Positions 1 through 64,000 of a stretch of 64,000 nt of DNA are shown here, one piece after another. The notes below the pieces were generated by a model. The model made no database searches and was not told where the DNA came from. It was given only the letters and a program-made list of their open reading frames with translations. Origin of the DNA: Octopus vulgaris. Its lineage: Eukaryota. How positions within the stretch are numbered: position 1 is the first letter of the stretch; every line of letters begins with the position of its first letter. The DNA is taken from the NCBI GenBank assembly GCA_951406725.2, contig OX597821.1, positions 118,172,001 to 118,236,000 of the forward strand, given 5' to 3'. A program made the position numbers and the translations under genes.

Positions 1-11
1 TGTTCTGGAAG

Positions 12-303
12 ATTTGGATGTGAATAAGCTTTCTTCCAATAGCATTTAACTTTAGAGAATGTCTCCTCCTAGACAATGTGTGTCTTAACAACACAAATGC
101 TTCAGTGACATAGCAGACTCTAAGACACCTTTGTTTCAGCATGAATGTGTCTTCCCAGGCACATTTGGATGTGAATAAGCTTTCTACTGATAGGTTTTAA
201 TTTTAGTAAACAACTTCTTTTAGACAACATGTGTTCACAACACAAATGTTTCAGTGACATAACAGACTCTGAGACACCTATGTCTCAGCAGGAATGTGTC
301 TCC
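12..303. repeat. Diverged tandem duplication, period about 151 bp
   Basis: atttggatgtgaataagctttct starts at 12 and 163; acaacacaaatg.ttcagtgacata.cagactct recurs in both units. Confidence 0.8.
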
Positions 304-928
304 TCTGTCAGAAACACTGCCCAAAACTCTGAAACTAGACAAAACAATTGTCCCTATTTCTATAATTCAGCAAACAATATATTTTTTATGCATGTTGAGG
401 TTTTCTAAACTGATATTAAAATGACACAAGCACACAAAACAGAGAGAATCAAAGTAAAGTCCTGGGATTCATAGGGGTGGTTATCCCATTTCCATGGTTT
501 ACAAGTGACTGAGATCACAACATTTCCCCTGGATGGGACGCCAGTCTATCACAGCATTACTCATTTATAGCTGAGTGAACTGGACAAACATAAAATGAAG
601 TATATTGCTCAAGAACCCAACATACTACCCAATCTAGGAATCGAAACTACAATCTTGCACTTGTGAATGCAACACTGTGACCACTAGGCTACATGTCTTC
701 ACAATAATGTGTGTATTCATTCTTAATTGTTTCTTTTTTTTGTATAATGTATTTTATAACATGAATTAAATTAATTAAAAAAACAAACTTCTTTCATCAT
801 TGCATTTATAACTTCACCAAGTTCAGAAATTTTTGCTTTATTAAATCCATTTACATGTCATATTATTCTCATTTTATGTCGTACGATTACCACTGGGAAC
901 TAATATTTCTCATCCTCCTCTCCACCAG

Positions 929-1045
929 CGACCCACACTTGTGAGAAGACTCAGTACAGATGCAACAATGGACGCTGTATCAATCATCTGTTTCGTTGTG
1001 ATTTTGATGATGATTGTCGTGACAACTCAGATGAAATTGGTTGTG
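929..1045 (+). CDS. LRP2: LRP2-like exon 1 in window, LDL-A repeat
   Basis: ccaccag|...|gtaag; [38 protein letters not shown]; phase 1-1. Confidence 0.92.
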
Positions 1046-4000
1046 GTAAGATTGACCTCTATCATTCATCATCATCCTCATCATCGTTGTCATCATTGTC
1101 AATATCATCATCATCATCAACAACAACCATCAATATCATCATTTCATATCCACTTTTTTTCCATGCTTGTCTGGATCAGATGGAATCTGTTGAAGCAGAT
1201 TTTCTACATCCTGGATGCCTTTCCTGTCACCAACACTCACCTGTTTCCAAGCAGAAGAACTTTAAGCCATTGCCAGGCATGTTTCCATGGAAGACCGAAA
1301 ATAAAGGATGTTGCTTGGATGATGATGATGTTTGTTTTACAGCAATTGTACGACATCAAGGCAAAGAAGCACAAGCATGCACACATACATGCACACACAT
1401 TTACACCCATGCATGTGCATACACACACATGCACACACGCATACATACCCATGCATGTGCATACACACGCACACATGCATACACACATTACCTTCATCGT
1501 CACCATTTAACTTCTGTATTTCATGCTAGTATGGATCGGGTGCTTTGACAGGATCCAACCCCTACAGGACCGTGTTGGGTCTAATGTCTCCTTTGGCAAG
1601 ACTTCCATAACTGAAAGCCATCCTTAACGTTAGCTTCTTTATAGGGGTACTGCACGTTTTTTTTATAGGGGTACTGCATGTTTTTTCCATGGCTCCAGCA
1701 CTAGTGAAATCACCAGATAATTTCATAGACAAGAACCCCTTGACAGAGAAGGATTACAGAACTGGGAGGGGTGGCTTTGAGCCAGATGATAAGAGGTTGA
1801 AATATAATAAAAGGACAGGAACAAGTGTCTTGCTGTCGAGCAAACACATGGCTTCCCAGTAGAAAAGGGAGAAAGGATCGTGAAAAAGCAGTATCAGGGT
1901 GTAAGCTTGAGGTGGATAGAGAGAGACTAGAGGAGGAGAATCGAGGATAGCTGGGTGGATAGTTAGGTCTATGAGAATGTGAAAGGAGAGTAACAGAGAG
2001 TAGAGATGAAGACAGAAGGGAAAAGAGGAAATTTAAGGTAAATAGGAGTGATTTGTGGAGGAGGAGGAGAAGAAGATAGGATATAAAACATACATAGAAA
2101 AAAGATGGAGAGCAACAGCATAATAAAAGCATATATATATGAGAAATAGGGAAATGAGCTGAAGTGTGGCAGAGAGAAAAGATGCACAGTGACATAGACA
2201 GGAGTCAGAGGTACATAGGGATGGATATTGTGAGTAAATAAAAGTGAAATCAGTGACAGATATGAGAGGGTGCTCAAGGAGAACTAGCATTCAGTGGGTG
2301 GTGTGGAGAATACTGGTAGGGTGGCAATAGAAGTGGTTACAAGAAGAGAGGGGTACTCAAAGTACAAGAATAGGGAAGGAATAAGTGCAGTTCTTCTTTC
2401 ATATAACTACATCAGCTAAGTAATAGTACTGTGGTTAGTGGGGTGGGTCTTACAAAAATGATTTTCTGAGAAGGCTTGACAGGTATAGTTTGGGTGTACA
2501 GGAATAAATACTAATGACATGCTTTCAGCACCTTATTTTTACTGCCATTGGTAGGTTTTCTTGAGCATGACAAAATCCCAATTCATCTCCGTCCTTTCCT
2601 ATGAGGCCTAACAATATGACTTTGCTGCTTCGTTCCATGTCTTCTTGGATCTCCAAATTAAGTCCACATTTAACAATCAGCTCTTCGTTATGCAACTCCC
2701 CTCCTTCGTTCCTTGCACATTGCATGACCAAACCAGTCAAGTTTAACTGCATCATGCAATGCCATAGGACATAAAGCATCTGTAGTGGTTAAGTGTGTAT
2801 GTAAACAAATACGTAAACCGATTCATGATTGAAAGGAATTTATTTACAGGGCTTGATTTGTTAGAGGTACACTACATACAAAATGTAGGCAACTGCTACG
2901 AGTTACTAGAAATACAGAGTACATATTAGGAATGAATATGTTTGCGTGTGTGCGTGTGTCATTCGAAACAGTAGTCTATTGGCACTTCAAACATTTCTCT
3001 CTGTCTCTGCGGTCTGCCAAAACCTTGGGTCGTAGATAGATCTATCTCGTCTGTCTGCTCCCGCCTGTCTGCTCAGTGTTGTATGCGTCTGTATTTATAA
3101 CAAACAGTGGCAGCTAGAAAGACAGACATACTGCAGCAGAGTTTGTACTTAAATAGGTCAGCCCTTGTCCAGTTGAACTTCGCCTGACATGCTGAGGTCG
3201 CAGGTTAAAGGGAGATGATCAATCAAATTTTGACAGGACAAAGAAAACCTTTTTTCACGCCTGTTGATCATCGTGGTTTGGACAACCGAGAATTCTTGGA
3301 TTCGGTTTCGAATCTAGGCTTAGAGAAGGAAGTGTTAATTCTTACACATCTTATAGACAACCAATATTCAATATGAAAAAGCTAATATTTTGCTTTGACC
3401 ATATTTGTACAACCCTAATGTAAGGAATGAATTTTTTCAAACATAGTTTTTTTCACAATTAACTCTTTTTTTAATATTTAACTGTTTATTTTATTTTGTG
3501 TTTTTAAATGAATATTTCATCATTCATTTCCAGATGCCTCAACTTGTGGCCCAGCACAGTTTACCTGCAAGAATTCCCGTTGCATTGATGCTACACAGGT
3601 TTGTGATGGCTATGACCAATGTCGGGATGGAGAGCAGACTGATGAAAAGAACTGCCGTAAGTATTTAATTGCTTATAGCAACTTTACCTGTCTGGCGTCT
3701 TTAGGAGGGAAATTTTATCAGGTACATATCTGAGAGGTGCATCCATAAAACCAAAGAACTTTAAAAATGGTTCTATGGTGTAAACTTCCTGTTTTAAGGA
3801 GATCTAAATTAAAATCTTCCAAGAGAATTTGAAGTTAATTTTTGTTCCAAACACCAAATTACTAATTATAAAGTTGCTTCGTTATATTCTTCGTTATTTT
3901 CAAAATTAATTAAAACAAAGACAGAGCATTCCGAGAGAAACATGGTAACAAAAGGTTAAAGTATCTTGGCAACTGACCTTTCTCATTTTCTAATTATTGG

Positions 4001-7000
4001 ATCTATGATGCAGATGTTTATTCAGTAAACGGCAACAGCAATAACAACACTAAAATGTCTCTAGTCACAATTCTTATTCTATAGAATTACCGATATTTGC
4101 TTCATTCCTGGATGTATCTCACTCATTTCATTGCCTCAATTTAAAAACTCGATGTAGACTGAATTTCTTGCTCATGTTATCTCTTGATTGGTTGAAGTCA
4201 TATTCTCTCAGTTAAGGGACCTGAACAAATCACTTAAAACCCAAATCCTCATTCCTCATGGGGCAGAGACCATCCATGACTTTTCCTCAGTTCTCAACTC
4301 TCAGCCATCTTTTCTGAACTCTTATTGGTGTTGAATTGTCATCAATGACATTCCCTCTCTGATCTAAGTCTGCTTCATGTCCGCCTGTCCCTTGGTTTCC
4401 AGGTTTCATATTTATATTTATATCGATGAAGTGGGAATGTATGTGAGAGAGGGAGAAAGAGAGAGCATGTGTGTAGGTGTACACACACATGAATGCATGT
4501 GTGTGTGTGTGTGTGTGCTGCAAATGATTATCTCCTGCTAGCAATATAAACACGAGTGCTTATATGCACCCCAAGTCCCTTACGAGAGATTCTTTCATGG
4601 TAAAAAGGCAGAATTCTGTCTTGTAACACAATATTCACTTTTAAGTGTGGATAAATATTCCTTTTTGGAATTAAGACCACTTACGTTACCAATGATTATA
4701 TTTCAAGACATGAGTTCAAATCAGGATTCTTACAAACCAAATACAAAAAGGGAAAACTCACAAATAGCTTTTGACAAAAAGGGCCCAAAGATACCATTTT
4801 GTTAAGGGGCTATTTCCAATATAAAAAGCACCCAACTCTGATTACGTTGGTGGTGAGTTAGATTAATTTGGCATCAAAATCAGTCTTAAATGATTGCAAT
4901 TATTGGGATGATTAATATTCCGAAATATTCTTCCTCCCAGCCAACAACATGACGTGTCCAGAGAATAAAGTGAAATGCCCAAACTCTAATATTTGTGTCA
5001 GAATACATCTGCTGTGTGATGGAGATGATGACTGCGGGGACAACTCGGATGAGAACGCAATGTTTTGCAAAGCTGCAAACTGTACAGGTTTGTAAAGAAT
5101 TCTTCAAGCATTTTCACAAGGTTTATAAGATTTTGGTACAAGGCCAGCAATTTCGGGGGGTGGGGGTAAATCAGTTACATTGACTCCAGTTTTTCAACTG
5201 GTACTTATTTTATTGACCCCCAAAAGTGATAAAAGGCAAAGTCGACCTCGGCAGAATTAGAACTCAGAATGTAAGGACAGACAAAATGTTGCAAAGTATT
5301 TTGTCTGATGTGTTAATGATTCTGCCTTTCTATTTTGGCACAAGGCCTGAAATTTTGGGGGAAGGGGCCAATCGATTAGATCGACTCCAGTACACAACTG
5401 GTACTTAATTCATCGACCCTGAAATTGATGAAAGGCAAAGTCGACCTCGGCAGAATTAGAACTCAGAATGTATGGACAAACGAAATGTTTTGCAGCATTT
5501 TGTCTGATGTGTTAATGATTCTGCCAGCTTGCCATTTTCACAATGTGTAAAACTAATTTCAAATTTTGTCACAAGGCCAGCAATTTATGGGGAGTGGGAT
5601 AAGTCAATTACATTAACCCCAGTATTTAACTGGTACTTATTTTATCAACCCTATAAGGGATGACAGGCAAAGTCAACCTCAGCAGAATTAAAACTCAAAA
5701 TGTAAGGATGGACAGAACGCTGCAAAGTATCCAGCCTAGCATGCTAACGATTCTGCCAACTCACTACCCTTCCCAATGTGTAATATTAATTGATGAATAT
5801 AATTACAGGTATGGCTGATTGCACACTAGCAATTAATTTTTACCTCAAATATAATTGCAAATGTGCTGTAAAAATACTTGAAACGTTTGAGAATTGAGTA
5901 ATGACTCTGTGCCTGGTTTTTCTTTCAGGCCATTTCCGATGCCTGCAAGCCAATCGCTGTATTCCTTCTCATTGGTATTGTGATGGTACTGAAGATTGTT
6001 CAACTGGGGAAGATGAACCAACTAACTGTAAGTAAAGAAGCACATTTTTATATTTCTATGTCGATCTAAGAAGTGACACAGATTGTCGAAAAAATCAATG
6101 TTTCCTTCTCAAGCCATGCCAGGCTCATGAAGGCCGGTTTCCTGGTTTTAATGGTGTATATATTCCCCACCTGGATGGGATGCCAGTCCATCACAGAATT
6201 AACTCATTTTTGCCAGCTGAGTGGACTGGAGCAATATGAAATGAAGTGTTTTGCTCAAGAACACAATGTGTCGCCTGGTACAGGAATCGAAACCACAATC
6301 TTACAATCATGATTCTGGCACCCTAACCACTAAGCCAAGTGCCTCCACAGTTTAAGGAATACCACAATGAAAGTTGCATATCAATATCCAAATTCTTATG
6401 TACTATGGGGAACCTCACAGCAAGAAACTCTCTCCCCTTCATTCCAGAAGACCACCTTTTATATCCTCTCCCAGTTCTTGCGCTGTTAACAATGTCTGGC
6501 TTGTGAAATAATTTGCAATCTATAAAATATAGAATATCTCAAAATATCAAAATTATTTGGTAAAATGACAGAATTTGTTGAGGTGGATTTCCTAAGGTCA
6601 GATGCCCTTCCTGTCATCAACCTTCATTTATTTCCAAGTATGATAATATTTCCCCATGTTTTTTACAATAGACCAGAAACAAAGGATACCAGTTGCATAA
6701 TGGTGACATTCATTTATTATTATTATTATGCAATGCTTGTGTAAGTCAGACAAGAATATGTTGGGGCAATTTATTCTATGGTTGGATGCTTTTCCTGTTG
6801 CCAACCCTAATCTGTTTTCAAATGAAGTAGTAATCTCCCAGTCTATGGAACAACAAACCACCCAGACATGTTAACAAGGAGTCCTGGAAACAAACACCAT
6901 AATGAGTACGGCTTTTGTTTACTGCTCAGCTACTTGCACATTCATTTCATGAGTAGGCTGTTCCATTGACTAACTGTGCATGCTGTTCCATGCACAGGCT

Positions 7001-10000
7001 GTTCCATTGATTAACTGGAACACTTGTCATCAGAACTGACAGAGTAATCACTTTTTTACACAGAGCATACCTTAAATATAGCTACAGCAAACACACACAT
7101 GTAATCTGGCCATGCTGGTGCAGTCTCAAAATCTCACACGTTCTATTCGGTGCCACAAATCTTCAGAGATATCTCAATGGTTTTTTAACGAACCAATGAA
7201 TGTTAATTTGGTTTCAAACCATTTTAGTATCCACAATTATCATCCGTAGTGGTGTGACTGGAGTTTGTGCCACTGAGGGTGGTTCTTAAGTTTGCTACCC
7301 TCTACTCCATGAAAGAACAGCCGGGAAGATCATACCCTTGCCCTTTTTAGGTACACTAGGGATCTGGAGTCTTATAGGGATAAACTTTAAACCTAAAATT
7401 TCATTAAATTGTAGTTTAGGGTAAGCACTAGTGTTGTAGGTGCTGCTGTACTCCATCTTCAAATGCAGGAGTTTCGTTAAGAGTGAAGCAATTCTGTAGG
7501 GGCCTCAGCCCCTTTCACCACTAATAACAGAGCTGCCCAGACAAAAAACACACAAGCTTTGTTGTGCCAAATGTTGCAGCTCTGGGCCAGATGCTTCAAT
7601 CATCCTCACTGCTCATTCTTGCTGCACCACTACAAGTCCTCTTCTTTCTGAAGCCAGATGGAATGGTTTGCTTTTCTCATAATTTTCTGGCAACATTTTT
7701 TTCTCTCCTTTGCAGCTTTGTTTTGAAATTTCATGAAGTTTTCAACAATATGAAATAATGGTTAAACTTTAAATCTAAAATTTTATGAAGAATTAAATCA
7801 CAAGATATAATAGTCTTGGAGTAATAATTCCATTGTGAAGCTGTTGCAATGATGTTTGTTGTCTCTCAAGTCTGAGAAAGGTGATATCAAAGCTTCTCAC
7901 TGAACAGCCTGCACAAACAATTTGTTAATAATGATCAAATGTTTGTGTCGTTCATTAGCTCACTCCTGTCATCAAATCGATATTGTTTGTTTCAGTGCAC
8001 CATGTGCCACATGTTTAGATGTTGATGAGGAGGTTGCAGAGCAATGTGAAATGAAGTCTTTTGATGAAGAACGCAACACATCCCCTGGTATGGGAATTGA
8101 AATTACAATAATGTGATAGCATCCAGATTGTATTGTGAGACCTAGTCCAATGCCTCTCCTTGTCTGGTTTCAATTAAATAGATTTAGCCTTTAATCAGTC
8201 AGCTTCAATGTAATAATTCTGAGACCCCCTTCAGTTACGACACAGACCATGGGATTGCACCTAGAAAGCTACCCTCCCTGGCACAAGTCCAGGCAAGGTT
8301 GTTTATGGAAGACCAGCAGTCACCCATGCATACCGGTCTCCTCTCTCCACGCTACCAGTGTTATCCAAGGGAAAGGCAACGGCCGATAGAACTTGGCACC
8401 TGTGAAATCGCAACCCATTTCTATAGCTGAGTGAACTGGAGCAACATGAAATAAAGTGTCTTGCTCAAGAACACAACACGCAGCCCAGTCCGGGATTCAA
8501 GCTCACAACCTCACGATCATAAGCTCGATGCTCTAACCACTGAGCCATGCACCTTCACATTAATGTAATAATATACAGGCTGTAACGTTGTATTTAAATG
8601 GGCATCAAATGTGATGAATACATCAAAACTCCCTCAAATAAAGTGATTCCTCCTCTTTAAAAGACGTTAAGGCAACAATGGACATTATTTTTTCTGCCCA
8701 ATGAAATTTTATATAAAATCTGTGCAGTTGTTTATTTCAGGTCATGTGAATTTAACATGCGCCAGCCACATGTTTGCATGCGGCTCAGGAGGATGCATCT
8801 ATAAAGCCTGGATGTGCGATGGAGAAAATGATTGCTCTGATGGTTCAGATGAAGCGATTGATTGTCGTAAGTCACTGATTGTCTTACTTTCCTTTATCTT
8901 CATTAATATATATAAAAAAAAACAAAGTTTGTTATGTCCAACGGGAGTCGGTCATGTTCCATGAGAGTATCTTGGTCAGCCTGAGAACTTTTCAGCCGAC
9001 CCTACTACATCTACCCCACACAAAGACTGCTTCCTCTGTTAACCTACCTGCTATGCCGCTGCACCTCCTATGTGTTTATAGCTTGCACTGGGTACACTGT
9101 ATGGAATTTCTACCAACACCTTTTCTACATATCAAGCAGAGTCATTTCCCAGAAGGGATTAGAGATTTGTCTGTTTTCCTACTTACTAATACTTTGGTCT
9201 TTATTAACGCTAAGGATCTTGGATCTCAGGCCTTGCTTCCTTACCCAAATATCTTTCTATCATTCTACTATAGATTCAACTATAAGAACGAGGCCATTAA
9301 AATAGAGAAGTAACCATAGGTAACAAGTCTTGAATACCTCTGTTATGGCCTGGAGGGTCAAAGAACTGAGCTTTGGTGGACTCCTGCCTGCATAGTAAAT
9401 TCATTGCTATATTCGTTACTGACTTTCACCTTTCTGACAGCATCCCTTTACATGGCTTGGATGGCTCTCACCACCCAGTCATCTACCCTTAGCTTCTGCA
9501 GTGACCAATAGATGAGGGACTAGGTACCTTGTTAAATGCTTTCTCCATATTAACAAATACCAAGTACAGAGGTTACCTAGTTCACTGAGTGTGTCTTCTG
9601 CGGTTGCCTTATTAAGACAATAGCACCAGAAGCGCTTCTCCCTGGCACAAAACCAAACTGCATCTCATCTAAGTTGACTCTTACTTGAGATACAACCCTT
9701 TCTGAAACTTTCATGGCCTGACCCAGAAATTTGCTACAATGCAATATCCTGAGAAAAAAGAAATCGTGTTTCTAAAACTATTCAATAATTTATATAATAA
9801 TAAAAATGAAAATAAAATAAAACACTATAACATGCTTCTTATTAATGATGGAAGGTTCAGAAGCTCCAGGTTCATAATAAAATACTTCTCATTGCAGATG
9901 GGCATGCATCTGTGAGTGAATCATTAACTGCAATAATTAAAAAGGGATTAATCTTTGGCACTGACAAGTCTTAGTCCCTTTCAGAGGCTGAAGTATTTTT

Positions 10001-10075
10001 TTGCTATCTTGAATCCCTTGGAGTGAAATTGTCATATTTACTACATTTATTATATTAGTTAGAAATCATGCATAT

Positions 10076-10109
<34 letters not shown>

Positions 10110-10540
10110 CCATCATCATCATTGTTTAACATCCGCTTTTCCATGCTCACATGAGGCAGAGTTTATACAACTGGACGCCCTTCCTGTCATCAACCCTTAC
10201 CTGTTTCCAAGCAAGGTAATATTTCCCCGTGACCAGATATCTCTCAGAAGACATCTCTCAGACAAAGAGCACTGCTTGCATGGTACCGTTTTGCTTACAC
10301 TATCATGTGATGTCAAAGAAGAAATGGTGTGTTTAACTGCACTTTGCAGACTTAATTGCTAAGGCATTGCCATGGAGATTGGCCGGTGACACTCACGGCA
10401 ACAGCCTTGTTCTGATTTCAATATTGCTAAAGTCCACTTTAGTTTTCATCTTTCTAGGACTGATGAAAGAAGTACCAGTTAAATACTTGGGTCACTGAAA
10501 TGTACTTAGACATCGACACCATCCACAGAAAAATGCCTGT

Positions 10541-10584
<44 letters not shown>

Positions 10585-13500
10585 TGTTTAACGTCCGCTT
10601 TCCATGCTAGCATGGGTTGGACGATTCGACAGGGGTCTGGGAAGCCAGGAGGCTGCACCAGGCTCTAGTCTGATCTGGCAGTGCTTCTACAGCTTGATGC
10701 CCTTCCTAATGCCAACCACTCCATGAGTGTAGTGGGTGCTTTTTATGTGCCACCCGCACAGGTGCCAGGGGAGGCTGGCAATGGCCATGATCAGTTGGTG
10801 CTTTTTATAACAAACCAGAATTTATGTTATTTTCCTTTATTAAAATTTTTACTTTTGACTTGTGTTTCAGGAAATATTGCATGTGGTGCTGATGAATTTA
10901 ACTGCACGCATAACCGCAATATTGGAATTTACCCATGCATTAAAAAAACATTTGTATGTGATGGAGATAAAAACTGTGCCGATGGAGAGGATGAACGCCA
11001 GTCTTGTCCACCAGATGTCTGTGATGATAATGAGTTTGCGTGTGCAAATGGTGGCTGCATTCTATCAAAATTTGTTTGTGATCGTGAAGACGATTGTGGT
11101 GATCGTTCTGATGAACATGACAATTGTGGTAAGTACTTTTGTATACATATATATATATATTAATATCACTGATAACTTATATGGATACTGTTTTATATAT
11201 GGTCGTGGCCAAAAGTCTGGAACATTTCTTTAAAAATTAAAGTTGTTGCGTTCAAATACAATTCAATTCAAATTTATAAAATACTAGCAGTGTTGCCTGG
11301 AATTGCTCGGGTTTGTTTTGACCCTTTAGAATTGGAATTTTTGAAAAGTAAAAATTTTGCATTATGTAGCTTGTTATTCTCTTCAAGTGAACATTTTTCT
11401 GGTTGAAAAACATCGATAAATGGCGACACGGCAGTCAAAAATTCGTAAAAAATAGGGAATTTCATAGAAAAAAAGCACCTTTTTGATGTAAATAATTTTT
11501 AGTGTTAACATGGTTCAATTTGAATTTTTTCTTCTACGGAAGGAAGAGCAAGCCTTCTTCTATCATAATCTCAATTTTGGTCAACTTGTGCCGCAGGTTC
11601 TCGGAGGAGATAGTGTTAGTTGAAGGCTACCAAACCTGCCATACACAGACAACTTCAGCTTTATATATAGAGAGAGATATTTGGGCCTTTAATATAAGAA
11701 TTCTAATTTTCAGACCTGTTTCAAACTTTTGACCATGACTGTATTAACATTTCTGCATTGTTTATAAAAGAGGAAAATCTGAAATACCTTGTCTATAGAC
11801 TTTGGATGTTTAGGAACAAAGAGTATTGAATTCATTACGATATTAATTAATTAGGCCTTAAAACAGAATGACTCTCCCCAGACACAACAGAATATGCTTC
11901 AACACAGGAATTCACATAAAGAATCTTGCAAACCAAATACAAAAACAAAATTACCCTTTAGCATTTAATCTGGCCATGACCAACCCAAAATATTGTATTT
12001 CATGTTGAAACTGTCAAGATCTGGCCTCTTGCACTTACCCTACCGTGTCATTCTAAAAATAAACAATCACATCATCAAAGCCTCAGAACTACAAGACAAT
12101 GCATAATTAATTGAAAAACGATTAATTGCAACTGAATTTGAACGTTAAAGGGTTCAGGGAAATGCTTGTTTCTATCTCTTTCTCTGGTTTCAATCATTGG
12201 ATGGCAGCCGTGCTGGGAGAGACTACTTTGAAAGGTTTTAGTCATACAAATTAACCCAAGGATTTATGTTCTGTTTCTTTTCTTTTTTTCTTGATGGGGT
12301 GGGGTGGGGGAACAGTTAGCTCTGGTTCTTAGTCTATTGATCTCTTTTGCAAAACCACTAAGTTACAGGGACATAAAAAGACCAACACCAGTTGTTAGGC
12401 TGTGGTGATAGGCAAACACAGACACAGACACACACATGATGGGCTTCCCCACAGTTTCCATCAAGCAAATTCACTCATAAGGCATTGGTTTGCCCAAAAT
12501 AATAGCAGAAGACATTTGTCCAAAGTGTCACAGTATGGGACTGAACCAGAGACCACTTGGTTGCAAAGTGAGCTTCTTAACCACACAGTCAGTGTTAATA
12601 GTCACACCATTGTTGGTAACAGGCTAAGTAGCAGGTGTAAATGATGATCATCATCATCATTTAACGTCTGTTGTCCATGCTGGCATGGGTCGGAGAGTTG
12701 CTGGTAAGCTGAGGGGCTGCACCAGACTCCAGTCTGATTTGGCATGGTTTCTATGGCTGGATGCCCTTCTTAACACCAACCACTCTGAGAGGGCAATGGG
12801 TGCTTTTATATGCCACTGGCACAAGGGCCAGTTGTGTGACACCAGTATCTGCCACGGCTATGATTTCATATGGCTTGATGAGTCTTCCTTCTCAAGCACA
12901 GCAGATTGCCAAAGGTCTCAGTCATCTGAGGCCCAACACTCAAGAAAACTGTGTAACACACACATATACATCGTTAAATGAAAATCCAAATGAATTATTG
13001 AAATTAATTATGATTTCAGAATATCCAGAATGTGGAGCAGACCTTTTCACTTGTGACAACCATCGATGCATCCTTAATTCATGGGTTTGTGATGGAGATA
13101 ACGATTGCCGTGATAATTCAGATGAAAAAGAATCCGTTTGCTGTGAGTGTCCCATCATTTGTTTCTTTGTTTTTGCTTTCTTTCTTCAGAGATTCAACAT
13201 CATCATTTAACGTCCGTTTTCCGTGCTACCATGGGTTGGACGGTTCGACCGGGGTCTGGTAAGCTATGGAGGCTGCACCAGGCTCTAGTCTGATTTGGCA
13301 GTGCTTCTACAGCTGGATGCCCTTCCTAACGCCAACCACTCCGTGAGTGTAGTGTGTGTTTTTTACGTGCCACCAGCACAGGGGCCAGGGGGGGCTGGCA
13401 AATGGCCATGATCGATTGGTGCTTTTATGTGTCACTGACACGGGCACCAGTCAGGCGGAGTTGGCATCTGCCACGTTCGGACGGTGCTTTTTACGTGTCA

Positions 13501-14959
13501 CCAGCACAGGTGTCTTAACTACAATTTCCATTTGATTTTTATTTTAATGTTGACGTACTTGACTCAATAGGTTTTGCCTCAATAGATTCTAGAGACAAAA
13601 TAATGGTGGAACATGAGATTGTCTTTTATATTCTATTATCTTCTAGTTTTACTCGTTGCAGTTATTGGACTGTGGCCATGCTGGGGTATTACAGGGACAC
13701 AAATGAACTAACACCAGTTGTCAAGTCATGATGAGGAAAACAACAATGCACACACAAGTGCACACACGCACACACACATGCACACACACACACATATGCA
13801 CACACACACACATATGCACACACACACTCATATACAACAGGCTTCCACACAGTTTCCGTCTACTGAACTCATTGGTCAGCTCTGGTTGTATAATATATGT
13901 ATATATGTGTGAGAAGGATTGTATATATCTTTTACTTGTTCCAGTCACTAGACTACGGCCATGCTGGGGCACTGCTTTGAAGAAATTTGGTTGAAAATTT
14001 CTTTTTTTTATCTGTTACGCCTGGTGCTAATTCTATCATTCTCTTTTGCCAAACTGCTAAGTTATGGGGTGCAAGTACACCAACACCAGTTGTCAAGAGG
14101 TGGTGGGACAGATACACACACGCACACATACAAAAGGCTTCTTTCAGTTTCTGTCAACCAAATCCAGTCGCAAGGCTTTGGCCAGCCCAGGGCTAAAGTA
14201 GAAGACACTAGTCCAAAGAGCATTCCTGTAGGACTGAACCCAGAACCATGTGCTTAGGAAGCAAATTTCTTACTACACACACTCCTGCACCTATATATTT
14301 ATATATTTTTGATGTCTCTCAAAGTTTCTTACGGCATAAACAGTAAACAGTTCTCTCAGGTAAGAACAAAGCTTCTCAGATGGATGGTAAAATTTGAAGG
14401 ATTGCTTTGGTACAATGGTAGAACATCTTTCATATTTACAGAAGAAGTGGGATCAAGTCCCATGGCTGTCCTTCAACTTTTTCCCAATCGAAAGGGATTT
14501 TGAGCTCAGTATTTATTCTCTGTAAGGTGGCAAACAGGCAGAAACGTTAGCATGCCGGGTGAAATACTTGGCAGTATTTCATCTGTCCTTATTTTCTGAG
14601 TTCAAATTTCGCCGAGGTTGGCTTTGCCCTTAATCCTTTTGGGGTCGATAAATTAAGCACCAGTTATGCACTGGGGTCGATGTAATCGACTTAATCCGAT
14701 TGTCTGTCCTTGTTTGTCCTCTCTTGTATTTCATCTGTCTTTACGTTCTGAGTTCAAATCCGCTGAAGTCAACTTCACCTTTCATCCTTTTGAGGTCAAT
14801 AAATTAAGTACCAGTTGTGTACTGGGGTTGATCTAATCGACTAGCCCCCACTCCCTCAAAAGTTCAGGCCTTGTTCATACAGTAGAAATGAATATTTGCT
14901 CTTTGTTATAGCTTTATCTACTTCAAGTTCCACCATTAAAACTATGTGTGTGTGTATGA

Positions 14960-15009
<50 letters not shown>

Positions 15010-15978
15010 GAGGTCTGATGAAAAAGTATGATGACTGGTGCTATAAAAAGAAAACTACCACACCTACCAATTCGGTATCTAATCTCCTTAAAGTGGTCCC
15101 CTTATGCAGCATGGTTTCAGATAGCAAGCAGCCACCTCATTGCATTCTCTTGCATTTTCTCAACACTTTGAAATCATTCTCCTTTCAACTGGAATTTGGA
15201 AAGATTCTTGGCTGTAATAACCTTCAAGCCATGTCTCTCTCCCCTGACACACATATTTTCCCTGCCACACTCCACACACTTCACTTCCCAGTACTGCTAT
15301 AAATAACGGAAGTGAGAGAGAACATCTTAACTTACTGTGCATGTGAGACAGAATTCAAGGTCAGTCTGTGCCAAGTGACATCATTCTGCATGCTCCATTA
15401 CCATAGCAACAGCCCTGTATATTTTTTATCAAACCTCAAATATATATATATATAATATGAGGGAATATTATTCCAAACTTACAGGGAAAAATTCAATTTA
15501 GAAATACTAAATCAAATTTCACAAAATATAATATATATATATATATGAATTAGAAAAAAACCCATCTTTTATCAATTCAATAATGAAAAATTAAATTATA
15601 CCATCTAGAAAATTACATATAGAAAGATTAAATATAAGATAAAACATATGTGTAATTTTCTAGATGGTATAATTTAATTTTTCATTATTGAGTTGATAAA
15701 AGGTGTTTTTTCTATTGTGAAAAATTGTAATGTATTTTACCATTACAGTAACACCAGCGCCAACTTGTCCACCTGGACAATTCCGGTGTGACAATGGAGA
15801 ATGCATTAATTACCTGTTGGCTTGTAACAAGAACCCTGACTGCTCGGATCAAACTGATGAACGTCACTGCTGTAAGTATCAACCTCCCTCTCTCTCTCTT
15901 TACTTCTTCTTCTGTCATTATTTTCATATCTACTTCTCTCTTTCTCTCTGTCTCTCTGCCTCCGTCTCTCTCTCTCTT

Positions 15979-16016
<38 letters not shown>

Positions 16017-19000
16017 CTCCCATATGTTTTCTTCATCCTCTCCTCTCTTGTCTCTACCCACTTGTTTTCCTTTTTACATACCCTACCTAGCAGGAGTTTA
16101 GCTGAGAAAAGGGGTGAGGGCCATGGCTCCCCTCGGGCGACCCTTTTATGGAGGCAGCATTCTTCACTCTGCTATATAAGCCTGCATTGGTCAGGTGGAG
16201 TAGAGGGTGGGGGACAGATTTAAGGGCTGCCCCCAACAGCACACTCTCTACATACACCACTGCTTCCTGTAAACCAAGATGGTACTTGCTGACAAATTGA
16301 AGTACCAACGAACTTGGTACTTCAATTTGTCAGCAAGCTATTTCACTTCACACATGCAATTAATGTCCTTTAAAACTCGTTTCCTCAATACATCAGCGAT
16401 GTGTCATCGTTGTCCTTGTTGTCATCATGATCATCATTTAACATCCATATTCCTTGTTGGCATGGGTTGAAGGGTTTGATAGGATCCAAGGGCTCCAAGA
16501 ACTGCACCAGGCTTCCGTATTGGTTTTTATAGCTGGATGTCTTTCTTGATACCAGCCACTTTACAACTTGTACTTGATGTGTTTTTCATGTCACTGGATT
16601 TAATGAAGTCACCATGTAGCTTGCAAAATTATAAAATAACCAAGCTTGTGTGCCCCTTGGTCTTGCCAGCTCCTGTCAAACCATCCAACCCATGCCAGCA
16701 TGGAAAACAGAATCAAATGATGATGCCAACTACTCTCACCCCCGCCATCCTGACACTCCCCAGTTCTTCACCACCACAAGTCATTCACTCCTCCACTGCA
16801 TTTGTGAAACTCCCCTCATTCCAGTACCCCATTGGCTACCATGGCTCAGAGAGACCAGGATAGCTGGTCTAAAGCCCAGCTGTTCATATGGCCAGCTACC
16901 AGGACCACACCAGGGCAGTTGAACCAGGTACAGGCAGTCAATGGATCCGGATTACCATTCATTATATTATGCCATTCTTAGGACAATGAGCTGAAAAAAA
17001 CCTAACCATTCTTTCACATGCCATCACTCTTAATTGTATAGAAGTGAAGGAAGACAACATAGTAGAATTCTGACCTGAATATTTGGCCATAATTATTTCA
17101 GTATTTTCCACTCAACAGGTTCCATCATTTATCATTCTGTCTCAATAAGGAGAGCACGTTGGCAGAAGTGTTAGCATGCCGGACAAAATGCTTAGCGGCA
17201 TTGCATCTGTCGTTATGTTCTGGGTTCAAATTCAGCTGACATCGTCTTTGCCTTTCATCCTTTCGTGGTTGATAAAATAAGTAGCAGTTGCATACTGGGG
17301 TCAATGTAATCGATTTACCCGCTTCCCTGAAATTGCTGGCCTTGTGCCAAAATTCGAAATCCTTCTTATGTCTCCTCACTGCTTTACCGTTTATTCTCTT
17401 TATATGTCTTTCTTTCAACAGACATCAACGAATGCGAAGATGTGGTTGTCCATCGATGTGAACATACATGCGTTGATACCCTGACCAGTTACCACTGTGA
17501 ATGTAACCCAGGTTATACCCTCATGACTGATAGGAAAGCTTGTCGGGGTCAGTATCAGTCGTCTTTTGAGCCATTCAACCAGATTTTTTTTCGTATTTAC
17601 TTTATTTTATTATTTTCCTGTGGAATATACTAATGAAGATACATTCACGATTTGCATGTTAATATTTCTAACATTTACGGCTGTCAGCTGGCAGAATCGT
17701 TACCACACCTGGCTAAATGCTTAGTGGCATTTCACCTGTCTTTACATTCTGTGTTCAAATTCTGCCGAGGTCAACTTTGCCTTTCATCCTTTCAGGGTTG
17801 ATCACTTAAGCACCAGTTGAGCACTAGGGTCGATTTAACTGACTTACTCCCTCCCATCAAAACTGCTGGCCTTGTGCCAAAATTTGAAATCAATATTTCT
17901 CACCTTTAAAGCTGTGAGCTGGCAGAGTTTGTTAGCACATCAGGCAAAATGTTCAGTGGCATTTTGCCTGCCTTTACGTCTTGAGTTCAAATTCCACCAA
18001 AGTCGACTTTGCCTTTCATCCTTTTAATGTTGATGAATTAAGTACCAGTTAAACACTGGGGTCAATGTATGAGGAGATGTCGAAAAGTTTCTGGCTTTGG
18101 GTAAGAGAAAATATGAGAGAATCAGTTAATTATGATTTCATTCAATACATCCTCCTCTCAGATTCACACTTTTATTGCAGTGGTCTCTCAGTTTTTGCAA
18201 GCTTTGTAAAAGAACTTGGAAGGTTGGGCCTCCAGCCAGGCCTTTCGCGAGACCCTTAAAGCCAGGAATTTTTCAGCACCCCCTCATAATTGACTTAATT
18301 ACCCCCAACTGAAATTACTGACCTGGTACCAAAGTTTGGCACCAATATTTGTATTCTTTAACCTTCGGTTCTTACTTGTTTCAGTGATTGGACTGCAGCC
18401 ATGCTGGAGCATCACCTTGGAGGGTTTTAGGGGAATAAATTGCTCCAGTATTTATTTTTTTTTACAGTCTGTTACTTATGCCATTGATCTCTTTTTGCCA
18501 AACTGCTAAGTTGCAGGGATGTAAACAGACCAACTTCAGTTGTCAAGTGCTGATGGAGAACAAACATGCACACACACACACACACACATTGAGCTTCCAC
18601 AGTTTCTGCCCCCCAAATTCACTAAGCAGCCACTGGCCAGCCTGGGGCAACAGTAGAACACACTTGACCATAGAGCCACACAGTGGGACTGAACCTGAAG
18701 CTTTGTATGATCAATTCATACTCGTTGCAAAGAATTTGATCTTAGCCCTGTATATTTCCAAAGCTTCTCTTTCTTTTCTTTACACACTTTAAAGTGGTTG
18801 GCATTAGAAGGGGTCTTCCTGTCATAGAAACCAGGCCAAAACAGACAACAGCTGCTGCTTGGTGCAGCTCTCCTCTGGCCTTGCCAGTTCTTGTAGAATC
18901 ATCCAACTCTTACCAGCATAGAGAACAAATATTTTAATATTTGTTCTCTATGCTTGTATGCTGGGGTGCAGGGAGTGCAAGCGCAACCCCTAAAATTTTT

Positions 19001-21555
19001 GCAGGATGCAGATTCAAGATTCGTGCCCCCACTTACTTTTCTCAAGTTTAATAAAAATTGATCTATAAAAAGTAGCTCGAAGTTAGGTTTCTTTACAATG
19101 GACAAAGAACAAAAATAAATATAAAATAAACACAATAAGACTTTGTAAAAATTTTGGACCTGGGTTTGCACCCCCCTATTCAGATTTCGTTCCCGAGCCA
19201 GTGAATGTCAGTGATAATGATGTCAATGATGATGATGATGATGATGATGATGTCAATGGTGATGATGATGATGATGTTGAGCATGATGTCGATGCTGATG
19301 ATGTGTAAGTTTGGAGTTACATTTAAAAGCATCACAACTGTATGATGCCCATTATTTAAAGTAAGTTTAATGGAATCGTAAACTGAACATGGCCAAAACA
19401 TTCCTTTGGCTGAGTTGAGTCTAATTAAGAATACAGTCTGTGTCCAGGTGAAGTTCCCCCCTTTGAAAGCACAGAGAGAAATGAATGCTTGTTGTATGTG
19501 GCATAAGGTGTGACATGCTGAGTTCAAAACTGTTTACGGACCAGAACTTTGAACAGAGCACATAAAAACAGAGAAACACACCAGCTTTCATTATCATCAT
19601 CATCATCACCTTCATTATTTAGTGTCCATTGTCCATGCTGGCATTGGACTGGACAGTTTGACAGGATTTGGTAAGCCAGAAAGGTTGCAGCAAGCTCCAG
19701 TGTTAGCTTTTGGGAGTTTTCGTGTGGCTACTTGCCCTTCCCAGTGCCAAACACCTTATGGTGTGTACTGAGTGATTTTTGCATGGGTCCAACACTAGTA
19801 AGGTCATCCAGTAAGTGGCAAGACATAAAAAGAACAGAAAAGGGAAAAGCCCCATGACTCAACAAGAGGTGGGTAATAGAGAGGAAGACGTGGTGGTGGT
19901 TTTATGCCAGGTGCTCAGAACTATCTTTCATGCCAGGTTCTCAGAGGTTTCTTCATGCCAGGTACTCAGAGGTGGTTTTTATGCCAGGTGCTCAAAGGTG
20001 TCTTTATGCCAGGTGCTCAGAGGTGCCCTTATGCCAGGTTGTCAGAGGTGCCCTTTATGTTAGGTGCTTAGAGGTGTCTTTTGTGCCAAGTGTTCAGAAC
20101 TATCTTTTATGCCAGGGGCTCAGAGGTATCTCTTATGCCAGGTGCCTAGAGTTATCTTTTATGCCAGGGGCTCAGAGTTGTCTTTCATGCTAGGTGCTCA
20201 ATCAGGTAAAGATCCTCACAAAGCAACATGTGGGCTTGCGTTTGGTCCCTTGACTTACCCGTAAAAGAAGCAAAATCTCAATCTAATTACACCTGGATAA
20301 TGTAATTTCAGATACAATATTCCCCTGTCAAATGAAGGAATGGCCCCCTTTTTTAACTACAGATCTGCTCTTCACTCTCATAGGGCAGCAACTGCAAAAT
20401 TTATGCTTTATATACAATCCTTGTTCAGTAAGATAATTCCATTTTGGAAACTGAAAATAAACTCACTGACCGATGGTAGCCTTGTGAATGAAACGGTCAA
20501 CAAATTTCCCATGTACTTCCTCTTGTAAAAATACAAAAAGATGAAAGGATTTTTCCATAAATATTTTTTTCTTGAGCCCTAGGACTGATAAAGCTAGTTG
20601 GCCAGGTTTCGTGGCATAGAAGTGACCCTAATCACGACAGACCCACTGAATGGGACACTAATCCTTTGCAGAGTTTGAGGCAAGTAATTTTGATGATGGG
20701 GGAAATCAATAACATCGACCAAATACATGACTGGTACTTTATTTTATCAACCCAGAACAGATAAAAGGAAAGAGCGCCCTCAGTAAGATTTGAACTCAGA
20801 ACATAAAGAACTACAAGAAATATGACTAAACAATTTGTTCAACATGCTAACGAGTCTGCCAGCTCATCACCTTCTTTGATAAATATAGACACTGATAGAT
20901 AGCGGTTTCAAAGTTTGGCACAAGGCCAGCAATTTAAAGGGAGCACATAAGTTGATTACATCGACCCCAGTTCATGACTGGTACTTGATTTATCAACCTC
21001 AAAAAGATAAAAGGCAAAGTCAATCATTACAGAATTTGAACAACTGATGGATATCAAAAACGGTTTTATAATTTGTTTTTTATAGATATTGATGAATGCC
21101 TTGAGAAGCCGGACACCTGCAGTCAGATGTGTCACAACACAGTGGGAAATTATTCCTGCAAATGTAATGAAGGTTATATGAGAGGACTTGACACTCACAG
21201 CTGCAAGAAGAAAGATGGTAAAAATTGCTCAAGCTATTTTCATGAAATTCTGGATGATTTGTCCTCTCTTTCACTCTCTATCTCCCTCTCTCTCTCCTTC
21301 CATCATTTCTCCTTCACATCCCTCTTTCTTTCTATTCCTCTGTGTGTGTGTGTGGTGAACATTTGTTGCTTCAAGGATTGTGCGTTAAGCAAGGTATTGG
21401 CTGAACAACCTCCAAAGCTTTTTGTTTTTATTTCTTGTCTTTGGTCAGTAAGTGTTATTTCTGATTTGCTTCTGTCTAGAAATCAAAGGAAATGACCGCT
21501 ATTCCCTTAAAACTTTGCTTTTGTCAACTGGACATTAATATTTTGAAACACACAT

Positions 21556-21597
<42 letters not shown>

Positions 21598-24500
21598 TAC
21601 TAACACCTAGAATTTCAGTATTTCTGCCACAGAGCTTACATCTACATCATCAATGACCTTAGTGCTTATGCATACTACGCTGCTAACACCACAACCTTAA
21701 CATGCCTAAATGCTTGAATGTTGTCAAGTCGGAAGAGAGATCAGATGAAAAATGCCTAAAAAACGATCACCACCACAATAACCATCTTCTTTTCAGGCGC
21801 TGAATTGCTCCCCTCCCCCCCACATCTCCTTCGCAGTTTTCAGAGTTGGCACTGACAATGTTGGTACATTGAAAGGTAGGTCTAGTGAGATTGTAGAGAT
21901 GCTTGAGAGAAGACAGGTTGATGTATGCTGCATACAAGAGGTAAGATGGAGAGGTGCTTCAGCTAGGGTCCTCACAGGCAAGGCACATAGGTATAAAGTC
22001 TTCTGGCAAGGTAACATGGATGGTGTAGGGGGTGTAGGCATTCTCCTTGCGGAGAAATGGGTGGATAAGGTCATAGAGGTTGTCAAGGTTTGCGATAGAG
22101 TGCTTAAGCTCAGGTTAGTCCTACAGAGTGGCACAGCTACGATTATCTCCGCCTATGCCCCACAAGCGGGACTACCAAATGATCAGAAGGACCAATTTTA
22201 TGATACTCTTCTACAGGCTACCTCAAAGACTAGTGGCAAGGACCTCATCTTTGTGGGTGGAGACTTTAATGGGCATGTCGGGCGGAAATCGGGTATCTTC
22301 ACTGGGGTACACGGTGGCCATGGTATTGGCACCAGAAATGATGAGGGAACTATATTACTGGAATTCTGTGAAGCATGTAACCTTGTAATCTGCAACACTA
22401 ACTTCAGGAAGCCTGACTGCCACCTTATAACCTATCAGTCAGGAGACTCCGCTAGCCAAATAGACTTCATTCTCACCAGACAGCGGGATGCAGGGTCGCT
22501 CTTAAATACAAAGACCCTCCCAGGTGAAGAATGTATCCCTCAGCATAGGCTAATCATCAGTGAATTTAAGCTAGAGGCCAGAAGGACTCCAAGAAACATA
22601 CGAATCCAGAAAAGAAGGATTTGGAGGCTAAAGAACCCTTCACATGGTCAGAGATTTAGGGACATCCTCATCAAGAAATTTGATAAGAGGGAGGAGGAGC
22701 TTCAGACGTCGGACATAGAAGGTAGCTGGGAATTCCTATGGGACAGCTTGCTGAGTGCCACAGACCAAGTCTGTGGATGGTGCAAAGTCCCTTCCAGACC
22801 TAGAGTTACGTGGTGGTGGAATAATGCAGTAGACAAAGCCATTAGTGCAAAGAGACAGGCTTGGAAAGCCTGGAGGGATGGGGGCAGCAGGGAATTGTAC
22901 CAGGTAGCCAAAAGGGAGGCTGGGCAGCAGGTATACATAGCCAAAGATGTAGCAGAAAAGAAGAAGTTTGCCAATGTCCTGCAACGTAAGGACCAAAGAG
23001 CTGAGGTATTTCGGATTGCCAGACAGTGTGTGAGAGAAAATAGTGATGTTACAGGAGAGAAATGTGTCCGCATGGATGATGGGGCACTTGCTTTTAATGT
23101 TGGTGAAAAGAAAGAGGCTTGGAGAAGCCATTATGAAAGACTGCTGAATGAGGAGAATGAATGGGAGGAGGAGAGCCTGCCAAATGTTGACCCAGTAGAG
23201 GGACCAGCTATCCGAATAGACAGCTCCCTTGTAGTTAAGGCAATTAAGGATATGGAAACAGGTAAAGCCCCCAGCCCATCAAAAATCCCTGCTGGGATGC
23301 TTAAAACAGCTGGCTATGTGGGCTATGGCCTAGTCACCTGCATTGTAAACCAGGTAGTTCACAATGGAGTCATACCCAATGACTGGCGTAGCAGCACCAT
23401 AGTCAACTGCTACAAGGGTAAGGGTGATGCTCTAGATAGAAATAACTACAGGGGTATTAAACTGTTGGATCAGGTGATGAAGGTCACAGAGAGGGTCATA
23501 ACCCATCTCATTAGGAAGAGAATTTGCTTAGATGAGATACAGTTCGGTTTTGTGCCGGGTAGAAGCACCACTGATGCTATATTCCTGGTCCGACAACCTA
23601 GCTAAAGATAAACCCCTCTACATAGCTTTTGTGGACTTGGAGAAAGCCTTTGACAGGGTTCCCCGATCCCTTATCTGGTGGTCAATGCGGAAACTGGAAA
23701 TTGACGAATGGCTAATAAGGGCTGTACAGGCTCTATACAGAGAGGCTGTCAGCAAGGTTAGGATTGGCAACAAATATAATGAAGAATGCTGGGTAGAAGT
23801 AGGTGTACACCAAGGCTCAGCCCTCAGTCCCCTTTTATTCATCATAGTCCTCCAGGCACTGTAGGAAAGGTGTAGGTAGAAACTCCATAAGATGCACCCA
23901 ATGTAAGCTATGGATGCATAAGAGGTGCAGCAACATCAAAGGGAAATTAACTGATAAGATAGCTTTCATGTGCGGCAGATGCACAGGGACAATAGACACC
24001 ACAGACACTCAGAAAACAGATTCCATCACACTCCAGGGGGAGAAACTAGAAGTACTTGATAGTTTCCGCTACCTGGGTGACCAAGAGGTGGATGCTCAGA
24101 GAGTATCACCACTAGAATACGAATAGCCTGGGCAAAGTTCAGAAAGCTCCTACCCCTACTGGCGACAAAGGGTCTCTCGCTTAGAGTGAAAGGTAGATTG
24201 TATGATGCATGTGTGCGAACTGCCATGCTTCACGGTAGTGAAACATGGGCTGTGACTGCAGAGGACATGCGTAGACTTGAAAGAAATGAAGCCTGCATGA
24301 TCCGCTGGATCCGTGTAATGTCAGCGTGCACGCACGACAGAGTGTAAGCACCCTGAGAGAAATGCTGGACATAAGAAGCATCAGATGTGGTGTGCAAGAG
24401 CGACGCTTGCGATGGTATGGTCATGTACTGCGGATGGATGAGGAGAGATGTGTGAAGAAGTGCCACTCCCAAACAGTTGAAGGTATCAGGGGGAGAGGTA

Positions 24501-27500
24501 GACCCAGGAAGACATGGGATGAGGTAGTCAAGCATGACCTCAGAGCGTTGGGCCTCACTGAGGCAATGGCGAAGGACCAAGATCTCTGGAGATATGCTGT
24601 GACTGCAAAGAACCTGGCTGCTTCCTGCACCAGTTCTGCATAGCCCCCTTCCCATTCAAAGTACCCTGGATCCCGGAACGTCTCGCTGTGCTTGAGGAAC
24701 ATGAACATCGAAATAAATATCAATGGAAATAGTAGTTGTGTTACCTGTGCCGTTGGCACATAAAAAGCACCATCCGAACGTGGCCGTTGCCAGCGCCGCC
24801 TTGGCTGGCTTCCGTGCCAGTGGCACGTTAAAAGCTCCAACCGATCGTGGCTGATGCCAGACCCCTCTGGCACCTGTGCAGGTGGCACGTAAAAAGCACC
24901 CACTACACTCGCGGAGTGGTTGGCGTTAGGAAGGGCATCCAGCTGTAGAAACTCTGCCAGATCAGACTGGAGCCTGGTGCAGACCCTGGCTTCCTAGACC
25001 CCGGTCAAACCGTCCAACCCGTGCTAGCCTGGAAAACGGACGTTAAACGATGATGATGATGATGATGATATGTGTATATATATATATATATATATTCTAT
25101 GTATATATACGCAAGGTGTTTGGGCTAAATTTGACAGTTTACATAAAAGCGAAAGAAAACAATATCCCATTCACAAAATAAAAGTATTTGCAAAGAATGA
25201 AAAAGTATCAACCAGATTAAGGTTGGGAGATAACTTTACTCGAAGTAGCCCCACCTCTCCCTCAGCTTCCACCACAACCTCAGAATCACTCCAAAAATCG
25301 GCACATGCATTCTCTGGGAAGGTTTTGAACACCTCCTCGACCTTGGCTGGCAGCTCAGCACTTGGAAGGTCTCGCTCAGCTGCACCCCACACATTGTAAT
25401 CTATGGGGAATAAGGAGGCCAAAAATAAGGGGATGCTGAAGTTTTAGAATCTCTTCAACAATCACTTCTGACACTTTCTGGAGCTGAATTCTGCGGCCAC
25501 ACATATGGCCTTCCAGCAGCAATCCTTTCCAGCCAGTAATAGTCTACAATCCCCATCAGCTTCACATAGCCATCCGAATTGAGCCCAAGGCCCTGTTCAA
25601 GAATGCTGGATGAATTCTGGAGTGTGGACACAGTCAGGACACCTACTGTCTCCCCCCCCACACACACACTCCTGCTGGCCACAGCTTTGTAGTCTCCATT
25701 GCAGCTGTCCATGTCATGTCTTACAAGTTTTACAGTGTTAACAAAGCATTTTGAGCAGCTGTCACAGCCGTTCAAGAATTTGGACCTGGGGATCTCCATT
25801 TCCAGCGACTTCGAGGGCCACCTCCCAGTGGTGTCGGGCGTCAACGAAGAACCTTTGACTACAACAAGACGACCAAAGTTTTTTTTTTTCCAAGGTCTGG
25901 GGTCTCCTGCCCCTAAGCCCTTGCCCATCACCTAATCACCCTTACCTGTCTTGTTGCTTAACAACAACAACAACAGCAGCAGTCACAATGACAGCATTTT
26001 GATAACCAGGGCGAATCATCAGGATACAGGTTAACTCTTTTCCAATATTCAGATCGCTTCCAGTCTTCCATGTCAGCTAACATTTTCTAAACTAGAACTT
26101 TAATCTTTATTGCTCTGCAATGCTGTTCCCTGTTCCCCAATCCATCAAGCTGCTTCTGAAAAAAAAACCCCCCAAAACCTAAAAAATCATCAAATTTAAC
26201 CCAACATATACATATTAGGTGGGTGATAATATTTTCAGTAGAGACATTGCAACTGTATGATTGTTCCCATGCTTCAATACTTTATATGTACATATATTTA
26301 CTCTATTGCTGATATTTATCAATGGTTGCTCCTGTTGTTTGGAGCACCATTTTCAATCATGTATGTATGTGTGTATGTATGTATGTATGTATGTATGTAT
26401 GTGTGTGTGTGTGTGTGTATGTGTGTATGTATGTGTGTGTGTATGTGTGTGTGTGTGTATGTGTGTATGTATGTATGCATGTATGTATGTGCGTATATGT
26501 GTGTGTGTGTGTATGTATGTATATATGTATGTGTGTTTGTAAATAAAAGGTGATGAATGGAGAATAGCAGTTTAATCCATGATACATATGTTTCAATAGC
26601 ATGGTATTTTATTCTTAACTAGCAGCATAGCCCGGCATTGCCCGGGTATGTAAGAGCCCCTGGAGCAGACATGATGCTCACTGTGAATTAAAAACAAATT
26701 CCTGCCAATTTGTGAAAGATATTGTCGAAAATATGTCATCTTGAATTTGAACGCGATTTCCCAAAATGGCATGATTTTATCGATTTTTTCTGATGGTAAG
26801 GTATTACATGGAAAACTAACATCAGAATTAAGTTTCTTAGGATAACATTAAGCTTCACAATGAGTTTGGTGAAAATTGATTGCAAGTTGCGAAAACTACA
26901 ACAGAAAATGTGTTGCATATAAAAAGCTTAGATTCTCGACCCCATGTCGAATTTATCGATTATTTTCAGAACTGGGGGAACTTTTCAAAATTTTCGCTGC
27001 GTTAGTTTTGAATTATGACATTGGGCTATGTGTGTGTCAAGTTTCATCAGAATCGGTTGAAAGCCGTGGTCAGGGTGAGGGTACAACCTGACAGACACAC
27101 AGACACACAGACAGACAAACTGCCGTTTATATAGAGAGAGATTCATACATTACATTACACCAAATCACTAGTCATCTCATCCAGCTATTAGAATAATATA
27201 TAAATAGAATAATATATATATATATGTGTATATTTGTTTGTTTACTTAATTAATTCTTGAATTTTTTCAATAGATGAAATTCCATGGCTTGTATTTGGTA
27301 ATCGCCATTATATTCGAAAGATGACACTGGATGGCTTGAATTACCAATTGATAGCTCAAGGATTACGTGAACTAATTTCCCTTGATTTTGACTACCAGGA
27401 GCAAAAACTCTACTTTTTTGATAAATGGACACGGAACATTCAAACAATTTTCATCAATGGCTCCAATCAGGAAAAGCTCTTTAAAGACCAGCGTTATGGT

Positions 27501-30500
27501 CCATCTATCTTTGCTGTTGATTGGGTTGGCCGGTAAGAAATATTTGTAGCTATTGATAAGCATGAAATGTTTTGGCACCATCTATTTTGACTTATTTGAT
27601 ATCAAACATTTTAATGTCTCTCTTGTTCATCTTTTCCTCTATGTTCTTGTTCTAACTTTCTCCTTGTTCTCTCTCTCTCTGTCTGTCTGACTCTCTCTCT
27701 CTCTCTCTGTCTGTCTCTGTCTCTCTGTCTGTCTCTCTGTCTCTCTCTCTCCGTTTATGTGTGTGAGCATAATTCTCTTTATATGGATGAGACGGTTAGT
27801 GTATATACACACCATGTTCACTTAGTAATTACAATGTCTCCCTCTCTTTCTCTCTCTCTCTCTCTCTCTATCTATCTAGCTAGCTAGCTAGTTACCTGCT
27901 AATCTATCTATCTGTCTGTTTGTCTGTCTGTATGCATGTATGCATGTATGCATGAGTGAGTGTATATTCCCTTTATCTTGACACATGCACATTGGCTGTA
28001 AACAAAAGTTATTCTTAATACAGTGTTAAGTTTAAGAATAAAGACATTCCAGCAATGACTGTCCCATCTATTTTCTTTTGTAACCATTGTTGAGGCAAGT
28101 GAGAATCAGAATCAAAATCAAAATCAAAATCGATCAACATCAATGGAAATTGTAGCGGTGGCATGTAAGAGAACCATCCGAACATGGCTGTTGCCAGCGC
28201 TGCCCTGACTGACCTCCATGTCGATGGCACGTAAAAAGCACCATCCGATTGTGGCCATTGCCAGCCCCACCTGGCCTCCATGTCAGTGTTATGTAAAAAG
28301 CACCATCCGATCGTGGCCGTTTGCCAGCCTCGTCTGGCACATAAAAAGCACCCACTACACTCTTGGAGTGAATGGCGTTAGGAAGGGCATCCAGCCGTAG
28401 AAACATTGCCAGATCAGACTGGGCCTGGTGCAGCATTCTGGCTTCCCATACCCCAGTTGAACCGTCCAACCCATGCTAGTATGGAAAGCGCACACTAAAC
28501 GATGATGATGATGATGATGATGTGCGCCCAAGATAACATTGGCATGGTTGTATGATTAAGAAGCTTGCTGCCCAACCATGATGTCTTGAGTTCAATCTCA
28601 GTGCATGGCACCTAAGGCAAGTATCTACTATTATAGCCCTGGGCTAACAAAAGTCTTGTGAGTGAATTTGGTAGGCAGAAAATGAAAGAAAACCATTGTA
28701 CAGTAATTTTCCTTGGTTTTCGAACAACTCTGATCATGAATAAATCATGCTTTATGTAGATAGATAGATAGATATAGATATATCATCATCATCATCATCA
28801 TCATCATTTAACGTCCGTTTTCCATGCTAGCATAGGTTGGATGGTTCGACTGGGGTCTGGTAAGCCATGGAGGCTGCACTGGGCTCTAGTCTGATTTGGC
28901 AGTGTTTCTACAGCTGGATGCCCTTCCTAACACCAACCACTCCGTGAATGTAGTGGGTGTTTTTTATGTGCCACTGGCACAGGAGCCAGAGCAGGCTGGC
29001 AAACGGCCACGATCGGTTGGTGCTTTTATGTGTCACCGACACAGACACCATTCAGGCAACGCTAGTAACTGTCATGCTCAAACGGTGCTTTTTACCTGTC
29101 ACCAGCAAGGGTGTCTTAACTACAGTTTCCATTTGAATTTTTTTTTTTTTTGATGTTGACGAACTTGACTCAACAGGTCTCCTCAAGAACAGTGGGTCAC
29201 TCTACGATCCAAGGTTAGCACAGCAGGCTGTCCTGCGGGCATGATCTCACTTCATTTGTCGGGTCTTCGGATCCTCAAGAACAGTGAGTCACTCTACGAT
29301 CCAAGGTTAGCACAGCAGGCCGTCCTGTGAGCCCTGAACTCACTTCATTTGTTGGGTCTTCGAAGTCACAGCATATCTCCAGAGGTCTCGGTCTTTTGTC
29401 ATAGCCTCTGTGAGGCTCAAAGTACGAAGGTCATGCTTGACCACTGCATCCCATGTCTTCCTGGGTCTACCTCTACCCTGGATTCCTTCAACAGTTTGGG
29501 AGATATATATAAAGCACAATTTATTCTTGATCAGAGGCGTTTGTAAACCGAGGTACTACTGTATTAAATGAATGTGAGAAAGACAGGAGATAAACTATGA
29601 TTTATTCGTGATCAGAGATGTTCAAGAACTGAGGTTCTACTGTATATATGGATGTGTGTGTGTGTGTGAGCATATGTTTATGTGTGTGTGTGTGAGCATA
29701 TGTTTATGTGTGCTCTTGTATAGATTTTATGTAATGGTTGCAAATAAGAATCATCATCATCATACAAGCAAGGTTGTTTGTTTCAAGCCTTCAGTGAAAA
29801 GCCTGTCTGGAAATGGAGAAAATATAACCTTCCTTGGGAACGGGTGAGGTTAGTGACGGGAGGGGCATCTGGCAGTAGGAGATCTTCCCCAATAAATTAC
29901 ATCCAACCCATGCAAGCATGGAAAAGGGGACGCTACATGATGATAATCAGGATGATCATGATAATCAAGATGGTAACAAGTGATTTTATAAAGATTTGGT
30001 TGCTATTTCTAGCTTTTAAATACATTTTCAAATACAGGTTGTCCTGTAGAAAGCTCCAGTAGTCTTCCACATCATGTGATGTTACATCCCCCTCTGTTTC
30101 ATCAAAAGCTTTGAATAATTGGTCTCTAAGTCTCTGTCCATTTGCAGGATCTTTAAGCTTCCAGACCCTTCTCTTCCATGCTGGTTGTCTTCTGGATGTC
30201 CATTTAGCCCTGATCCCGAAGTTGCTAACTACTAGTCTATATTGTGCGGTACATTCTTCTCTTGGGAAGGTTTTGGCATTTATAAGTAGCCATCTTTCCC
30301 TTTTCCTATATTCTCTTTAAGTGAACATTTTTCTGGTTGAAATACACCGTAAAATGGCGACACAGCAGTCAAAAAATCGTAAAATATTGGGATTTTCATA
30401 GAAAAAAAGCACCTTTTTGATGTAAATAATTTTTCTTCTATGGAAGGAAGAACAAGCCGTCTTCTATCATACTGTCAATTTTGGTCAACTTGCTCCGCAG

Positions 30501-31352
30501 GGTCTCGGAGGAGATAGTGTTAGTTGAAGACTACTAAAACCTGCCATACCCAGACAACTTCAGCTTCATATATATAGAGATTATTTAGCATTTTAATGGA
30601 CTAATAGATACATTCCATTATTTAGAGAAAAAGTATTAGATATATAAAAAAATTATAGTGTACTTCCTTCTAAAAGAAATTTAAATATGTTTGCTAAAAA
30701 TTAAAAGATATCAGGTATTTTTATAAAATCGGGTGTGTATTTCTAAGCAATAATTGTAAATAAGGATAACGAGTAATCTCCCTTCATTCATGTGGGTAAA
30801 TTGTTTCTAAGGATATTATTATGATGAAAATTATGATTTCTTTTACTAGAGAAGTTATATTTATAAAATTTGTGGACACACACACACACACACACACACA
30901 TACACACACACATTCATCATCATCATCATCATCGTTTAACGTCGGCTTTCCATGCTGGCATGTGTTGGATGGTTTGACTGAGGACTGGCAAGCCAGGAGG
31001 CTGCACCAGGATCCAATCTGATTTAGTAAGTTTTCAACAGCTGGATGCCTTTCCTAATGCCAACCACTCTGAGAGTGTAGTGGGTGTACTCTTGGAGTGG
31101 TAAATCATAAATCTGAAAGAGGAGCACACTCTACATTATAGAGCAGAAGAGTATATAGATAAAAATAGTTATGGCTGGTCTACAGGATTACCCTGGGTTT
31201 CACATCCATAAAGCGCTGAGCTTTACAGCATTTCTTCAGACCCTAAAATCCATTGGCCTTAAGCCAACAGGTTTTGGGATCTGAAGAAATGCTGTGAAGT
31301 TAAGCTCTTTATGGACATGAAACCCAGGGTAACCCCCAGGGACTAGCCATAT

Positions 31353-31384
<32 letters not shown>

Positions 31385-34300
31385 TTATTTATTTATCAAT
31401 CTATCTATCAATCTATCTATCTAATAACCTATCTATCTATCTCTTTCTCTCTCTTTCTCTCTTTATGTTTGTCTTTTCTCTCACTTTCTCTTTACCACAC
31501 ACACACACACACACACACAAAATGTGTTTTTTTTTCAATTTCCATTGACGAAATCCCACTCACAAGGCTTTGGTCATCCCAGTGCTTTAATAGAAGACAC
31601 TTGCTTGAGGTGCCATACGGAGGGATTGAACCCAAGACGATACAGTTGGGAAGCAAGTTCTTAACCACTCAGTCATACCAGCTCCTTTTATTTTTGGTCT
31701 GTTTGCTACTCAATTCCCGACTCTTTTCCTTCCACTGCACATGAAATTCTTCTTACTTCATTTCCTATTCTCTTACTAATTGCATCTATTTTAATCCTTT
31801 TCTTTTTTCTCTTTCAGTAAATTATATACGTTTTGGTTGTATATTCGAGCTTTATTCGTCTCAGAGCTGAATGGAACCAGTCGAAGAACACTAGATACCG
31901 ATTTGTTTTATCGCGTTTCTTTCTTAGTCGCCTATCCACCTACAGGGTATGTGTCCCCTTCATGTTTTTAAGCACATTTATTCATGCTAGAAAACTGAAT
32001 GCTTGAGACGTGTGTTAAACCCTACAAATTTGTTATGAATCCGTAAGGTTCTGATCAGATCTGTTGACATTGATCTGGTTTTTGCTTTTTAGGAAATTAT
32101 ATCTACTTTCACACAATGAACACTAAAAATCAATAAGTCAGTAAAACTTTGTGTATCATCTAAGACATTCCAAGTATGACCATTCCATCATTCTCCCCCC
32201 CCCCCAGCATTCCCAATGTAGCCTTTCTTTTTCAGAAAGTGGGATGGGATTTGAGGAGGATTTTGATTGTAATTTTTAGCAGGACAGACAACCCTGTACA
32301 AGTCCGTTCATTATAAAACGGCTGATGAACCCTTTTAATACCAACCCGGCTGAAACTACCTCTGGATCTGTAGTACAAATATCTTGCTTTCCTAACTTCT
32401 GAATTAAAATCTTGCACCAAATTTAAGTCAGAATTCATGTTCCTAACATTAGCTTAATGATAACGAAGTTATTTTACCAAATTCTTTGTTATATTTAAAA
32501 TGAATTGAAAGAATCACAGAGCATCTCTTATACAAGAATTTGGTAAGAGAAGGGTCAAATATTGTCAGTCGTTGGGTGCCAGCATGACCATGTGATTGAG
32601 AAGTTTGCTTTGCAGTCAAGGGATTCTGGATGCAATCCTTTTCTGTGGAACCCGGAGCAAATAACTTCTACTATAGACTTTGTGTGAGCCAAACCTTGTC
32701 AATGACACTGGATCGGCAGAAACTATGGGAAAGCTGGAAATAATGAATTATGAAACTCGTTAGCACCTCAGGCGAAATGCTTAGCAGCATAACAGAATTT
32801 CTTCTCACTCTTTACGTTCTGAGTTCAGATCCCATTGAGGTCAGCTTGGCCTTTCATCCTTTCTGGATTAATAAAATAAAGTACCAGTCATATACTGGAG
32901 TCAGTGTGACTGCTCCTCATATCTAAGTTTGAACCCTCCAATCAACTGGCATCCATTTTGGGTTAATAAAATAAAGTAGTGGTCAAGAGCTGGAGCCAAT
33001 GTGACTGACTCCTCATTTCTAAGCCTGAATCCGCCAATGGACTGGCATCCCATTCAGGGGAAATGTTGTGCTCTTGGTCACTTATATGCTATGGAAATTG
33101 CGTAACCAGTCTTATCAGTCGTAGGTTTCAAGAAAATCTTGTTTGAAAAATGCAAGAACTGATCAAAGAGATGATATATATATATATTTCAGGTAACTTT
33201 TAGTGGTACAGTTCTATATTTAAGAGATGAGGAATTATGTATATTATTTACATTATTTACATTTGATGGATATTTGTCCTCATCTTGTTTGTTGTTAACA
33301 CAACATTTCGGCTGATGTACCTTCCAGCTGGATGAGGACAAATATCCATCAAATGTAAATAATGTAACTTTTAGTGGCTGTCCACTCTTTAGCAAGTCCA
33401 GTTCTCTGCTTTGAGAACTTAATACCTCAGTATGCAAGAATTGTAGGTGTTTTCCTCCCTTCTCATCCCCTCTTCAAGAATTCTGGAAACCCTAGAAAAG
33501 CAGTTGACATCACCCTAAAAATTCTGTCATTAATTTTGATACCATTAATAATAATCGGCTTCACCAGAAAGTAAATTATTTATATCTCTTCTGGAAGTGT
33601 GGTGAAGCTGGGGAGGAATATGAAGTCAGTCCTGGCTGCGAATAAATTCAGAAACTGGAGAGTTGGTGCTAAATGTTCAACTGACATCTTCATGCACAAT
33701 GAGTTATAATAGAAGTTTATTGACAGGAAGGGACAGAAACCAGTTCACAGGTTGCAGATCATCCAGTTCTTAGTACCAAGCCCAGGGTACCTAACTCACA
33801 ACAGCCTTGTTCACTTAGCCAGAAAATTTACTGATTAGTTTGTGGTTAGCTCAAAGTACTGAGCTTCAATTTTCCATCATCATCATCATCATCATTATTA
33901 TATTCCTTATTAGGGTGATGAATTAGCAAAATTGTTAGATAATTAGGAAGAATGTCTTGGGATATATGTTCTAGCTTGCTACACTCAGAGTTCCAGAGCC
34001 ACCAAGTTCAACTTTACCTTTCGGTCCCTCTTAGATAGTTAAAAATCAAGTACTGGCATCAATATAGTCTAATAACAGGTGGAGAGCTGGCAGGAAAAGT
34101 ACCAGTTGCATACTGGGGGTCAATCTAATTGACTGCCCCACCTCCCCCAAAATTTCAGGCCTTGTGCCTAGAGTAGAAAAGACTATAATCAACCTGCACC
34201 CTGCCCTTAAAAACGGCTGGTCTTGGACCAACGTTTGAAACTGCTATGCTCATCATTTTCCTTACCATTTTTTTATCAATTTCATTTTCGTTATTCTCTT

Positions 34301-34613
34301 CCTCATCACTTTGATAAATACAATTAATCATTCTTTTTAAAGGTACTTGTACTTTATCGATATTCCCTCGAAAGCATGGATAGGAAGGATTGGCATGGAT
34401 GGCTCAAACTATGAACGTTTGATCATAGATGGTCTCGGCTTACCAACTGGTTTAACTATTGATTTCGAGAGTCAACGGATGTGGTGGGCAGATGCCCACT
34501 TTGATGCGATCGAGTAAGTATTCTTTGTTTGGAGTTTGCATTTCTGTAAAATATTTATTTATTCCGTTACCATGAACAAATTTAGCAAACAGGAACTGTA
34601 TGGAAGCCCATTG

Positions 34614-34652
<39 letters not shown>

Positions 34653-37600
34653 GGGCCTTAGAGTTAATTTAGCAAAAACCAAAGTCTTAGTAAATAGTAA
34701 AGCAGACAAATCACAAATCCCCTCGGGTAGATGGCCCTGTTCAATACGTAGAAGAGGTGTGAGTAGAAATCCCATAAGATGTACTCAGTGTAAGCTATGG
34801 ACACATAAGAGGTGCAACAATATCAGAGGAAGGTTAACAGGGAACCTATTTTTTTTTTGTGTGTGTGTTTGGAAGGTGCACAAGTGCAGTAAACACTAGA
34901 AATGCACAGAAAATCCTGTCCATTAGATGCCTGAGGGGATACCTAGAATTACTTTATAGCTTCTGTTACCTGGGTAACCAAGTCAGTAGCAAAGTTGGAT
35001 GCTCTGAGAAGATAGCTGCTAGACTAAGAATAGGCTGGGCAAAGTTCAGACAGTTTCTACTTTTGTTGGTAACTAAAAGCCTCCCCCCCCCCAGGGTGAA
35101 AGGAAGACTGTATGATGTCTGTGTATGAACAGCTATACTATACTGCAATGGAACATGTGCTGTGACCACTGAGGACATGTGAAGGCTTGGGAAAATGAGG
35201 CTAAATGTGACAGACAGATGTGTGTGTGTACATTGAGGTTACTTAATGTAGTGGTCAGATGTGGAGCATCACCATAGGTCAAATGCAGGATGATACAGCA
35301 TAATAACAACATTGAAGAGGAAAAGAATAATATTCACAAATTTATTTGCTGGCAGTGTTTTGTAACACAGACATAGGAGTGATCGCCAATAGTAACGGTG
35401 CATTGGTAGCTCACTGGTGGTTGTTAGTGTGGAGGCTGTGCGTTTTGTTGATGGAGAGGAAGAAAGGATTACGTTGTCCCTTTCCATTTGGCTGATGCTG
35501 TTGCTCCTGGTTAAGGGCTGACACGACTAGCAATGTGAGCTCTCTATTGGTCAGCTGAAGCAAAGATGGTGAGAGAAAGATAATCTCAGTTATATAGGGT
35601 ATGACCTGGAGGTAGGTGAGACCTAAAACAAAGATCCTAAGGGGTCAGATGTTTCACATTAATCTCTCAGCATGGAGATAAAGCACAAAGGAGTCAGATA
35701 GTCGTCTGATGAGCAATGAGTGTGTAGTTTCGGTTTCAAATCTCAGTTAGGCAGGACTAAGTGAGCTCTGACACTAGTGTGCTTTGCTGGATGGGCAATG
35801 GTCAGTATGCATGTATGATAGTGTCTTGAGAGAAAAATTGGGCATAAGAGGCATCAGGTGTGGTGTGCAAGAGAGACGACTGCATTGGTATGGTCGTGGG
35901 ATGTGTGTGGATGTGGACAGCTGTGTGAAGAAGTTGGAGGGGGAAGCTGTGGAAGAGAGAGACCCAGGAAGACATGGGATGCGTTGGTGAAGCATGATCT
36001 TCTTCAAGTGTTGGGCCCCACATAGGTGATGACAAGTGACTGCAACCTATTGGTGATATTCTCTGCTTGAGAAAACTTATTAAACCAAGTGAAGTTCTAG
36101 TCATGTCCAGTGCTAGTGTCATGTCATTGGCGCCCATGCCAGTGGTATGGGAAAGAACTCATGCCAGTGGCATGCAGAAAGTGACCATTTCACTCTTGGA
36201 ATGGCTGTCGTTAGGAAGGGCATCCAGCTGTAGAAACCATGTCAAATCAGACTGGAATTTGGTGGAGCTCTCTGGCTTACCAATTCCAGTCAAACCATCA
36301 AATCCATGCCAGCATAGAAGGTAGATGTTAAACGATGATGATGAAGATTATATATATGTGTATGTATATATATATATATATCACACATCATCTTCACATA
36401 CACACTCAAGTTTGCACACACACTTTATCCAGATCCCTTCCGTTGAAAGATTCCTTTCAGTTAATTTGACATGTGAAACCCTTAATCCAAACACATTTCT
36501 TTTTTCTCTCTCAATACTACCCCCTTCTCAACTGACGGGGTTTTGTCTTGCAAGGTTCTTGGTGACCCTGTCGGTGCTGGTGCCACGTAAAATGCACCCA
36601 GTACACTCTGTCAAGTGGCTGGAGTTAGAAAGGACATTCAGCTTTAAAAACCACGTGTAAACTCCCAGCCTCTCGAGCTCCTGTCAAACTATCCAATCCA
36701 TGCCAGCATGGAAAACAAATGTTAAATGATGTCTGAGTTCAAATTCTACCAAAGGTCGACTTTGCCCTTCATCCTTTTGGAGTCGATAAATTAAGTACCA
36801 GTTATGTGCTGGGGTCGATGTAATTGACTCTACCTTTCCCTCAAATTTCAGGCCTTGCACCTATTGTAGAAAGGATTATTATTATTATTATTTTTATTGT
36901 TATTGGGTCAATGAGGTGTGTTCACAAAATCTTTAACACAGCAGACAAAATGCTTTGTGGCATTTCTTCTGGCTCCTTACATTCTGAGTTCAAATTCTAA
37001 TGAGGTTGGTTTCATCTTTCATTTGCAGTTTCGGTAATAATAAGTAGCAGGTGGTGGGGTGCCAACGTAATTCGTTAACTGTCTTCTCTAAAATTGATGG
37101 CCTTCTTCCATGACTGATTGTCATTATACAACAGAACAAATTCCCACATGGAGCAGCCATTTGTTATTAATCCTTTTGCTTTTGTAGATATGCCAGTTTG
37201 GATGGTACTCACAGACAAACGGTAATGAAAGAGAATGTACCATTCGTTCACTCACTTGCAGTGTTTGAAGACTGGATCTACTGGACAGACTCGAGCCGCC
37301 TGAGCATAGAAAAAGCACACAAATTCACTGGACGGAACCATACTATTCTACGGAATATGACTCACCAACCAAGTATCCTTATTGTGTTTCACTCATTACG
37401 ACAAAAGCAATGTTAGTGTCTTACGGTATTTCTATGTTGCATATTAATATGTTTTACCTTTCTTTTATCAGACTTGTTTCAGTCGTTAGACTGTGGCCAC
37501 GCTGGGGCATCACCTTGAAGAATTTTTAGTTGATTGAATTGATCCTGGAACCTATTATTTTGAAGCCTGATACTTATACTGTCGGTATCTTTTACGGGGA

Positions 37601-39806
37601 CATAAACACACCATCACTGGTTGTCAACTAATGGTGGGGGATAAACAGTCAAAGAAACACATAGATATACATACATACCACAGGCTTCATTTGGTTTCCA
37701 CAGGCCAAATCCACTCACAAGGTTTGGGTCATACTGAGGCTATAGTAGAAGACACTTATACAAGGTGCCACACAGTGGAGCTGAACCTGGAACCATGTGG
37801 CTTGGAAGTAAACTTCTTACCACAGCCACACCTACACCTATATGCTTAAAATATATCATTCATAGCTTTTTATACTTTGAACTCCAGCATTCATATTTTT
37901 TGCAATGTAAGTAACGTACACTTCTCACTGGTATCAACAAAGCTTCTTAAAGGGAAGGGGAAAATTTTGAAAAATTGTCTTGGTCCAATGGTAAAACGTC
38001 TGTCGTGTTTACAAAAAGAATTTAAATCTCACAGATACCCTTGACCTTTTTCTATCCATGGGAACGTTTAATCCATTATTTAAATGTTATTGTTTATTGC
38101 ATTATCTACAGCAAGTTCTACCATCAAAAATGAAATACTTGTAACATTTATGGTATATATACACACACACATATATGCTAGTATATATTTATACACACAT
38201 ACACACACATGCACGCACACACACGCACACACACACTTCGTTTCTTCTTGTTTTCATTCAAATCCACTCTCAAAACTTTAACCAACCCAAGTCTATTGTA
38301 GAAGATACTTGCCCAAGTTACCGAATGTCCCATGCAGAGGGATTGAACTGAAGAACCATACTTGTTTCTTATACATTTATAACATGTTATTTATATAATT
38401 CCTGTGAATTTACAGTATAAAGTTAACTTTATTAGTTTCTAGGGAAAACATGACTGTCCCCAATGAAAACATACGAACCCACCATTTCCAATGACTTTCA
38501 AGAACCAGCTGTTCTGTTTGTAGTACACCACCCCCAACAGATTGCAGTGAGTCTCTTTGGCAATATCTACTCAATGTCAGGGACTTTTCCCCACTCCCTC
38601 ATAGAATAATAATGCTTATGTAAGCCTATTGTGGAATAATTCCTAAAATTAAATTTCAAATGTCTCTTTATGCTGTAATGTAAATGCAGGCAGGGCCAAA
38701 GCCTTCACAGTGGTACTCAGCCAGGCCACACCCGAAAACCGAAACAAGGAAGAGCTAAAAATAAGTAATAGAAAATAAGGATTTCATCAATTACATAATT
38801 TTGTAGTCACCATTATCATCATCATCATCACCATTTAGCATCTGTTGTCCATGCTGGCATGGGTTGGACGGTTTGACCAGGACCCTAGTCTGATTTGGCA
38901 TGATTTTTATGGCTGAATGCCCTTCCTAACACCAACCACTCCAAGAGTGTAAGGGGTGCTTTTATGTGCCACTGGCACAGGTGCCAGTTTGCATGATACC
39001 AGTATCTGCCATGAATGTGATTTCACTTGCCTTTGATAGGTTTTCTTCTCAAGCACAGCATATTGCCAAAAGTCTTGATCATTTGTCTTGCCTCCATGAG
39101 GTCTTGGTCATTTGTCTTGCCCCCATGAGGTCTTGATCATTTGTCACTGCCTCCATGAGGTCTTGGTCATTTGCCTTGCCTCAATGAATTCTTGGTCATT
39201 TGTCATACCTCCATGAAGTCTTGATAATTTGTCTTGCCTCCATGAGGTCTTGGTCATTTGGCTTGCCTCCATGAAGTCTTGGTCATTTGTCTTGCCTCCA
39301 TGAGGTCTTGGTCTTTTGTCTTGCCTCCATGAATTCTTGCTCATTTTGTCTTACCTCTATAAGTTCTTGGCCATTTGTCTTGTCTCCGTGAGTATGTATA
39401 CAAAATCAACTGAATTAGACCAACAAATTAAAAACCTTGAGCTATTCTCAGTTTACCACCAAATGACAAATTTATCTTTTGTTCTTCCTGGTTAGGTAAA
39501 ATAAATTCCTCCTCAGATAAGGAAAAATTTGTGCAGTGTGGGGGCCCAGCATGTCAAAGAATAGACCCAAAATTTTCCTCTGCATGTATTGTAAAAGTAA
39601 ACTGAAAGAGATCAAGTTAGGGTTTGCACTCCAGCTTCATAAAGACCCTCACCAACAATCACTACCCAAACAGAGTCATGGGTTGGACGGTTGTCACCTG
39701 AGTGGTGCAAAGGTGTCAACCACCAGGAAGAAGGAATCACCAACAAACAGCAGATGCAGTGATGCACTGTTACATCATGTGCCCCCATACCACGACCACC
39801 ACCACC

Positions 39807-39853
<47 letters not shown>

Positions 39854-41591
39854 ACAATTCAAATTTATTGTTTTGTGTCTTATCTTTATATTTCTTATTT
39901 GTTTATTACAGATAAAAATCCTTGCGGATCCAATAATGGTGGATGCAGCCACCATTGCCTCCATTCACCACCAGATGACTATGTCTGTGCATGTCCAGAC
40001 CATTTTCTCTTGGATGCAGATAACAAGACATGCGTTGCCAATTGCAGCACTTCTCAGTTCCGTTGTGGAAAGGGCGATGATCGATGTATTCCATTCTTTT
40101 ATAGATGTGACAAAGATGTCGACTGCCATGATGGCTCCGATGAATTAAACTGTCGTAAGAATATTAAAATAATAATCATAAACAATATTAAAATAATAAT
40201 CATCATCATCCTCAACATCACCATCATCAATATCATCATCATCATCATCATTTAATATCCATTGTCCATGGGTTGGATGGTTTGACCAGGGCTGGTAAGC
40301 TGAGGGACCACACCAGACTCCAGTCTGATTTGGCGTGGTTTCTATGGCTGGATGCCCTTACTAATGCAAACGACTCTGAGAGCATAATAGGTGCCTTTTT
40401 GTGCCACCAGCATGGGTGCCAGTTGTGTGACACCAATATCTGCCACAGCTACGATTTCGCTTGGCTTGATGGGTCTTCTGCTCAAGAGCAGCGTATTGCC
40501 AGGGGTTTCTCTCATTTGTCATTGTCCCTGTGAGGATCAACACTTGAAAGGTGATTTTTACGTGCCACTGGTATCAGCCACATTACCTCCATAAGGCCCA
40601 ATGCACAAAAGGTGCTTCTTATGTGTCACTGGCACGGGTGCCAGTTACAGGACACCAGAATCAGCCATGACCATGATTCCACTCAGCTTGACATGTCTTC
40701 TCCTGCATGACATATCACCAAAGATCTTGGTCACCAGTCATTGCCTCCATGAGGCCCAATGTTTGAAGATCATGCTTCTCCCCATCTTGCAGTGTCTTCC
40801 TGGCTCTATCTCTTTCACAGGTTCTCTCCACAGTTAGAGATCAGCACTTCTTTACACATCTGTCCTCATACATATCACATGACCATACCAGCGCAGTTGT
40901 CTCTCTTGCACATCACATCTGATGCCTCTTCTGCCCAACTTTTCTCTCAAGATTCTTATACCCTGTCGTACATGCACACTGGCATCCAAAAAAGTGTGCT
41001 GCTAGCTTAATTTATTTCCTGCCTACACATGTCCTCAGCAGTCACAATCCATGTTTCACTGCTGTGTAGCATAGCCGTTCACACACAGGCATCATACAGT
41101 TTGCTTCTCACTCTGAGAGAGAGGCCCTTTGTTGCAAACAGAAGTAGGAGGTCTCTGAACTTTGCCCAGCCTATTCTTGTTCTTGCAGCTACACTCTCAG
41201 AGCATCCATCCCCACTACTGACTTGGTCACCTAGGTAACGGAAGCCATGAACTACCTCTAGCTTACCCACCTGGCATTTGTTGGAGTGTATTTTCTGTAC
41301 ATTTTTAGTGTTTATTGTACCTGTGCACCTTCCACACCCAAAAACTATTTTTGCCAATTAACCTTTCTCTGATATTGCTGTACCTCGAATGTGTCCAGAA
41401 CGTGCACCAGGTACATCTTACGGAATTTCTATCTATGCCTTTCCTACAGATTGAGCAGAGCCATCTACCTGAAGAGATCAGTGATTTGTCTGCTTTCCTA
41501 CTTACTAAGACTTTGGTTTTTGCTAGATTAACTGTAAGGTCCTTCGATTCTAGATCTTGCTTCCACACCTGAAATTTCTTCTCTTGTACTG

Positions 41592-41649
<58 letters not shown>

Positions 41650-41885
41650 GTAGTGAAAGAGGGAATGGTGTTTCCATGCACGAAAAAGTATATAGGAAAA
41701 TGTGTTGCTGAAAATGCACTTCAAAAACTCGTGAATGTTTAAAATACATTTATTTACATATGTTGAAACTAGTTTGGTACATATGTAAATAAATGTATTT
41801 TAAACACTCACGAGTTTTTGAAATTTAAGTGCATTTTCAGCAACACATTTTCCTATATATATATGTATATATGTATGTATGTATG

Positions 41886-41958
<73 letters not shown>

Positions 41959-42999
41959 GAAGGACTATGATGAACAAGATGAGGCTGGGGACTGATCCTT
42001 GGTGAACCCCTATTGCACCCTGAATTCATTACTTTGCTCATTGCAAACCTTCACCTTACTGACAGCATCCCTGTACATAGCTTATACAGCAGCCTTGTTC
42101 CCTCTTCATTTCGGGAGCCAATTCCATGGCCACCCTGGAAGACACCTGAGTGTTGCCTAATTTGCCCATTGAAATCACTAGCCACAATGTCACTTGTCTT
42201 TGATGTAACTTGCAAAAGAGTGTCATAAAAGCAGTTCTTTTATTCATTTGGCAGGCCCAGTTGTGGGTCATAGGCAGAGGTGGTTGTTACTGTGCTATTC
42301 TGCAAAACTAGTCTGACCTAAAGTACCCTATCACATACCCTGACTATCTCAATCACCTTATTTACCCATTTCTCTGCTAGAAGTGTGCCAACCCTTCTAC
42401 CCCATTACAGTTGCCCTCCCAGAAGAGTTTATACCTATGCTTTTTGCATGTGAAGAAGCTGGCTGAAGTGACCCTCCACTGGACTTCTTGGCTACAGCAC
42501 GCATCAACGTGTCTCCTTTCAAGCATCTCAACAATCTCGCCAGACTTAGCTTTCAATGTGTCGACATTGACCGTGTTGAGGCTGAGTGAATGTAAAGGCA
42601 GGCAGGGGGTAACGTGGAGAGGGGGAACTGCAGCTTTTGTCATCTGAAAAAAAAATGGTTGTAATGAGCATTTGCCAGCAAACGTGTCATGGCAGTTGTT
42701 CTCTCATTATTCCATCATCCAATTAATTATAATAAGCATAAAACTTATTAAAATAATAATTATAAAGCTTTACATTCATTTTAGCTAACAGTGATTATAT
42801 ATATGTGCATGTGTGTGTGTGTGTGTGCATGTGTGTGTGTGTGTGCATGTGTGTGTGTGTATGTGTGCGTGTGTGTGAATGGGTTTTGTATGTTTTTTAT
42901 GCATGTTTCATTAAATACACCATCGTATTCAAATTTTACATCTTTCTTTAGTTTTTAACGCTTGGAAACAATGGATTCCTTCACAGTCTCTGTACATTG

Positions 43000-43058
<59 letters not shown>

Positions 43059-43250
43059 TATATACTATATATATATATGCATTATTCAAAGGAATTCCAA
43101 CTCTGTCTGTTTTTTATGTTTTATTTATATTCTTTATAATATTAATGTAGAATATTGAATATAAAATATTAAGGGACTAGTATACTTTCTTGCATTAAAG
43201 CAGTCTTCAAGTTCCCAGGTTGTGACAGGAGTGTTTCAATATATACATAC

Positions 43251-43311
<61 letters not shown>

Positions 43312-44944
43312 TAGTGTATGAGAAAAAGAAAACAGAGACACTGGCATATAGGCATCAATTCGTTAGAACATAATCCAATTCTAAACACTATCAAAGTCAA
43401 TTTCACCAACAATTGTTTCCATGCCCAATTAATTTAAGAAATTAAACTAAATTAAATTAAATCATATATCAGTTTCTCTGTTTTCTTTTTCTCATACATA
43501 AAAAATAGTCTACCCGTATCCATCAATGTGAAGCTAACATCTTTTGTTCTTGACTGATACACTGGATAAAACCAGGGAACTTGGATGCTGACATCCCTTT
43601 AAGAAGATTTATATCCTTGATTTGATGATACATAAATACATATTTCTATCTATTTTTTACCTTAGAAATTAAAAATTAAATATTTAATATAATAAATGTG
43701 TTGTAGGAAATAATCCTAATGTTTTAAATTATAATTTAGGTAATGGAGTTATTTCTATAAGAAAAATTATTTATTTATTTCTTAAATAAATATTGTTTGA
43801 CTCTATTTGCTTATCTATTTAACTATTATCGTTAACCTGAAGATTGACTATAATTTTAAATCGAATTTATTTCAATTGAATTTAAACTTAATTGTAATTC
43901 GAATTTAATTGTAGCCATGAAACATACGTAGTGATTTTACATATATTATATATTTATCATTCATTCTATACTTTTTGAGATCTAGTTATAAGTTATATAT
44001 TTAAAAAATATTTATATATATACTAGCAGTATCGCCCGGCGTTGCTCGGGTTTGTAAGGGAAATAACTATATAAGCATTTTTAGAGAGTTATAGCAAAAA
44101 AATGCATTAAAATGGAAAAAATGATGGTAATTTTTTTTTTAATCGTAGACTCATCGTAGACGCGCGCTAATACCCAGAAGGGCTCGATCTGAATCACGAC
44201 TATAAGATACCCGGTTTTGGTTAAACTGCACTGCAAAATGTGGGAGTAGTTAGGAATCTAAATCGTAGGAGACAGACACACAACTTCACTTTTATATATA
44301 AAGACTAGCAGTATCGCCCGGCGTTGCTCGGGTTTGTAAGGGAAATAACTATATAAGCATTTTTAGAGAGTTATAGCCAAAAAATAGCAAAAAATGCATT
44401 AAAAATGGAAAAAAAACGATGGTAAATTTTTTTTAAATCGTTGACTCATCGTAGACATTTTCTGTTTTGGTGTCTTCAAGCCATGAAGTCGTTGTTCTAA
44501 AAGAACGCTGGTCTCCTTGACAACGCTTTACGACGTTGATTTCCTTACACTCCCTTCCCCACAGCTTCACGAGGGAGGGAAGAAGGGGGAGAAGCAACAC
44601 AGGTGCAGGTGTGAGCATGGACGCCAACTCCGCCGCCATCGACACACGGATAAAATATGTCTTAAAATGGAAAAAGATTATGGTAAATTATTTTTAAAAT
44701 CGTAGACTCATCGTAGACACGCGCTAATACTCAGACCGGCTCGATATGAATCACGACTATAAGATACCCGAATTTGGTGAAACTGCACCGCAAAATATGG
44801 GAATAGTTAGGAATCTAAATCGTAGGAGACAGACACTCACACAACTTCACTTTTATATATATAGATATTGGTTATTTATGTATTGGTTTATGTCTATCAC
44901 CGTTTGAGTTGCATAATAGTGGTTTTATCTCTAATTTATATTTC

Positions 44945-44984
<40 letters not shown>

Positions 44985-45688
44985 GGGGGGAGATAGATGC
45001 ACATGCACACACTTAGGTATGTTTATGTGTAGTATTTTTATAAATATATGGCTTTTATTTTAGCGGAAACCAAATGTGGGCGACACACTTTTACCTGCAA
45101 CAACGGAAACTGCACGAGGTTCTACAAGATATGCGATTCAAAAGATGATTGTGGTGATGGGTCTGATGAAGATAAGTGTGACGCAAATTACTGCGCCCCC
45201 TGGTTATTTCGGTGCAACAACAACCGCTGTGTGTACCGTTCCTGGCAGTGTGATGGTGACAATGACTGCTTGGATAATTCAGATGAAGACCAGGCTCTTT
45301 GTAGTGAGAATATTTTCTTTGTTCCTTCAAATTAGTTGCCATTTTATCTTGCTAGATTTCTGTTTCATTTAAACTGTTTCGTATTCAGAGAACTCGGTCA
45401 AATGTAATGCTTATTTATTGAAAGAATTTTCTTTGAATCATAGACAATCTCTAAGTTTTAACATTTTAATGATGTGATTACTATTTTACTCTTTTACTTG
45501 TTTCAGTCATTTGACTGCGGCCATGCTCGAGCACTGCTTTTAGTCGAGCAAATCGACTCCAGGACTTATTCTTTGTAAGCCTAGTACTTAATCTATTGGT
45601 CTCTTTTGCCGAACTGCAAAACACACGGGGACGTAAACACACCAGCATCGGTTGTCAAGCAATCTTGGGGGGACAAACATATACACAC

Positions 45689-45733
<45 letters not shown>

Positions 45734-46911
45734 TATATACGATGGGCTTCTTTCAGTTTCCGTCTACCAAATCCACTCACAAGGCTTTGGTCAGCCTGAG
45801 GCTATAGCAGAAGACACTTGCCCAAGGTGCCACGCAGTGGGACTGAACCCGGAACCATGTGGTTGGCAAGCAAGCTACTTACCACACAGCCACACTTTTA
45901 AAATTATATTGTAGGGTAAGTGTGAGAGGCCAGATCAGTTCAGTTTCAACATAAAGCTTGTTGCTTATTAAGGCCACAAATGCTCAGTTGAAATACTAAA
46001 GGGTTAAATGGTCTTTTTTTTTTTTCTCAATTCCTTAATTTGGCATCACAAAGCCATTGGATTGCAGCCAGGCTGTGGCTCTGCCTTGCATGGATTAGTC
46101 AAACAAATTAACTAAACCAGACAAGGTGTTGGTGCTTAATCCATCAGCTTCACATAATCACATTACAATAATTAGTTCATCATTTTCATGTTTACATTCT
46201 GCACTTGATTCAGTTTTTGCTCCACAAACCAATATTATTAGGAGTATAGAATGAAACCTCAGTTTCCAAACTTAATTCATTCCTGAATTACAATGGTAAT
46301 AGTTCCAGTTGATTCAATTAATGGAACAGTCTGCTCATGAAACATGCAAGTGGCTGAGTACTCCACAGACATGCATACCCTTAACGCATGAGCTGAATAT
46401 CCAAACCACTCAACCATTACACCATCACTGGAAATGGTGTCCTACCATGGAATGGTATGGAGAAGTGTTTCATGGGAGTTTTGAAGTGTGAATGAGATGC
46501 AAAAGCTGCTACCAGAGAAAGGCTGATGAGTGGAATCAACAGGGGCCAGAAAGGAAATAGTAGCATGCATTCTATTGTCCCCAGGGAGCAGCATTAGAAT
46601 GTAAGGGTCTGTACCCTCATCATCATCATTATCACCATCATCATTTAACGTCCATTTTCCATGCTGGCATGAGTTGGATGGTTTAACCACACCTGGTAAG
46701 GCCAAGGGCCACACCTCGTTCCATTGTCTGTCCTGGCATGGTGTCTACCATTAAAGAAACAGGCATGGCTGTGTGGTAAGAACATTGTTTCCCAGCCACA
46801 TAGTTCCAAGTTCAGTCCCACTATACAGCATTTGGGCAAGTGTCTTCTATTATATCCTTGGGCCAACCAAAGCTTTATCAGTGGATTTAGTAGACAGAAA
46901 CTGAAAGAAGC

Positions 46912-46953
<42 letters not shown>

Positions 46954-49900
46954 GGTGTAGCAGGTAAATTGAGACCATTTAAATATTTTTATTATAACTG
47001 GTATAACTTGGAAAAATCAAACCCTGTAAATTTTATGTTTATGCCAATTTATTATGGAGTGTTTAACATTTATTTCAGTTCAATTTGACCTCCATTTCCT
47101 TTCTTTACCAGTTCAGTCTGTTTACAAAATGATGTGCTTTGCCTGAACTACTTCCTCCCTTTTCATTTTATCAAATCCTTGCTTGATCACAGCCTTCAAT
47201 GAAGACACACAAATGTGAGAAGTTGTGTTGGACATTGCTTCAACTGCCATCCATGGCCAATAAACAAGCAGATTCAAGTCTGGTGAGCGAGAAGGCCAGA
47301 TACCTTTAGGGGGGACAAAGATGGGAATTCCTTCTTCAAAACTTCTTGCACTCTTTTTGAAGAATGGACAGGCACAGAGTCCTGTACAAACATGACTCAG
47401 TTTGCATCATAATGCTTTCTAATCCCAAACCAACAAAACTTCTAAGATTTGCAGATATTCTGCTGTGTTGAATTTAAGACCTGCTCCAATAAAATGAGGA
47501 GGCATCAATTTCCCATCACTTGCAAAAGCTCCAAAGACCTTAATGGAAGCCAAATGCTTGCTATGTATAGCTGAGGGAACTTGGGAAGGGTCGTACACTT
47601 TCACTCATGGGTTTTGACGGTTTGCAAATTCATCTACCATGAAATTCTTTTCATCCATGAAGATGCGGACGTCTCTACCACGATATTTTAGATGACTAAG
47701 AAGTTTGGGACAGCTTTCAGCCCGAATGGCTTTGGAGTGGGTAGGGTGTTACAGTGCCTCCTCAAGTATGATCTCATGGAGGTCTTGTCTCACAGCCCTA
47801 GGAATGGTCATTCTACTGATTCCTCAATCTCGAGCCAACTTTGCCATCGATTTTGATGGGTTCACCTCAATCAATCTTTGAAGTCTAATTAAGAAGTGAG
47901 GTGTGCATTTTCAGTTACTACAAGGACTGTGAGGCTTTCTCTGAACATCCTGACTTTTCTTTAAATTGGCTTCAACTCCAGAAACAGTAGATTCAGCATA
48001 GTTTGTTATTCTGACAAACTCCCCAGCACTTTTGCCAGAGTGGAATGATTCGGCAATTACACTTCTACAGTTTAATTCTTTAGTTACATTCGTAGTTTGT
48101 TCAATCTGAAATACAAAACAGAACAAGAGATTATTCCAGCTGCTAATGCTTAAAATATAGACACCAACAAAATCTATACAGTTAGAAATATACCCATTTG
48201 AAATTTGTCCCAATTTACCAGTTACAACCTGTATATATATATATATATATACACACACATATCTATGTGTGTGTGTCTGCTTGACAACCAGTGTCGGTGT
48301 GTTTATGTTCCCATAACTTGGCACTTTGGTAAAAGTGACCGACAGAAGTACTAAGCTTAAAAAGAAGTATTGGGAGTCAATTCATTTGACTAAAATTCTT
48401 CAAGGTGGTGCCCCAGCATGGCCACATTCTAATGACTGAAATAAGTAAATGAGTAAAGAACTCCAGCAAACAGCTCTTCAACACGTGGACCTGGCTGTTT
48501 CATGAGAGCTGCTGCAATGGCTCTGTCTTTCATCCTTTAGCATTCACACCACTCTATTATATTTAATGCTTATTTACTCATATTGTTTTCAACTAATCCT
48601 GCATTATCTTGTGGCTTCGATACCTTGGTGATTGACTGTTTGTTTTAAATTTACATTGAAGTCATGTGGCTTCGTGGTTAGGAGTATTCGGCTTACGATT
48701 GTAAAATCATGAGTTCAATTCTCAGTGACACTTTATTTCGCATTGCTCCAATCCACTCAACTGGCAAAAATAGTTGTATCTGTTTTTCAAAAGGCCAGCC
48801 TTATCACAGACTGTCATGATGAATCTCCCTGAGAACTACACAAAGGGTACACAGTGTCTGTGGAGTGCTCAGCCACATGTACGTTAATTTCACGAGCAGG
48901 CTGTTCTGTTGATCAGGGGTCAACTGGAACCCTTGTCATCGTAACTGACAGAGTGCCATTTACTTCGTAGGGTGAGTGTAAGAAGCCCAATCTGGACAGT
49001 TTGGATCTAAAAGAGGTAGAATATTTTGGCCAGATATGGCCAGTTTGAATACAAAACGGTTAATATGTGCAAGGGAACTCTGCAATGCTGATTCCGTATT
49101 TGTCGCTATAGAAGTTACAACAATAATATTTCCTACATTTTCTATAATATTACTGAAAATGGAAACTTTCTGATTTCTCTGAATCCAGTTGATAGATCCT
49201 GTGGAGTACATGAATTTACCTGTGATAATGGATATTGTATACCTGAGCATGACAAATGTGATTACGAGAACGACTGTTTCGATGGTTCTGATGAAAGTCT
49301 TGAACTGAACTGTGGTAAGTAGACGAAACCTAAACAGGGCAATTTATTTTTTAGCAATTCTCTTTTTTCTTTTTTAACTGTTTGCCTGATGAGTTGTAAT
49401 TGATTAGATGAGATGCAATTACTGTAAAAACCCATGTAATTTATGCACTTTTTTTGCAAAAACAAAAATAAATTTTAGTGGGTATGTAAATTATGTGAGT
49501 CGATCGTTTCCAGAATTTTTTTAGAAATTGTTTTTGCTAAAAAACGATGCACAAATGTAAACATTCTTACTGGAAGTTGACTTATTTAATGTCAGAATAG
49601 GTTTTTACAGAAAATATATAACAAAGTTGATTTTTATTAATGCTGGATGGTATACTGCTTACTTCTTCTGTATAAATTTACTAAAACCATTAAATGGTTA
49701 ACCACTTTTTGAAGTTTGACGTTCATGCTGGTAATCACAGTCTGGGCCATATTTTACTGCATCTAATGCCAAAACATCATAATTCATTCTTGCGCTTGTA
49801 AACTCTCTAACTGAATTTGACTTAGAATTCATACAGAAACCTTCATTTACCTTATACAATGTTTAATGTCGTTTCATATTCACGTTGAATTATTCATAGA

Positions 49901-52900
49901 ACACTTGTAATGTATGTATTACCAGTTCTTTCAATATAGTAGATATTTTCTATTCTTGTTTATGTCTCCTCACAGATGTGTATATTCTAACAAGTTGCTT
50001 CTTAAATTTAACATCTCTCTTGTTCAATAAACTCTGAGTTAAACTTGCAAAGCTGTTTATTTTCTCCTTTTGATTTTTAATGTTTATTTTAGTGGGTTAC
50101 CTAACTATCAGTTTGGTCTCCTGGCTTTTTGCTTGACATTTTATAAGTGTGAAAGGGACTAAAATTTTGATACTATGTATCAAAGGTTCCAACAAGAATA
50201 AGCGGAAAATCAGAGCTTGAGACAGGAAGACACTTTTGACCAATGAGGATTCTGTTTACATAATCAGTTTGATCGGTCACCTCTTCTATCGGTTGAGTAA
50301 AGTGTCATCCAAGCTGATGTTTATTGGTAATTAAACTTATTTTGCAACACTGGTGTGTATTTATCAGCTTTGTTTTTGTTGATAAGAATAATCAGCAAAT
50401 TTTCCTGTGAGTGTGATTTTAGAAAACATACAAAAGTATGCTAAAGATCGGACATAATCTCTTGTGGGAAAGAAATGTAAAATAGAGTTTATCATAAACA
50501 ACAAAAACACTTTGTAATTTAATAGCTTTCAATGTGATACCTGTTAAACAGGAATTATTTTTATTTCATGAAAATTTAATAAAATCTAATCATAAGTAAG
50601 TGAAATTATGCTAAATACAACTAAACTGAAAATCTTTTCTCCCTGGTCATATTGGCAATTCTGAAAACTTTTGGGGGCGAATTTTACACAAGTGGAAGCC
50701 TTTTTTTAACAATTTTTTTCTTGAAAATCACCTGCATAAATTACACAGATGTGCAAATTACATGGGTTTTTATGGTAATTAGTACATTTAGATTGTTGAC
50801 AATCCAGTTATCAGCAGTTGTAAAAATAAGTAAAAATTTTTTATAGCCAAATACCATGGCTGCATGGTTAGAAGCTTGCTTCCCAACCATTTGGTCCTGG
50901 GTTCAGTCCCACTGCATGGTACCTTGGGCAAGTGTCTTCTGTTGTAGCTGCAGGCTTACATAAGCCTTGTAAATGAATTTGGTAGGCGGAAATTGAAAGA
51001 AGGCGGTTGCATATCTGTGTGTGTGCATGCATTCATTCATGCATGCATGTGTGAGTGTATGTGTGCATGCAAGTTTGCATGCATGTGTGTATACCCTTGC
51101 CTTGACATCATGTGATGTTGTAAACAAACATCCCCATCATACAAGTGGGGTTAATATTTATGTCTTGTCTTCCACGTAAACCATGTCTGATTTGGGGGAA
51201 ATCATTTACCTTACTTGGAAACAGGTGAAAGTTGGTGACAGGAAGAGCACCCTGCCGTAAAAAATCTGCCTCAACAAAATTCCATCCGATCCATGCAAGC
51301 ATAGAATAGTGGACGTTAAATGATGATGATGATGATATATGCATCACTAATTCTAATATTGATCTTGGTGAAGGCAGCAAACTGACAGAATCCTCAGTGC
51401 CCCCTGGCCAAAATGATTAGCAACATTCCTTCCAACTTGTTACATTCTAAGTTCGAATTCTGCTGAGGCTGACTTTACTTTTCATCCTTTCTGGGTTGAT
51501 GAAATAAATACCCATTGCTTACTTGGGTTAATGCAATCAACTTGTCCCCCGCCTCCCCTGAAATTTCTGGCCTTGTGCCGAAATTGGAAACCAATGCCGA
51601 TCTTGGTGGAAAGAAGAGTGGATTTTGCATGGAGTTTTTTTTTTTGGTATATTTAATGCTTTTTAAAGTTATGAACCTTTTTTTTCATTTAATTTACAGC
51701 TAATCAAACATGTCCTGCGACTTCGTTCCGATGTGAAACTAATTATCGATGTATACCTTCCACATACGTCTGCGATGGTTACGATAATTGTGGTGACAAT
51801 TCTGATGAAAAACTGAGCAACTGCAAAAAATGTAATGAAACCAAGGAATTCAAATGTAAAAACAATGTCTGCATTCCAAAAACCTGGGTTTGTGATTCTA
51901 AAACTGACTGTCGAGATGGTTCCGATGAAGACACCAGCTTTTGTAGTATGAAATTTTACTCTGTATACTTTAGTTTATTATTATTGTTGTTGTTGCTGTT
52001 GTTGTTGCTGTTCTTGCTGCTGCTGCTGTTTTTGTTGTTGTTGTTGTTGTTGTTTTTGTTGTTGTTGTTGTTGTTGTTAAAGGCTGTGGGCTGGCAGAAT
52101 GATAGCACACTGGGCAAAATGCTTAGCATTCTCTGCTGCTACATTCTGAGTTCAATTTCCACCGAGGTCGACTTTGCCTTTCATCCTTTCAGGGTCGATA
52201 AATTAAGAACCAATGAAATACTGGGAGCAATGTAAACCTGCTTCCTGAACTTGCTGGCCTTGTGCCAAAATGTGAAACCACTATTTTTACCATTAATGTA
52301 GTGAGCTAGCAGAATCATTATCATGCCAGGCAAAATGTCACAAAGCATTTTGCTTGTCTTTACATTCTAAGTTCAAATCCTGCCCAGGTCATCTTTGTCT
52401 TTCATCCTTTCAGGATCAATAAAATAAGTACCAGTCATACTCTGGGGTTGATGTAATTGACTAGCACCTTCCCCTGGAATTGCTGACCTTGTGCCAAGAT
52501 TTGAAATGAATATTATTATCATTAAAGGCAGCGAGCTAACAGAATTGTTAGAATGCTGAGCAAAATGCGATTAAGCCCGAATTTGAAACCAATACAGGTC
52601 ATCATCAACTTAGGACCACAATTGGTTCCGACTGTCTGGTCGTAAGTCGATTTGGTCGTAAGTTGGCCTATAGGCCTACATAGCTTTGTTTTATATTTTT
52701 ACACTCTTAAGAAATACATTCTCAGGTAAATGTCACATGCAGCATTCTGTATGATACTATTATACTGGTGTTAGTCAAAAATTTCTCGTAAAGTCCATCA
52801 GTCATAAGTTGGATAAGTCATAAGTCAACGACGACCTGTATTTTAAAGTTTTTACATTTCTTTTTTATTTATAATCAATGTACATTTTCATGATTGTAAG

Positions 52901-55900
52901 ATTGCGATTTCAATTCCTGGGCTGGGTAACATGTTGTGTTCTTGAGCAAAACACTTCATTTTACATTGGTTCAGTCCACTCCACTGGCAAGAATGAGTAA
53001 TCCTGGAATGGAATGGTGTCCCATTCAGGTGGGGGGAACATACATGCCATGGAAACCAGGGAAGTGGGTCTATATGATTCCATATGATTCAGAGAGGGCC
53101 ATCCCTTTTTTCCTTACTGTACATTTATTTAAACCATTTGATTTAAGAACCTCTTTGTCCCCCTTGTTCTAATAATATTTCTTTTAGGTGAGGGGTTAAA
53201 CACAGGGGAAAAAGAAAAACCTATAAGCATCAAATATTCCCTGCCTTGGCTAAAAACAATCCGGATGAGTTGCATATCTTCTCTCGATTGTCCGTATCTG
53301 TTGGTTGTTTATTCATCATCATCATCAGCAACTTCTGGGCATTACTGTCTTGAATCCATTTGTCCAGTTTTCATGGTGTATATGTGGCCAAGGTCACATC
53401 ATTTCCTTTGAACAGGACACCAGTCAGTCACAAGGTAACTCATTTACAGCCGAGTGGACTGAGGCAGTGTGAAATTATGCATTTTGCTCAAGAACGCAAC
53501 TTACCGCCTGGTGTGGGATTGAAACTATGCTTGCAAAATCACCACTAGACCACATACCCTTTACTGTTCGTTATTTAATTCCTGAAGGCAGGTACAGCTC
53601 TCTGGCTTGCCAGCTCTGGTCAAGCCACCCAACACATGCTGGCATAGGAAATGGGCATTAGACAATGATGATGGTGATGATGGTATTGATGATGATGGTG
53701 GTGGTGGTGGTGGTGGTGGCAGTGGTGGTGGTGAGATGTTCCATTACATACACATACTGCCATCTCATTACACACGTGCTAGCATGGTTGGCACCAGAGT
53801 GGATTTGTTTAACAGTTCTGTATTCAGTTGGAGGACATTGTAGACAAACTGAAAGGGCAGCTTGGTTTTGTGTAGGTCCCACTTGCAGATATCCCGTTAG
53901 GTCACTACCTGTTCCTTCACTGGTTCCCACTTCATCCAGGGACTTTACTTGCTCTTCCTTCACAGAAGCTCTCACCCTGACCCCTGCAATGTTACTAGGA
54001 GTGTCCAACAGAAATATCACACCAAACAGACCTGGAGGATGGAGAAAGAAGTACAAGGGGAAACTGCAAGGAAGATGACTTTTCCCAGAGATCTAAAAAT
54101 TCTTCATCATCTTCTTGATCAACAGCAATTTCTGTGAAATTCACTGGAACCAAAAGAGGAAATCTGATCGTATTCATTATATCTCTTGGTATCCTGTGAA
54201 GATGACATCAAGATATTTTTGGTGGAGTCATATCTGGAAAACTTGCCATGGAGATTAGTTGAACTCACTGTTGTAAGGAAGAAAGCTTTTTAAAGTATGA
54301 AATCTGCTACAAAGGTTGCTGCATAATATTTCAGTGATTGCCACTTTAATAATTGATTAATGAGTAATGAATAACTGAATTGCAGTTTCGTTTCAACAAC
54401 AGATTTTAATTAAAAGTTCAGAAGTTAATATATTGGACACAATGGTTCGATAGAGAACAGCAGGGCAGTTTGGTCCGTAAAGTGTACGGTTAGGTGAACT
54501 GTGTCAATGAAATATCATTGCTCATAATTTACTAAAGGCAAGAAAATTGTTATAAAATATGATTGTGTGACATAATGCAAATGTTGGTGTCTGTGTATTT
54601 TATGTTAACTTTGGAAGAGAGAGCAAGTGAAAAGAAGTGGTTGTGTATACCCTGGGCTGGGAGGCAGCCACCAGTGTCCCCTCTCTGACTGATGCTTTAA
54701 CTGCAGCTCCCTTAAATACTGTAGTATGGGCTCAGAAGAAAAGTGACTGAGTGGTTACTGACTGGTTAGTTATGATCAACGTGAGAAAGAACCAAAGTAA
54801 TTTTCTGCAAAAGGAATTTACATTTTGGCACAAATTTATACATAAAATATTGCACACGTTTTGACCAATCAAAACGATCAGCCCGGTCAGGTGGTGGTGG
54901 TGGTGAGGAGGAGGAGGGGGACAGTGGAAGGGGAGGTGGCAGAGGAGGGGGAGGCAGAGGAGGGGAGGAGGCAGAGGAAAGGAGGAGTCAGAGGTGGAGG
55001 AATAGGCAGAGGAGGAGGCAGAGGCGGAGGAGGAAGCAGAGGCGGAGGTGGAGGATGAGGCAGAGGCGGAGGCAGAGGTGGAGGCAGAGGAGGCGGCGGC
55101 GGCGGCGGAGTTTACTAATTGCTGAGCTAGACTAAAATGCAGGGAAATAAATTAACACACAATAACAAAGAACAGAAAAAAAGCCTCTGACGTCTGACCC
55201 TCTGCCAGTTATTGACAGAACAGTTATGGAAGGTCAATTATTTTGGATTGTTTCACATCTTCCATAATGGAATGCAGAATTCTCCATGAGAAATCTAAAT
55301 CCACTCTGTTGCTAACGACAACAAATGTTCCAGTTGATCCAACCGATGGAACAGCCTGCTCATGAAATTAACATTCAAGCGGCTGAGTACTCCACAGACA
55401 TGCATACACTTAACATAGTTCTCAGGGAGATTCAGTGTGACAAGGCTGGCCCTTTGGATTACAGGGACAAATCATTTTTGCCAGTTGAGTGGACTGGAGT
55501 AACGTGAAATAAAGTGTCTCGATCAAGGACACAGTATGCTGTCAGGAATTGAACTTGTGACCTTGTGGTTGTGAGCTGAATACCCTAAGCACTAAGGCTT
55601 GCACCATCACATGAGAAAGGTATAACTGTAGACATACACTGCAGTATATAAATCTATGTGTTTAGTTATCCTGTAGTGTTGGATGATTAGAATTTATTGG
55701 CAACGATCATTAGGACACCAGGCAAAATGCCTTGTCGTATTTTGCCTGTCCCTACATTGTCAGTTCAAATTCCACCAAGGCTGACTTTGCCTTTCATCCT
55801 TTCAGGGTCAATAAAATAAATGCCTGTTGAGTATTGAGGGCCATTATAATTGAATTAAATATCATTGGGTAAGAGTATAAAAACTGCATCCCTCTGCCAA

Positions 55901-58900
55901 GCCGTGTCAAGCCAATGTGACAAAGCAGGCTCATCCAACTAATATCATCTCAGACTTAGCTTCACGTCAGACTGTGGATGGTGGAGAGAACATGCTGAGG
56001 CCTTTGTCCTCCAGTGCTCTGAACGTAGGCAGTTCAATCCTATCCAATCCAAATTAAGGAACAGAAAATAGGCTTTGGATTACCTTAGATTATAAAGGTT
56101 CATTCTTCATTTTTATCTTCTTTCTATTTTCTTTATCTCGTTTTTTCTCTTCTATCAAAACTTTAGAAAACAAATATCGTGACTGTACTGAATCTGAATT
56201 TCGCTGTGACAACCAAAGATGCATCCTAAAGAAGTGGCGATGTAACTTTTATGACGAATGTCGTGATGGATCTGATGAAAATAACTGTGGTAAGTTTTGG
56301 CTTTTATCTTTTTAGTTTTTTTTTTATTAATCTGGAGGAAGGTCAATGGCCATGGATTTCCCAGGCTCTCTAAAACGGATGAGGTCAATACAGTTGTTCC
56401 ACTTGAACAATTGCAGATGGTGGATGAGAAAAATGAAATCTGGAAAGTAAGTGTTCCAGTGAGAAAGGACCGCTTGAAATAACTAGTGTCAAGCATAGGA
56501 TGACCAAAGTAGGAGGAGTGATGAGCAAGGAAGGAGTGTCTTAATAGAGATACTATGCAATCGACCAGATCTGAGGAACAGAGGCCACTGTAGTATTGAT
56601 AGAAAATTTATCACTCTTTGGGCATACCTAGTGGTATGCCCCTTCGTAGCACTGCTAGGCCCAGTATTTCTGGAAGTTATTCATAATAGTCCCTGACTCA
56701 AAAGTCCCCCTGAACAGACCAGCCAGTTTATTCTCTCCAGTTGCTAGGACTTCCCTGATAATGTCACACACTTACCCTCTTATTATCCTCTATATGTTAC
56801 AAAAGCAGACGTTCCAACAGCATTGTTTATCTGAGCAGTGAGTGCCAGATGATAGGTGCCCAATCTTGGAATTTTCTTGATGCTGTACTGCAGCTCCCAA
56901 CTGTAAAATGTGCCTCATAAAAGGAAGACCACACCCACTCATCAACCAGGAAATTACACAAATGGTGCAGCCTCAGCATGTGTCTGCACATTAACAGCCA
57001 CATATGTTGAGCCTGCCTTCCAAAGCAGGAGAGCCCAGGTTGCTGTTTCGCTTTTGCTCAGTGCACAACCCAGCTTGAATTTGATATTTCTTCTAGTGAG
57101 TTTCCTACTTAAAAAATAGTTTTGGTTTACAAACATTTTGGCATAATAAACAGCCTTCAGGAATAAGTGAAATTCATAAACCAAGGTTCCACTGTCTATG
57201 AAGAATTCTTGATTCTCTAATAGTAATGAAGGGCAGGAATAGTTAAATGCACATTAAAATGCCTTTCAGACTTTACATTATGAAAATGCTCATTTCTTTT
57301 ATATAAGTGCTTTCCAAAATAATCTTGTTGCAGGAATTCCAGATGAATTTCTTTAGGATTCTAAGCAGCATCCATCGAAGTAAATTTAATGAAACAAAAG
57401 TTGCTTTAGAGAAAGTATTTATTCACATGATAAACAAAGCAAATAGTAAAATATTGTTTGGAAAATAATGAATACAATTTTTTAAATTTTTATGAAATTT
57501 TATTAAGAAGAACCTTATTTTCTGGCAGCTTAGAATTTGGTCATGGAAAGCCAAGAGTTTTGCGTGAAACTCTGGGACCTAATTTAGGAAGAACTGCTTT
57601 ATATTATGGAAATGTTTGAGAAGGTGTCTGGCTTAATGGCTGACAGTCGTAAGGATGTGAGTTCGATTCCTGGAAGCACATTGCATCCTTGAGCAAAATC
57701 CTTTATTTCTAGTTGCTGCTCCAGTTCACTCAGCTGGCAAAAATGAGTTCTACCTGTAATTCAAAAGGGACAGCCTTGTCACATACATTGCATCATGCTG
57801 AATCTCCCTGAAAACTATGTGAAGGGCATATGTCTCTGTGGAATACTCAGCCACTTGCCTGATAATTTCACAAGCAGACTATTCTCTTGATCAAATCAAC
57901 TTGAATGCTAGTCATCATAACCTATGGAGAGTCAGGCCTTCCAAGGCTAGTAAAATGGTACAGCTTATTCCAATAAACATTTAACTTTCTCGACATTTAC
58001 AAGACATCATTATTATTGTTGGTTGCTGGTTGAGGTGTTAGTACGCTGGGGGCAAACTGCTGAGCATCCTTTTGTCCATCCATGCACTCTGAGTTCCTGT
58101 TCCACTAAGGATAAGTTTATCTTTCATCCTTTGGGGGTCAGTAAAATAAGTACCAGTCATGCACTGGGATTGATGTAATTGACTTACCCCTACCCCCAAA
58201 ATTGCTGGCCTTGTGCCAAAATTTGAAACCATTATTATTGTTCATTATGTTTTTATTTATTATTTGTGTTATTGTTATTTTTCTAGCTTCTATGAAGTGT
58301 TCTGAAGATGAGTTCAAGTGTGATACCGGTCACTGTATTAAAAAATATCTGACCTGTGATGGTTGGAGAAATTGCAGAGATGCTTCAGACGAAAGAAACT
58401 GCACACCCAAATATGGCGACAGATACTGTCCAATTAACAGATTCCAGTGTAACAACACTGTGAGACATTTCCTTTTTTTTTTTCATTTTAAACCAGCCAA
58501 ATCACCAAAGCCAAGTCATCTGAATATTATTGCCATTTTACCTCTCATTGTCGATATGTTGGTTTTGTTGATGTCATAAGAAATCCATACTCTGTTCTCT
58601 ACTCATCATCACACACACATTCTACACATGCAGGCACCATTATACTGACATGCAACATATGTAGCTATATACATTGCTATAATGTTAATACTATTATTGT
58701 GGTTGCCTATTCGTTTCTCATAAGTGGATAGAGTTGGTTCTATTTGTTTGATGTTAGTGATGGTGAGAGTAATGTTTGTGGTGGAAGTAGTCGTAATTTT
58801 CTTGTTAATTTTCTTGTTATTGCAGTTTAGTCACAAGTCAATCTGCAATGAGATCAAAAATATTTCATACAAGGAAATACAATACATTTTCTCGTATGAT

Positions 58901-59301
58901 TTTTTTTTCCATTTTATAGATTGAGAAGCTTATTTTGTTCATATTATTGCTACTGCTGTTGTTGATAATTTAGGGGGGGTATGTGGGTTGGTAGTGGTGC
59001 TTGTTTTTGGTTTTGTTATTGATATTCATGGTACTGATGGTGAAGTCTCATATATATATATATATATATACATTCTTTATTTAAAAGCAGCAGAAATATA
59101 ACAAAAGAGGTTACTCAGAGTTTCACCTTCCCGTTCATCGGACAGTTTTGCTAACAAAACTGTCCGACGAACGGGAAGGTGAAACTCTGCGTAACACCTT
59201 ATGTTATATTTCTGCTGCTTTTAAATAAAGCATATTACTCTACCTCTGGTATTTGAGTACTCTTTTTTCCACCTTGTTTCACATTTATGTGCTTACTCTG
59301 G

Positions 59302-59338
<37 letters not shown>

Positions 59339-60145
59339 GAAGAGAGTATGAAAAGTCTTGAGCCTCGAAAGAAAAAAACAGAACATGGTACAAGACTTCT
59401 GATGATTTATTTTTCAACATAGTCCCTTTCGATGGATGAACACTTTCTCCAGCAGTGCTGAAGCACCGTTATCCCAGCATAGAAGAACTCTTTTGTTTGA
59501 GACTCCAGAAAACTTCCTACAGTGTCTTTGTCACTGGCAAAATGGCGACCAGCCAGGGCTTTTTTCATTTTCGGGAATAGATAAAAGTCTGAGGTGGGGC
59601 TAAGTCTGGTGAATAAGGCAGATGGGGAACAAGCATGTAACCACAATCTTGAATTGTTGCCATGGCAACTACTGAGGTGTGGGCTGAAGCATTGTCGTGA
59701 TGAAAAAAAGGACTCCTCTGGTGAGCATTCTCTGCCTTTTTTCTTTTATTGTTTCTTGGAGGCATTTCAGTAGCTGAGAATAATACAGCCCTGTCAGGGT
59801 GTGACCTGTTTCAAGGTAATTGATCAACAAGACACCTTGAGAATCCAACAAAACGGACGCCTTGACCTTGCCAGTGGCAGGAATGACCCTGGCCTTCTTT
59901 GGGGTAGGAGAATATGTGTACTTCCACTGCTTTGATTGTTCTTTGGTTTCAGGCTGGTATACTAATAACACAAATATATACTAGTAATACATAATGTATT
60001 ACTAGTATATATTTGTGTAGCACACAGTCTTCGCACATGGGTATGTATTCTTATTATACTCCGTTTTGTGTTGGAATAAATAGACATAATAGAATGTCTA
60101 CCGGCTGATGTATGTCATTTTTGTATCCCCTACATTTTTTCTTTG

Positions 60146-60200
<55 letters not shown>

Positions 60201-60814
60201 ATTAGATGTTGTTTTAACCTCATGAAGGGATGGTTTCATCCAAGGAAATACTGATTCAATACCTAGTATTTGGGGGGAATAAATTTCCTTAAAATAATAG
60301 GTGTATATATAAAAACATATAGCTTATATTCATATAAAAGAAGAAAAAGAAAATGGAGTTTCGGAAGTTAATAATTGTTTATTATTAGCAGTAAATTAAT
60401 CATCATTCCTTACAGCTGTTTCAATTAATACTCAGTAAATTTAAGTAAATATTAAATTCATATAATCTGAGAATAATGTCTTCAGAGGTGAAAAATATAC
60501 CCTTGGATGTTTTGTATGTGTTTATGGATTCCCAATATGGTGATGATAGCGAAGGTGGTGGTGGTAGTGAAGGTGGTGGTGGTAGTGATGATGAATACTT
60601 GTAAGAACCATCTTGAATGCTATAATGAATCCATAAACACATATAAAACATCCAAGGGTATATTTTTTCTCTCTGAAGATATTATTTTCATGTCATATAA
60701 ACTTAATGTTTACTTAAAATTTCTGAGTATTAATTGAAACGGCTGTAAGGGATGATGATTAATTTGGTGTTAATAATAAACAAATCTCCATTTTCTCTTT
60801 TTTCTTTTATACAT

Positions 60815-60872
<58 letters not shown>

Positions 60873-61149
60873 ATAGATAGATAGATAGATAGATATGTAT
60901 GTATTTATGTCTGTGTTATATACTTTCATTTATTCAATAAGGTCTGCATTCCTAAACAATGGATGTGTGACAGTGACGATGACTGCGGTGATAAATCAGA
61001 TGAAACACGCGAGGTATGCCTTCAAATTGAGTGTTCAAAAAAAAAGAGAAAATTCCGCTGCAACAATTTATTATGCATTCCAATATGGCGAGTCTGCAAT
61101 GGAAGAGATAATTGTGGAGATGGTTCAGATGAAAATACTCATCACCTTT
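929..61149 (+). CDS. LRP2: LRP2/megalin-like LDL-receptor-related protein, internal part (21 exons; LDL-A cluster III, EGF x2, YWTD propeller, EGF, LDL-A cluster IV); partial at both ends
   Basis: 21 GT-AG exons with compatible phases join into one open frame of about 1172 codons. Module order and diagnostic peptides recall vertebrate megalin as I remember it ([63 protein letters not shown]) rather than LRP1. Confidence 0.9.
2781..3346 (-). mobile_element. Probable solo LTR
   Basis: TGTA...TACA termini with 4-bp direct repeat CATC on both flanks (2777-2780, 3347-3350); TATA-like and AATAAA motifs in order on the minus strand. Confidence 0.65.
3534..3656 (+). CDS. LRP2: LRP2-like exon 2, LDL-A repeat
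   Basis: ttccag|...|gtaag; [41 protein letters not shown]. Confidence 0.92.
4941..5087 (+). CDS. LRP2: LRP2-like exon 3, LDL-A repeat plus start of next
   Basis: ctcccag|...|gtttgt; [49 protein letters not shown]. Confidence 0.9.
5125..5770 (-). mobile_element. Three tandem copies of tRNA-derived SINE family A
   Basis: Repeated aaaggcaaagtc.acctc.gcagaatta.aactca.aatg, the reverse complement of the intact copy at 62815. Confidence 0.8.
5929..6027 (+). CDS. LRP2: LRP2-like exon 4, LDL-A repeat (remainder)
   Basis: tttcag|...|gtaagt; [33 protein letters not shown], last Cys codon split T|GT with exon 5. Confidence 0.9.
6075..6350 (-). mobile_element. tRNA-derived SINE family C (other copies near 470-700, 8230-8560, 48660-48960, 52890-53100, 53360-53560, 55300-55610, 57620-57930, 61450-61705, 62290-62600)
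   Basis: Shared core gctgagtggactggagcaa..tgaaat.aagtgt.ttgctcaagaacacaa and a tRNA-like head with A/B-box-like motifs. Confidence 0.75.
8741..8866 (+). CDS. LRP2: LRP2-like exon 5, LDL-A repeat
   Basis: tttcag|...|gtaag; [41 protein letters not shown]. Confidence 0.92.
8935..9735 (-). mobile_element. RTE-clade LINE fragment (decayed RT region)
   Basis: Minus-strand remnants [26 protein letters not shown] and [16 protein letters not shown], homologous to the 21.8-25 kb copy. Confidence 0.8.
10540..10805 (-). mobile_element. RTE LINE 3' end with (CAT)n tail (similar 3' fragments near 12645-12940, 13200-13570, 28100-28520, 28785-29490, 30915-31090, 38810-39070)
   Basis: (cat)n tttaacgtccgctttccatgctagcatgggttggacg matches the reverse complement of the 24650-25068 3' UTR. 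Confidence 0.8.
10871..11128 (+). CDS. LRP2: LRP2-like exon 6, two LDL-A repeats
   Basis: tttcag|...|gtaag; [85 protein letters not shown]. Confidence 0.92.
11200..11741. mobile_element. Tc1-like MITE interrupted by a Helitron
   Basis: Imperfect TIRs tggtcgtggccaaaagtctggaaca / tgtttcaaacttttgaccatgactg with TA flanks. Confidence 0.6.
11284..11677 (-). mobile_element. Non-autonomous Helitron
   Basis: Minus strand 5'-TC...subterminal hairpin...CTAG-3', inserted between A and T with no TSD; related partial copy at about 30310-30580. Confidence 0.75.
13020..13142 (+). CDS. LRP2: LRP2-like exon 7, LDL-A repeat
   Basis: tttcag|...|gtgagt; [41 protein letters not shown]. Confidence 0.92.
14525..14890 (+). 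mobile_element. Two tandem SINE family A copies (more at 17150-17360, 17678-18345, 20690-21040 minus, 36733-36880, 51372-51595, 52082-52560, 58036-58232)
   Basis: ttctgagttcaaat B-box-like motif followed by ctttgcctttcatccttt.ggggtcgataaattaagtacc core. Confidence 0.8.
15006..15440. mobile_element. Mariner-like MITE between (TA)n tracts
   Basis: Degenerate TIRs gaggtctgatgaaaaagtatg / tatattttttatcaaacctc. Confidence 0.45.
15551..15714. repeat. Foldback inverted repeat, arms about 70 bp
   Basis: cttttatcaattcaataatgaaaaattaaattataccatctagaaaattaca ... tgtaattttctagatggtataatttaatttttcattattgagttgataaaag. Confidence 0.9.
15749..15871 (+). CDS. LRP2: LRP2-like exon 8, last LDL-A repeat of cluster III
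   Basis: ttacag|...|gtaagt; [41 protein letters not shown] (a second in-frame AG lies 9 nt downstream). Confidence 0.88.
17422..17547 (+). CDS. LRP2: LRP2-like exon 9, EGF-like module
   Basis: caacag|...|gtcagt; [42 protein letters not shown]. Confidence 0.9.
18070..18286. mobile_element. Mariner-type MITE inserted in a SINE A copy
   Basis: TIRs tgaggagatgtcgaaaagtttctggcttt / aaagccaggaatttttcagcaccccctca with TA duplication; splits SINE sequence ggggtcaatgta|attgactt. Confidence 0.8.
19904..20200. repeat. Minisatellite, 25-26 bp unit, about 12 copies
   Basis: Unit atgccaggtgctcagaggtgtcttt with variants. Confidence 0.9.
21086..21217 (+). CDS. LRP2: LRP2-like exon 10, calcium-binding EGF module
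   Basis: ttatag|...|gtaaaa; [44 protein letters not shown]. Confidence 0.92.
21790..25068 (+). mobile_element. RTE-clade LINE, near full length but inactivated
   Basis: ORF 21869-23605 has APE endonuclease motifs (CIQEVRW, GDFNGH, SQIDFIL) and RT start ([24 protein letters not shown]). Frameshift near 23600, then [12 protein letters not shown] and [14 protein letters not shown] deletion near 23860 removes the YADD motif. C-terminal RRLRWYGHV and GRGRPRKTW follow, then a 3' UTR ending in (GAT)n. Confidence 0.93.
25100..25610 (-). mobile_element. Decayed Tc1/mariner-superfamily transposase fragment
   Basis: Minus-strand remnants GRPYVW.Q.SAP and DYNVWG; TIR-like caaggtgtttgggctaaattt next to a TA run. 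Confidence 0.55.
26360..26535. repeat. (TATG)n/(TG)n compound microsatellite
   Basis: Directly visible; other simple repeats at 15890-16020, 27650-27950, 39795-39853, 51975-52078, 54890-55110 and many (TA)n tracts. Confidence 0.95.
26619..27141 (-). mobile_element. Non-autonomous Helitron (second family)
   Basis: CTAG at 26619-26622, hairpin cccggcattgcccggg about 10 nt inside, other end reads A|TC on the minus strand, internal (GACA)-type repeat near the 5' end. Confidence 0.75.
27274..27532 (+). CDS. LRP2: LRP2-like exon 11, YWTD beta-propeller start
   Basis: caatag|...|gtaag; [21 protein letters not shown]...[14 protein letters not shown]...FAVDWVGR; phase 1-2. Confidence 0.9.
28701..29642. 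mobile_element. Tigger/pogo-like MITE nested in a SINE B copy and itself carrying an RTE 3' fragment
   Basis: Left end ta|cagtaattttccttggttttcgaac; right ends aaaccgaggtactactg|ta (29561) and gaactgaggttctactg|ta (29642). Confidence 0.55.
31171..31350. ncRNA. Foldback element with two oppositely oriented hammerhead-ribozyme-like motifs (31184-31244 minus, 31276-31336 plus)
   Basis: Minus: agggt CTGAAGA (stem II) GAAAC CCAGG GTA atcct; plus: gggat CTGAAGA (stem II) GAAAC CCAGG GTA acccc. Confidence 0.7.
31818..31946 (+). CDS. LRP2: LRP2-like exon 12, YWTD propeller (degenerate blade)
   Basis: long pyrimidine tract, tttcag|...|gtatgt; [43 protein letters not shown]; phase 2-2 fits both neighbours. 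Confidence 0.85.
33193..33377. repeat. Foldback (37-bp perfect arms) bounded by a 14-bp direct repeat, with a truncated hammerhead-like remnant in the loop
   Basis: Arms 33248-33284 and 33331-33367; gtaacttttagtgg at 33193 and 33364. Confidence 0.8.
34343..34513 (+). CDS. LRP2: LRP2-like exon 13, YWTD propeller
   Basis: tttaaag|...|gtaagt; [57 protein letters not shown]. Confidence 0.9.
34650..36345 (+). mobile_element. 5'-truncated RTE LINE interrupted by a solo LTR
   Basis: [50 protein letters not shown], then 3' UTR ending gttaaacgatgatgatg. Confidence 0.85.
35206..35773 (-). mobile_element. Probable solo LTR inserted in RTE copy
   Basis: TGT...ACA termini, degenerate CTA-containing flanking duplication, RTE sequence resumes on both sides. 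Confidence 0.55.
37188..37411 (+). CDS. LRP2: LRP2-like exon 14, YWTD propeller end
   Basis: ttgtag|...|gttagt; [12 protein letters not shown]...[26 protein letters not shown]...VFHSLRQKQ. Confidence 0.92.
39072..39392. repeat. Minisatellite, 29-bp unit, 11 copies, derived from RTE sequence
   Basis: Unit gtcttggtcatttgtcttgcctccatgag. Confidence 0.92.
39912..40154 (+). CDS. LRP2: LRP2-like exon 15, EGF plus first LDL-A of cluster IV
   Basis: ttacag|...|gtaag; [31 protein letters not shown]...[37 protein letters not shown]. Confidence 0.92.
40230..42650 (-). mobile_element. Internally deleted RTE LINE (EN remnant, RT remnant, 3' UTR) interrupted by a foldback element
   Basis: [23 protein letters not shown] (42377-42643), [12 protein letters not shown]...CSICRKG (41305-41568), FRYLGDQV...RIGWAKFR (41079-41357), (CAT)n tail at about 40230. 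Confidence 0.88.
41691..41857. repeat. Foldback inverted repeat, arms about 72-78 bp, flanked by (TA)n
   Basis: ataggaaaatgtgttgctgaaaatgcactt...tttacatatg / catatgtaaa...aagtgcattttcagcaacacattttcctat. Confidence 0.9.
43173..43216 (-). ncRNA. Minimal hammerhead-ribozyme-like motif (C3U variant)
   Basis: Minus: gggaac TTGAAGA ctgctttaatgcaa GAAA GTATAC TA gtccc; palindromic stem III AGTATACT; lies between (TA)n tracts. Confidence 0.55.
43828..43935 (+). ncRNA. Hammerhead-ribozyme-like motif with long AU-rich stem II
   Basis: ac CTGAAGA ttgactataatt...aattgtagccat GAAAC ATAC GTA gt. Confidence 0.45.
44023..44865 (-). mobile_element. Head-to-tail dimer of non-autonomous Helitrons (44023-44304 and 44305-44865)
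   Basis: Both units start on the plus strand with ctagcagtatcgcccggcgttgctcggg (3' CTAG plus hairpin) and end caacttcacttttatatata..aga (5' TC). Confidence 0.85.
45064..45303 (+). CDS. LRP2: LRP2-like exon 16, two LDL-A repeats
   Basis: ttttag|...|gtgag; [16 protein letters not shown]...[49 protein letters not shown]. Confidence 0.92.
45487..45893 (-). mobile_element. tRNA-derived SINE family B with internal (CA)/(TA) microsatellite (other copies near 12180-12590, 13645-14290, 18370-18705, 28540-29945, 37470-37840, 46755-48460, 50855-51340, 63160-63590)
   Basis: Head gtggctgtgtggtaag...ggttcagtcccactgcgtggcaccttgggcaagtgtcttct; tail gactgaaacaagtaaaagagtaaaa. Confidence 0.8.
46951..48231 (-). 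mobile_element. Tc1/mariner-superfamily transposon with decayed transposase, inserted in the (TA)n of a SINE B copy
   Basis: TIRs cagggtgtagcaggtaaattgagac / gtcccaatttaccagttacaacctg; minus-strand remnants [26 protein letters not shown]. Confidence 0.82.
49189..49314 (+). CDS. LRP2: LRP2-like exon 17, LDL-A repeat
   Basis: atccag|...|gtaagt; [41 protein letters not shown] (absent from the ORF track). Confidence 0.9.
49422..50775. mobile_element. pogo/Tigger-like non-autonomous TIR element
   Basis: ta|ctgtaaaaacccatgtaattt ... aaattacatgggtttttatgg|ta. Confidence 0.7.
51700..51945 (+). CDS. LRP2: LRP2-like exon 18, two LDL-A repeats
   Basis: ttacag|...|gtatga; [81 protein letters not shown]. 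Confidence 0.92.
52595..52838. mobile_element. Tigger-like MITE
   Basis: ta|caggtcatcatcaacttaggac ... gtcataagtcaacgacgacctg|ta; internal gtc.taagt repeats. Confidence 0.72.
56167..56289 (+). CDS. LRP2: LRP2-like exon 19, LDL-A repeat
   Basis: ctttag|...|gtaagt; [40 protein letters not shown]. Confidence 0.92.
58287..58459 (+). CDS. LRP2: LRP2-like exon 20, LDL-A repeat plus half of next
   Basis: ttctag|...|gtgaga; [57 protein letters not shown]; phase 1-0. Confidence 0.9.
59075..59230. ncRNA. Near-perfect 76-bp-arm hairpin with two opposed hammerhead-like motifs (U4C variant)
   Basis: Loop CTAA at 59151-59154; plus arm tgt CCGACGA acgggaaggt GAAAC TCTGC GTA aca; minus arm has CCGATGA...GAAACTCTGAGTA; (TA)n on both sides. 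Confidence 0.55.
59337..59965 (-). mobile_element. Mariner transposase pseudogene (catalytic half plus 3' TIR)
   Basis: [66 protein letters not shown] across three frameshifted ORFs. Confidence 0.9.
60334..60810. ncRNA. Foldback element (arms about 185-200 bp) with two opposed hammerhead-like motifs (60408-60488 minus, 60668-60752 plus)
   Basis: Minus: cct CTGAAGA (long stem II) GAAAC AGCT GTA agg; plus: tctct CTGAAGA (long stem II) GAAAC GGCT GTA aggga; flanked by (TA)n. Confidence 0.7.
60942..61149 (+). CDS. LRP2: LRP2-like exon 21, LDL-A remainder plus next repeat
   Basis: aataag|...|gtaagt; [69 protein letters not shown]; phase 0-1. Confidence 0.9.
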
Positions 61150-62814
61150 GTAAGTTTGGTTTTGTTATTCACCTGTTGCCCCTCACCCTCAGAATTTCTC
61201 TAAAATCAATGAGGCTTTCAATGTGTTGATCATCAGCTCTTGCCCAGTTATAGAAAGCAATTTGTGGCAATGTCTAGTTGTGCTTATTTAGCAAATAACT
61301 TCAATGTGGGACCAGGACAGTTATGCCATGGGAGAATAATTTTGGCCATTCAAGAACCCACTTTTACATTGGCATTTTGTTTATTTCCTGACAGCGTTGT
61401 TGTTCTTGTTGATGATGGTCATGGTGGTGGTGGTGGTGATGAGTACCATCTTGAATTCTAGGGCTTATAGGACCACTTGCCCAATTCCCATGGCGTGTGG
61501 GTGAAGGAGGCCATAGCAGTCCCATCCACCACAATGGGGTGCCGGTCTGTCGTTGCAAGGTTACACATTTTCAGCTGGGTGCACAGAAGCAACAAGAAAT
61601 AAAGTGCTTTGCTCAAGAACCCAACACACCAACAGTTCTAGGAATCAAAGCCACAATCTTGCAGCCCAGAAGACAGCACTCAAACAACTTGGCCATATGC
61701 CTTCCCCTTCACCATTCCCACTTTTCTTCAAAGATGAACAATCAAGCCATTAGATTCCATTTGAATTTACTTCTCTCATATTCAAGCCGTGCCTTCGTGG
61801 TTTGTGTATTCGGTCTATGATCTGTTGACTGGGTTAACTGGAGCCTTTGTTGCCATAACCAGTGGAGTGCCAGTTAGTTTGCATATCCAAGCAGTTCTTT
61901 CCCTGCCGTTCTTTCTTTCACAGACCCAATCAGGATCCTCTCTACACTAATCTAGTGCTACCTTCCTGTCAGCCTTCTTCTTGCACTTTCTCTCCATACT
62001 GGCTCTTTATGGTATCACAATATCAACCAGACTATCAGGTGCTGTTAGACACCACTGGTCACAATGCGCTTCCAGTTCTGTCTTGATGACATTGTTCTTT
62101 TTCACTTTGACCGAAATTGCTTTACTAAATTGTTTACGCATTGTCATGGAGGCCATCCAAGTAGCCTTTTCCGATCTTTTGGATACCACCCGGACTCGCT
62201 CTTCAGATAATTTAAATAGAAATAATCTAAGGGAGATAACTCAAAGTGACCAGTTCCATGTATTTAAACAACATAGACAAATAAAACTGGCAATTCATTG
62301 GTTACAACAACAAGTATTCTGGTTGATCTGATCAATGGAACAGCCTGCTTGTAAAATATATGTAAGTGGCTGAGTACTCCACAGACACGTGCACCTTTGT
62401 TGTAGTTCTCAGGGAGATTCAGTGTAACACAGAATGTGACAAGGCTGGTCTCTTTAATAAAGGTGCAACTCATTTTTACCAGCAGAGTGGACTGGAGTAA
62501 TATGAAATGAAGTGTCTTGCTCAAGGGCATAAGGCATTTCCAGGAATCGAACTTATGTTCAGGATTTAAATATCCCAACCCTGAAGCCATGTGCCTTTAT
62601 GCTACATAAACAACTACAGGTATGTCAAATGCCCTGCAGGATAAATTCTTGGTTTCTTAAAATCATCGCTGCTCCTAGAAGATGTTTAATAGTTACCAAA
62701 CAGCAATGAAGACCAGCTCCACTTAAAAGAGAGGGAGAAAATCACATGATAGTCCATGTCTGTCCTTTCATCTCTGGACAATAAGCTTGTCCTTTTCCTT
62801 AATGGTATGTCTAA

Positions 62815-63045
62815 GGCGGCGAGCTGGCAGAACCATTAGCATGCCTGGTGAAATGCTTAGCGGTATTTCGTCTGCCATTATGTTCTGAGTTCAAATTCCG
62901 CCAAGGTCGACTTTGCCTTTCATCCTTTCGGGGTCGATAAATTAAGTACCATTTATGCACTGGTGTCGATATAATTGACTTAATCCGTTTGTCTGTCCTT
63001 GTTTGTCCTCTCTGTGTTTAGCCCCTTGTGGGTAGTAAAGAAATA
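62815..63045 (+). mobile_element. Intact-looking tRNA-derived SINE family A copy
   Basis: ggcggcgagctggcagaa (A-box-like)...ttctgagttcaaattcc (B-box-like)...core...tail ccccttgtgggtagtaaagaaata. Confidence 0.82.
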
Positions 63046-63360
63046 GAAACAGGTATCTCAACTGTGGACATTTTAACTCTTGAAATTATCTCCCATGCTC
63101 CAGTATGGTCGGTTTCCATTACCATTTCCTAAGGCAGAGATAATTTTAATGATCTTTTCCTTGTTTCAGTCATTAGACTGCGGCCATACTGGAGCAATGC
63201 CTTAAAGAACTTTCAGTTGAATAAATTAACCCCAGTACATTTTTTTAAAGCCTGCTACATATTCCAGCAGTCTGTTTTTGCCAAACTGCTAAGTTATGGG
63301 ACATAAACACACCAACACCGGTTGTCAAGCAGTGGGAGGGTAGGACAAACACAGACACAA

Positions 63361-63435
<75 letters not shown>

Positions 63436-64000
63436 AAATATGTATGATGGGCTGCTTTTAGTTTCCATCTACCAAATCCAAGGCTTTGGTTGGCCCAAGG
63501 CTATAGTAGAAGCACTTACCCAAGATGTCATGCACTGGGACTGAACCTGGGACCATGTGGTTGGGAAGCAAACCTCCTTCTGCCCAGACATGCTTATCCC
63601 TATATTGCATCAAGAACTTATGTTCTATGGTATTTGATACACCTGTACTTGCTCTGTAAATGTTGGATACCCTAGGCCCACCCACCCATTCTGTCACCCA
63701 TCCAATTCTATGCCCTTTCTCTTTCTCTCAATACTATCACTAATTCTTGTTCTCCCACCCTGTCAAACTTCCCCAGCTTCCCCTCTTACCATTCCCTCAT
63801 TCCCCTGCCCCATATCATTGTTCACACTCTCTCCTCTTCTCCTTTCATTATACAAACCACTTTAAGCCCATGGCAGCCTTGTCCATTTATGAGACAGCAT
63901 CACTGGTGCTGCTGTCACAGGGAAACAGGCACCCAGTTCACTCTGTGGAATGGTTGGCGGCAGGAAGGAAAGAATGCCAAAAAGAAGGCATTGGTACAGG

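Follow-up and report, generated by a model that had tools for sequence, protein, structure and literature searches.

A hairpin at positions 31171-31350 of the 64-kb stretch of Octopus vulgaris DNA analysed here (the window) is, in all probability, composed of two truncated copies of a dispersed repeat that carry minimal hammerhead cores and stand head to head, the copies being likely pseudo-LTR (pLTR) ends of a Penelope-like retrotransposon (PLE) and both ribozymes being predicted to be inactive. The observation is explained by known PLE biology. By analogy with described elements, the octopus pair would work like a PLE pLTR remnant, and probably is one. Its components are the following.

31171-31350, no strand: long hairpin formed by two repeat copies (fold -118.2 kcal/mol, z -16.1)
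31100-31259, minus strand: left copy, pseudo-LTR-like, with the 3' end of a dispersed repeat and truncated on its 5' side (contig coverage in four runs)
31255-31365 (right boundary approximate), plus strand: right copy of the same family, with a shorter 3' end, running into (ATCT)n
31253-31267, no strand: head-to-head junction, a short palindrome with a 5-bp stem and a 5-nt loop (from the fold)
31184-31244, minus strand: left type I hammerhead (core 31239-31233, extra base 31232, stem II, GAAA 31201-31198, palindromic stem III)
31276-31336, plus strand: right type I hammerhead (core 31281-31287, extra base 31288, stem III 31322-31330)

The hairpin and its two arms

The fold of 31171-31350 is a single long hairpin whose energy compares with a shuffle mean of -47.4 kcal/mol and was equalled by none of 200 shuffled sequences. 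The initial annotation had described one hairpin with two opposed hammerhead cores, and this is borne out by the fold and by a stem-aware descriptor that recovers both sites (see below). The element was, on the other hand, given as 180 bp; the left copy reaches 31100, so it is larger. Over 88 aligned columns the arms differ at 18 (14 transitions, 3 transversions and 1 gap). They are diverged, as had been noted, and none of the differences falls in the 20 bases quoted at that time (CTGAAGA and GAAACCCAGGGTA), which are intact in both arms. The mismatches of the plus-strand hairpin comprise six G-U and six A-C, counted by eye from the fold, without G-U bias.

The left copy measures about 160 nt and is some 55-70 nt longer than the right one, whose end is masked by a microsatellite. 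At the junction the copies overlap by a microhomology of 3-5 nt (GGC at 31255-31257 versus GCC at 31263-31265), and the two hammerhead cores are spaced by 41 nt.

Hammerhead anatomy

The pattern CTGAAGA...GAAAC is present at 31197-31239 on the minus strand and at 31281-31323 on the plus strand. The 13-mer GAAACCCAGGGTA lies at 31189-31201 (minus) and 31319-31331 (plus), its sole two matches in the window at up to one mismatch. The type I invariant core (C3 U4 G5 A6 N7 G8 A9, G12 A13 A14 A15.1, U16.1 H17) is complete in both arms and the triplet is GUA. Position 17 corresponds to A31331 in the plus arm and to 31189 in the minus arm, with a predicted cut 3' of each.

For the minus arm, the initial annotation had proposed a stem I of 5 bp with one G-U, a stem II helix of 9 bp and the GUA triplet, and the fold agrees with it (pair probabilities 0.94-0.99). 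Its account of the stems and cut sites is right as given and lacks three elements. Three additional pairs at the base of stem II connect it with the core (their probability is 0.94-0.97 in the right arm and 0.06-0.07 in the left), one unpaired extra base follows A9, between 9 and 10.1 (31288 right, 31232 left), and the right-arm stem I contains an A-C mismatch. The right-arm stem II counts 11 bp with one bulge; over both arms, stem II spans 11-12 bp and stem I 4-5 bp, that is a long helix II and a short helix I. The 10.1-11.1 pair is A-U in both arms, with no variant at 31289 or 31318 among the rows listed.

The stem-aware descriptor, which combines the core with a self-complementary stem III region, a stem I and a stable stem II, was searched on both strands and matched exactly two sites in the window; 30 Markov controls gave three hits in total (0.1 per control). 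Other CTGANGA..GAAAC matches in the window, at 13161, 32322, 49288 and 51802, fail this descriptor, and those at 49288 and 51802 overlap LDLa exons. Scans with the motif pattern returned no match in metagenome contigs or prokaryote genomes, and none of six loose matches in viral contigs passes the descriptor. An Rfam search of the whole window found no family at gathering score and no hammerhead model among 12 matches at E up to 10, the sub-threshold matches being generic miRNA-hairpin models only, far under the cut-off. The models may not cover such a variant, with its extra base, long stem II and tiny stem III.

In the right stem I (31276-31336), the 5' strand finds a better partner in the 3' strand of the left stem I (31184-31244) than in its own. 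This cross-arm pairing may be what is expected of a heterodimer or of a past inversion of the centre, or may be due to chance.

A dispersed repeat family in octopod DNA

Relatives were collected as contigs from four of 24 listed public DNA runs, bearing four species labels, aligned to 31093-31356 at 80% likeness. The four runs yielded 730, 444, 856 and 622 matching contigs, of which over half are less than 90% alike, pointing to an old dispersed family. Summed depth ratios amount to about 250-600 times the one-contig depth, a figure that is not a copy number. Contigs span 31100-31246 unbroken and stop at 31100 in all four runs, where the loose ends read (TA)n plus six further family bases. The family thus consists of dispersed copies with a fixed 3' end (31100) and with variable 5' truncation or inner breakpoints. 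Many contigs stop at 31246 and continue into a related but different leader, and another set, the right-arm relatives, matches from 31255 with different letters before it; these differing leaders indicate at least two subfamilies. Both arms of the hairpin share one leader type. A depth step at 31128/31129 in the four runs and two joints at 31127-31130 delimit a further candidate feature.

31100-31128, minus strand: possible Penelope 'tail' of 30-40 bp, in the left copy only (tentative; depth step and joints)

The depth step could also be caused by clipping at nearby private changes. No RT or GIY-YIG ORF linked to the family was found among 131 non-exon frames in the window (131 of 133 candidate frames, the remaining two being scanned separately); the upstream letters of the relatives were covered to 30 nt.

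Head-to-head joints, leading from the left copy (antisense) to the right copy (sense), are also found elsewhere. They represent at least eight distinct breakpoint pairs, three of the eight seen in two runs and each of them carried by one or two contigs per run.

31153/31280, 31210/31301, 31228/31308, 31246/31307: joints, left/right (four of the 15 listed, of 38)
31212/31307, 31213/31297, 31214/31293, 31244/31282: further joints, left/right (from another eight rows)

The three joints with known linker letters (31212-31214) lack the CUGANGA half on both sides. Two further records span both arms, with a centre differing by indels of 4-5 nt. The remaining 11 of the 15 listed joints are four split single copies, four strand switches, two internal skips and one step back. 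The split copies (31157/31337, 31179/31331, 31181/31333 and 31182/31333) were considered as fusions and left uncounted, being single copies split over both arms. The four strand switches, in the left copy, are compatible with head-to-head fusion; their direction is ambiguous and they were not counted either. One of the 15 listed joints is tandem-like and 'goes back', from 31244 to 31160. All joints rest on contigs at 80% likeness, some with sides shorter than 30 nt, and 23 of 46 joint rows were listed; in our reading they derive from the repeat, with assembly artefacts possible. Several of the eight cut through both ribozymes, and the pattern indicates that such fusions arise again and again at shifting positions, without keeping a ribozyme pair.

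Host intron and insertion site

27533-31817, plus strand: intron of the host gene, octopod and LRP2-like (followed by exon 31818-31946)
30915-31087, plus strand: unrelated SINE-like repeat to the left of the insertion (18 other matches in the window, the full-length ones ending at query 169-173)
31351-31450, plus strand: (ATCT)n-type microsatellite at the right end

The window carries 21 LRP2-like exons on the plus strand. A protein search with one exon returned two proteins among 16 candidates, the best being the LRP2-like protein of Octopus sinensis, which most window exons match at more than 90%. The introns of this gene are rich in dispersed and simple repeats. The predicted plus-arm cut in the hairpin, after A31331, lies 487 nt upstream of the twelfth LRP2-like exon of the window (start 31818), in keeping with the distance of about 490 nt announced initially. 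The YWTD-propeller exons flanking the hairpin (27273-27533 and 31818-31946) show 82% and 91% likeness to the Octopus sinensis protein, less than most exons (90-100%), and exon 31818-31946 reads KLYTFW in place of the expected YWTD motif.

Between the SINE-like repeat and the element lies a short inverted filler (31086-31100), a copy of 31065-31081, which looks like a templated fold-back insertion. No target-site duplication (TSD) was detected, 31070-31105 and 31345-31560 sharing no 6-mer or longer.

Core conservation and selection

Among the variant rows listed (40 of 121, divergent copies not being recruited and the core being devoid of CpG), the two 61-nt ribozyme spans contain 21 variable places, all of them outside the 22 invariant positions of the core (P about 0.01). 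Core conservation among paralogs, which the initial annotation had put forward as a check, is therefore seen in these rows. No variant falls on the 38 core and stem III places together (P 0.0002, same rows), and the relatives listed vary at N7, at the extra base and in stems II and I. The extra base 31288 is T in 63-77% of the relatives' depth. As judged from these variants, such a clean core among relatives is compatible with the ribozyme having been under selection in the source elements.

Between the two arms, none of the 11 invariant bases differs (P 0.07, or 0.12-0.14 without estimated CpG columns), and the identity over 19-20 core and stem III bases has a P of 0.005-0.03. The identity of these 19-20 bases exceeds the plain neutral-decay prediction and is the main point against pure decay. 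As an indication of local selection at 31171-31350 it is weak evidence, because the site was picked for its intact cores. Apparent covariation at stem II pairs 10.2/11.2 and 10.3/11.3 was set aside, as C/T and G/A variants at adjacent bases equally fit CpG decay.

Predicted ribozyme activity

In equilibrium modelling the active monomer folds reach -9.9 and -7.1 kcal/mol, 4-5.5 kcal/mol above the MFE, with a stem III probability of at most 0.01. The palindromic stem III forms a self-duplex of eight pairs around an A-A mismatch at -11.6 kcal/mol, versus +0.4 as a monomer hairpin. A weak monomer stem III and a strong self-duplex suggest a dimer-type ribozyme. Ribozymes of this type need a dimer to cut (PMC4209133), so that even a genuine member would probably show little cleavage in a 61-nt monomer assay.

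Enforcing the active hammerhead in contexts of 266 nt and 701 nt carries a penalty of 70-72 kcal/mol, with a pair probability of at most 1e-7. Since the 5' ends face the centre, the antisense arm emerges before the sense arm whichever strand is transcribed, and this order together with the cost of about 70 kcal/mol renders cleavage unlikely at 31171-31350. Both ribozymes are predicted by these models to be inactive here, locked by mutual pairing, and the host pre-mRNA to be left uncut. Given this predicted sequestration, and the other head-to-head joints, which break elsewhere, two initial readings are not supported: that the intact cores indicate activity near exon 12, and that the pair of 180 bp functions as a compact unit.

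Comparison with known systems

Viroid and satellite RNAs carry hammerheads in both polarities, hidden in a rod-like fold. The octopus pair has opposite-polarity hammerheads in a rod-like fold as well, but its layout is an inverted-duplication by-product and not a replicon. Hammerhead core variants have been described, and amniote intronic hammerheads are conserved in RECK and C10orf118 (PMC3088659); the octopus hammerheads are intronic like these and differ by the absence of a stable stem III.

The minimal hammerheads of PLEs are characterized by CUGANGAH, a long helix II, a helix I of 4-5 bp, an unpaired base between 9 and 10.1 and a palindromic helix III, with no activity as monomers and low activity as dimers. 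They occur mostly as solo dispersed copies, and dual motifs are found on opposite strands 100-700 bp apart (PMC4209133). The octopus pair shares with them the core, the extra base, the helix lengths, the palindromic stem III and the opposite-strand arrangement (Cervera and de la Pena 2014, PMC4209133). It departs from them by an A-U at 10.1-11.1 in place of their G-C, although G10.1-C11.1 is highly conserved and not absolute in the consensus, by a bulged helix II of 11-12 bp instead of 7-8 bp, and by cores 41 nt apart instead of 100-700 bp (PMC4209133). The examples given there include mollusc hammerheads, with no cephalopod in the one supplement file searched. The known minimal hammerheads of Penelope type would thus be joined by an octopod family with an A-U closing pair and a long bulged stem II.

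Arkhipova 2013 (PMC3846280) described inverted pLTRs arranged head to head, with a palindrome at the junction and a tail of 31 bp at one end only, and proposed self-priming. Craig 2021 generalised the inverted pLTR layout and noted a microsatellite bias for PLEs, with a (TA)n preference for the octopus Naiad PLEs (PMC8557442). The octopus pair resembles these inverted pLTRs of EN+ PLEs by its head-to-head 5'-truncated copy, its palindrome or microhomology junction and its microsatellite target. In these elements the TSD is often absent or hidden in microsatellites, and a one-sided tail is a feature that the octopus pair may share. It differs by having no ORF body between the repeats (PMC3846280, PMC8557442). 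Octopus Naiads reportedly lack a canonical hammerhead, and the pair therefore probably belongs to another PLE clade. A PLE enzyme has been shown to extend both strands and to start at two internal sites (PMC11167929), and dimer cleavage by hammerheads has been reviewed (PMC6765202). In O. vulgaris, 6.83% of the genome consists of PLEs according to the supplement of PMC13282606, whose main text says nothing of hammerheads.

No motif match to the octopod family was found in the supplements of PMC8557442, PMC13282606 and PMC4209133, files that hold no nucleotide library. Searches of the open literature listed no paper on this family, which may already be in Repbase or in a published octopus library.

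Origin of the pair and rival explanations

Under the PLE interpretation, the element RNA would have been reverse-transcribed at a nicked simple-repeat site, with a stop after about 100-160 nt. Inversion would have occurred at the short leader palindrome, by fold-back of the cDNA on the 3-5 nt microhomology and self-copying; alternatively, two cDNAs, each primed on a different strand, would have annealed at this palindrome. The difference between the 3' ends speaks slightly for priming having occurred twice. The arms diverged afterwards, as shown by the pattern of their differences, which are mostly transitions. In the source element, according to the literature, the ribozyme would dimerise via its palindromic stem III and cut the precursor RNA. 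At the present site, a read-through transcript is predicted to expose the antisense arm first and to trap the sense hammerhead in the duplex, so that the host pre-mRNA would remain uncut.

The family could be suspected to be a non-autonomous non-LTR retrozyme, in which short units bearing a type I hammerhead stand in tandem and pass through a circular RNA, inverted by means of a borrowed PLE enzyme. Non-LTR retrozymes form direct tandem arrays with canonical hammerheads and occur in molluscs (PMC7229834), and they have been argued to derive from PLE pLTRs (bioRxiv 10.64898/2026.07.22.740005). The octopus unit is likewise short, non-coding and PLE-related, with a type I hammerhead, no ORF was found for it in the window, and the single joint that goes back would suit a tandem. 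The pair is, however, inverted, the 3' ends of its relatives enter (TA)n and no next unit, and tandem-like joints are limited to that one of the 15 listed. The extra base and the long stem II are those of the PLE minimal hammerhead and not of the 6-bp/4-bp canonical retrozyme type (PMC7229834, PMC4209133). We consider a retrozyme origin unlikely on these grounds. It is more improbable still that the hairpin itself is mobile, MITE-like or as a secondarily amplified palindrome, and has spread as a fixed two-hammerhead cassette. Its compact inverted repeat and the two other records covering both arms, whose junction is close to that of the hairpin, would agree with such a cassette; most contigs, however, fit one arm and then run into other sequence, the eight other junctions have differing breakpoints, and the outer ends are unequal (31100 versus about 31365) and lack a TSD in the flanks compared above.

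Co-option by the host may also be envisaged, either of the duplex in the intron, which might serve as substrate for ADAR or give rise to small RNAs, or of an occasionally freed plus-strand ribozyme that would modulate splicing or stability of the LRP2-like pre-mRNA. Coleoids display strong A-to-I editing, the plus-arm ribozyme is in the host sense at 487 nt from an exon, and both cores are intact despite an arm divergence of about 20%, as measured by the P of 0.005-0.03 over 19-20 bases. This identity loses its weight when restricted to the 11 invariant bases (P 0.07, or 0.12-0.14 without estimated CpG columns) at a site picked for intact cores, and the plus-strand mismatches show no G-U bias. 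The 64-kb window moreover contains 1060 inverted pairs, and the 70 kcal/mol penalty weighs on any freed ribozyme. Co-option appears very doubtful. If the pair is, as we favour, a by-product of PLE insertion, opposed hammerhead hairpins arise repeatedly in this way and call for caution when genomes are scanned; short junctions of this head-to-head type, being numerous, could help to separate self-priming from double priming in PLE insertion.

A possible intron at the cleavage triplet

31113-31191, minus strand: possible 79-nt element intron whose GT is the GU of the triplet (tentative; splice matrix scores)

A 79-nt pseudo-LTR intron might use the GUA triplet as its 5' splice site, splicing and dimer self-cleavage being then mutually exclusive, which would explain the retention of introns in Penelope; we regard this as a rather unlikely scenario. 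Splicing would yield an ORF start, with an ATG in stem II (31209), and dimer self-cleavage would yield the retrotransposition template. With a splice-site matrix built from 20 host introns, the acceptor-like site ending at 31113 obtains 8.8 bits, in the top 1% of 7778 AG sites, and the GT of the cleavage triplet scores 0.0 bits as a donor, below all 20 host donors. The ATG at 31209 is followed by six codons up to the GT, in phase with an open tail frame after the acceptor. Against the intron, two of the three tail frames are open over the 13 bases present in the window, and no spliced family copy was seen. An overlap of intron and hammerhead has already been reported in D. virilis, at the other end of helix I (PMC4209133). 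Should the triplet be a splice donor, the finding would gain in importance, as intron retention in PLEs is unexplained.

Other repeats in the window

A second head-to-head inverted repeat, of an unrelated family, is located at 60375-60783, with 157-nt arms (88%). These arms contain CTGAAGA, a 56-nt AT-rich spacer, GAAAC, a palindromic stem III region and GTA, and they fail the stem filters. By analogy, this repeat is possibly another PLE remnant, resembling the 'half core' with a long spacer that octopus Naiads are noted to have. A decayed LINE, which we take to be RTE-like, occupies 21782-24655 with an APE endonuclease domain and RT-like frames, and further fragments lie near 34576-35238 and 41079-42703. 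The window further includes a Mariner-type transposase remnant (PF01359) on the minus strand at 59410-59980 and a tandem array with a 29-nt period (family D14) at 39070-39391.

Follow-up and report, generated by a model that had tools for sequence, protein, structure and literature searches.

What are the hammerhead-like motifs that lie among simple repeats in the introns of the Octopus LRP2-like gene, and how did they arise? The window is a 64,000-nt stretch of Octopus vulgaris DNA (contig OX597821.1, positions 118,172,001–118,236,000), in which a sequence-only reading had proposed hammerhead cores at five loci. These loci are likely the 3′-terminal non-coding ends of several unrelated Hydra-type Penelope-like element (PLE) families, probably copied in trans into TA-rich microsatellites by PLE reverse transcriptase (RT) and endonuclease, with hammerheads predicted to be inactive in these copies.

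Eight type I hammerhead cores are present at the five proposed loci (31.2, 43.2, 43.8, 59.1, and 60.4 kb), all in introns of the gene. Their C3 positions are 31281, 43837, 59164, and 60673 on the plus strand and 31239, 43210, 59141, and 60485 on the minus strand. All eight have an extra base after A9 and a 4-bp stem III near the 3′ end, and each locus satisfies at least one descriptor. The canonical core CUGANGA...GAAA...NUH is present at 31.2, 43.8, and 60.4 kb. Departures from it occur at 59.1 kb, where position 4 is C, and at 43.2 kb, where position 3 is U (or a base is inserted). Stem III was said to be palindromic at four of the five loci, and it is self-complementary there, with a predicted self-dimer of −7 to −12 kcal/mol for intact arms; the 43.8 kb locus (−2.1 kcal/mol) and the right arm of the 59.1 kb locus (−2.7 kcal/mol) are predicted to self-dimerise only weakly. 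Self-cleavage of these motifs, as monomer or dimer, is a putative activity.

Descriptor matches were compared with shuffles. A strict descriptor found five cores at three loci (null mean 0.05–0.13, maximum 2 in 500 shuffles), and a loose descriptor found six cores at four loci (null mean 1.1; at least four cores in 8 of 500 shuffles); the filters of both were chosen after the motifs had been seen. A descriptor built on the published Hydra layout, with a Watson-Crick-only stem I rule that both 31.2 kb cores fail, found six cores at four loci (null mean 0.16; at least three in 0 of 1,000 shuffles). The motif without a stem requirement matched 10 times (null mean 3.2, maximum 10). The first descriptor version, which permitted no extra base before stem II, found three cores. 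The motifs exceed shuffles, and a chance origin of the core set is excluded. In the suggested Rfam check, none of the 83 matches at E ≤5 was to a hammerhead family.

The 31.2 kb locus is a head-to-head hairpin (31152–31367; blastn identity 77%). Its left arm (31095–31259, minus strand, outer boundary approximate) has the core at 31239–31233, a 31-nt stem II, GAAA at 31201, and the cleavage nucleotide at 31189, and by eye an extra tail is found on that arm only. The right arm (31260–31349, plus strand; core 31281–31287, GAAA 31319, cleavage nucleotide 31331) continues into (TATC)n. A single arm at 43.2 kb (43079–43238, minus strand; core 43210–43204, GAAA 43189, cleavage nucleotide 43178) is flanked on both sides by TA-rich microsatellites. 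The single hammerhead at 43.8 kb (43826–43940, plus strand; core 43837–43843, 75-nt stem II region, GAAA 43919, cleavage nucleotide 43930) has weak stems I and III.

At 59.1 kb, a head-to-head hairpin (59072–59233; blastn identity 91%) joins a left arm (59071–59152, minus strand; core 59141–59135, GAAA 59124, cleavage nucleotide 59112) to a right arm (59153–59301, plus strand; core 59164–59170, GAAA 59181, cleavage nucleotide 59193). Both arms end at (TA)n. The right arm carries a 68-nt tail (59234–59301) that the left arm lacks. The 60.4 kb hairpin (60333–60811; blastn identity 82%) consists of a left arm (60333–60540, minus strand; core 60485–60479, 56-nt stem II region, GAAA 60422, cleavage nucleotide 60411) and a right arm (60615–60811, plus strand; core 60673–60679, GAAA 60736, cleavage nucleotide 60747) that continues into (CA)n(TA)n; a one-sided tail is not evident. 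Its loop (60541–60614) is a GGT/GAT-rich stretch with weak similarity to 61422–61460 (E 0.03) and is probably a later insertion.

Two asymmetric foldbacks were found beyond the five loci. At 33248–33367, the minus-strand long arm contains a hammerhead-like motif of which only the 3′ half is present (a stem II strand, GAAA at 33309, and a 4-nt stem III; read as a ribozyme by eye only), and the 43-nt short arm is identical at 40 of 43 positions, with a short palindrome at the junction and no adjoining microsatellite. At 43314–43499, the arm lies on the minus strand and adjoins (TA)n; it carries GAAA (43419) together with an 8-nt palindromic stem III, lacks an upstream core, and has a 35-nt inverted end. 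Head-to-head inverted copies occur at three of the five loci and in these two foldbacks. The proposed sense/antisense pairs in long hairpins are present at those three loci; the 43.8 kb core has no opposite arm.

The microsatellite setting was confirmed. Four of the five loci directly abut (TA)n, (TATC)n, or (CA)n(TA)n, and the 43.8 kb locus adjoins only a short degenerate TA patch. In three of five cases the locus midpoint is no more than 250 nt from a microsatellite of this kind, compared with 16% of the window (P ~0.03). The tail restricted to one arm is clear at 59.1 kb and seen by eye at 31.2 kb. The distance from the cleavage site to the start of a tail hairpin is 43 nt at 59.1 kb and 44 nt at 31.2 kb; the corresponding distances in three Hydra consensus ends from the literature are 43, 38, and 47 nt (counted by eye); the tail regex also matched four sites of other repeats. 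The alignment of the 31.2 and 59.1 kb tails is not significant (shuffle p 0.10). The description of the families as unrelated survived 36 pairwise tail tests between loci, in which, besides the two 60.4 kb arms, only the pair formed by 43.3 kb and the right 60.4 kb arm was conspicuous (p 0.003, pyrimidine-rich).

These features match published elements in many respects. The window loci resemble Hydra-clade PLEs (Hydra-1_Obim, Hydra-2_Amil, and Hydra-1_Crog; Craig et al. 2021, PMC8557442) in a type I hammerhead near the 3′ end, an extra base after A9 and often also before GAA, a stem III of ~4 bp with a 0–3 nt centre, (TA)n targets, an inverted 5′-truncated copy, and, judged by eye, a comparable spacing of the tail hairpin. 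Nearly all families in the Hydra-clade table of that paper target (TA)n, and Hydra-1_Obim is from octopus. Unlike those elements (PMC8557442), the window loci have no ORF and no verbatim consensus match, stem II regions at three loci (31, 56, and 75 nt) are much longer than in the table, core position 4 is C in one family, and several families are present compared with one published octopus Hydra family. Cervera and de la Pena (2014, PMC4209133) described PLE hammerheads paired on opposite strands at a separation of 100–700 bp. The minimal PLE hammerheads of that paper share with the window loci such opposite-strand pairs as well as solo copies, a dimer-suited palindromic stem III, a short stem I, and an additional base between positions 9 and 10.1; by contrast, the G10.1-C11.1 pair occurs at 0 of 5 window loci, and stem III is 8–9 nt rather than absent or tiny. 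The head-to-head layout and junction palindrome are shared with the inverted pLTR structures that Arkhipova et al. (2013, PMC3846280) describe for Penelope. The one-arm tail and cis sequences sufficient for mobilisation in trans are also known from Penelope elements (PMC3846280; tail mechanism, Frangieh et al. 2024, PMC11167929), from which the window differs in that an insertion consists of two ends alone and the tail is ~68 nt rather than 30–40 nt. The literature thus already contains each main feature: PLE ends with hammerheads, opposite-strand pairs, the targeting of microsatellites, and tails on one side. Lunse et al., who treated small PLE hammerhead variants, may have described cores of this kind as well.

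Protein-coding evidence was sought in the window. Pfam searches of 399 of 413 stop-to-stop frames of at least 55 aa in the 64-kb window gave no match to GIY-YIG or PLE RT, so the linkage to RT and GIY-YIG ORFs that was to be checked was not found within the window. The single RT match in the window (Pfam) comes from a LINE of the AP-endonuclease type. Autonomous PLE status is accordingly not given to the window copies, and assignment to the Hydra clade is inferred because a PLE ORF is absent from the window. Scans of metagenomes and viruses for clade-diagnostic protein motifs returned only two chance matches in 63% GC contigs. A verbatim search of the Craig 2021 consensus files for six window motifs found none, and six further motifs matched only unrelated sequences or other species in the same files, although matches split across line breaks would have been missed; with no verbatim match, none of the loci could be assigned to a named family. 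By eye, all loci differ from the 3′ ends of octopus Naiad elements and from that of Hydra-1_Obim.

In the proposed mechanism, a GIY-YIG endonuclease would nick an AT-rich repeat, and reverse transcription would begin close to the RNA 3′ end and stop early; a choice between two start sites there would explain why some arms have a tail and others do not. The product would then prime an inverted second copy from the same template, yielding a head-to-head foldback. The hammerhead would serve the element's own RNA cycle in a dimer- or protein-assisted manner. In the intronic copies no hammerhead activity is predicted, for three reasons: the antisense arm, being transcribed first, pairs with the hammerhead; a same-strand partner is absent; and several copies are mutated. 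As each family occurs once per strand, no cis dimer is available.

One of the five loci, at 59.1 kb, was compared across copies using contigs from three DNA-type sequencing runs with three organism labels. Depth relative to unique flank is 4,600–14,500× over the core and 25,000–34,000× over the tail, contig depth not being equal to copy number, and tail depth is ~2–7× the summed core depth in the three runs, a 3′ bias. Family-majority letters restore stems I, II, and III, which are broken in the window copy; that copy is decayed at four ribozyme positions. The C at core position 4 is the family majority (≥93%) and is predicted to weaken self-cutting. The small hairpin at the tail start (59236–59259, plus strand) has family variants at three of its six unpaired positions, two of them in CpG/TpG context, and at none of its 18 paired positions. 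Conservation of the ribozyme was borne out in part: non-CpG variants fall at 0 of 42 constrained versus 2 of 7 free ribozyme positions (Fisher p 0.018), but the comparison of ribozyme with tail (6/87) is not significant without CpG sites (p 0.09).

Copy junctions in this family are consistent with the mechanism. Among 15 joints listed of 106, eight link a long arm ending at 59146–59157 to a short arm starting anywhere in 59203–59244, and none returns on the same strand. Some copies end at 59235 in (TA)n, and the copies are mostly single or asymmetric arms. Both window arms carry a stem II change where the family majority (85–97%) has another letter; since this change is rare in the family, both arms appear to copy one template. 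Later gene conversion could be an alternative source of the shared change.

Upstream of the 59.1 kb core, ~10 nt are common to the three runs, and the sequences then disagree (agreement 0.45–0.51, median length 43–102; 24 of 543 loose ends listed, in tables that count contigs). This short common sequence suggests that the family is a short (~150–165 nt) non-autonomous unit. It is possible, though somewhat unlikely, that all copies, including this family, are 5′-truncated autonomous PLEs and that a short non-autonomous master does not exist, a reading that bears only on the status of the 59.1 kb family as such a unit. PLE insertions are heavily 5′-truncated, the 60.4 kb arms reach ~55 nt upstream of the core, and loose-end tables that count contigs would hide a few long copies. 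Against this stand the agreement of upstream ends over only ~10 letters and the clustering of long-arm 5′ ends within ~12 nt. Monomers shed by non-LTR retrozymes (tandem 150–400 nt units with circular RNA replication) are a very unlikely source. Retrozymes, for which an origin from PLE ends has been argued, have hammerheads of type I and can leave single monomers behind, and the 59.1 kb unit is likewise short and non-coding, with a probable dependence on PLEs in both (PMC7229834; bioRxiv 10.64898/2026.07.22.740005). The window loci differ from those retrozymes (PMC7229834; bioRxiv 10.64898/2026.07.22.740005) in being non-tandem, head-to-head or solo, microsatellite-embedded, and truncated with a 3′ bias. 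Same-strand tandems of 100–400 nt occur at 0 loci in the window, copies end in microsatellites with 3′-biased depth and no same-strand joint among the 15 listed, and retrozymes mostly have canonical hammerheads. Of the earlier alternatives, Penelope-like or retrozyme-like, the first is retained and narrowed to the Hydra-type layout, and the second is not, with same-strand tandem units absent from every locus.

MITE or foldback DNA transposons moving as whole hairpins, with the hammerhead a passenger or coincidence, would account for three long near-perfect hairpins in TA context, and the 59.1 kb centre recurs at 14–350× unique depth. Centre-spanning depth is, however, only 0.3–2.4% of arm depth (59.1 kb family only), arm lengths are unequal, junctions differ among copies, and depth climbs toward one end; with coincidence also excluded by the chance tests, this origin is highly improbable. 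Equally remote is selection of the foldbacks by the host as regulators of LRP2-like pre-mRNA, whether as masked ribozyme switches or editing substrates. Four cores are in sense orientation, predicted folding energies of −118 to −242 kcal/mol make the hairpins very stable, and octopus has unusually abundant long dsRNA-forming loci and much hyper-editing. Yet the 59.1 kb window copy has decayed relative to its family at the four ribozyme positions, PLE hammerheads cleave poorly even as dimers (one required its protein), and editing, if present, requires no selection. Pairing with the opposite arm had been proposed to mask self-cleavage of the sense cores. Three of the four are indeed paired off (P(paired) 0.85–1.00), but probably little cleavage would occur that could be masked, the cores being partly decayed and without a dimer partner. 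With three of four sense cores paired and none having a same-strand dimer partner, the host pre-mRNA is unlikely to be cleaved.

The 59.1 kb family offers a natural test of the role of PLE hammerheads, as it spread with an activity-lowering core change. This spread is consistent with in vitro insertion, in which cleavage is not needed. Core position 4 is also C in a rare viroid hammerhead variant with much reduced activity in vitro, as cited in Perreault et al. 2011 (PMC3088659); unlike the viroid state described there, C here predominates in a genomic family that is very abundant under three organism labels. The significance is modest overall, the main features being already in print; the two useful points are this test and the naming of apparently uncatalogued repeat families that could feed the octopus's abundant long dsRNA. 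A broader proposal, doubtful as a whole, is an octopod SINE-like ~160-nt PLE-dependent element with thousands of copies, in which all three hammerhead stems are selected, U4C is fixed, the fold and a conserved Hydra-clade tail hairpin act as a handle for PLE protein, and cleavage is dispensable. Its by-products, with long-stem-II sister families missed by standard descriptors, would be a major short-loop dsRNA source behind octopus hyper-editing.

ADAR editing of the hairpins as putative dsRNA is plausible. Run X13, guessed to be RNA, has A>G changes of 63% at 59206 and 39% at 59208, compared with <1% in the DNA runs. These changes are not ascribed to ADAR, as non-A>G changes of similar depth lie alongside and X13 has no matched DNA. 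Tail depth also exceeds core depth in X13, in contigs that cannot show levels or ends. A further half motif lies at 26542–26612 on the minus strand, outside the range of the sequence-only reading (31171–60810). It has GAAA at 26594, a perfect 8-nt palindromic stem III, and a cleavage A, and ends in a (TATG)n/(TG)n run; its 5′ part was apparently replaced by another repeat.

Hammerhead cores were found at five loci (31.2, 43.2, 43.8, 59.1, and 60.4 kb) in part of a large LDL-receptor-family gene, represented in the window by plus-strand LDLa, EGF, and LDLb exons. At one exon, identity to an Octopus sinensis protein named LRP2-like is 98%, and all hammerhead loci lie between the LDLa/EGF/LDLb exons. 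We infer that they are 3′ ends of Penelope-like elements (PLEs) with a Hydra-type layout in octopus microsatellites, real and mostly known, with the clade assigned by layout. The kind of feature is already known. The sole part meriting pursuit is the abundant 59.1 kb family with its fixed core change (U4C).

The sequence-only reading named or implied eight cores, and each of them is present (31281+, 31239−, 43210−, 43837+, 59164+, 59141−, 60673+, and 60485−). A first motif descriptor recovered three of the eight. A second tolerated one extra base before stem II, with filters chosen after the motifs had been seen. Its strict form matched five cores at three loci, versus a mean of 0.05–0.13 and a maximum of 2 in 500 block-wise dinucleotide shuffles; its loose form matched six cores at four loci (null mean 1.1; at least 4 in 8 of 500 shuffles). 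One of these six is an extra site (56945–56869, minus strand), which matched the loose form only and is probably a chance match. A third descriptor, built from the published Hydra-clade layout with palindromy unused, matched six cores at four loci (null mean 0.16; at least 3 in 0 of 1,000 shuffles), and its strict stem I rule rejected both 31.2 kb cores. Loci rather than cores are the unit to count, because a hairpin's two arms depend on each other. The core motif alone, without stems, was not significant in the window (10 found, null maximum 10). The Rfam search proposed in the sequence-only reading gave no hammerhead among 83 matches.

The three long hairpins of that reading (31152–31367, 59072–59233, and 60333–60811) are real, and all are head-to-head, with 5′ ends meeting centrally and 3′ ends outward. 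The microsatellite setting was also borne out, with four of the five loci terminating in one. Half motifs overlooked earlier were read by eye at 26.6, 33.3, and 43.4 kb, two of the three in asymmetric foldbacks. A common short repeat starts at 26613, interrupting the 26.6 kb half motif, and again at 44022, after the 43.8 kb locus in a TA context. Near-perfect hairpins without a hammerhead core are located at 15551–15714, 16285–16337, 18911–18958, 41650–41855, and 59968–60018. The 41.7 kb hairpin is flanked on both sides by (TA)n and the 15.6 kb hairpin adjoins one (TA)n, a setting in which such hairpins may mark the termini of further PLE families.

In the supplement table of Craig et al. 2021 (PMC8557442), Hydra-clade hammerheads show an additional base after the core, frequently a second one ahead of GAA, and about four base pairs in stem III with a 0–3 nt centre; (TA)n is the target of 26 of 27 Hydra families tabulated. 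The octopus family described there, Hydra-1_Obim, resembles the 31.2 kb motif in that its stem II opens with an A-U type pair and its stem III is 9 nt long. PLE 5′ ends bear an inverted 5′-truncated copy, with a tail on one end (Craig et al. 2021, PMC8557442). Head-to-head repeats with junction palindromes, for which self-priming was proposed (Arkhipova et al. 2013, PMC3846280), and hammerhead pairs on opposite strands 100–700 bp apart (Cervera and de la Pena 2014, PMC4209133) have been reported. The clade is inferred from layout because the window motifs had no verbatim match in the published consensus files and none of the 399 window frames scanned holds a PLE ORF (413 in total; 14 low-complexity frames dropped).

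Copies were compared at one of the five loci, 59.1 kb, using contigs from 4 of 24 listed runs placed on 58900–59380, three DNA-type (under three organism labels) and one guessed to be RNA. Depth was 4,600–14,500× unique flank across the two cores together and 25,000–34,000× in the tail (59234–59301, right arm only). Contig depth is itself no copy number, and we read the abundance as thousands to tens of thousands. Among 15 joints shown of 106, eight connect a long arm ending at 59146–59157 to a short arm starting at 59203–59244, four are in our reading single copies split across both arms, and three are of other types. Depth spanning the hairpin centre is 0.3–2.4% of arm depth. Upstream loose ends share about 10 letters in the three DNA runs and then diverge (24 of 543 rows), which suggests a short master and is compatible with a few long copies. 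With the most frequent letter at 59151 in two of the three DNA runs, the foldback junction is a perfect palindrome; the third run differs in its majority letter at 59150.

Family majority letters at 59178, 59190, 59197, and 59201 (94–100%) repair stems II, III, and I, which are broken in the window copy. The stem II change is common to both arms (59127 and 59178); therefore, either both derive from one already damaged template or one converted the other. CpG sites are expected to decay by transition, and all core and stem variants at ≥5% are CpG transitions. Constrained positions carry non-CpG variants at 0 of 42, compared with 2 of 7 among free positions (p = 0.018) and 6 of 87 in the tail (p = 0.09); with CpG-context sites included, the values are p = 0.002 and p = 0.04. 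In this one family, the constrained ribozyme positions are thus modestly more conserved than the free ones; against the tail, the difference for non-CpG variants is not significant. In hammerhead numbering, the T share at core position 7 differs by DNA run (11%, 16%, and 72%). Position 4 does not vary in this way: canonical T never exceeds 6.4%, 5.6%, and 3.2%, similar to the frequency seen at G5 for the sister CpG decay product. U4C considerably lowers activity in vitro and still supported a viroid (cited in Perreault et al. 2011, PMC3088659).

A small hairpin opens the tail; 3 of its 6 unpaired positions vary, two of them in CpG context, and none of its 18 paired positions does (p = 0.01). 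It starts 43 nt past the cleavage site; at 31.2 kb the distance to a similar hairpin is 44 nt, and comparable hairpins lie, by eye, at 43, 38, and 47 nt in three published Hydra ends. Position alone counts, because the motif is loose and matches four other window sites. These belong to another dispersed repeat (46333+, 55358+, 48897−, and 46393−). In the papers searched, no description was found of these octopus families, a fixed-U4C PLE family, or the tail hairpin.

The motif, arrangement, target, high 3′-biased depth, and variable junctions are direct observations. Following cited PLE work, an AT-rich repeat would be nicked, reverse transcription would start internally at two sites and halt early, and an inverted second copy would be primed. 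In that work, the tail lies between two reverse-transcription start sites, the target is AT-rich, and the ribozyme required the protein, while catalytic mutants still inserted (Frangieh et al. 2024, PMC11167929). From the present analysis, at least one family appears non-autonomous, with a borrowed enzyme.

In a head-to-head foldback, the antisense arm is transcribed first, whichever strand is read. The proposed masking of four sense cores by the opposite arm is predicted at 31.2, 59.1, and 60.4 kb (pairing probability 0.85–1.00) and fails at 43.8 kb, where the core lacks an opposite arm; stem III of that core is weak. In minimum-energy prediction, not one of the eight motifs formed a three-way junction as a monomer, and no second same-strand copy of any hammerhead family was found in the window. 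PLE hammerheads reportedly cleave poorly even as dimers. For these reasons, pre-mRNA cleavage is unlikely. The hairpins are plausible candidate ADAR substrates, because octopus hyper-editing and dsRNA potential are exceptional; the study reporting this did not include octopus in its repeat analysis. A>G reached 63% at 59206 and 39% at 59208 in the guessed-RNA run versus <1% in DNA runs, and may reflect editing or an expressed subfamily.

Other repeats share the window. An AP-endonuclease LINE remnant (21782–24123, plus strand) has a 607-aa open frame with Exo_endo_phos followed by RVT_1 and a PHD-like frame, and related pieces form inverted repeats at about 34.7–35.1, 40.7–41.5, and 42.2–42.6 kb. 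A Mariner-type transposase fragment (Transposase_1; 59672–59980, minus strand) lies between the 59.1 and 60.4 kb loci. Minisatellites occupy 19900–20200 (26 nt) and 39072–39392 (29 nt).

Follow-up and report, generated by a model that had tools for sequence, protein, structure and literature searches.

A foldback in an octopus LRP-like intron formed by two inverted repeat copies with long-helix-II hammerhead motifs: a probable decayed Penelope-like insertion

The foldback at 60333-60811 of the window (the whole 64-kb stretch of octopus DNA analysed here) consists of two inverted, 5'-truncated copies of a high-copy repeat, each carrying a type I hammerhead core with an unusually long helix II region, and lies in a host-gene intron. 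We regard it as likely that the locus is a decayed inverted insertion of a Penelope-like element (PLE), and predict no activity of its sense motif in the host. Specifically, a single PLE, or a non-coding derivative of it, would have inserted in inverted form into a TA microsatellite and would have decayed since, the arms representing the head-to-head 3' ends of a repeat with a hammerhead motif. The locus itself is an ordinary one, being one of many repeat-made intronic hairpins, and is presumably neutral for its host.

The inverted arms that the sequence-only reading had placed at 60334-60531 and 60627-60810 were recovered by alignment and by folding. Without gaps, the segments 60375-60531 and 60627-60783 are 88% complementary over 157 nt, while the gapped arms (60333-60531 and 60627-60811) are 82% alike over 199 columns, with one 14-nt indel. 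For the plus strand of 60330-60815 the predicted fold has an energy of -241.9 kcal/mol (z = -24.7), a value reached by none of 100 shuffles. The two arms differ by 22 substitutions in addition to the indel and contain 139 adenosines in total, and the mirror peptides that they encode are a by-product of the inversion.

The inverted pairing thus stood, while the extents proposed for the arms had to be revised on both sides. The left, antisense copy (60205-60531, minus strand), which represents the 3' end of the family after 5' truncation, is matched by contig pieces at 60205-60440 and 60304-60531; since the former span the earlier boundary at 60334, the copy extends about 130 nt beyond it, with its 3' terminus intact and reaching the adjoining (TA)n tract. 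Its homology to the right copy covers 60333-60531. The right, sense copy (60618-60811, plus strand), also 5'-truncated, was delimited by the arm alignment and by contigs carrying family sequence before 60618; it stops ~130 nt short of the family 3' terminus and carries the 14-nt deletion. In family coordinates, the inner ends of the arms are at most 13 nt apart. No third copy of the family was detected in the 64-kb window. A side observation on the left copy is that a 9-nt segment just upstream of helix I (60501-60509) is complementary to 60237-60245, near the 3' end, and in the predicted fold this pairing closes a domain of about 270 nt around the hammerhead; it may be due to chance.

The copies are separated by a spacer of GGT/GAT-rich simple sequence outside the family (60532-60617), showing zero contig depth at 60541-60603, where the contig mapping skipped the repeats. 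The spacer is similar to a downstream intron stretch at 61398-61460 (75% mean column identity). The likeness between 60538-60620 and 61398-61460, the latter in the next intron, includes a common non-repetitive 12-mer in addition to the GGT/GAT richness of both. Microsatellites flank both ends of the unit, namely a (TA)n tract on the left (60149-60196) and a (CA)n(TA)n tract on the right (60816-60869), each a likely insertion target; inside such tracts a target-site duplication is unreadable.

The DNA contigs of four runs, bearing four organism labels, were matched to 60205-60812 at 80% likeness, and 2,033, 2,538, 1,748 and 2,312 contigs, respectively, were retrieved, so that all four DNA runs contain the repeat. 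It is high-copy and dispersed, and is not confined to the octopus LRP intron locus; summed contig depth is no copy number and supports only the statement 'abundant and dispersed'. Contig depth is greatest near the 3' end and declines in the direction of the inner ends. In each run, moreover, 28-40 contigs extend before 60618 with one shared family sequence that is absent at the locus. Together these two observations indicate that both copies are 5'-truncated. In each of the four runs depth peaks over the 3'-most part of the left copy (60205-60290), and the predicted cut site is located about 205 nt from the family 3' end. Loose contig ends at 60387 were also observed, corresponding to relatives with the same helix III and a different helix I strand, and several subfamilies therefore exist.

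Antisense-to-sense joins of the family account for 5 of the 15 joints listed (of 188 in all) and for the 12 table rows listed (of 89), and among the joins listed they occur at at least 13 distinct break points, with about 1-3 contigs each. We read them as head-to-head pairs at other loci, of which a few may be artefacts, a self-complementary reference being able to yield false joints; joints of the 'opposite strands' kind that fell at mirror positions were discarded, being attributed to the presence of two copies in the reference. None of the contigs listed spans the whole unit. Among the 40 of 82 variant rows listed, the arms share one non-majority letter (60472/60686), and nearly every departure from the majority in those rows is confined to a single arm. 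Finally, in DNA contigs of other copies A>G is about as frequent as T>C, and editing calls therefore need matched DNA.

Each arm contains CTGAAGA followed by GAAAC(A/G)GCTGTA, as had been claimed. The left-copy core (60411-60485, minus strand) comprises CUGAAGA at 60485-60479, the helix II region at 60478-60423 and GAAAC-AGCU-GUA at 60422-60411, and the sense-copy core occupies 60673-60747 on the plus strand, with a decayed helix II. The cores point outward and lie 188 nt apart. Both copies present the CUGANGA, GAAA and NUH elements in type I order, with GUA as the cleavage triplet; the catalytic letters are intact in both, an observation that counts against decay. The predicted cut after A60747 also agrees with the earlier proposal, leaving 194 nt to the exon that begins at 60942.

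Helices I and III are short. Helix I has the expected 3-5 bp, that is, 5 bp in the sense copy (two of them G-U) and 3 bp in the left copy, where two helix I positions that depart from the family majority explain the shorter helix (60489, with the majority letter in 56-78% of contig depth, and 60407, in 76-86%); the family majority letters strengthen helix I. Helix III is a 4-bp zero-loop palindrome, for which an 8-bp self-duplex is possible (-11.1 and -9.7 kcal/mol). Helix II lacks the G10.1-C11.1 pair at its base, which is replaced by U/U (sense copy) or C/U, followed by A-U; U/U is frequent among the Hydra-clade rows of PMC8557442 and is described as the best tolerated mismatch (PMC3088659). 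An Rfam search of the whole window at the gathering score returned no hits, and extending it to E 10 at the locus yielded six weak snoRNA hits far below the cutoffs, none of them a hammerhead. A strict core scan of both strands of the 64 kb found only three motifs, all within foldbacks.

A distinctive trait of the motif is its helix II region, which measures 56 nt in both arms. The stem of about 55 nt in the sequence-only reading was thus correct in length, and as a folding helix it is supported in the minus copy and not in the sense copy: in the left copy it forms 19 bp with a 6-nt bulge at -7.2 kcal/mol, a value matched by 23 of 500 mononucleotide shuffles, while the sense copy reaches -2.7 kcal/mol and 325 of 500 such shuffles do as well. 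The view that this stem is unusually long for minimal Penelope-type hammerheads is supported by the 44 animal rows compared from Fig. S3 of PMC4209133, in which the corresponding region spans 11-23 nt; compared with these published animal PLE hammerheads, that of the octopus repeat is 2-5 times longer. In the Hydra clade the helix II regions given in File S2 of PMC8557442 reach 26 nt. Given the norm of about 4-8 bp with a small loop, the motif was classed as a variant of the PLE-type minimal hammerhead.

The long helix II is a trait of the family. The majority letter at 60686, 60687, 60691 and 60702 is carried by 24-53 contigs per run, and none of the joints listed skips the helix II interior; contig depth dips inside helix II, so that subfamilies with other interiors are possible. 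Of the 19 left-copy pairs, which are 19/19 by construction as they were derived from its own fold, 15 are kept in the sense copy and four are broken, none being compensated. Six helix II pairs differ between the arms and none is altered on both sides. At 60691, 60702 and 60722 the sense copy breaks pairs for which 83-98% of contig depth has the pairing letter; for the fourth broken pair the majority letter is ambiguous. A variant at 60718 (48-69%), in an A run, may belong at 60719 and was left uncounted. Among the 40 of 82 variant rows listed, and in unphased contigs, pairing is preserved by the variants that the family shows at 60435, 60441 and 60459, with possible covariation between 60437 and 60459. 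The openly accessible papers surveyed gave no description of such a long-helix-II PLE family. We lean, with less assurance than for the origin of the locus, towards a PLE hammerhead family not described before, whose 56-nt helix II region goes undetected by the Rfam models.

The host intron extends from 58460 to 60941 on the plus strand (GT at 58460, AG at 60940-60941) and splits one LDLa repeat. The next exon (60942-61149, plus strand, its 3' end read from the sequence) encodes LDLa repeats (PF00057, E 8.9e-18). As the host exons give LDLa, LDLb and EGF-type Pfam hits, and LRP2 is the best PDB match of one exon, the host is a plus-strand gene like LRP1/LRP2 (megalin). The sequence-only reading had tied the hammerhead pair to the downstream exon. 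This link was not supported, inasmuch as the arrangement is the usual one for a high-copy repeat inserted head-to-head, the sense core has decayed and is expected from the fold to be sequestered, and similar foldbacks are found elsewhere in the window.

The predicted sequestration emerges from the computed ensemble energies, namely -246.9 kcal/mol for the free foldback and -161.8 kcal/mol with the sense core kept open. Opening this core would cost 85 kcal/mol in the foldback, compared to 9.5 kcal/mol in an isolated 101-nt segment, where both values leave tertiary and dimer contributions out of account and have no calibration against an active ribozyme. The left arm would be transcribed first and would pair with the right arm upon its emergence. 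In addition, the short palindromic helix III would require a second, like-stranded copy, and the window contains no like-stranded family copy that could act as dimer partner; the core at 59164-59193 has, by inspection, a different palindrome. In published work, a PLE minimal hammerhead failed to cleave as a monomer (PMC4209133) and an anole PLE hammerhead cleaved only with its protein (PMC11167929). On these models, no activity of the sense motif is expected in the host pre-mRNA, and cleavage of the LRP pre-mRNA appears unlikely.

By analogy, the duplex of about 190 bp is a plausible A-to-I editing substrate, as inverted repeats generically are. Long inverted-repeat duplexes are described as the main ADAR targets across animals (PMC5625713), with Penelope heavily edited in lizard (PMC5625713), and editing of intronic repeats is reported to be frequent in cephalopods (PMC9068888). 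Any ADAR editing would then be generic inverted-repeat editing and would not single out the hairpin at 60333-60811. The intronic inverted-repeat substrates of PMC5625713 likewise form a long, near-perfect duplex from neighbouring inverted copies.

Among known systems, the octopus motifs resemble the minimal type I hammerheads in the pseudo-LTRs of animal PLEs as presented in PMC4209133. Common features are CUGANGA plus one extra nucleotide, GAAA, a palindromic helix III, a helix I of 3-5 bp, a U-rich 5' flank, dispersed truncated copies and opposite-strand pairs 100-700 bp apart; the differences lie in the 56-nt helix II region, compared to 11-23 nt, and in the missing G10.1-C11.1 pair. By motif, the closest look-alikes are the Hydra-clade hammerheads of PMC8557442. 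Most Hydra magnipapillata rows of its File S2 have, as the family does, a U after CUGANGA and a U before GAA; Penelope-1_NV has the same ACAG/CUGU helix III and UCCC/GGGA helix I; Hydra-clade PLEs use (TA)n targets, the likely target of the octopus copies too, and carry the motif 100-200 nt from the 3' end; and Penelope-13_HM, like the octopus locus, has an inverted 5'-truncated copy with one motif per strand. In contrast, Hydra-clade helix II regions are of at most 26 nt rather than 56, and the sequence of Hydra-1_oBim differs from that of the family (PMC8557442). As there is no ORF at the locus, the clade was left unassigned.

Helix II regions of comparable length, about 54 and 48 nt by our own counts in File S2 of PMC8557442, belong to Selaginella PLE-X1 and are flagged there as non-canonical. 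Unlike the octopus family, those two elements are from a plant, endonuclease-less and specific for 28S rDNA, with mostly a large loop rather than a second helix. Non-LTR retrozymes, as outlined in 10.64898/2026.07.22.740005, are similarly non-coding, PLE-derived units with a type I hammerhead and monomers that are often intronic; they are arranged as head-to-tail tandem units, whereas the octopus locus has two inverted, head-to-head copies.

The Naiad clade was considered and found no support: the three octopus Naiad 3' ends compared are unlike the family sequence. Six family motifs had zero occurrences in the Naiad, Chlamys and Hydra consensus files, in which line breaks could hide a match, and other short family motifs gave only scattered short hits in unrelated sequence there, none of them credible. 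Naiad elements have an N-terminal GIY-YIG with a CxC linker and lack a canonical hammerhead. A core scan with a 40-70-nt gap retrieved 12 viral loci, 54 prokaryotic loci and one metagenome locus, all unlike the family beyond the motif; only 3 of the 67 have a helix I of at least 3 bp and the two best look coding, so that we attribute them to chance. The same scan with a 10-40-nt gap found no viral loci.

The assignment to PLEs rests on anatomy, as no PLE protein was seen. Scanning 22 of the 54 long frames of the window, together with two exons, revealed no PLE RT/GIY-YIG frame; apart from LRP domains, the scan returned a single LINE-type endonuclease and RT, its other hits being too weak to pass the cutoff. 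A LINE-type remnant at 21782-23864 (plus strand) comprises a 607-aa frame with an AP-endonuclease domain and then an RT fragment in another frame. The published anatomy of PLE insertions is consistent with the assignment: PMC8557442 describes insertions whose 5' end carries a 5'-truncated copy in inverted orientation, together with a preference for (TA)n, head-to-head is given as the commonest PLE arrangement (PMC3846280), and in Schistosoma minimal hammerhead pairs occur on opposite strands, 100-700 bp apart, mostly in truncated PLEs (PMC4209133). Two details speak against the PLE insertion reading, namely the 86-nt simple-sequence spacer, compared to the 'immediately adjacent' published inverted copies, and the difference of about 130 nt between the 3' ends, which exceeds the described 30-40-nt tail.

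The spacer bears on the question of whether one event produced both copies. Two independent insertions of a PLE-derived non-autonomous family (retrozyme-like or solo pLTR), or a later local inverted duplication, would account for an 86-nt unrelated spacer resembling 61398-61460, for arms differing at 22 positions and by a 14-nt indel, and for listed non-majority letters that are nearly all private to one arm, in a family that is abundant; judged from the 22 substitutions and the one common non-majority letter among the rows listed, two separate insertions would also fit. We nonetheless hold this to be an unlikely history. The inner ends coincide to within 13 nt in family coordinates, just two family copies are present in 64 kb, and the non-majority letter at 60472/60686 is common to both arms. 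Moreover, the at least 13 other head-to-head joins and the two further paired-core foldbacks of the window point to a mechanism, and the locus has no tandem unit of the kind found in retrozymes (10.64898/2026.07.22.740005). A MITE or foldback DNA transposon, with long terminal inverted repeats that resemble hammerheads by chance, would explain the inverted arms of about 190 nt around a short spacer and the TA-rich flanks. It scarcely accounts for the asymmetric outer ends (the left copy being ~130 nt longer), for family sequence continuing past the inner ends with joins that vary at other loci, or for a unit spanned by none of the contigs listed. The full core with helix I and palindrome, in a window where only three strict motifs occur, all foldback-borne, argues against chance resemblance, and the contigs suggest that family copies may be mostly single and 5'-truncated, which would not fit either; we give this origin hardly any credence.

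Under co-option by the host, the sense hammerhead would cleave the intron ahead of the branch point and would be gated by the antisense arm together with A-to-I editing, which would tune splicing of the next exon. An intact sense-strand core with a 5-bp helix I, the 139 adenosines of the arms, a cut site 194 nt from the exon and the common editing of intronic repeats in cephalopods and other animals (PMC9068888, PMC5625713) are in keeping with such a role. We find it very improbable, considering that the sense helix II is no stabler than its shuffles, that 4 of its 19 pairs are broken with no compensating change, that 85 kcal/mol would be needed to free the core, and that a 4-bp zero-loop palindromic helix III has no like-stranded partner in the window. 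The window contains 14 inverted pairs of at least 100 nt, so that nearness to an exon requires no special cause. A further scheme, in which ADAR editing would loosen the duplex and free the sense hammerhead, the cut then coupling editing level to splicing, is slightly less credible still; helix II decay in the sense copy and the missing dimer partner argue against such an editing-gated ribozyme.

The foldback at 60333-60811 is one of several comparable structures in the window. The 14 inverted pairs mentioned above have at least 75% identity and arms within 5 kb of each other, and two further foldbacks of the window carry paired cores. In the foldback at 31152-31367, arranged head-to-head, each arm bears a full core (31239-31189, minus strand; 31281-31331, plus strand) with a 31-nt helix II region (-8.8 and -6.7 kcal/mol); it belongs to a different family. 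The near-perfect foldback at 59072-59233 (91%), in the same intron as that at 60333-60811 and adjoining (TA)n, bears a variant CCGANGA core per arm (59141-59112, minus strand; 59164-59193, plus strand). A foldback at 33248-33367 contains, by eye, a further hammerhead repeat with a short helix II, of which the 3' half is present in decayed form. Two more, at 41597-41951 and 15551-15714, lie beside (TA)n and lack a clear hammerhead core; both might be inverted insertions in which truncation reached closer to the 3' end.

In conclusion, the family is of modest importance and the locus of little. Recurring paired-core foldbacks provide a simple signature for inverted PLE insertions. The bare-core search of Craig et al., as described in PMC8557442, used a 7-17-nt spacer, and a helix II region of 56 nt, missed by Rfam, falls beyond it, so that Penelope hammerheads may be undercounted. 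The eight Naiad 'half cores' 35-50 nt apart that the same authors flagged (PMC8557442) could be re-read with a long helix II in mind.
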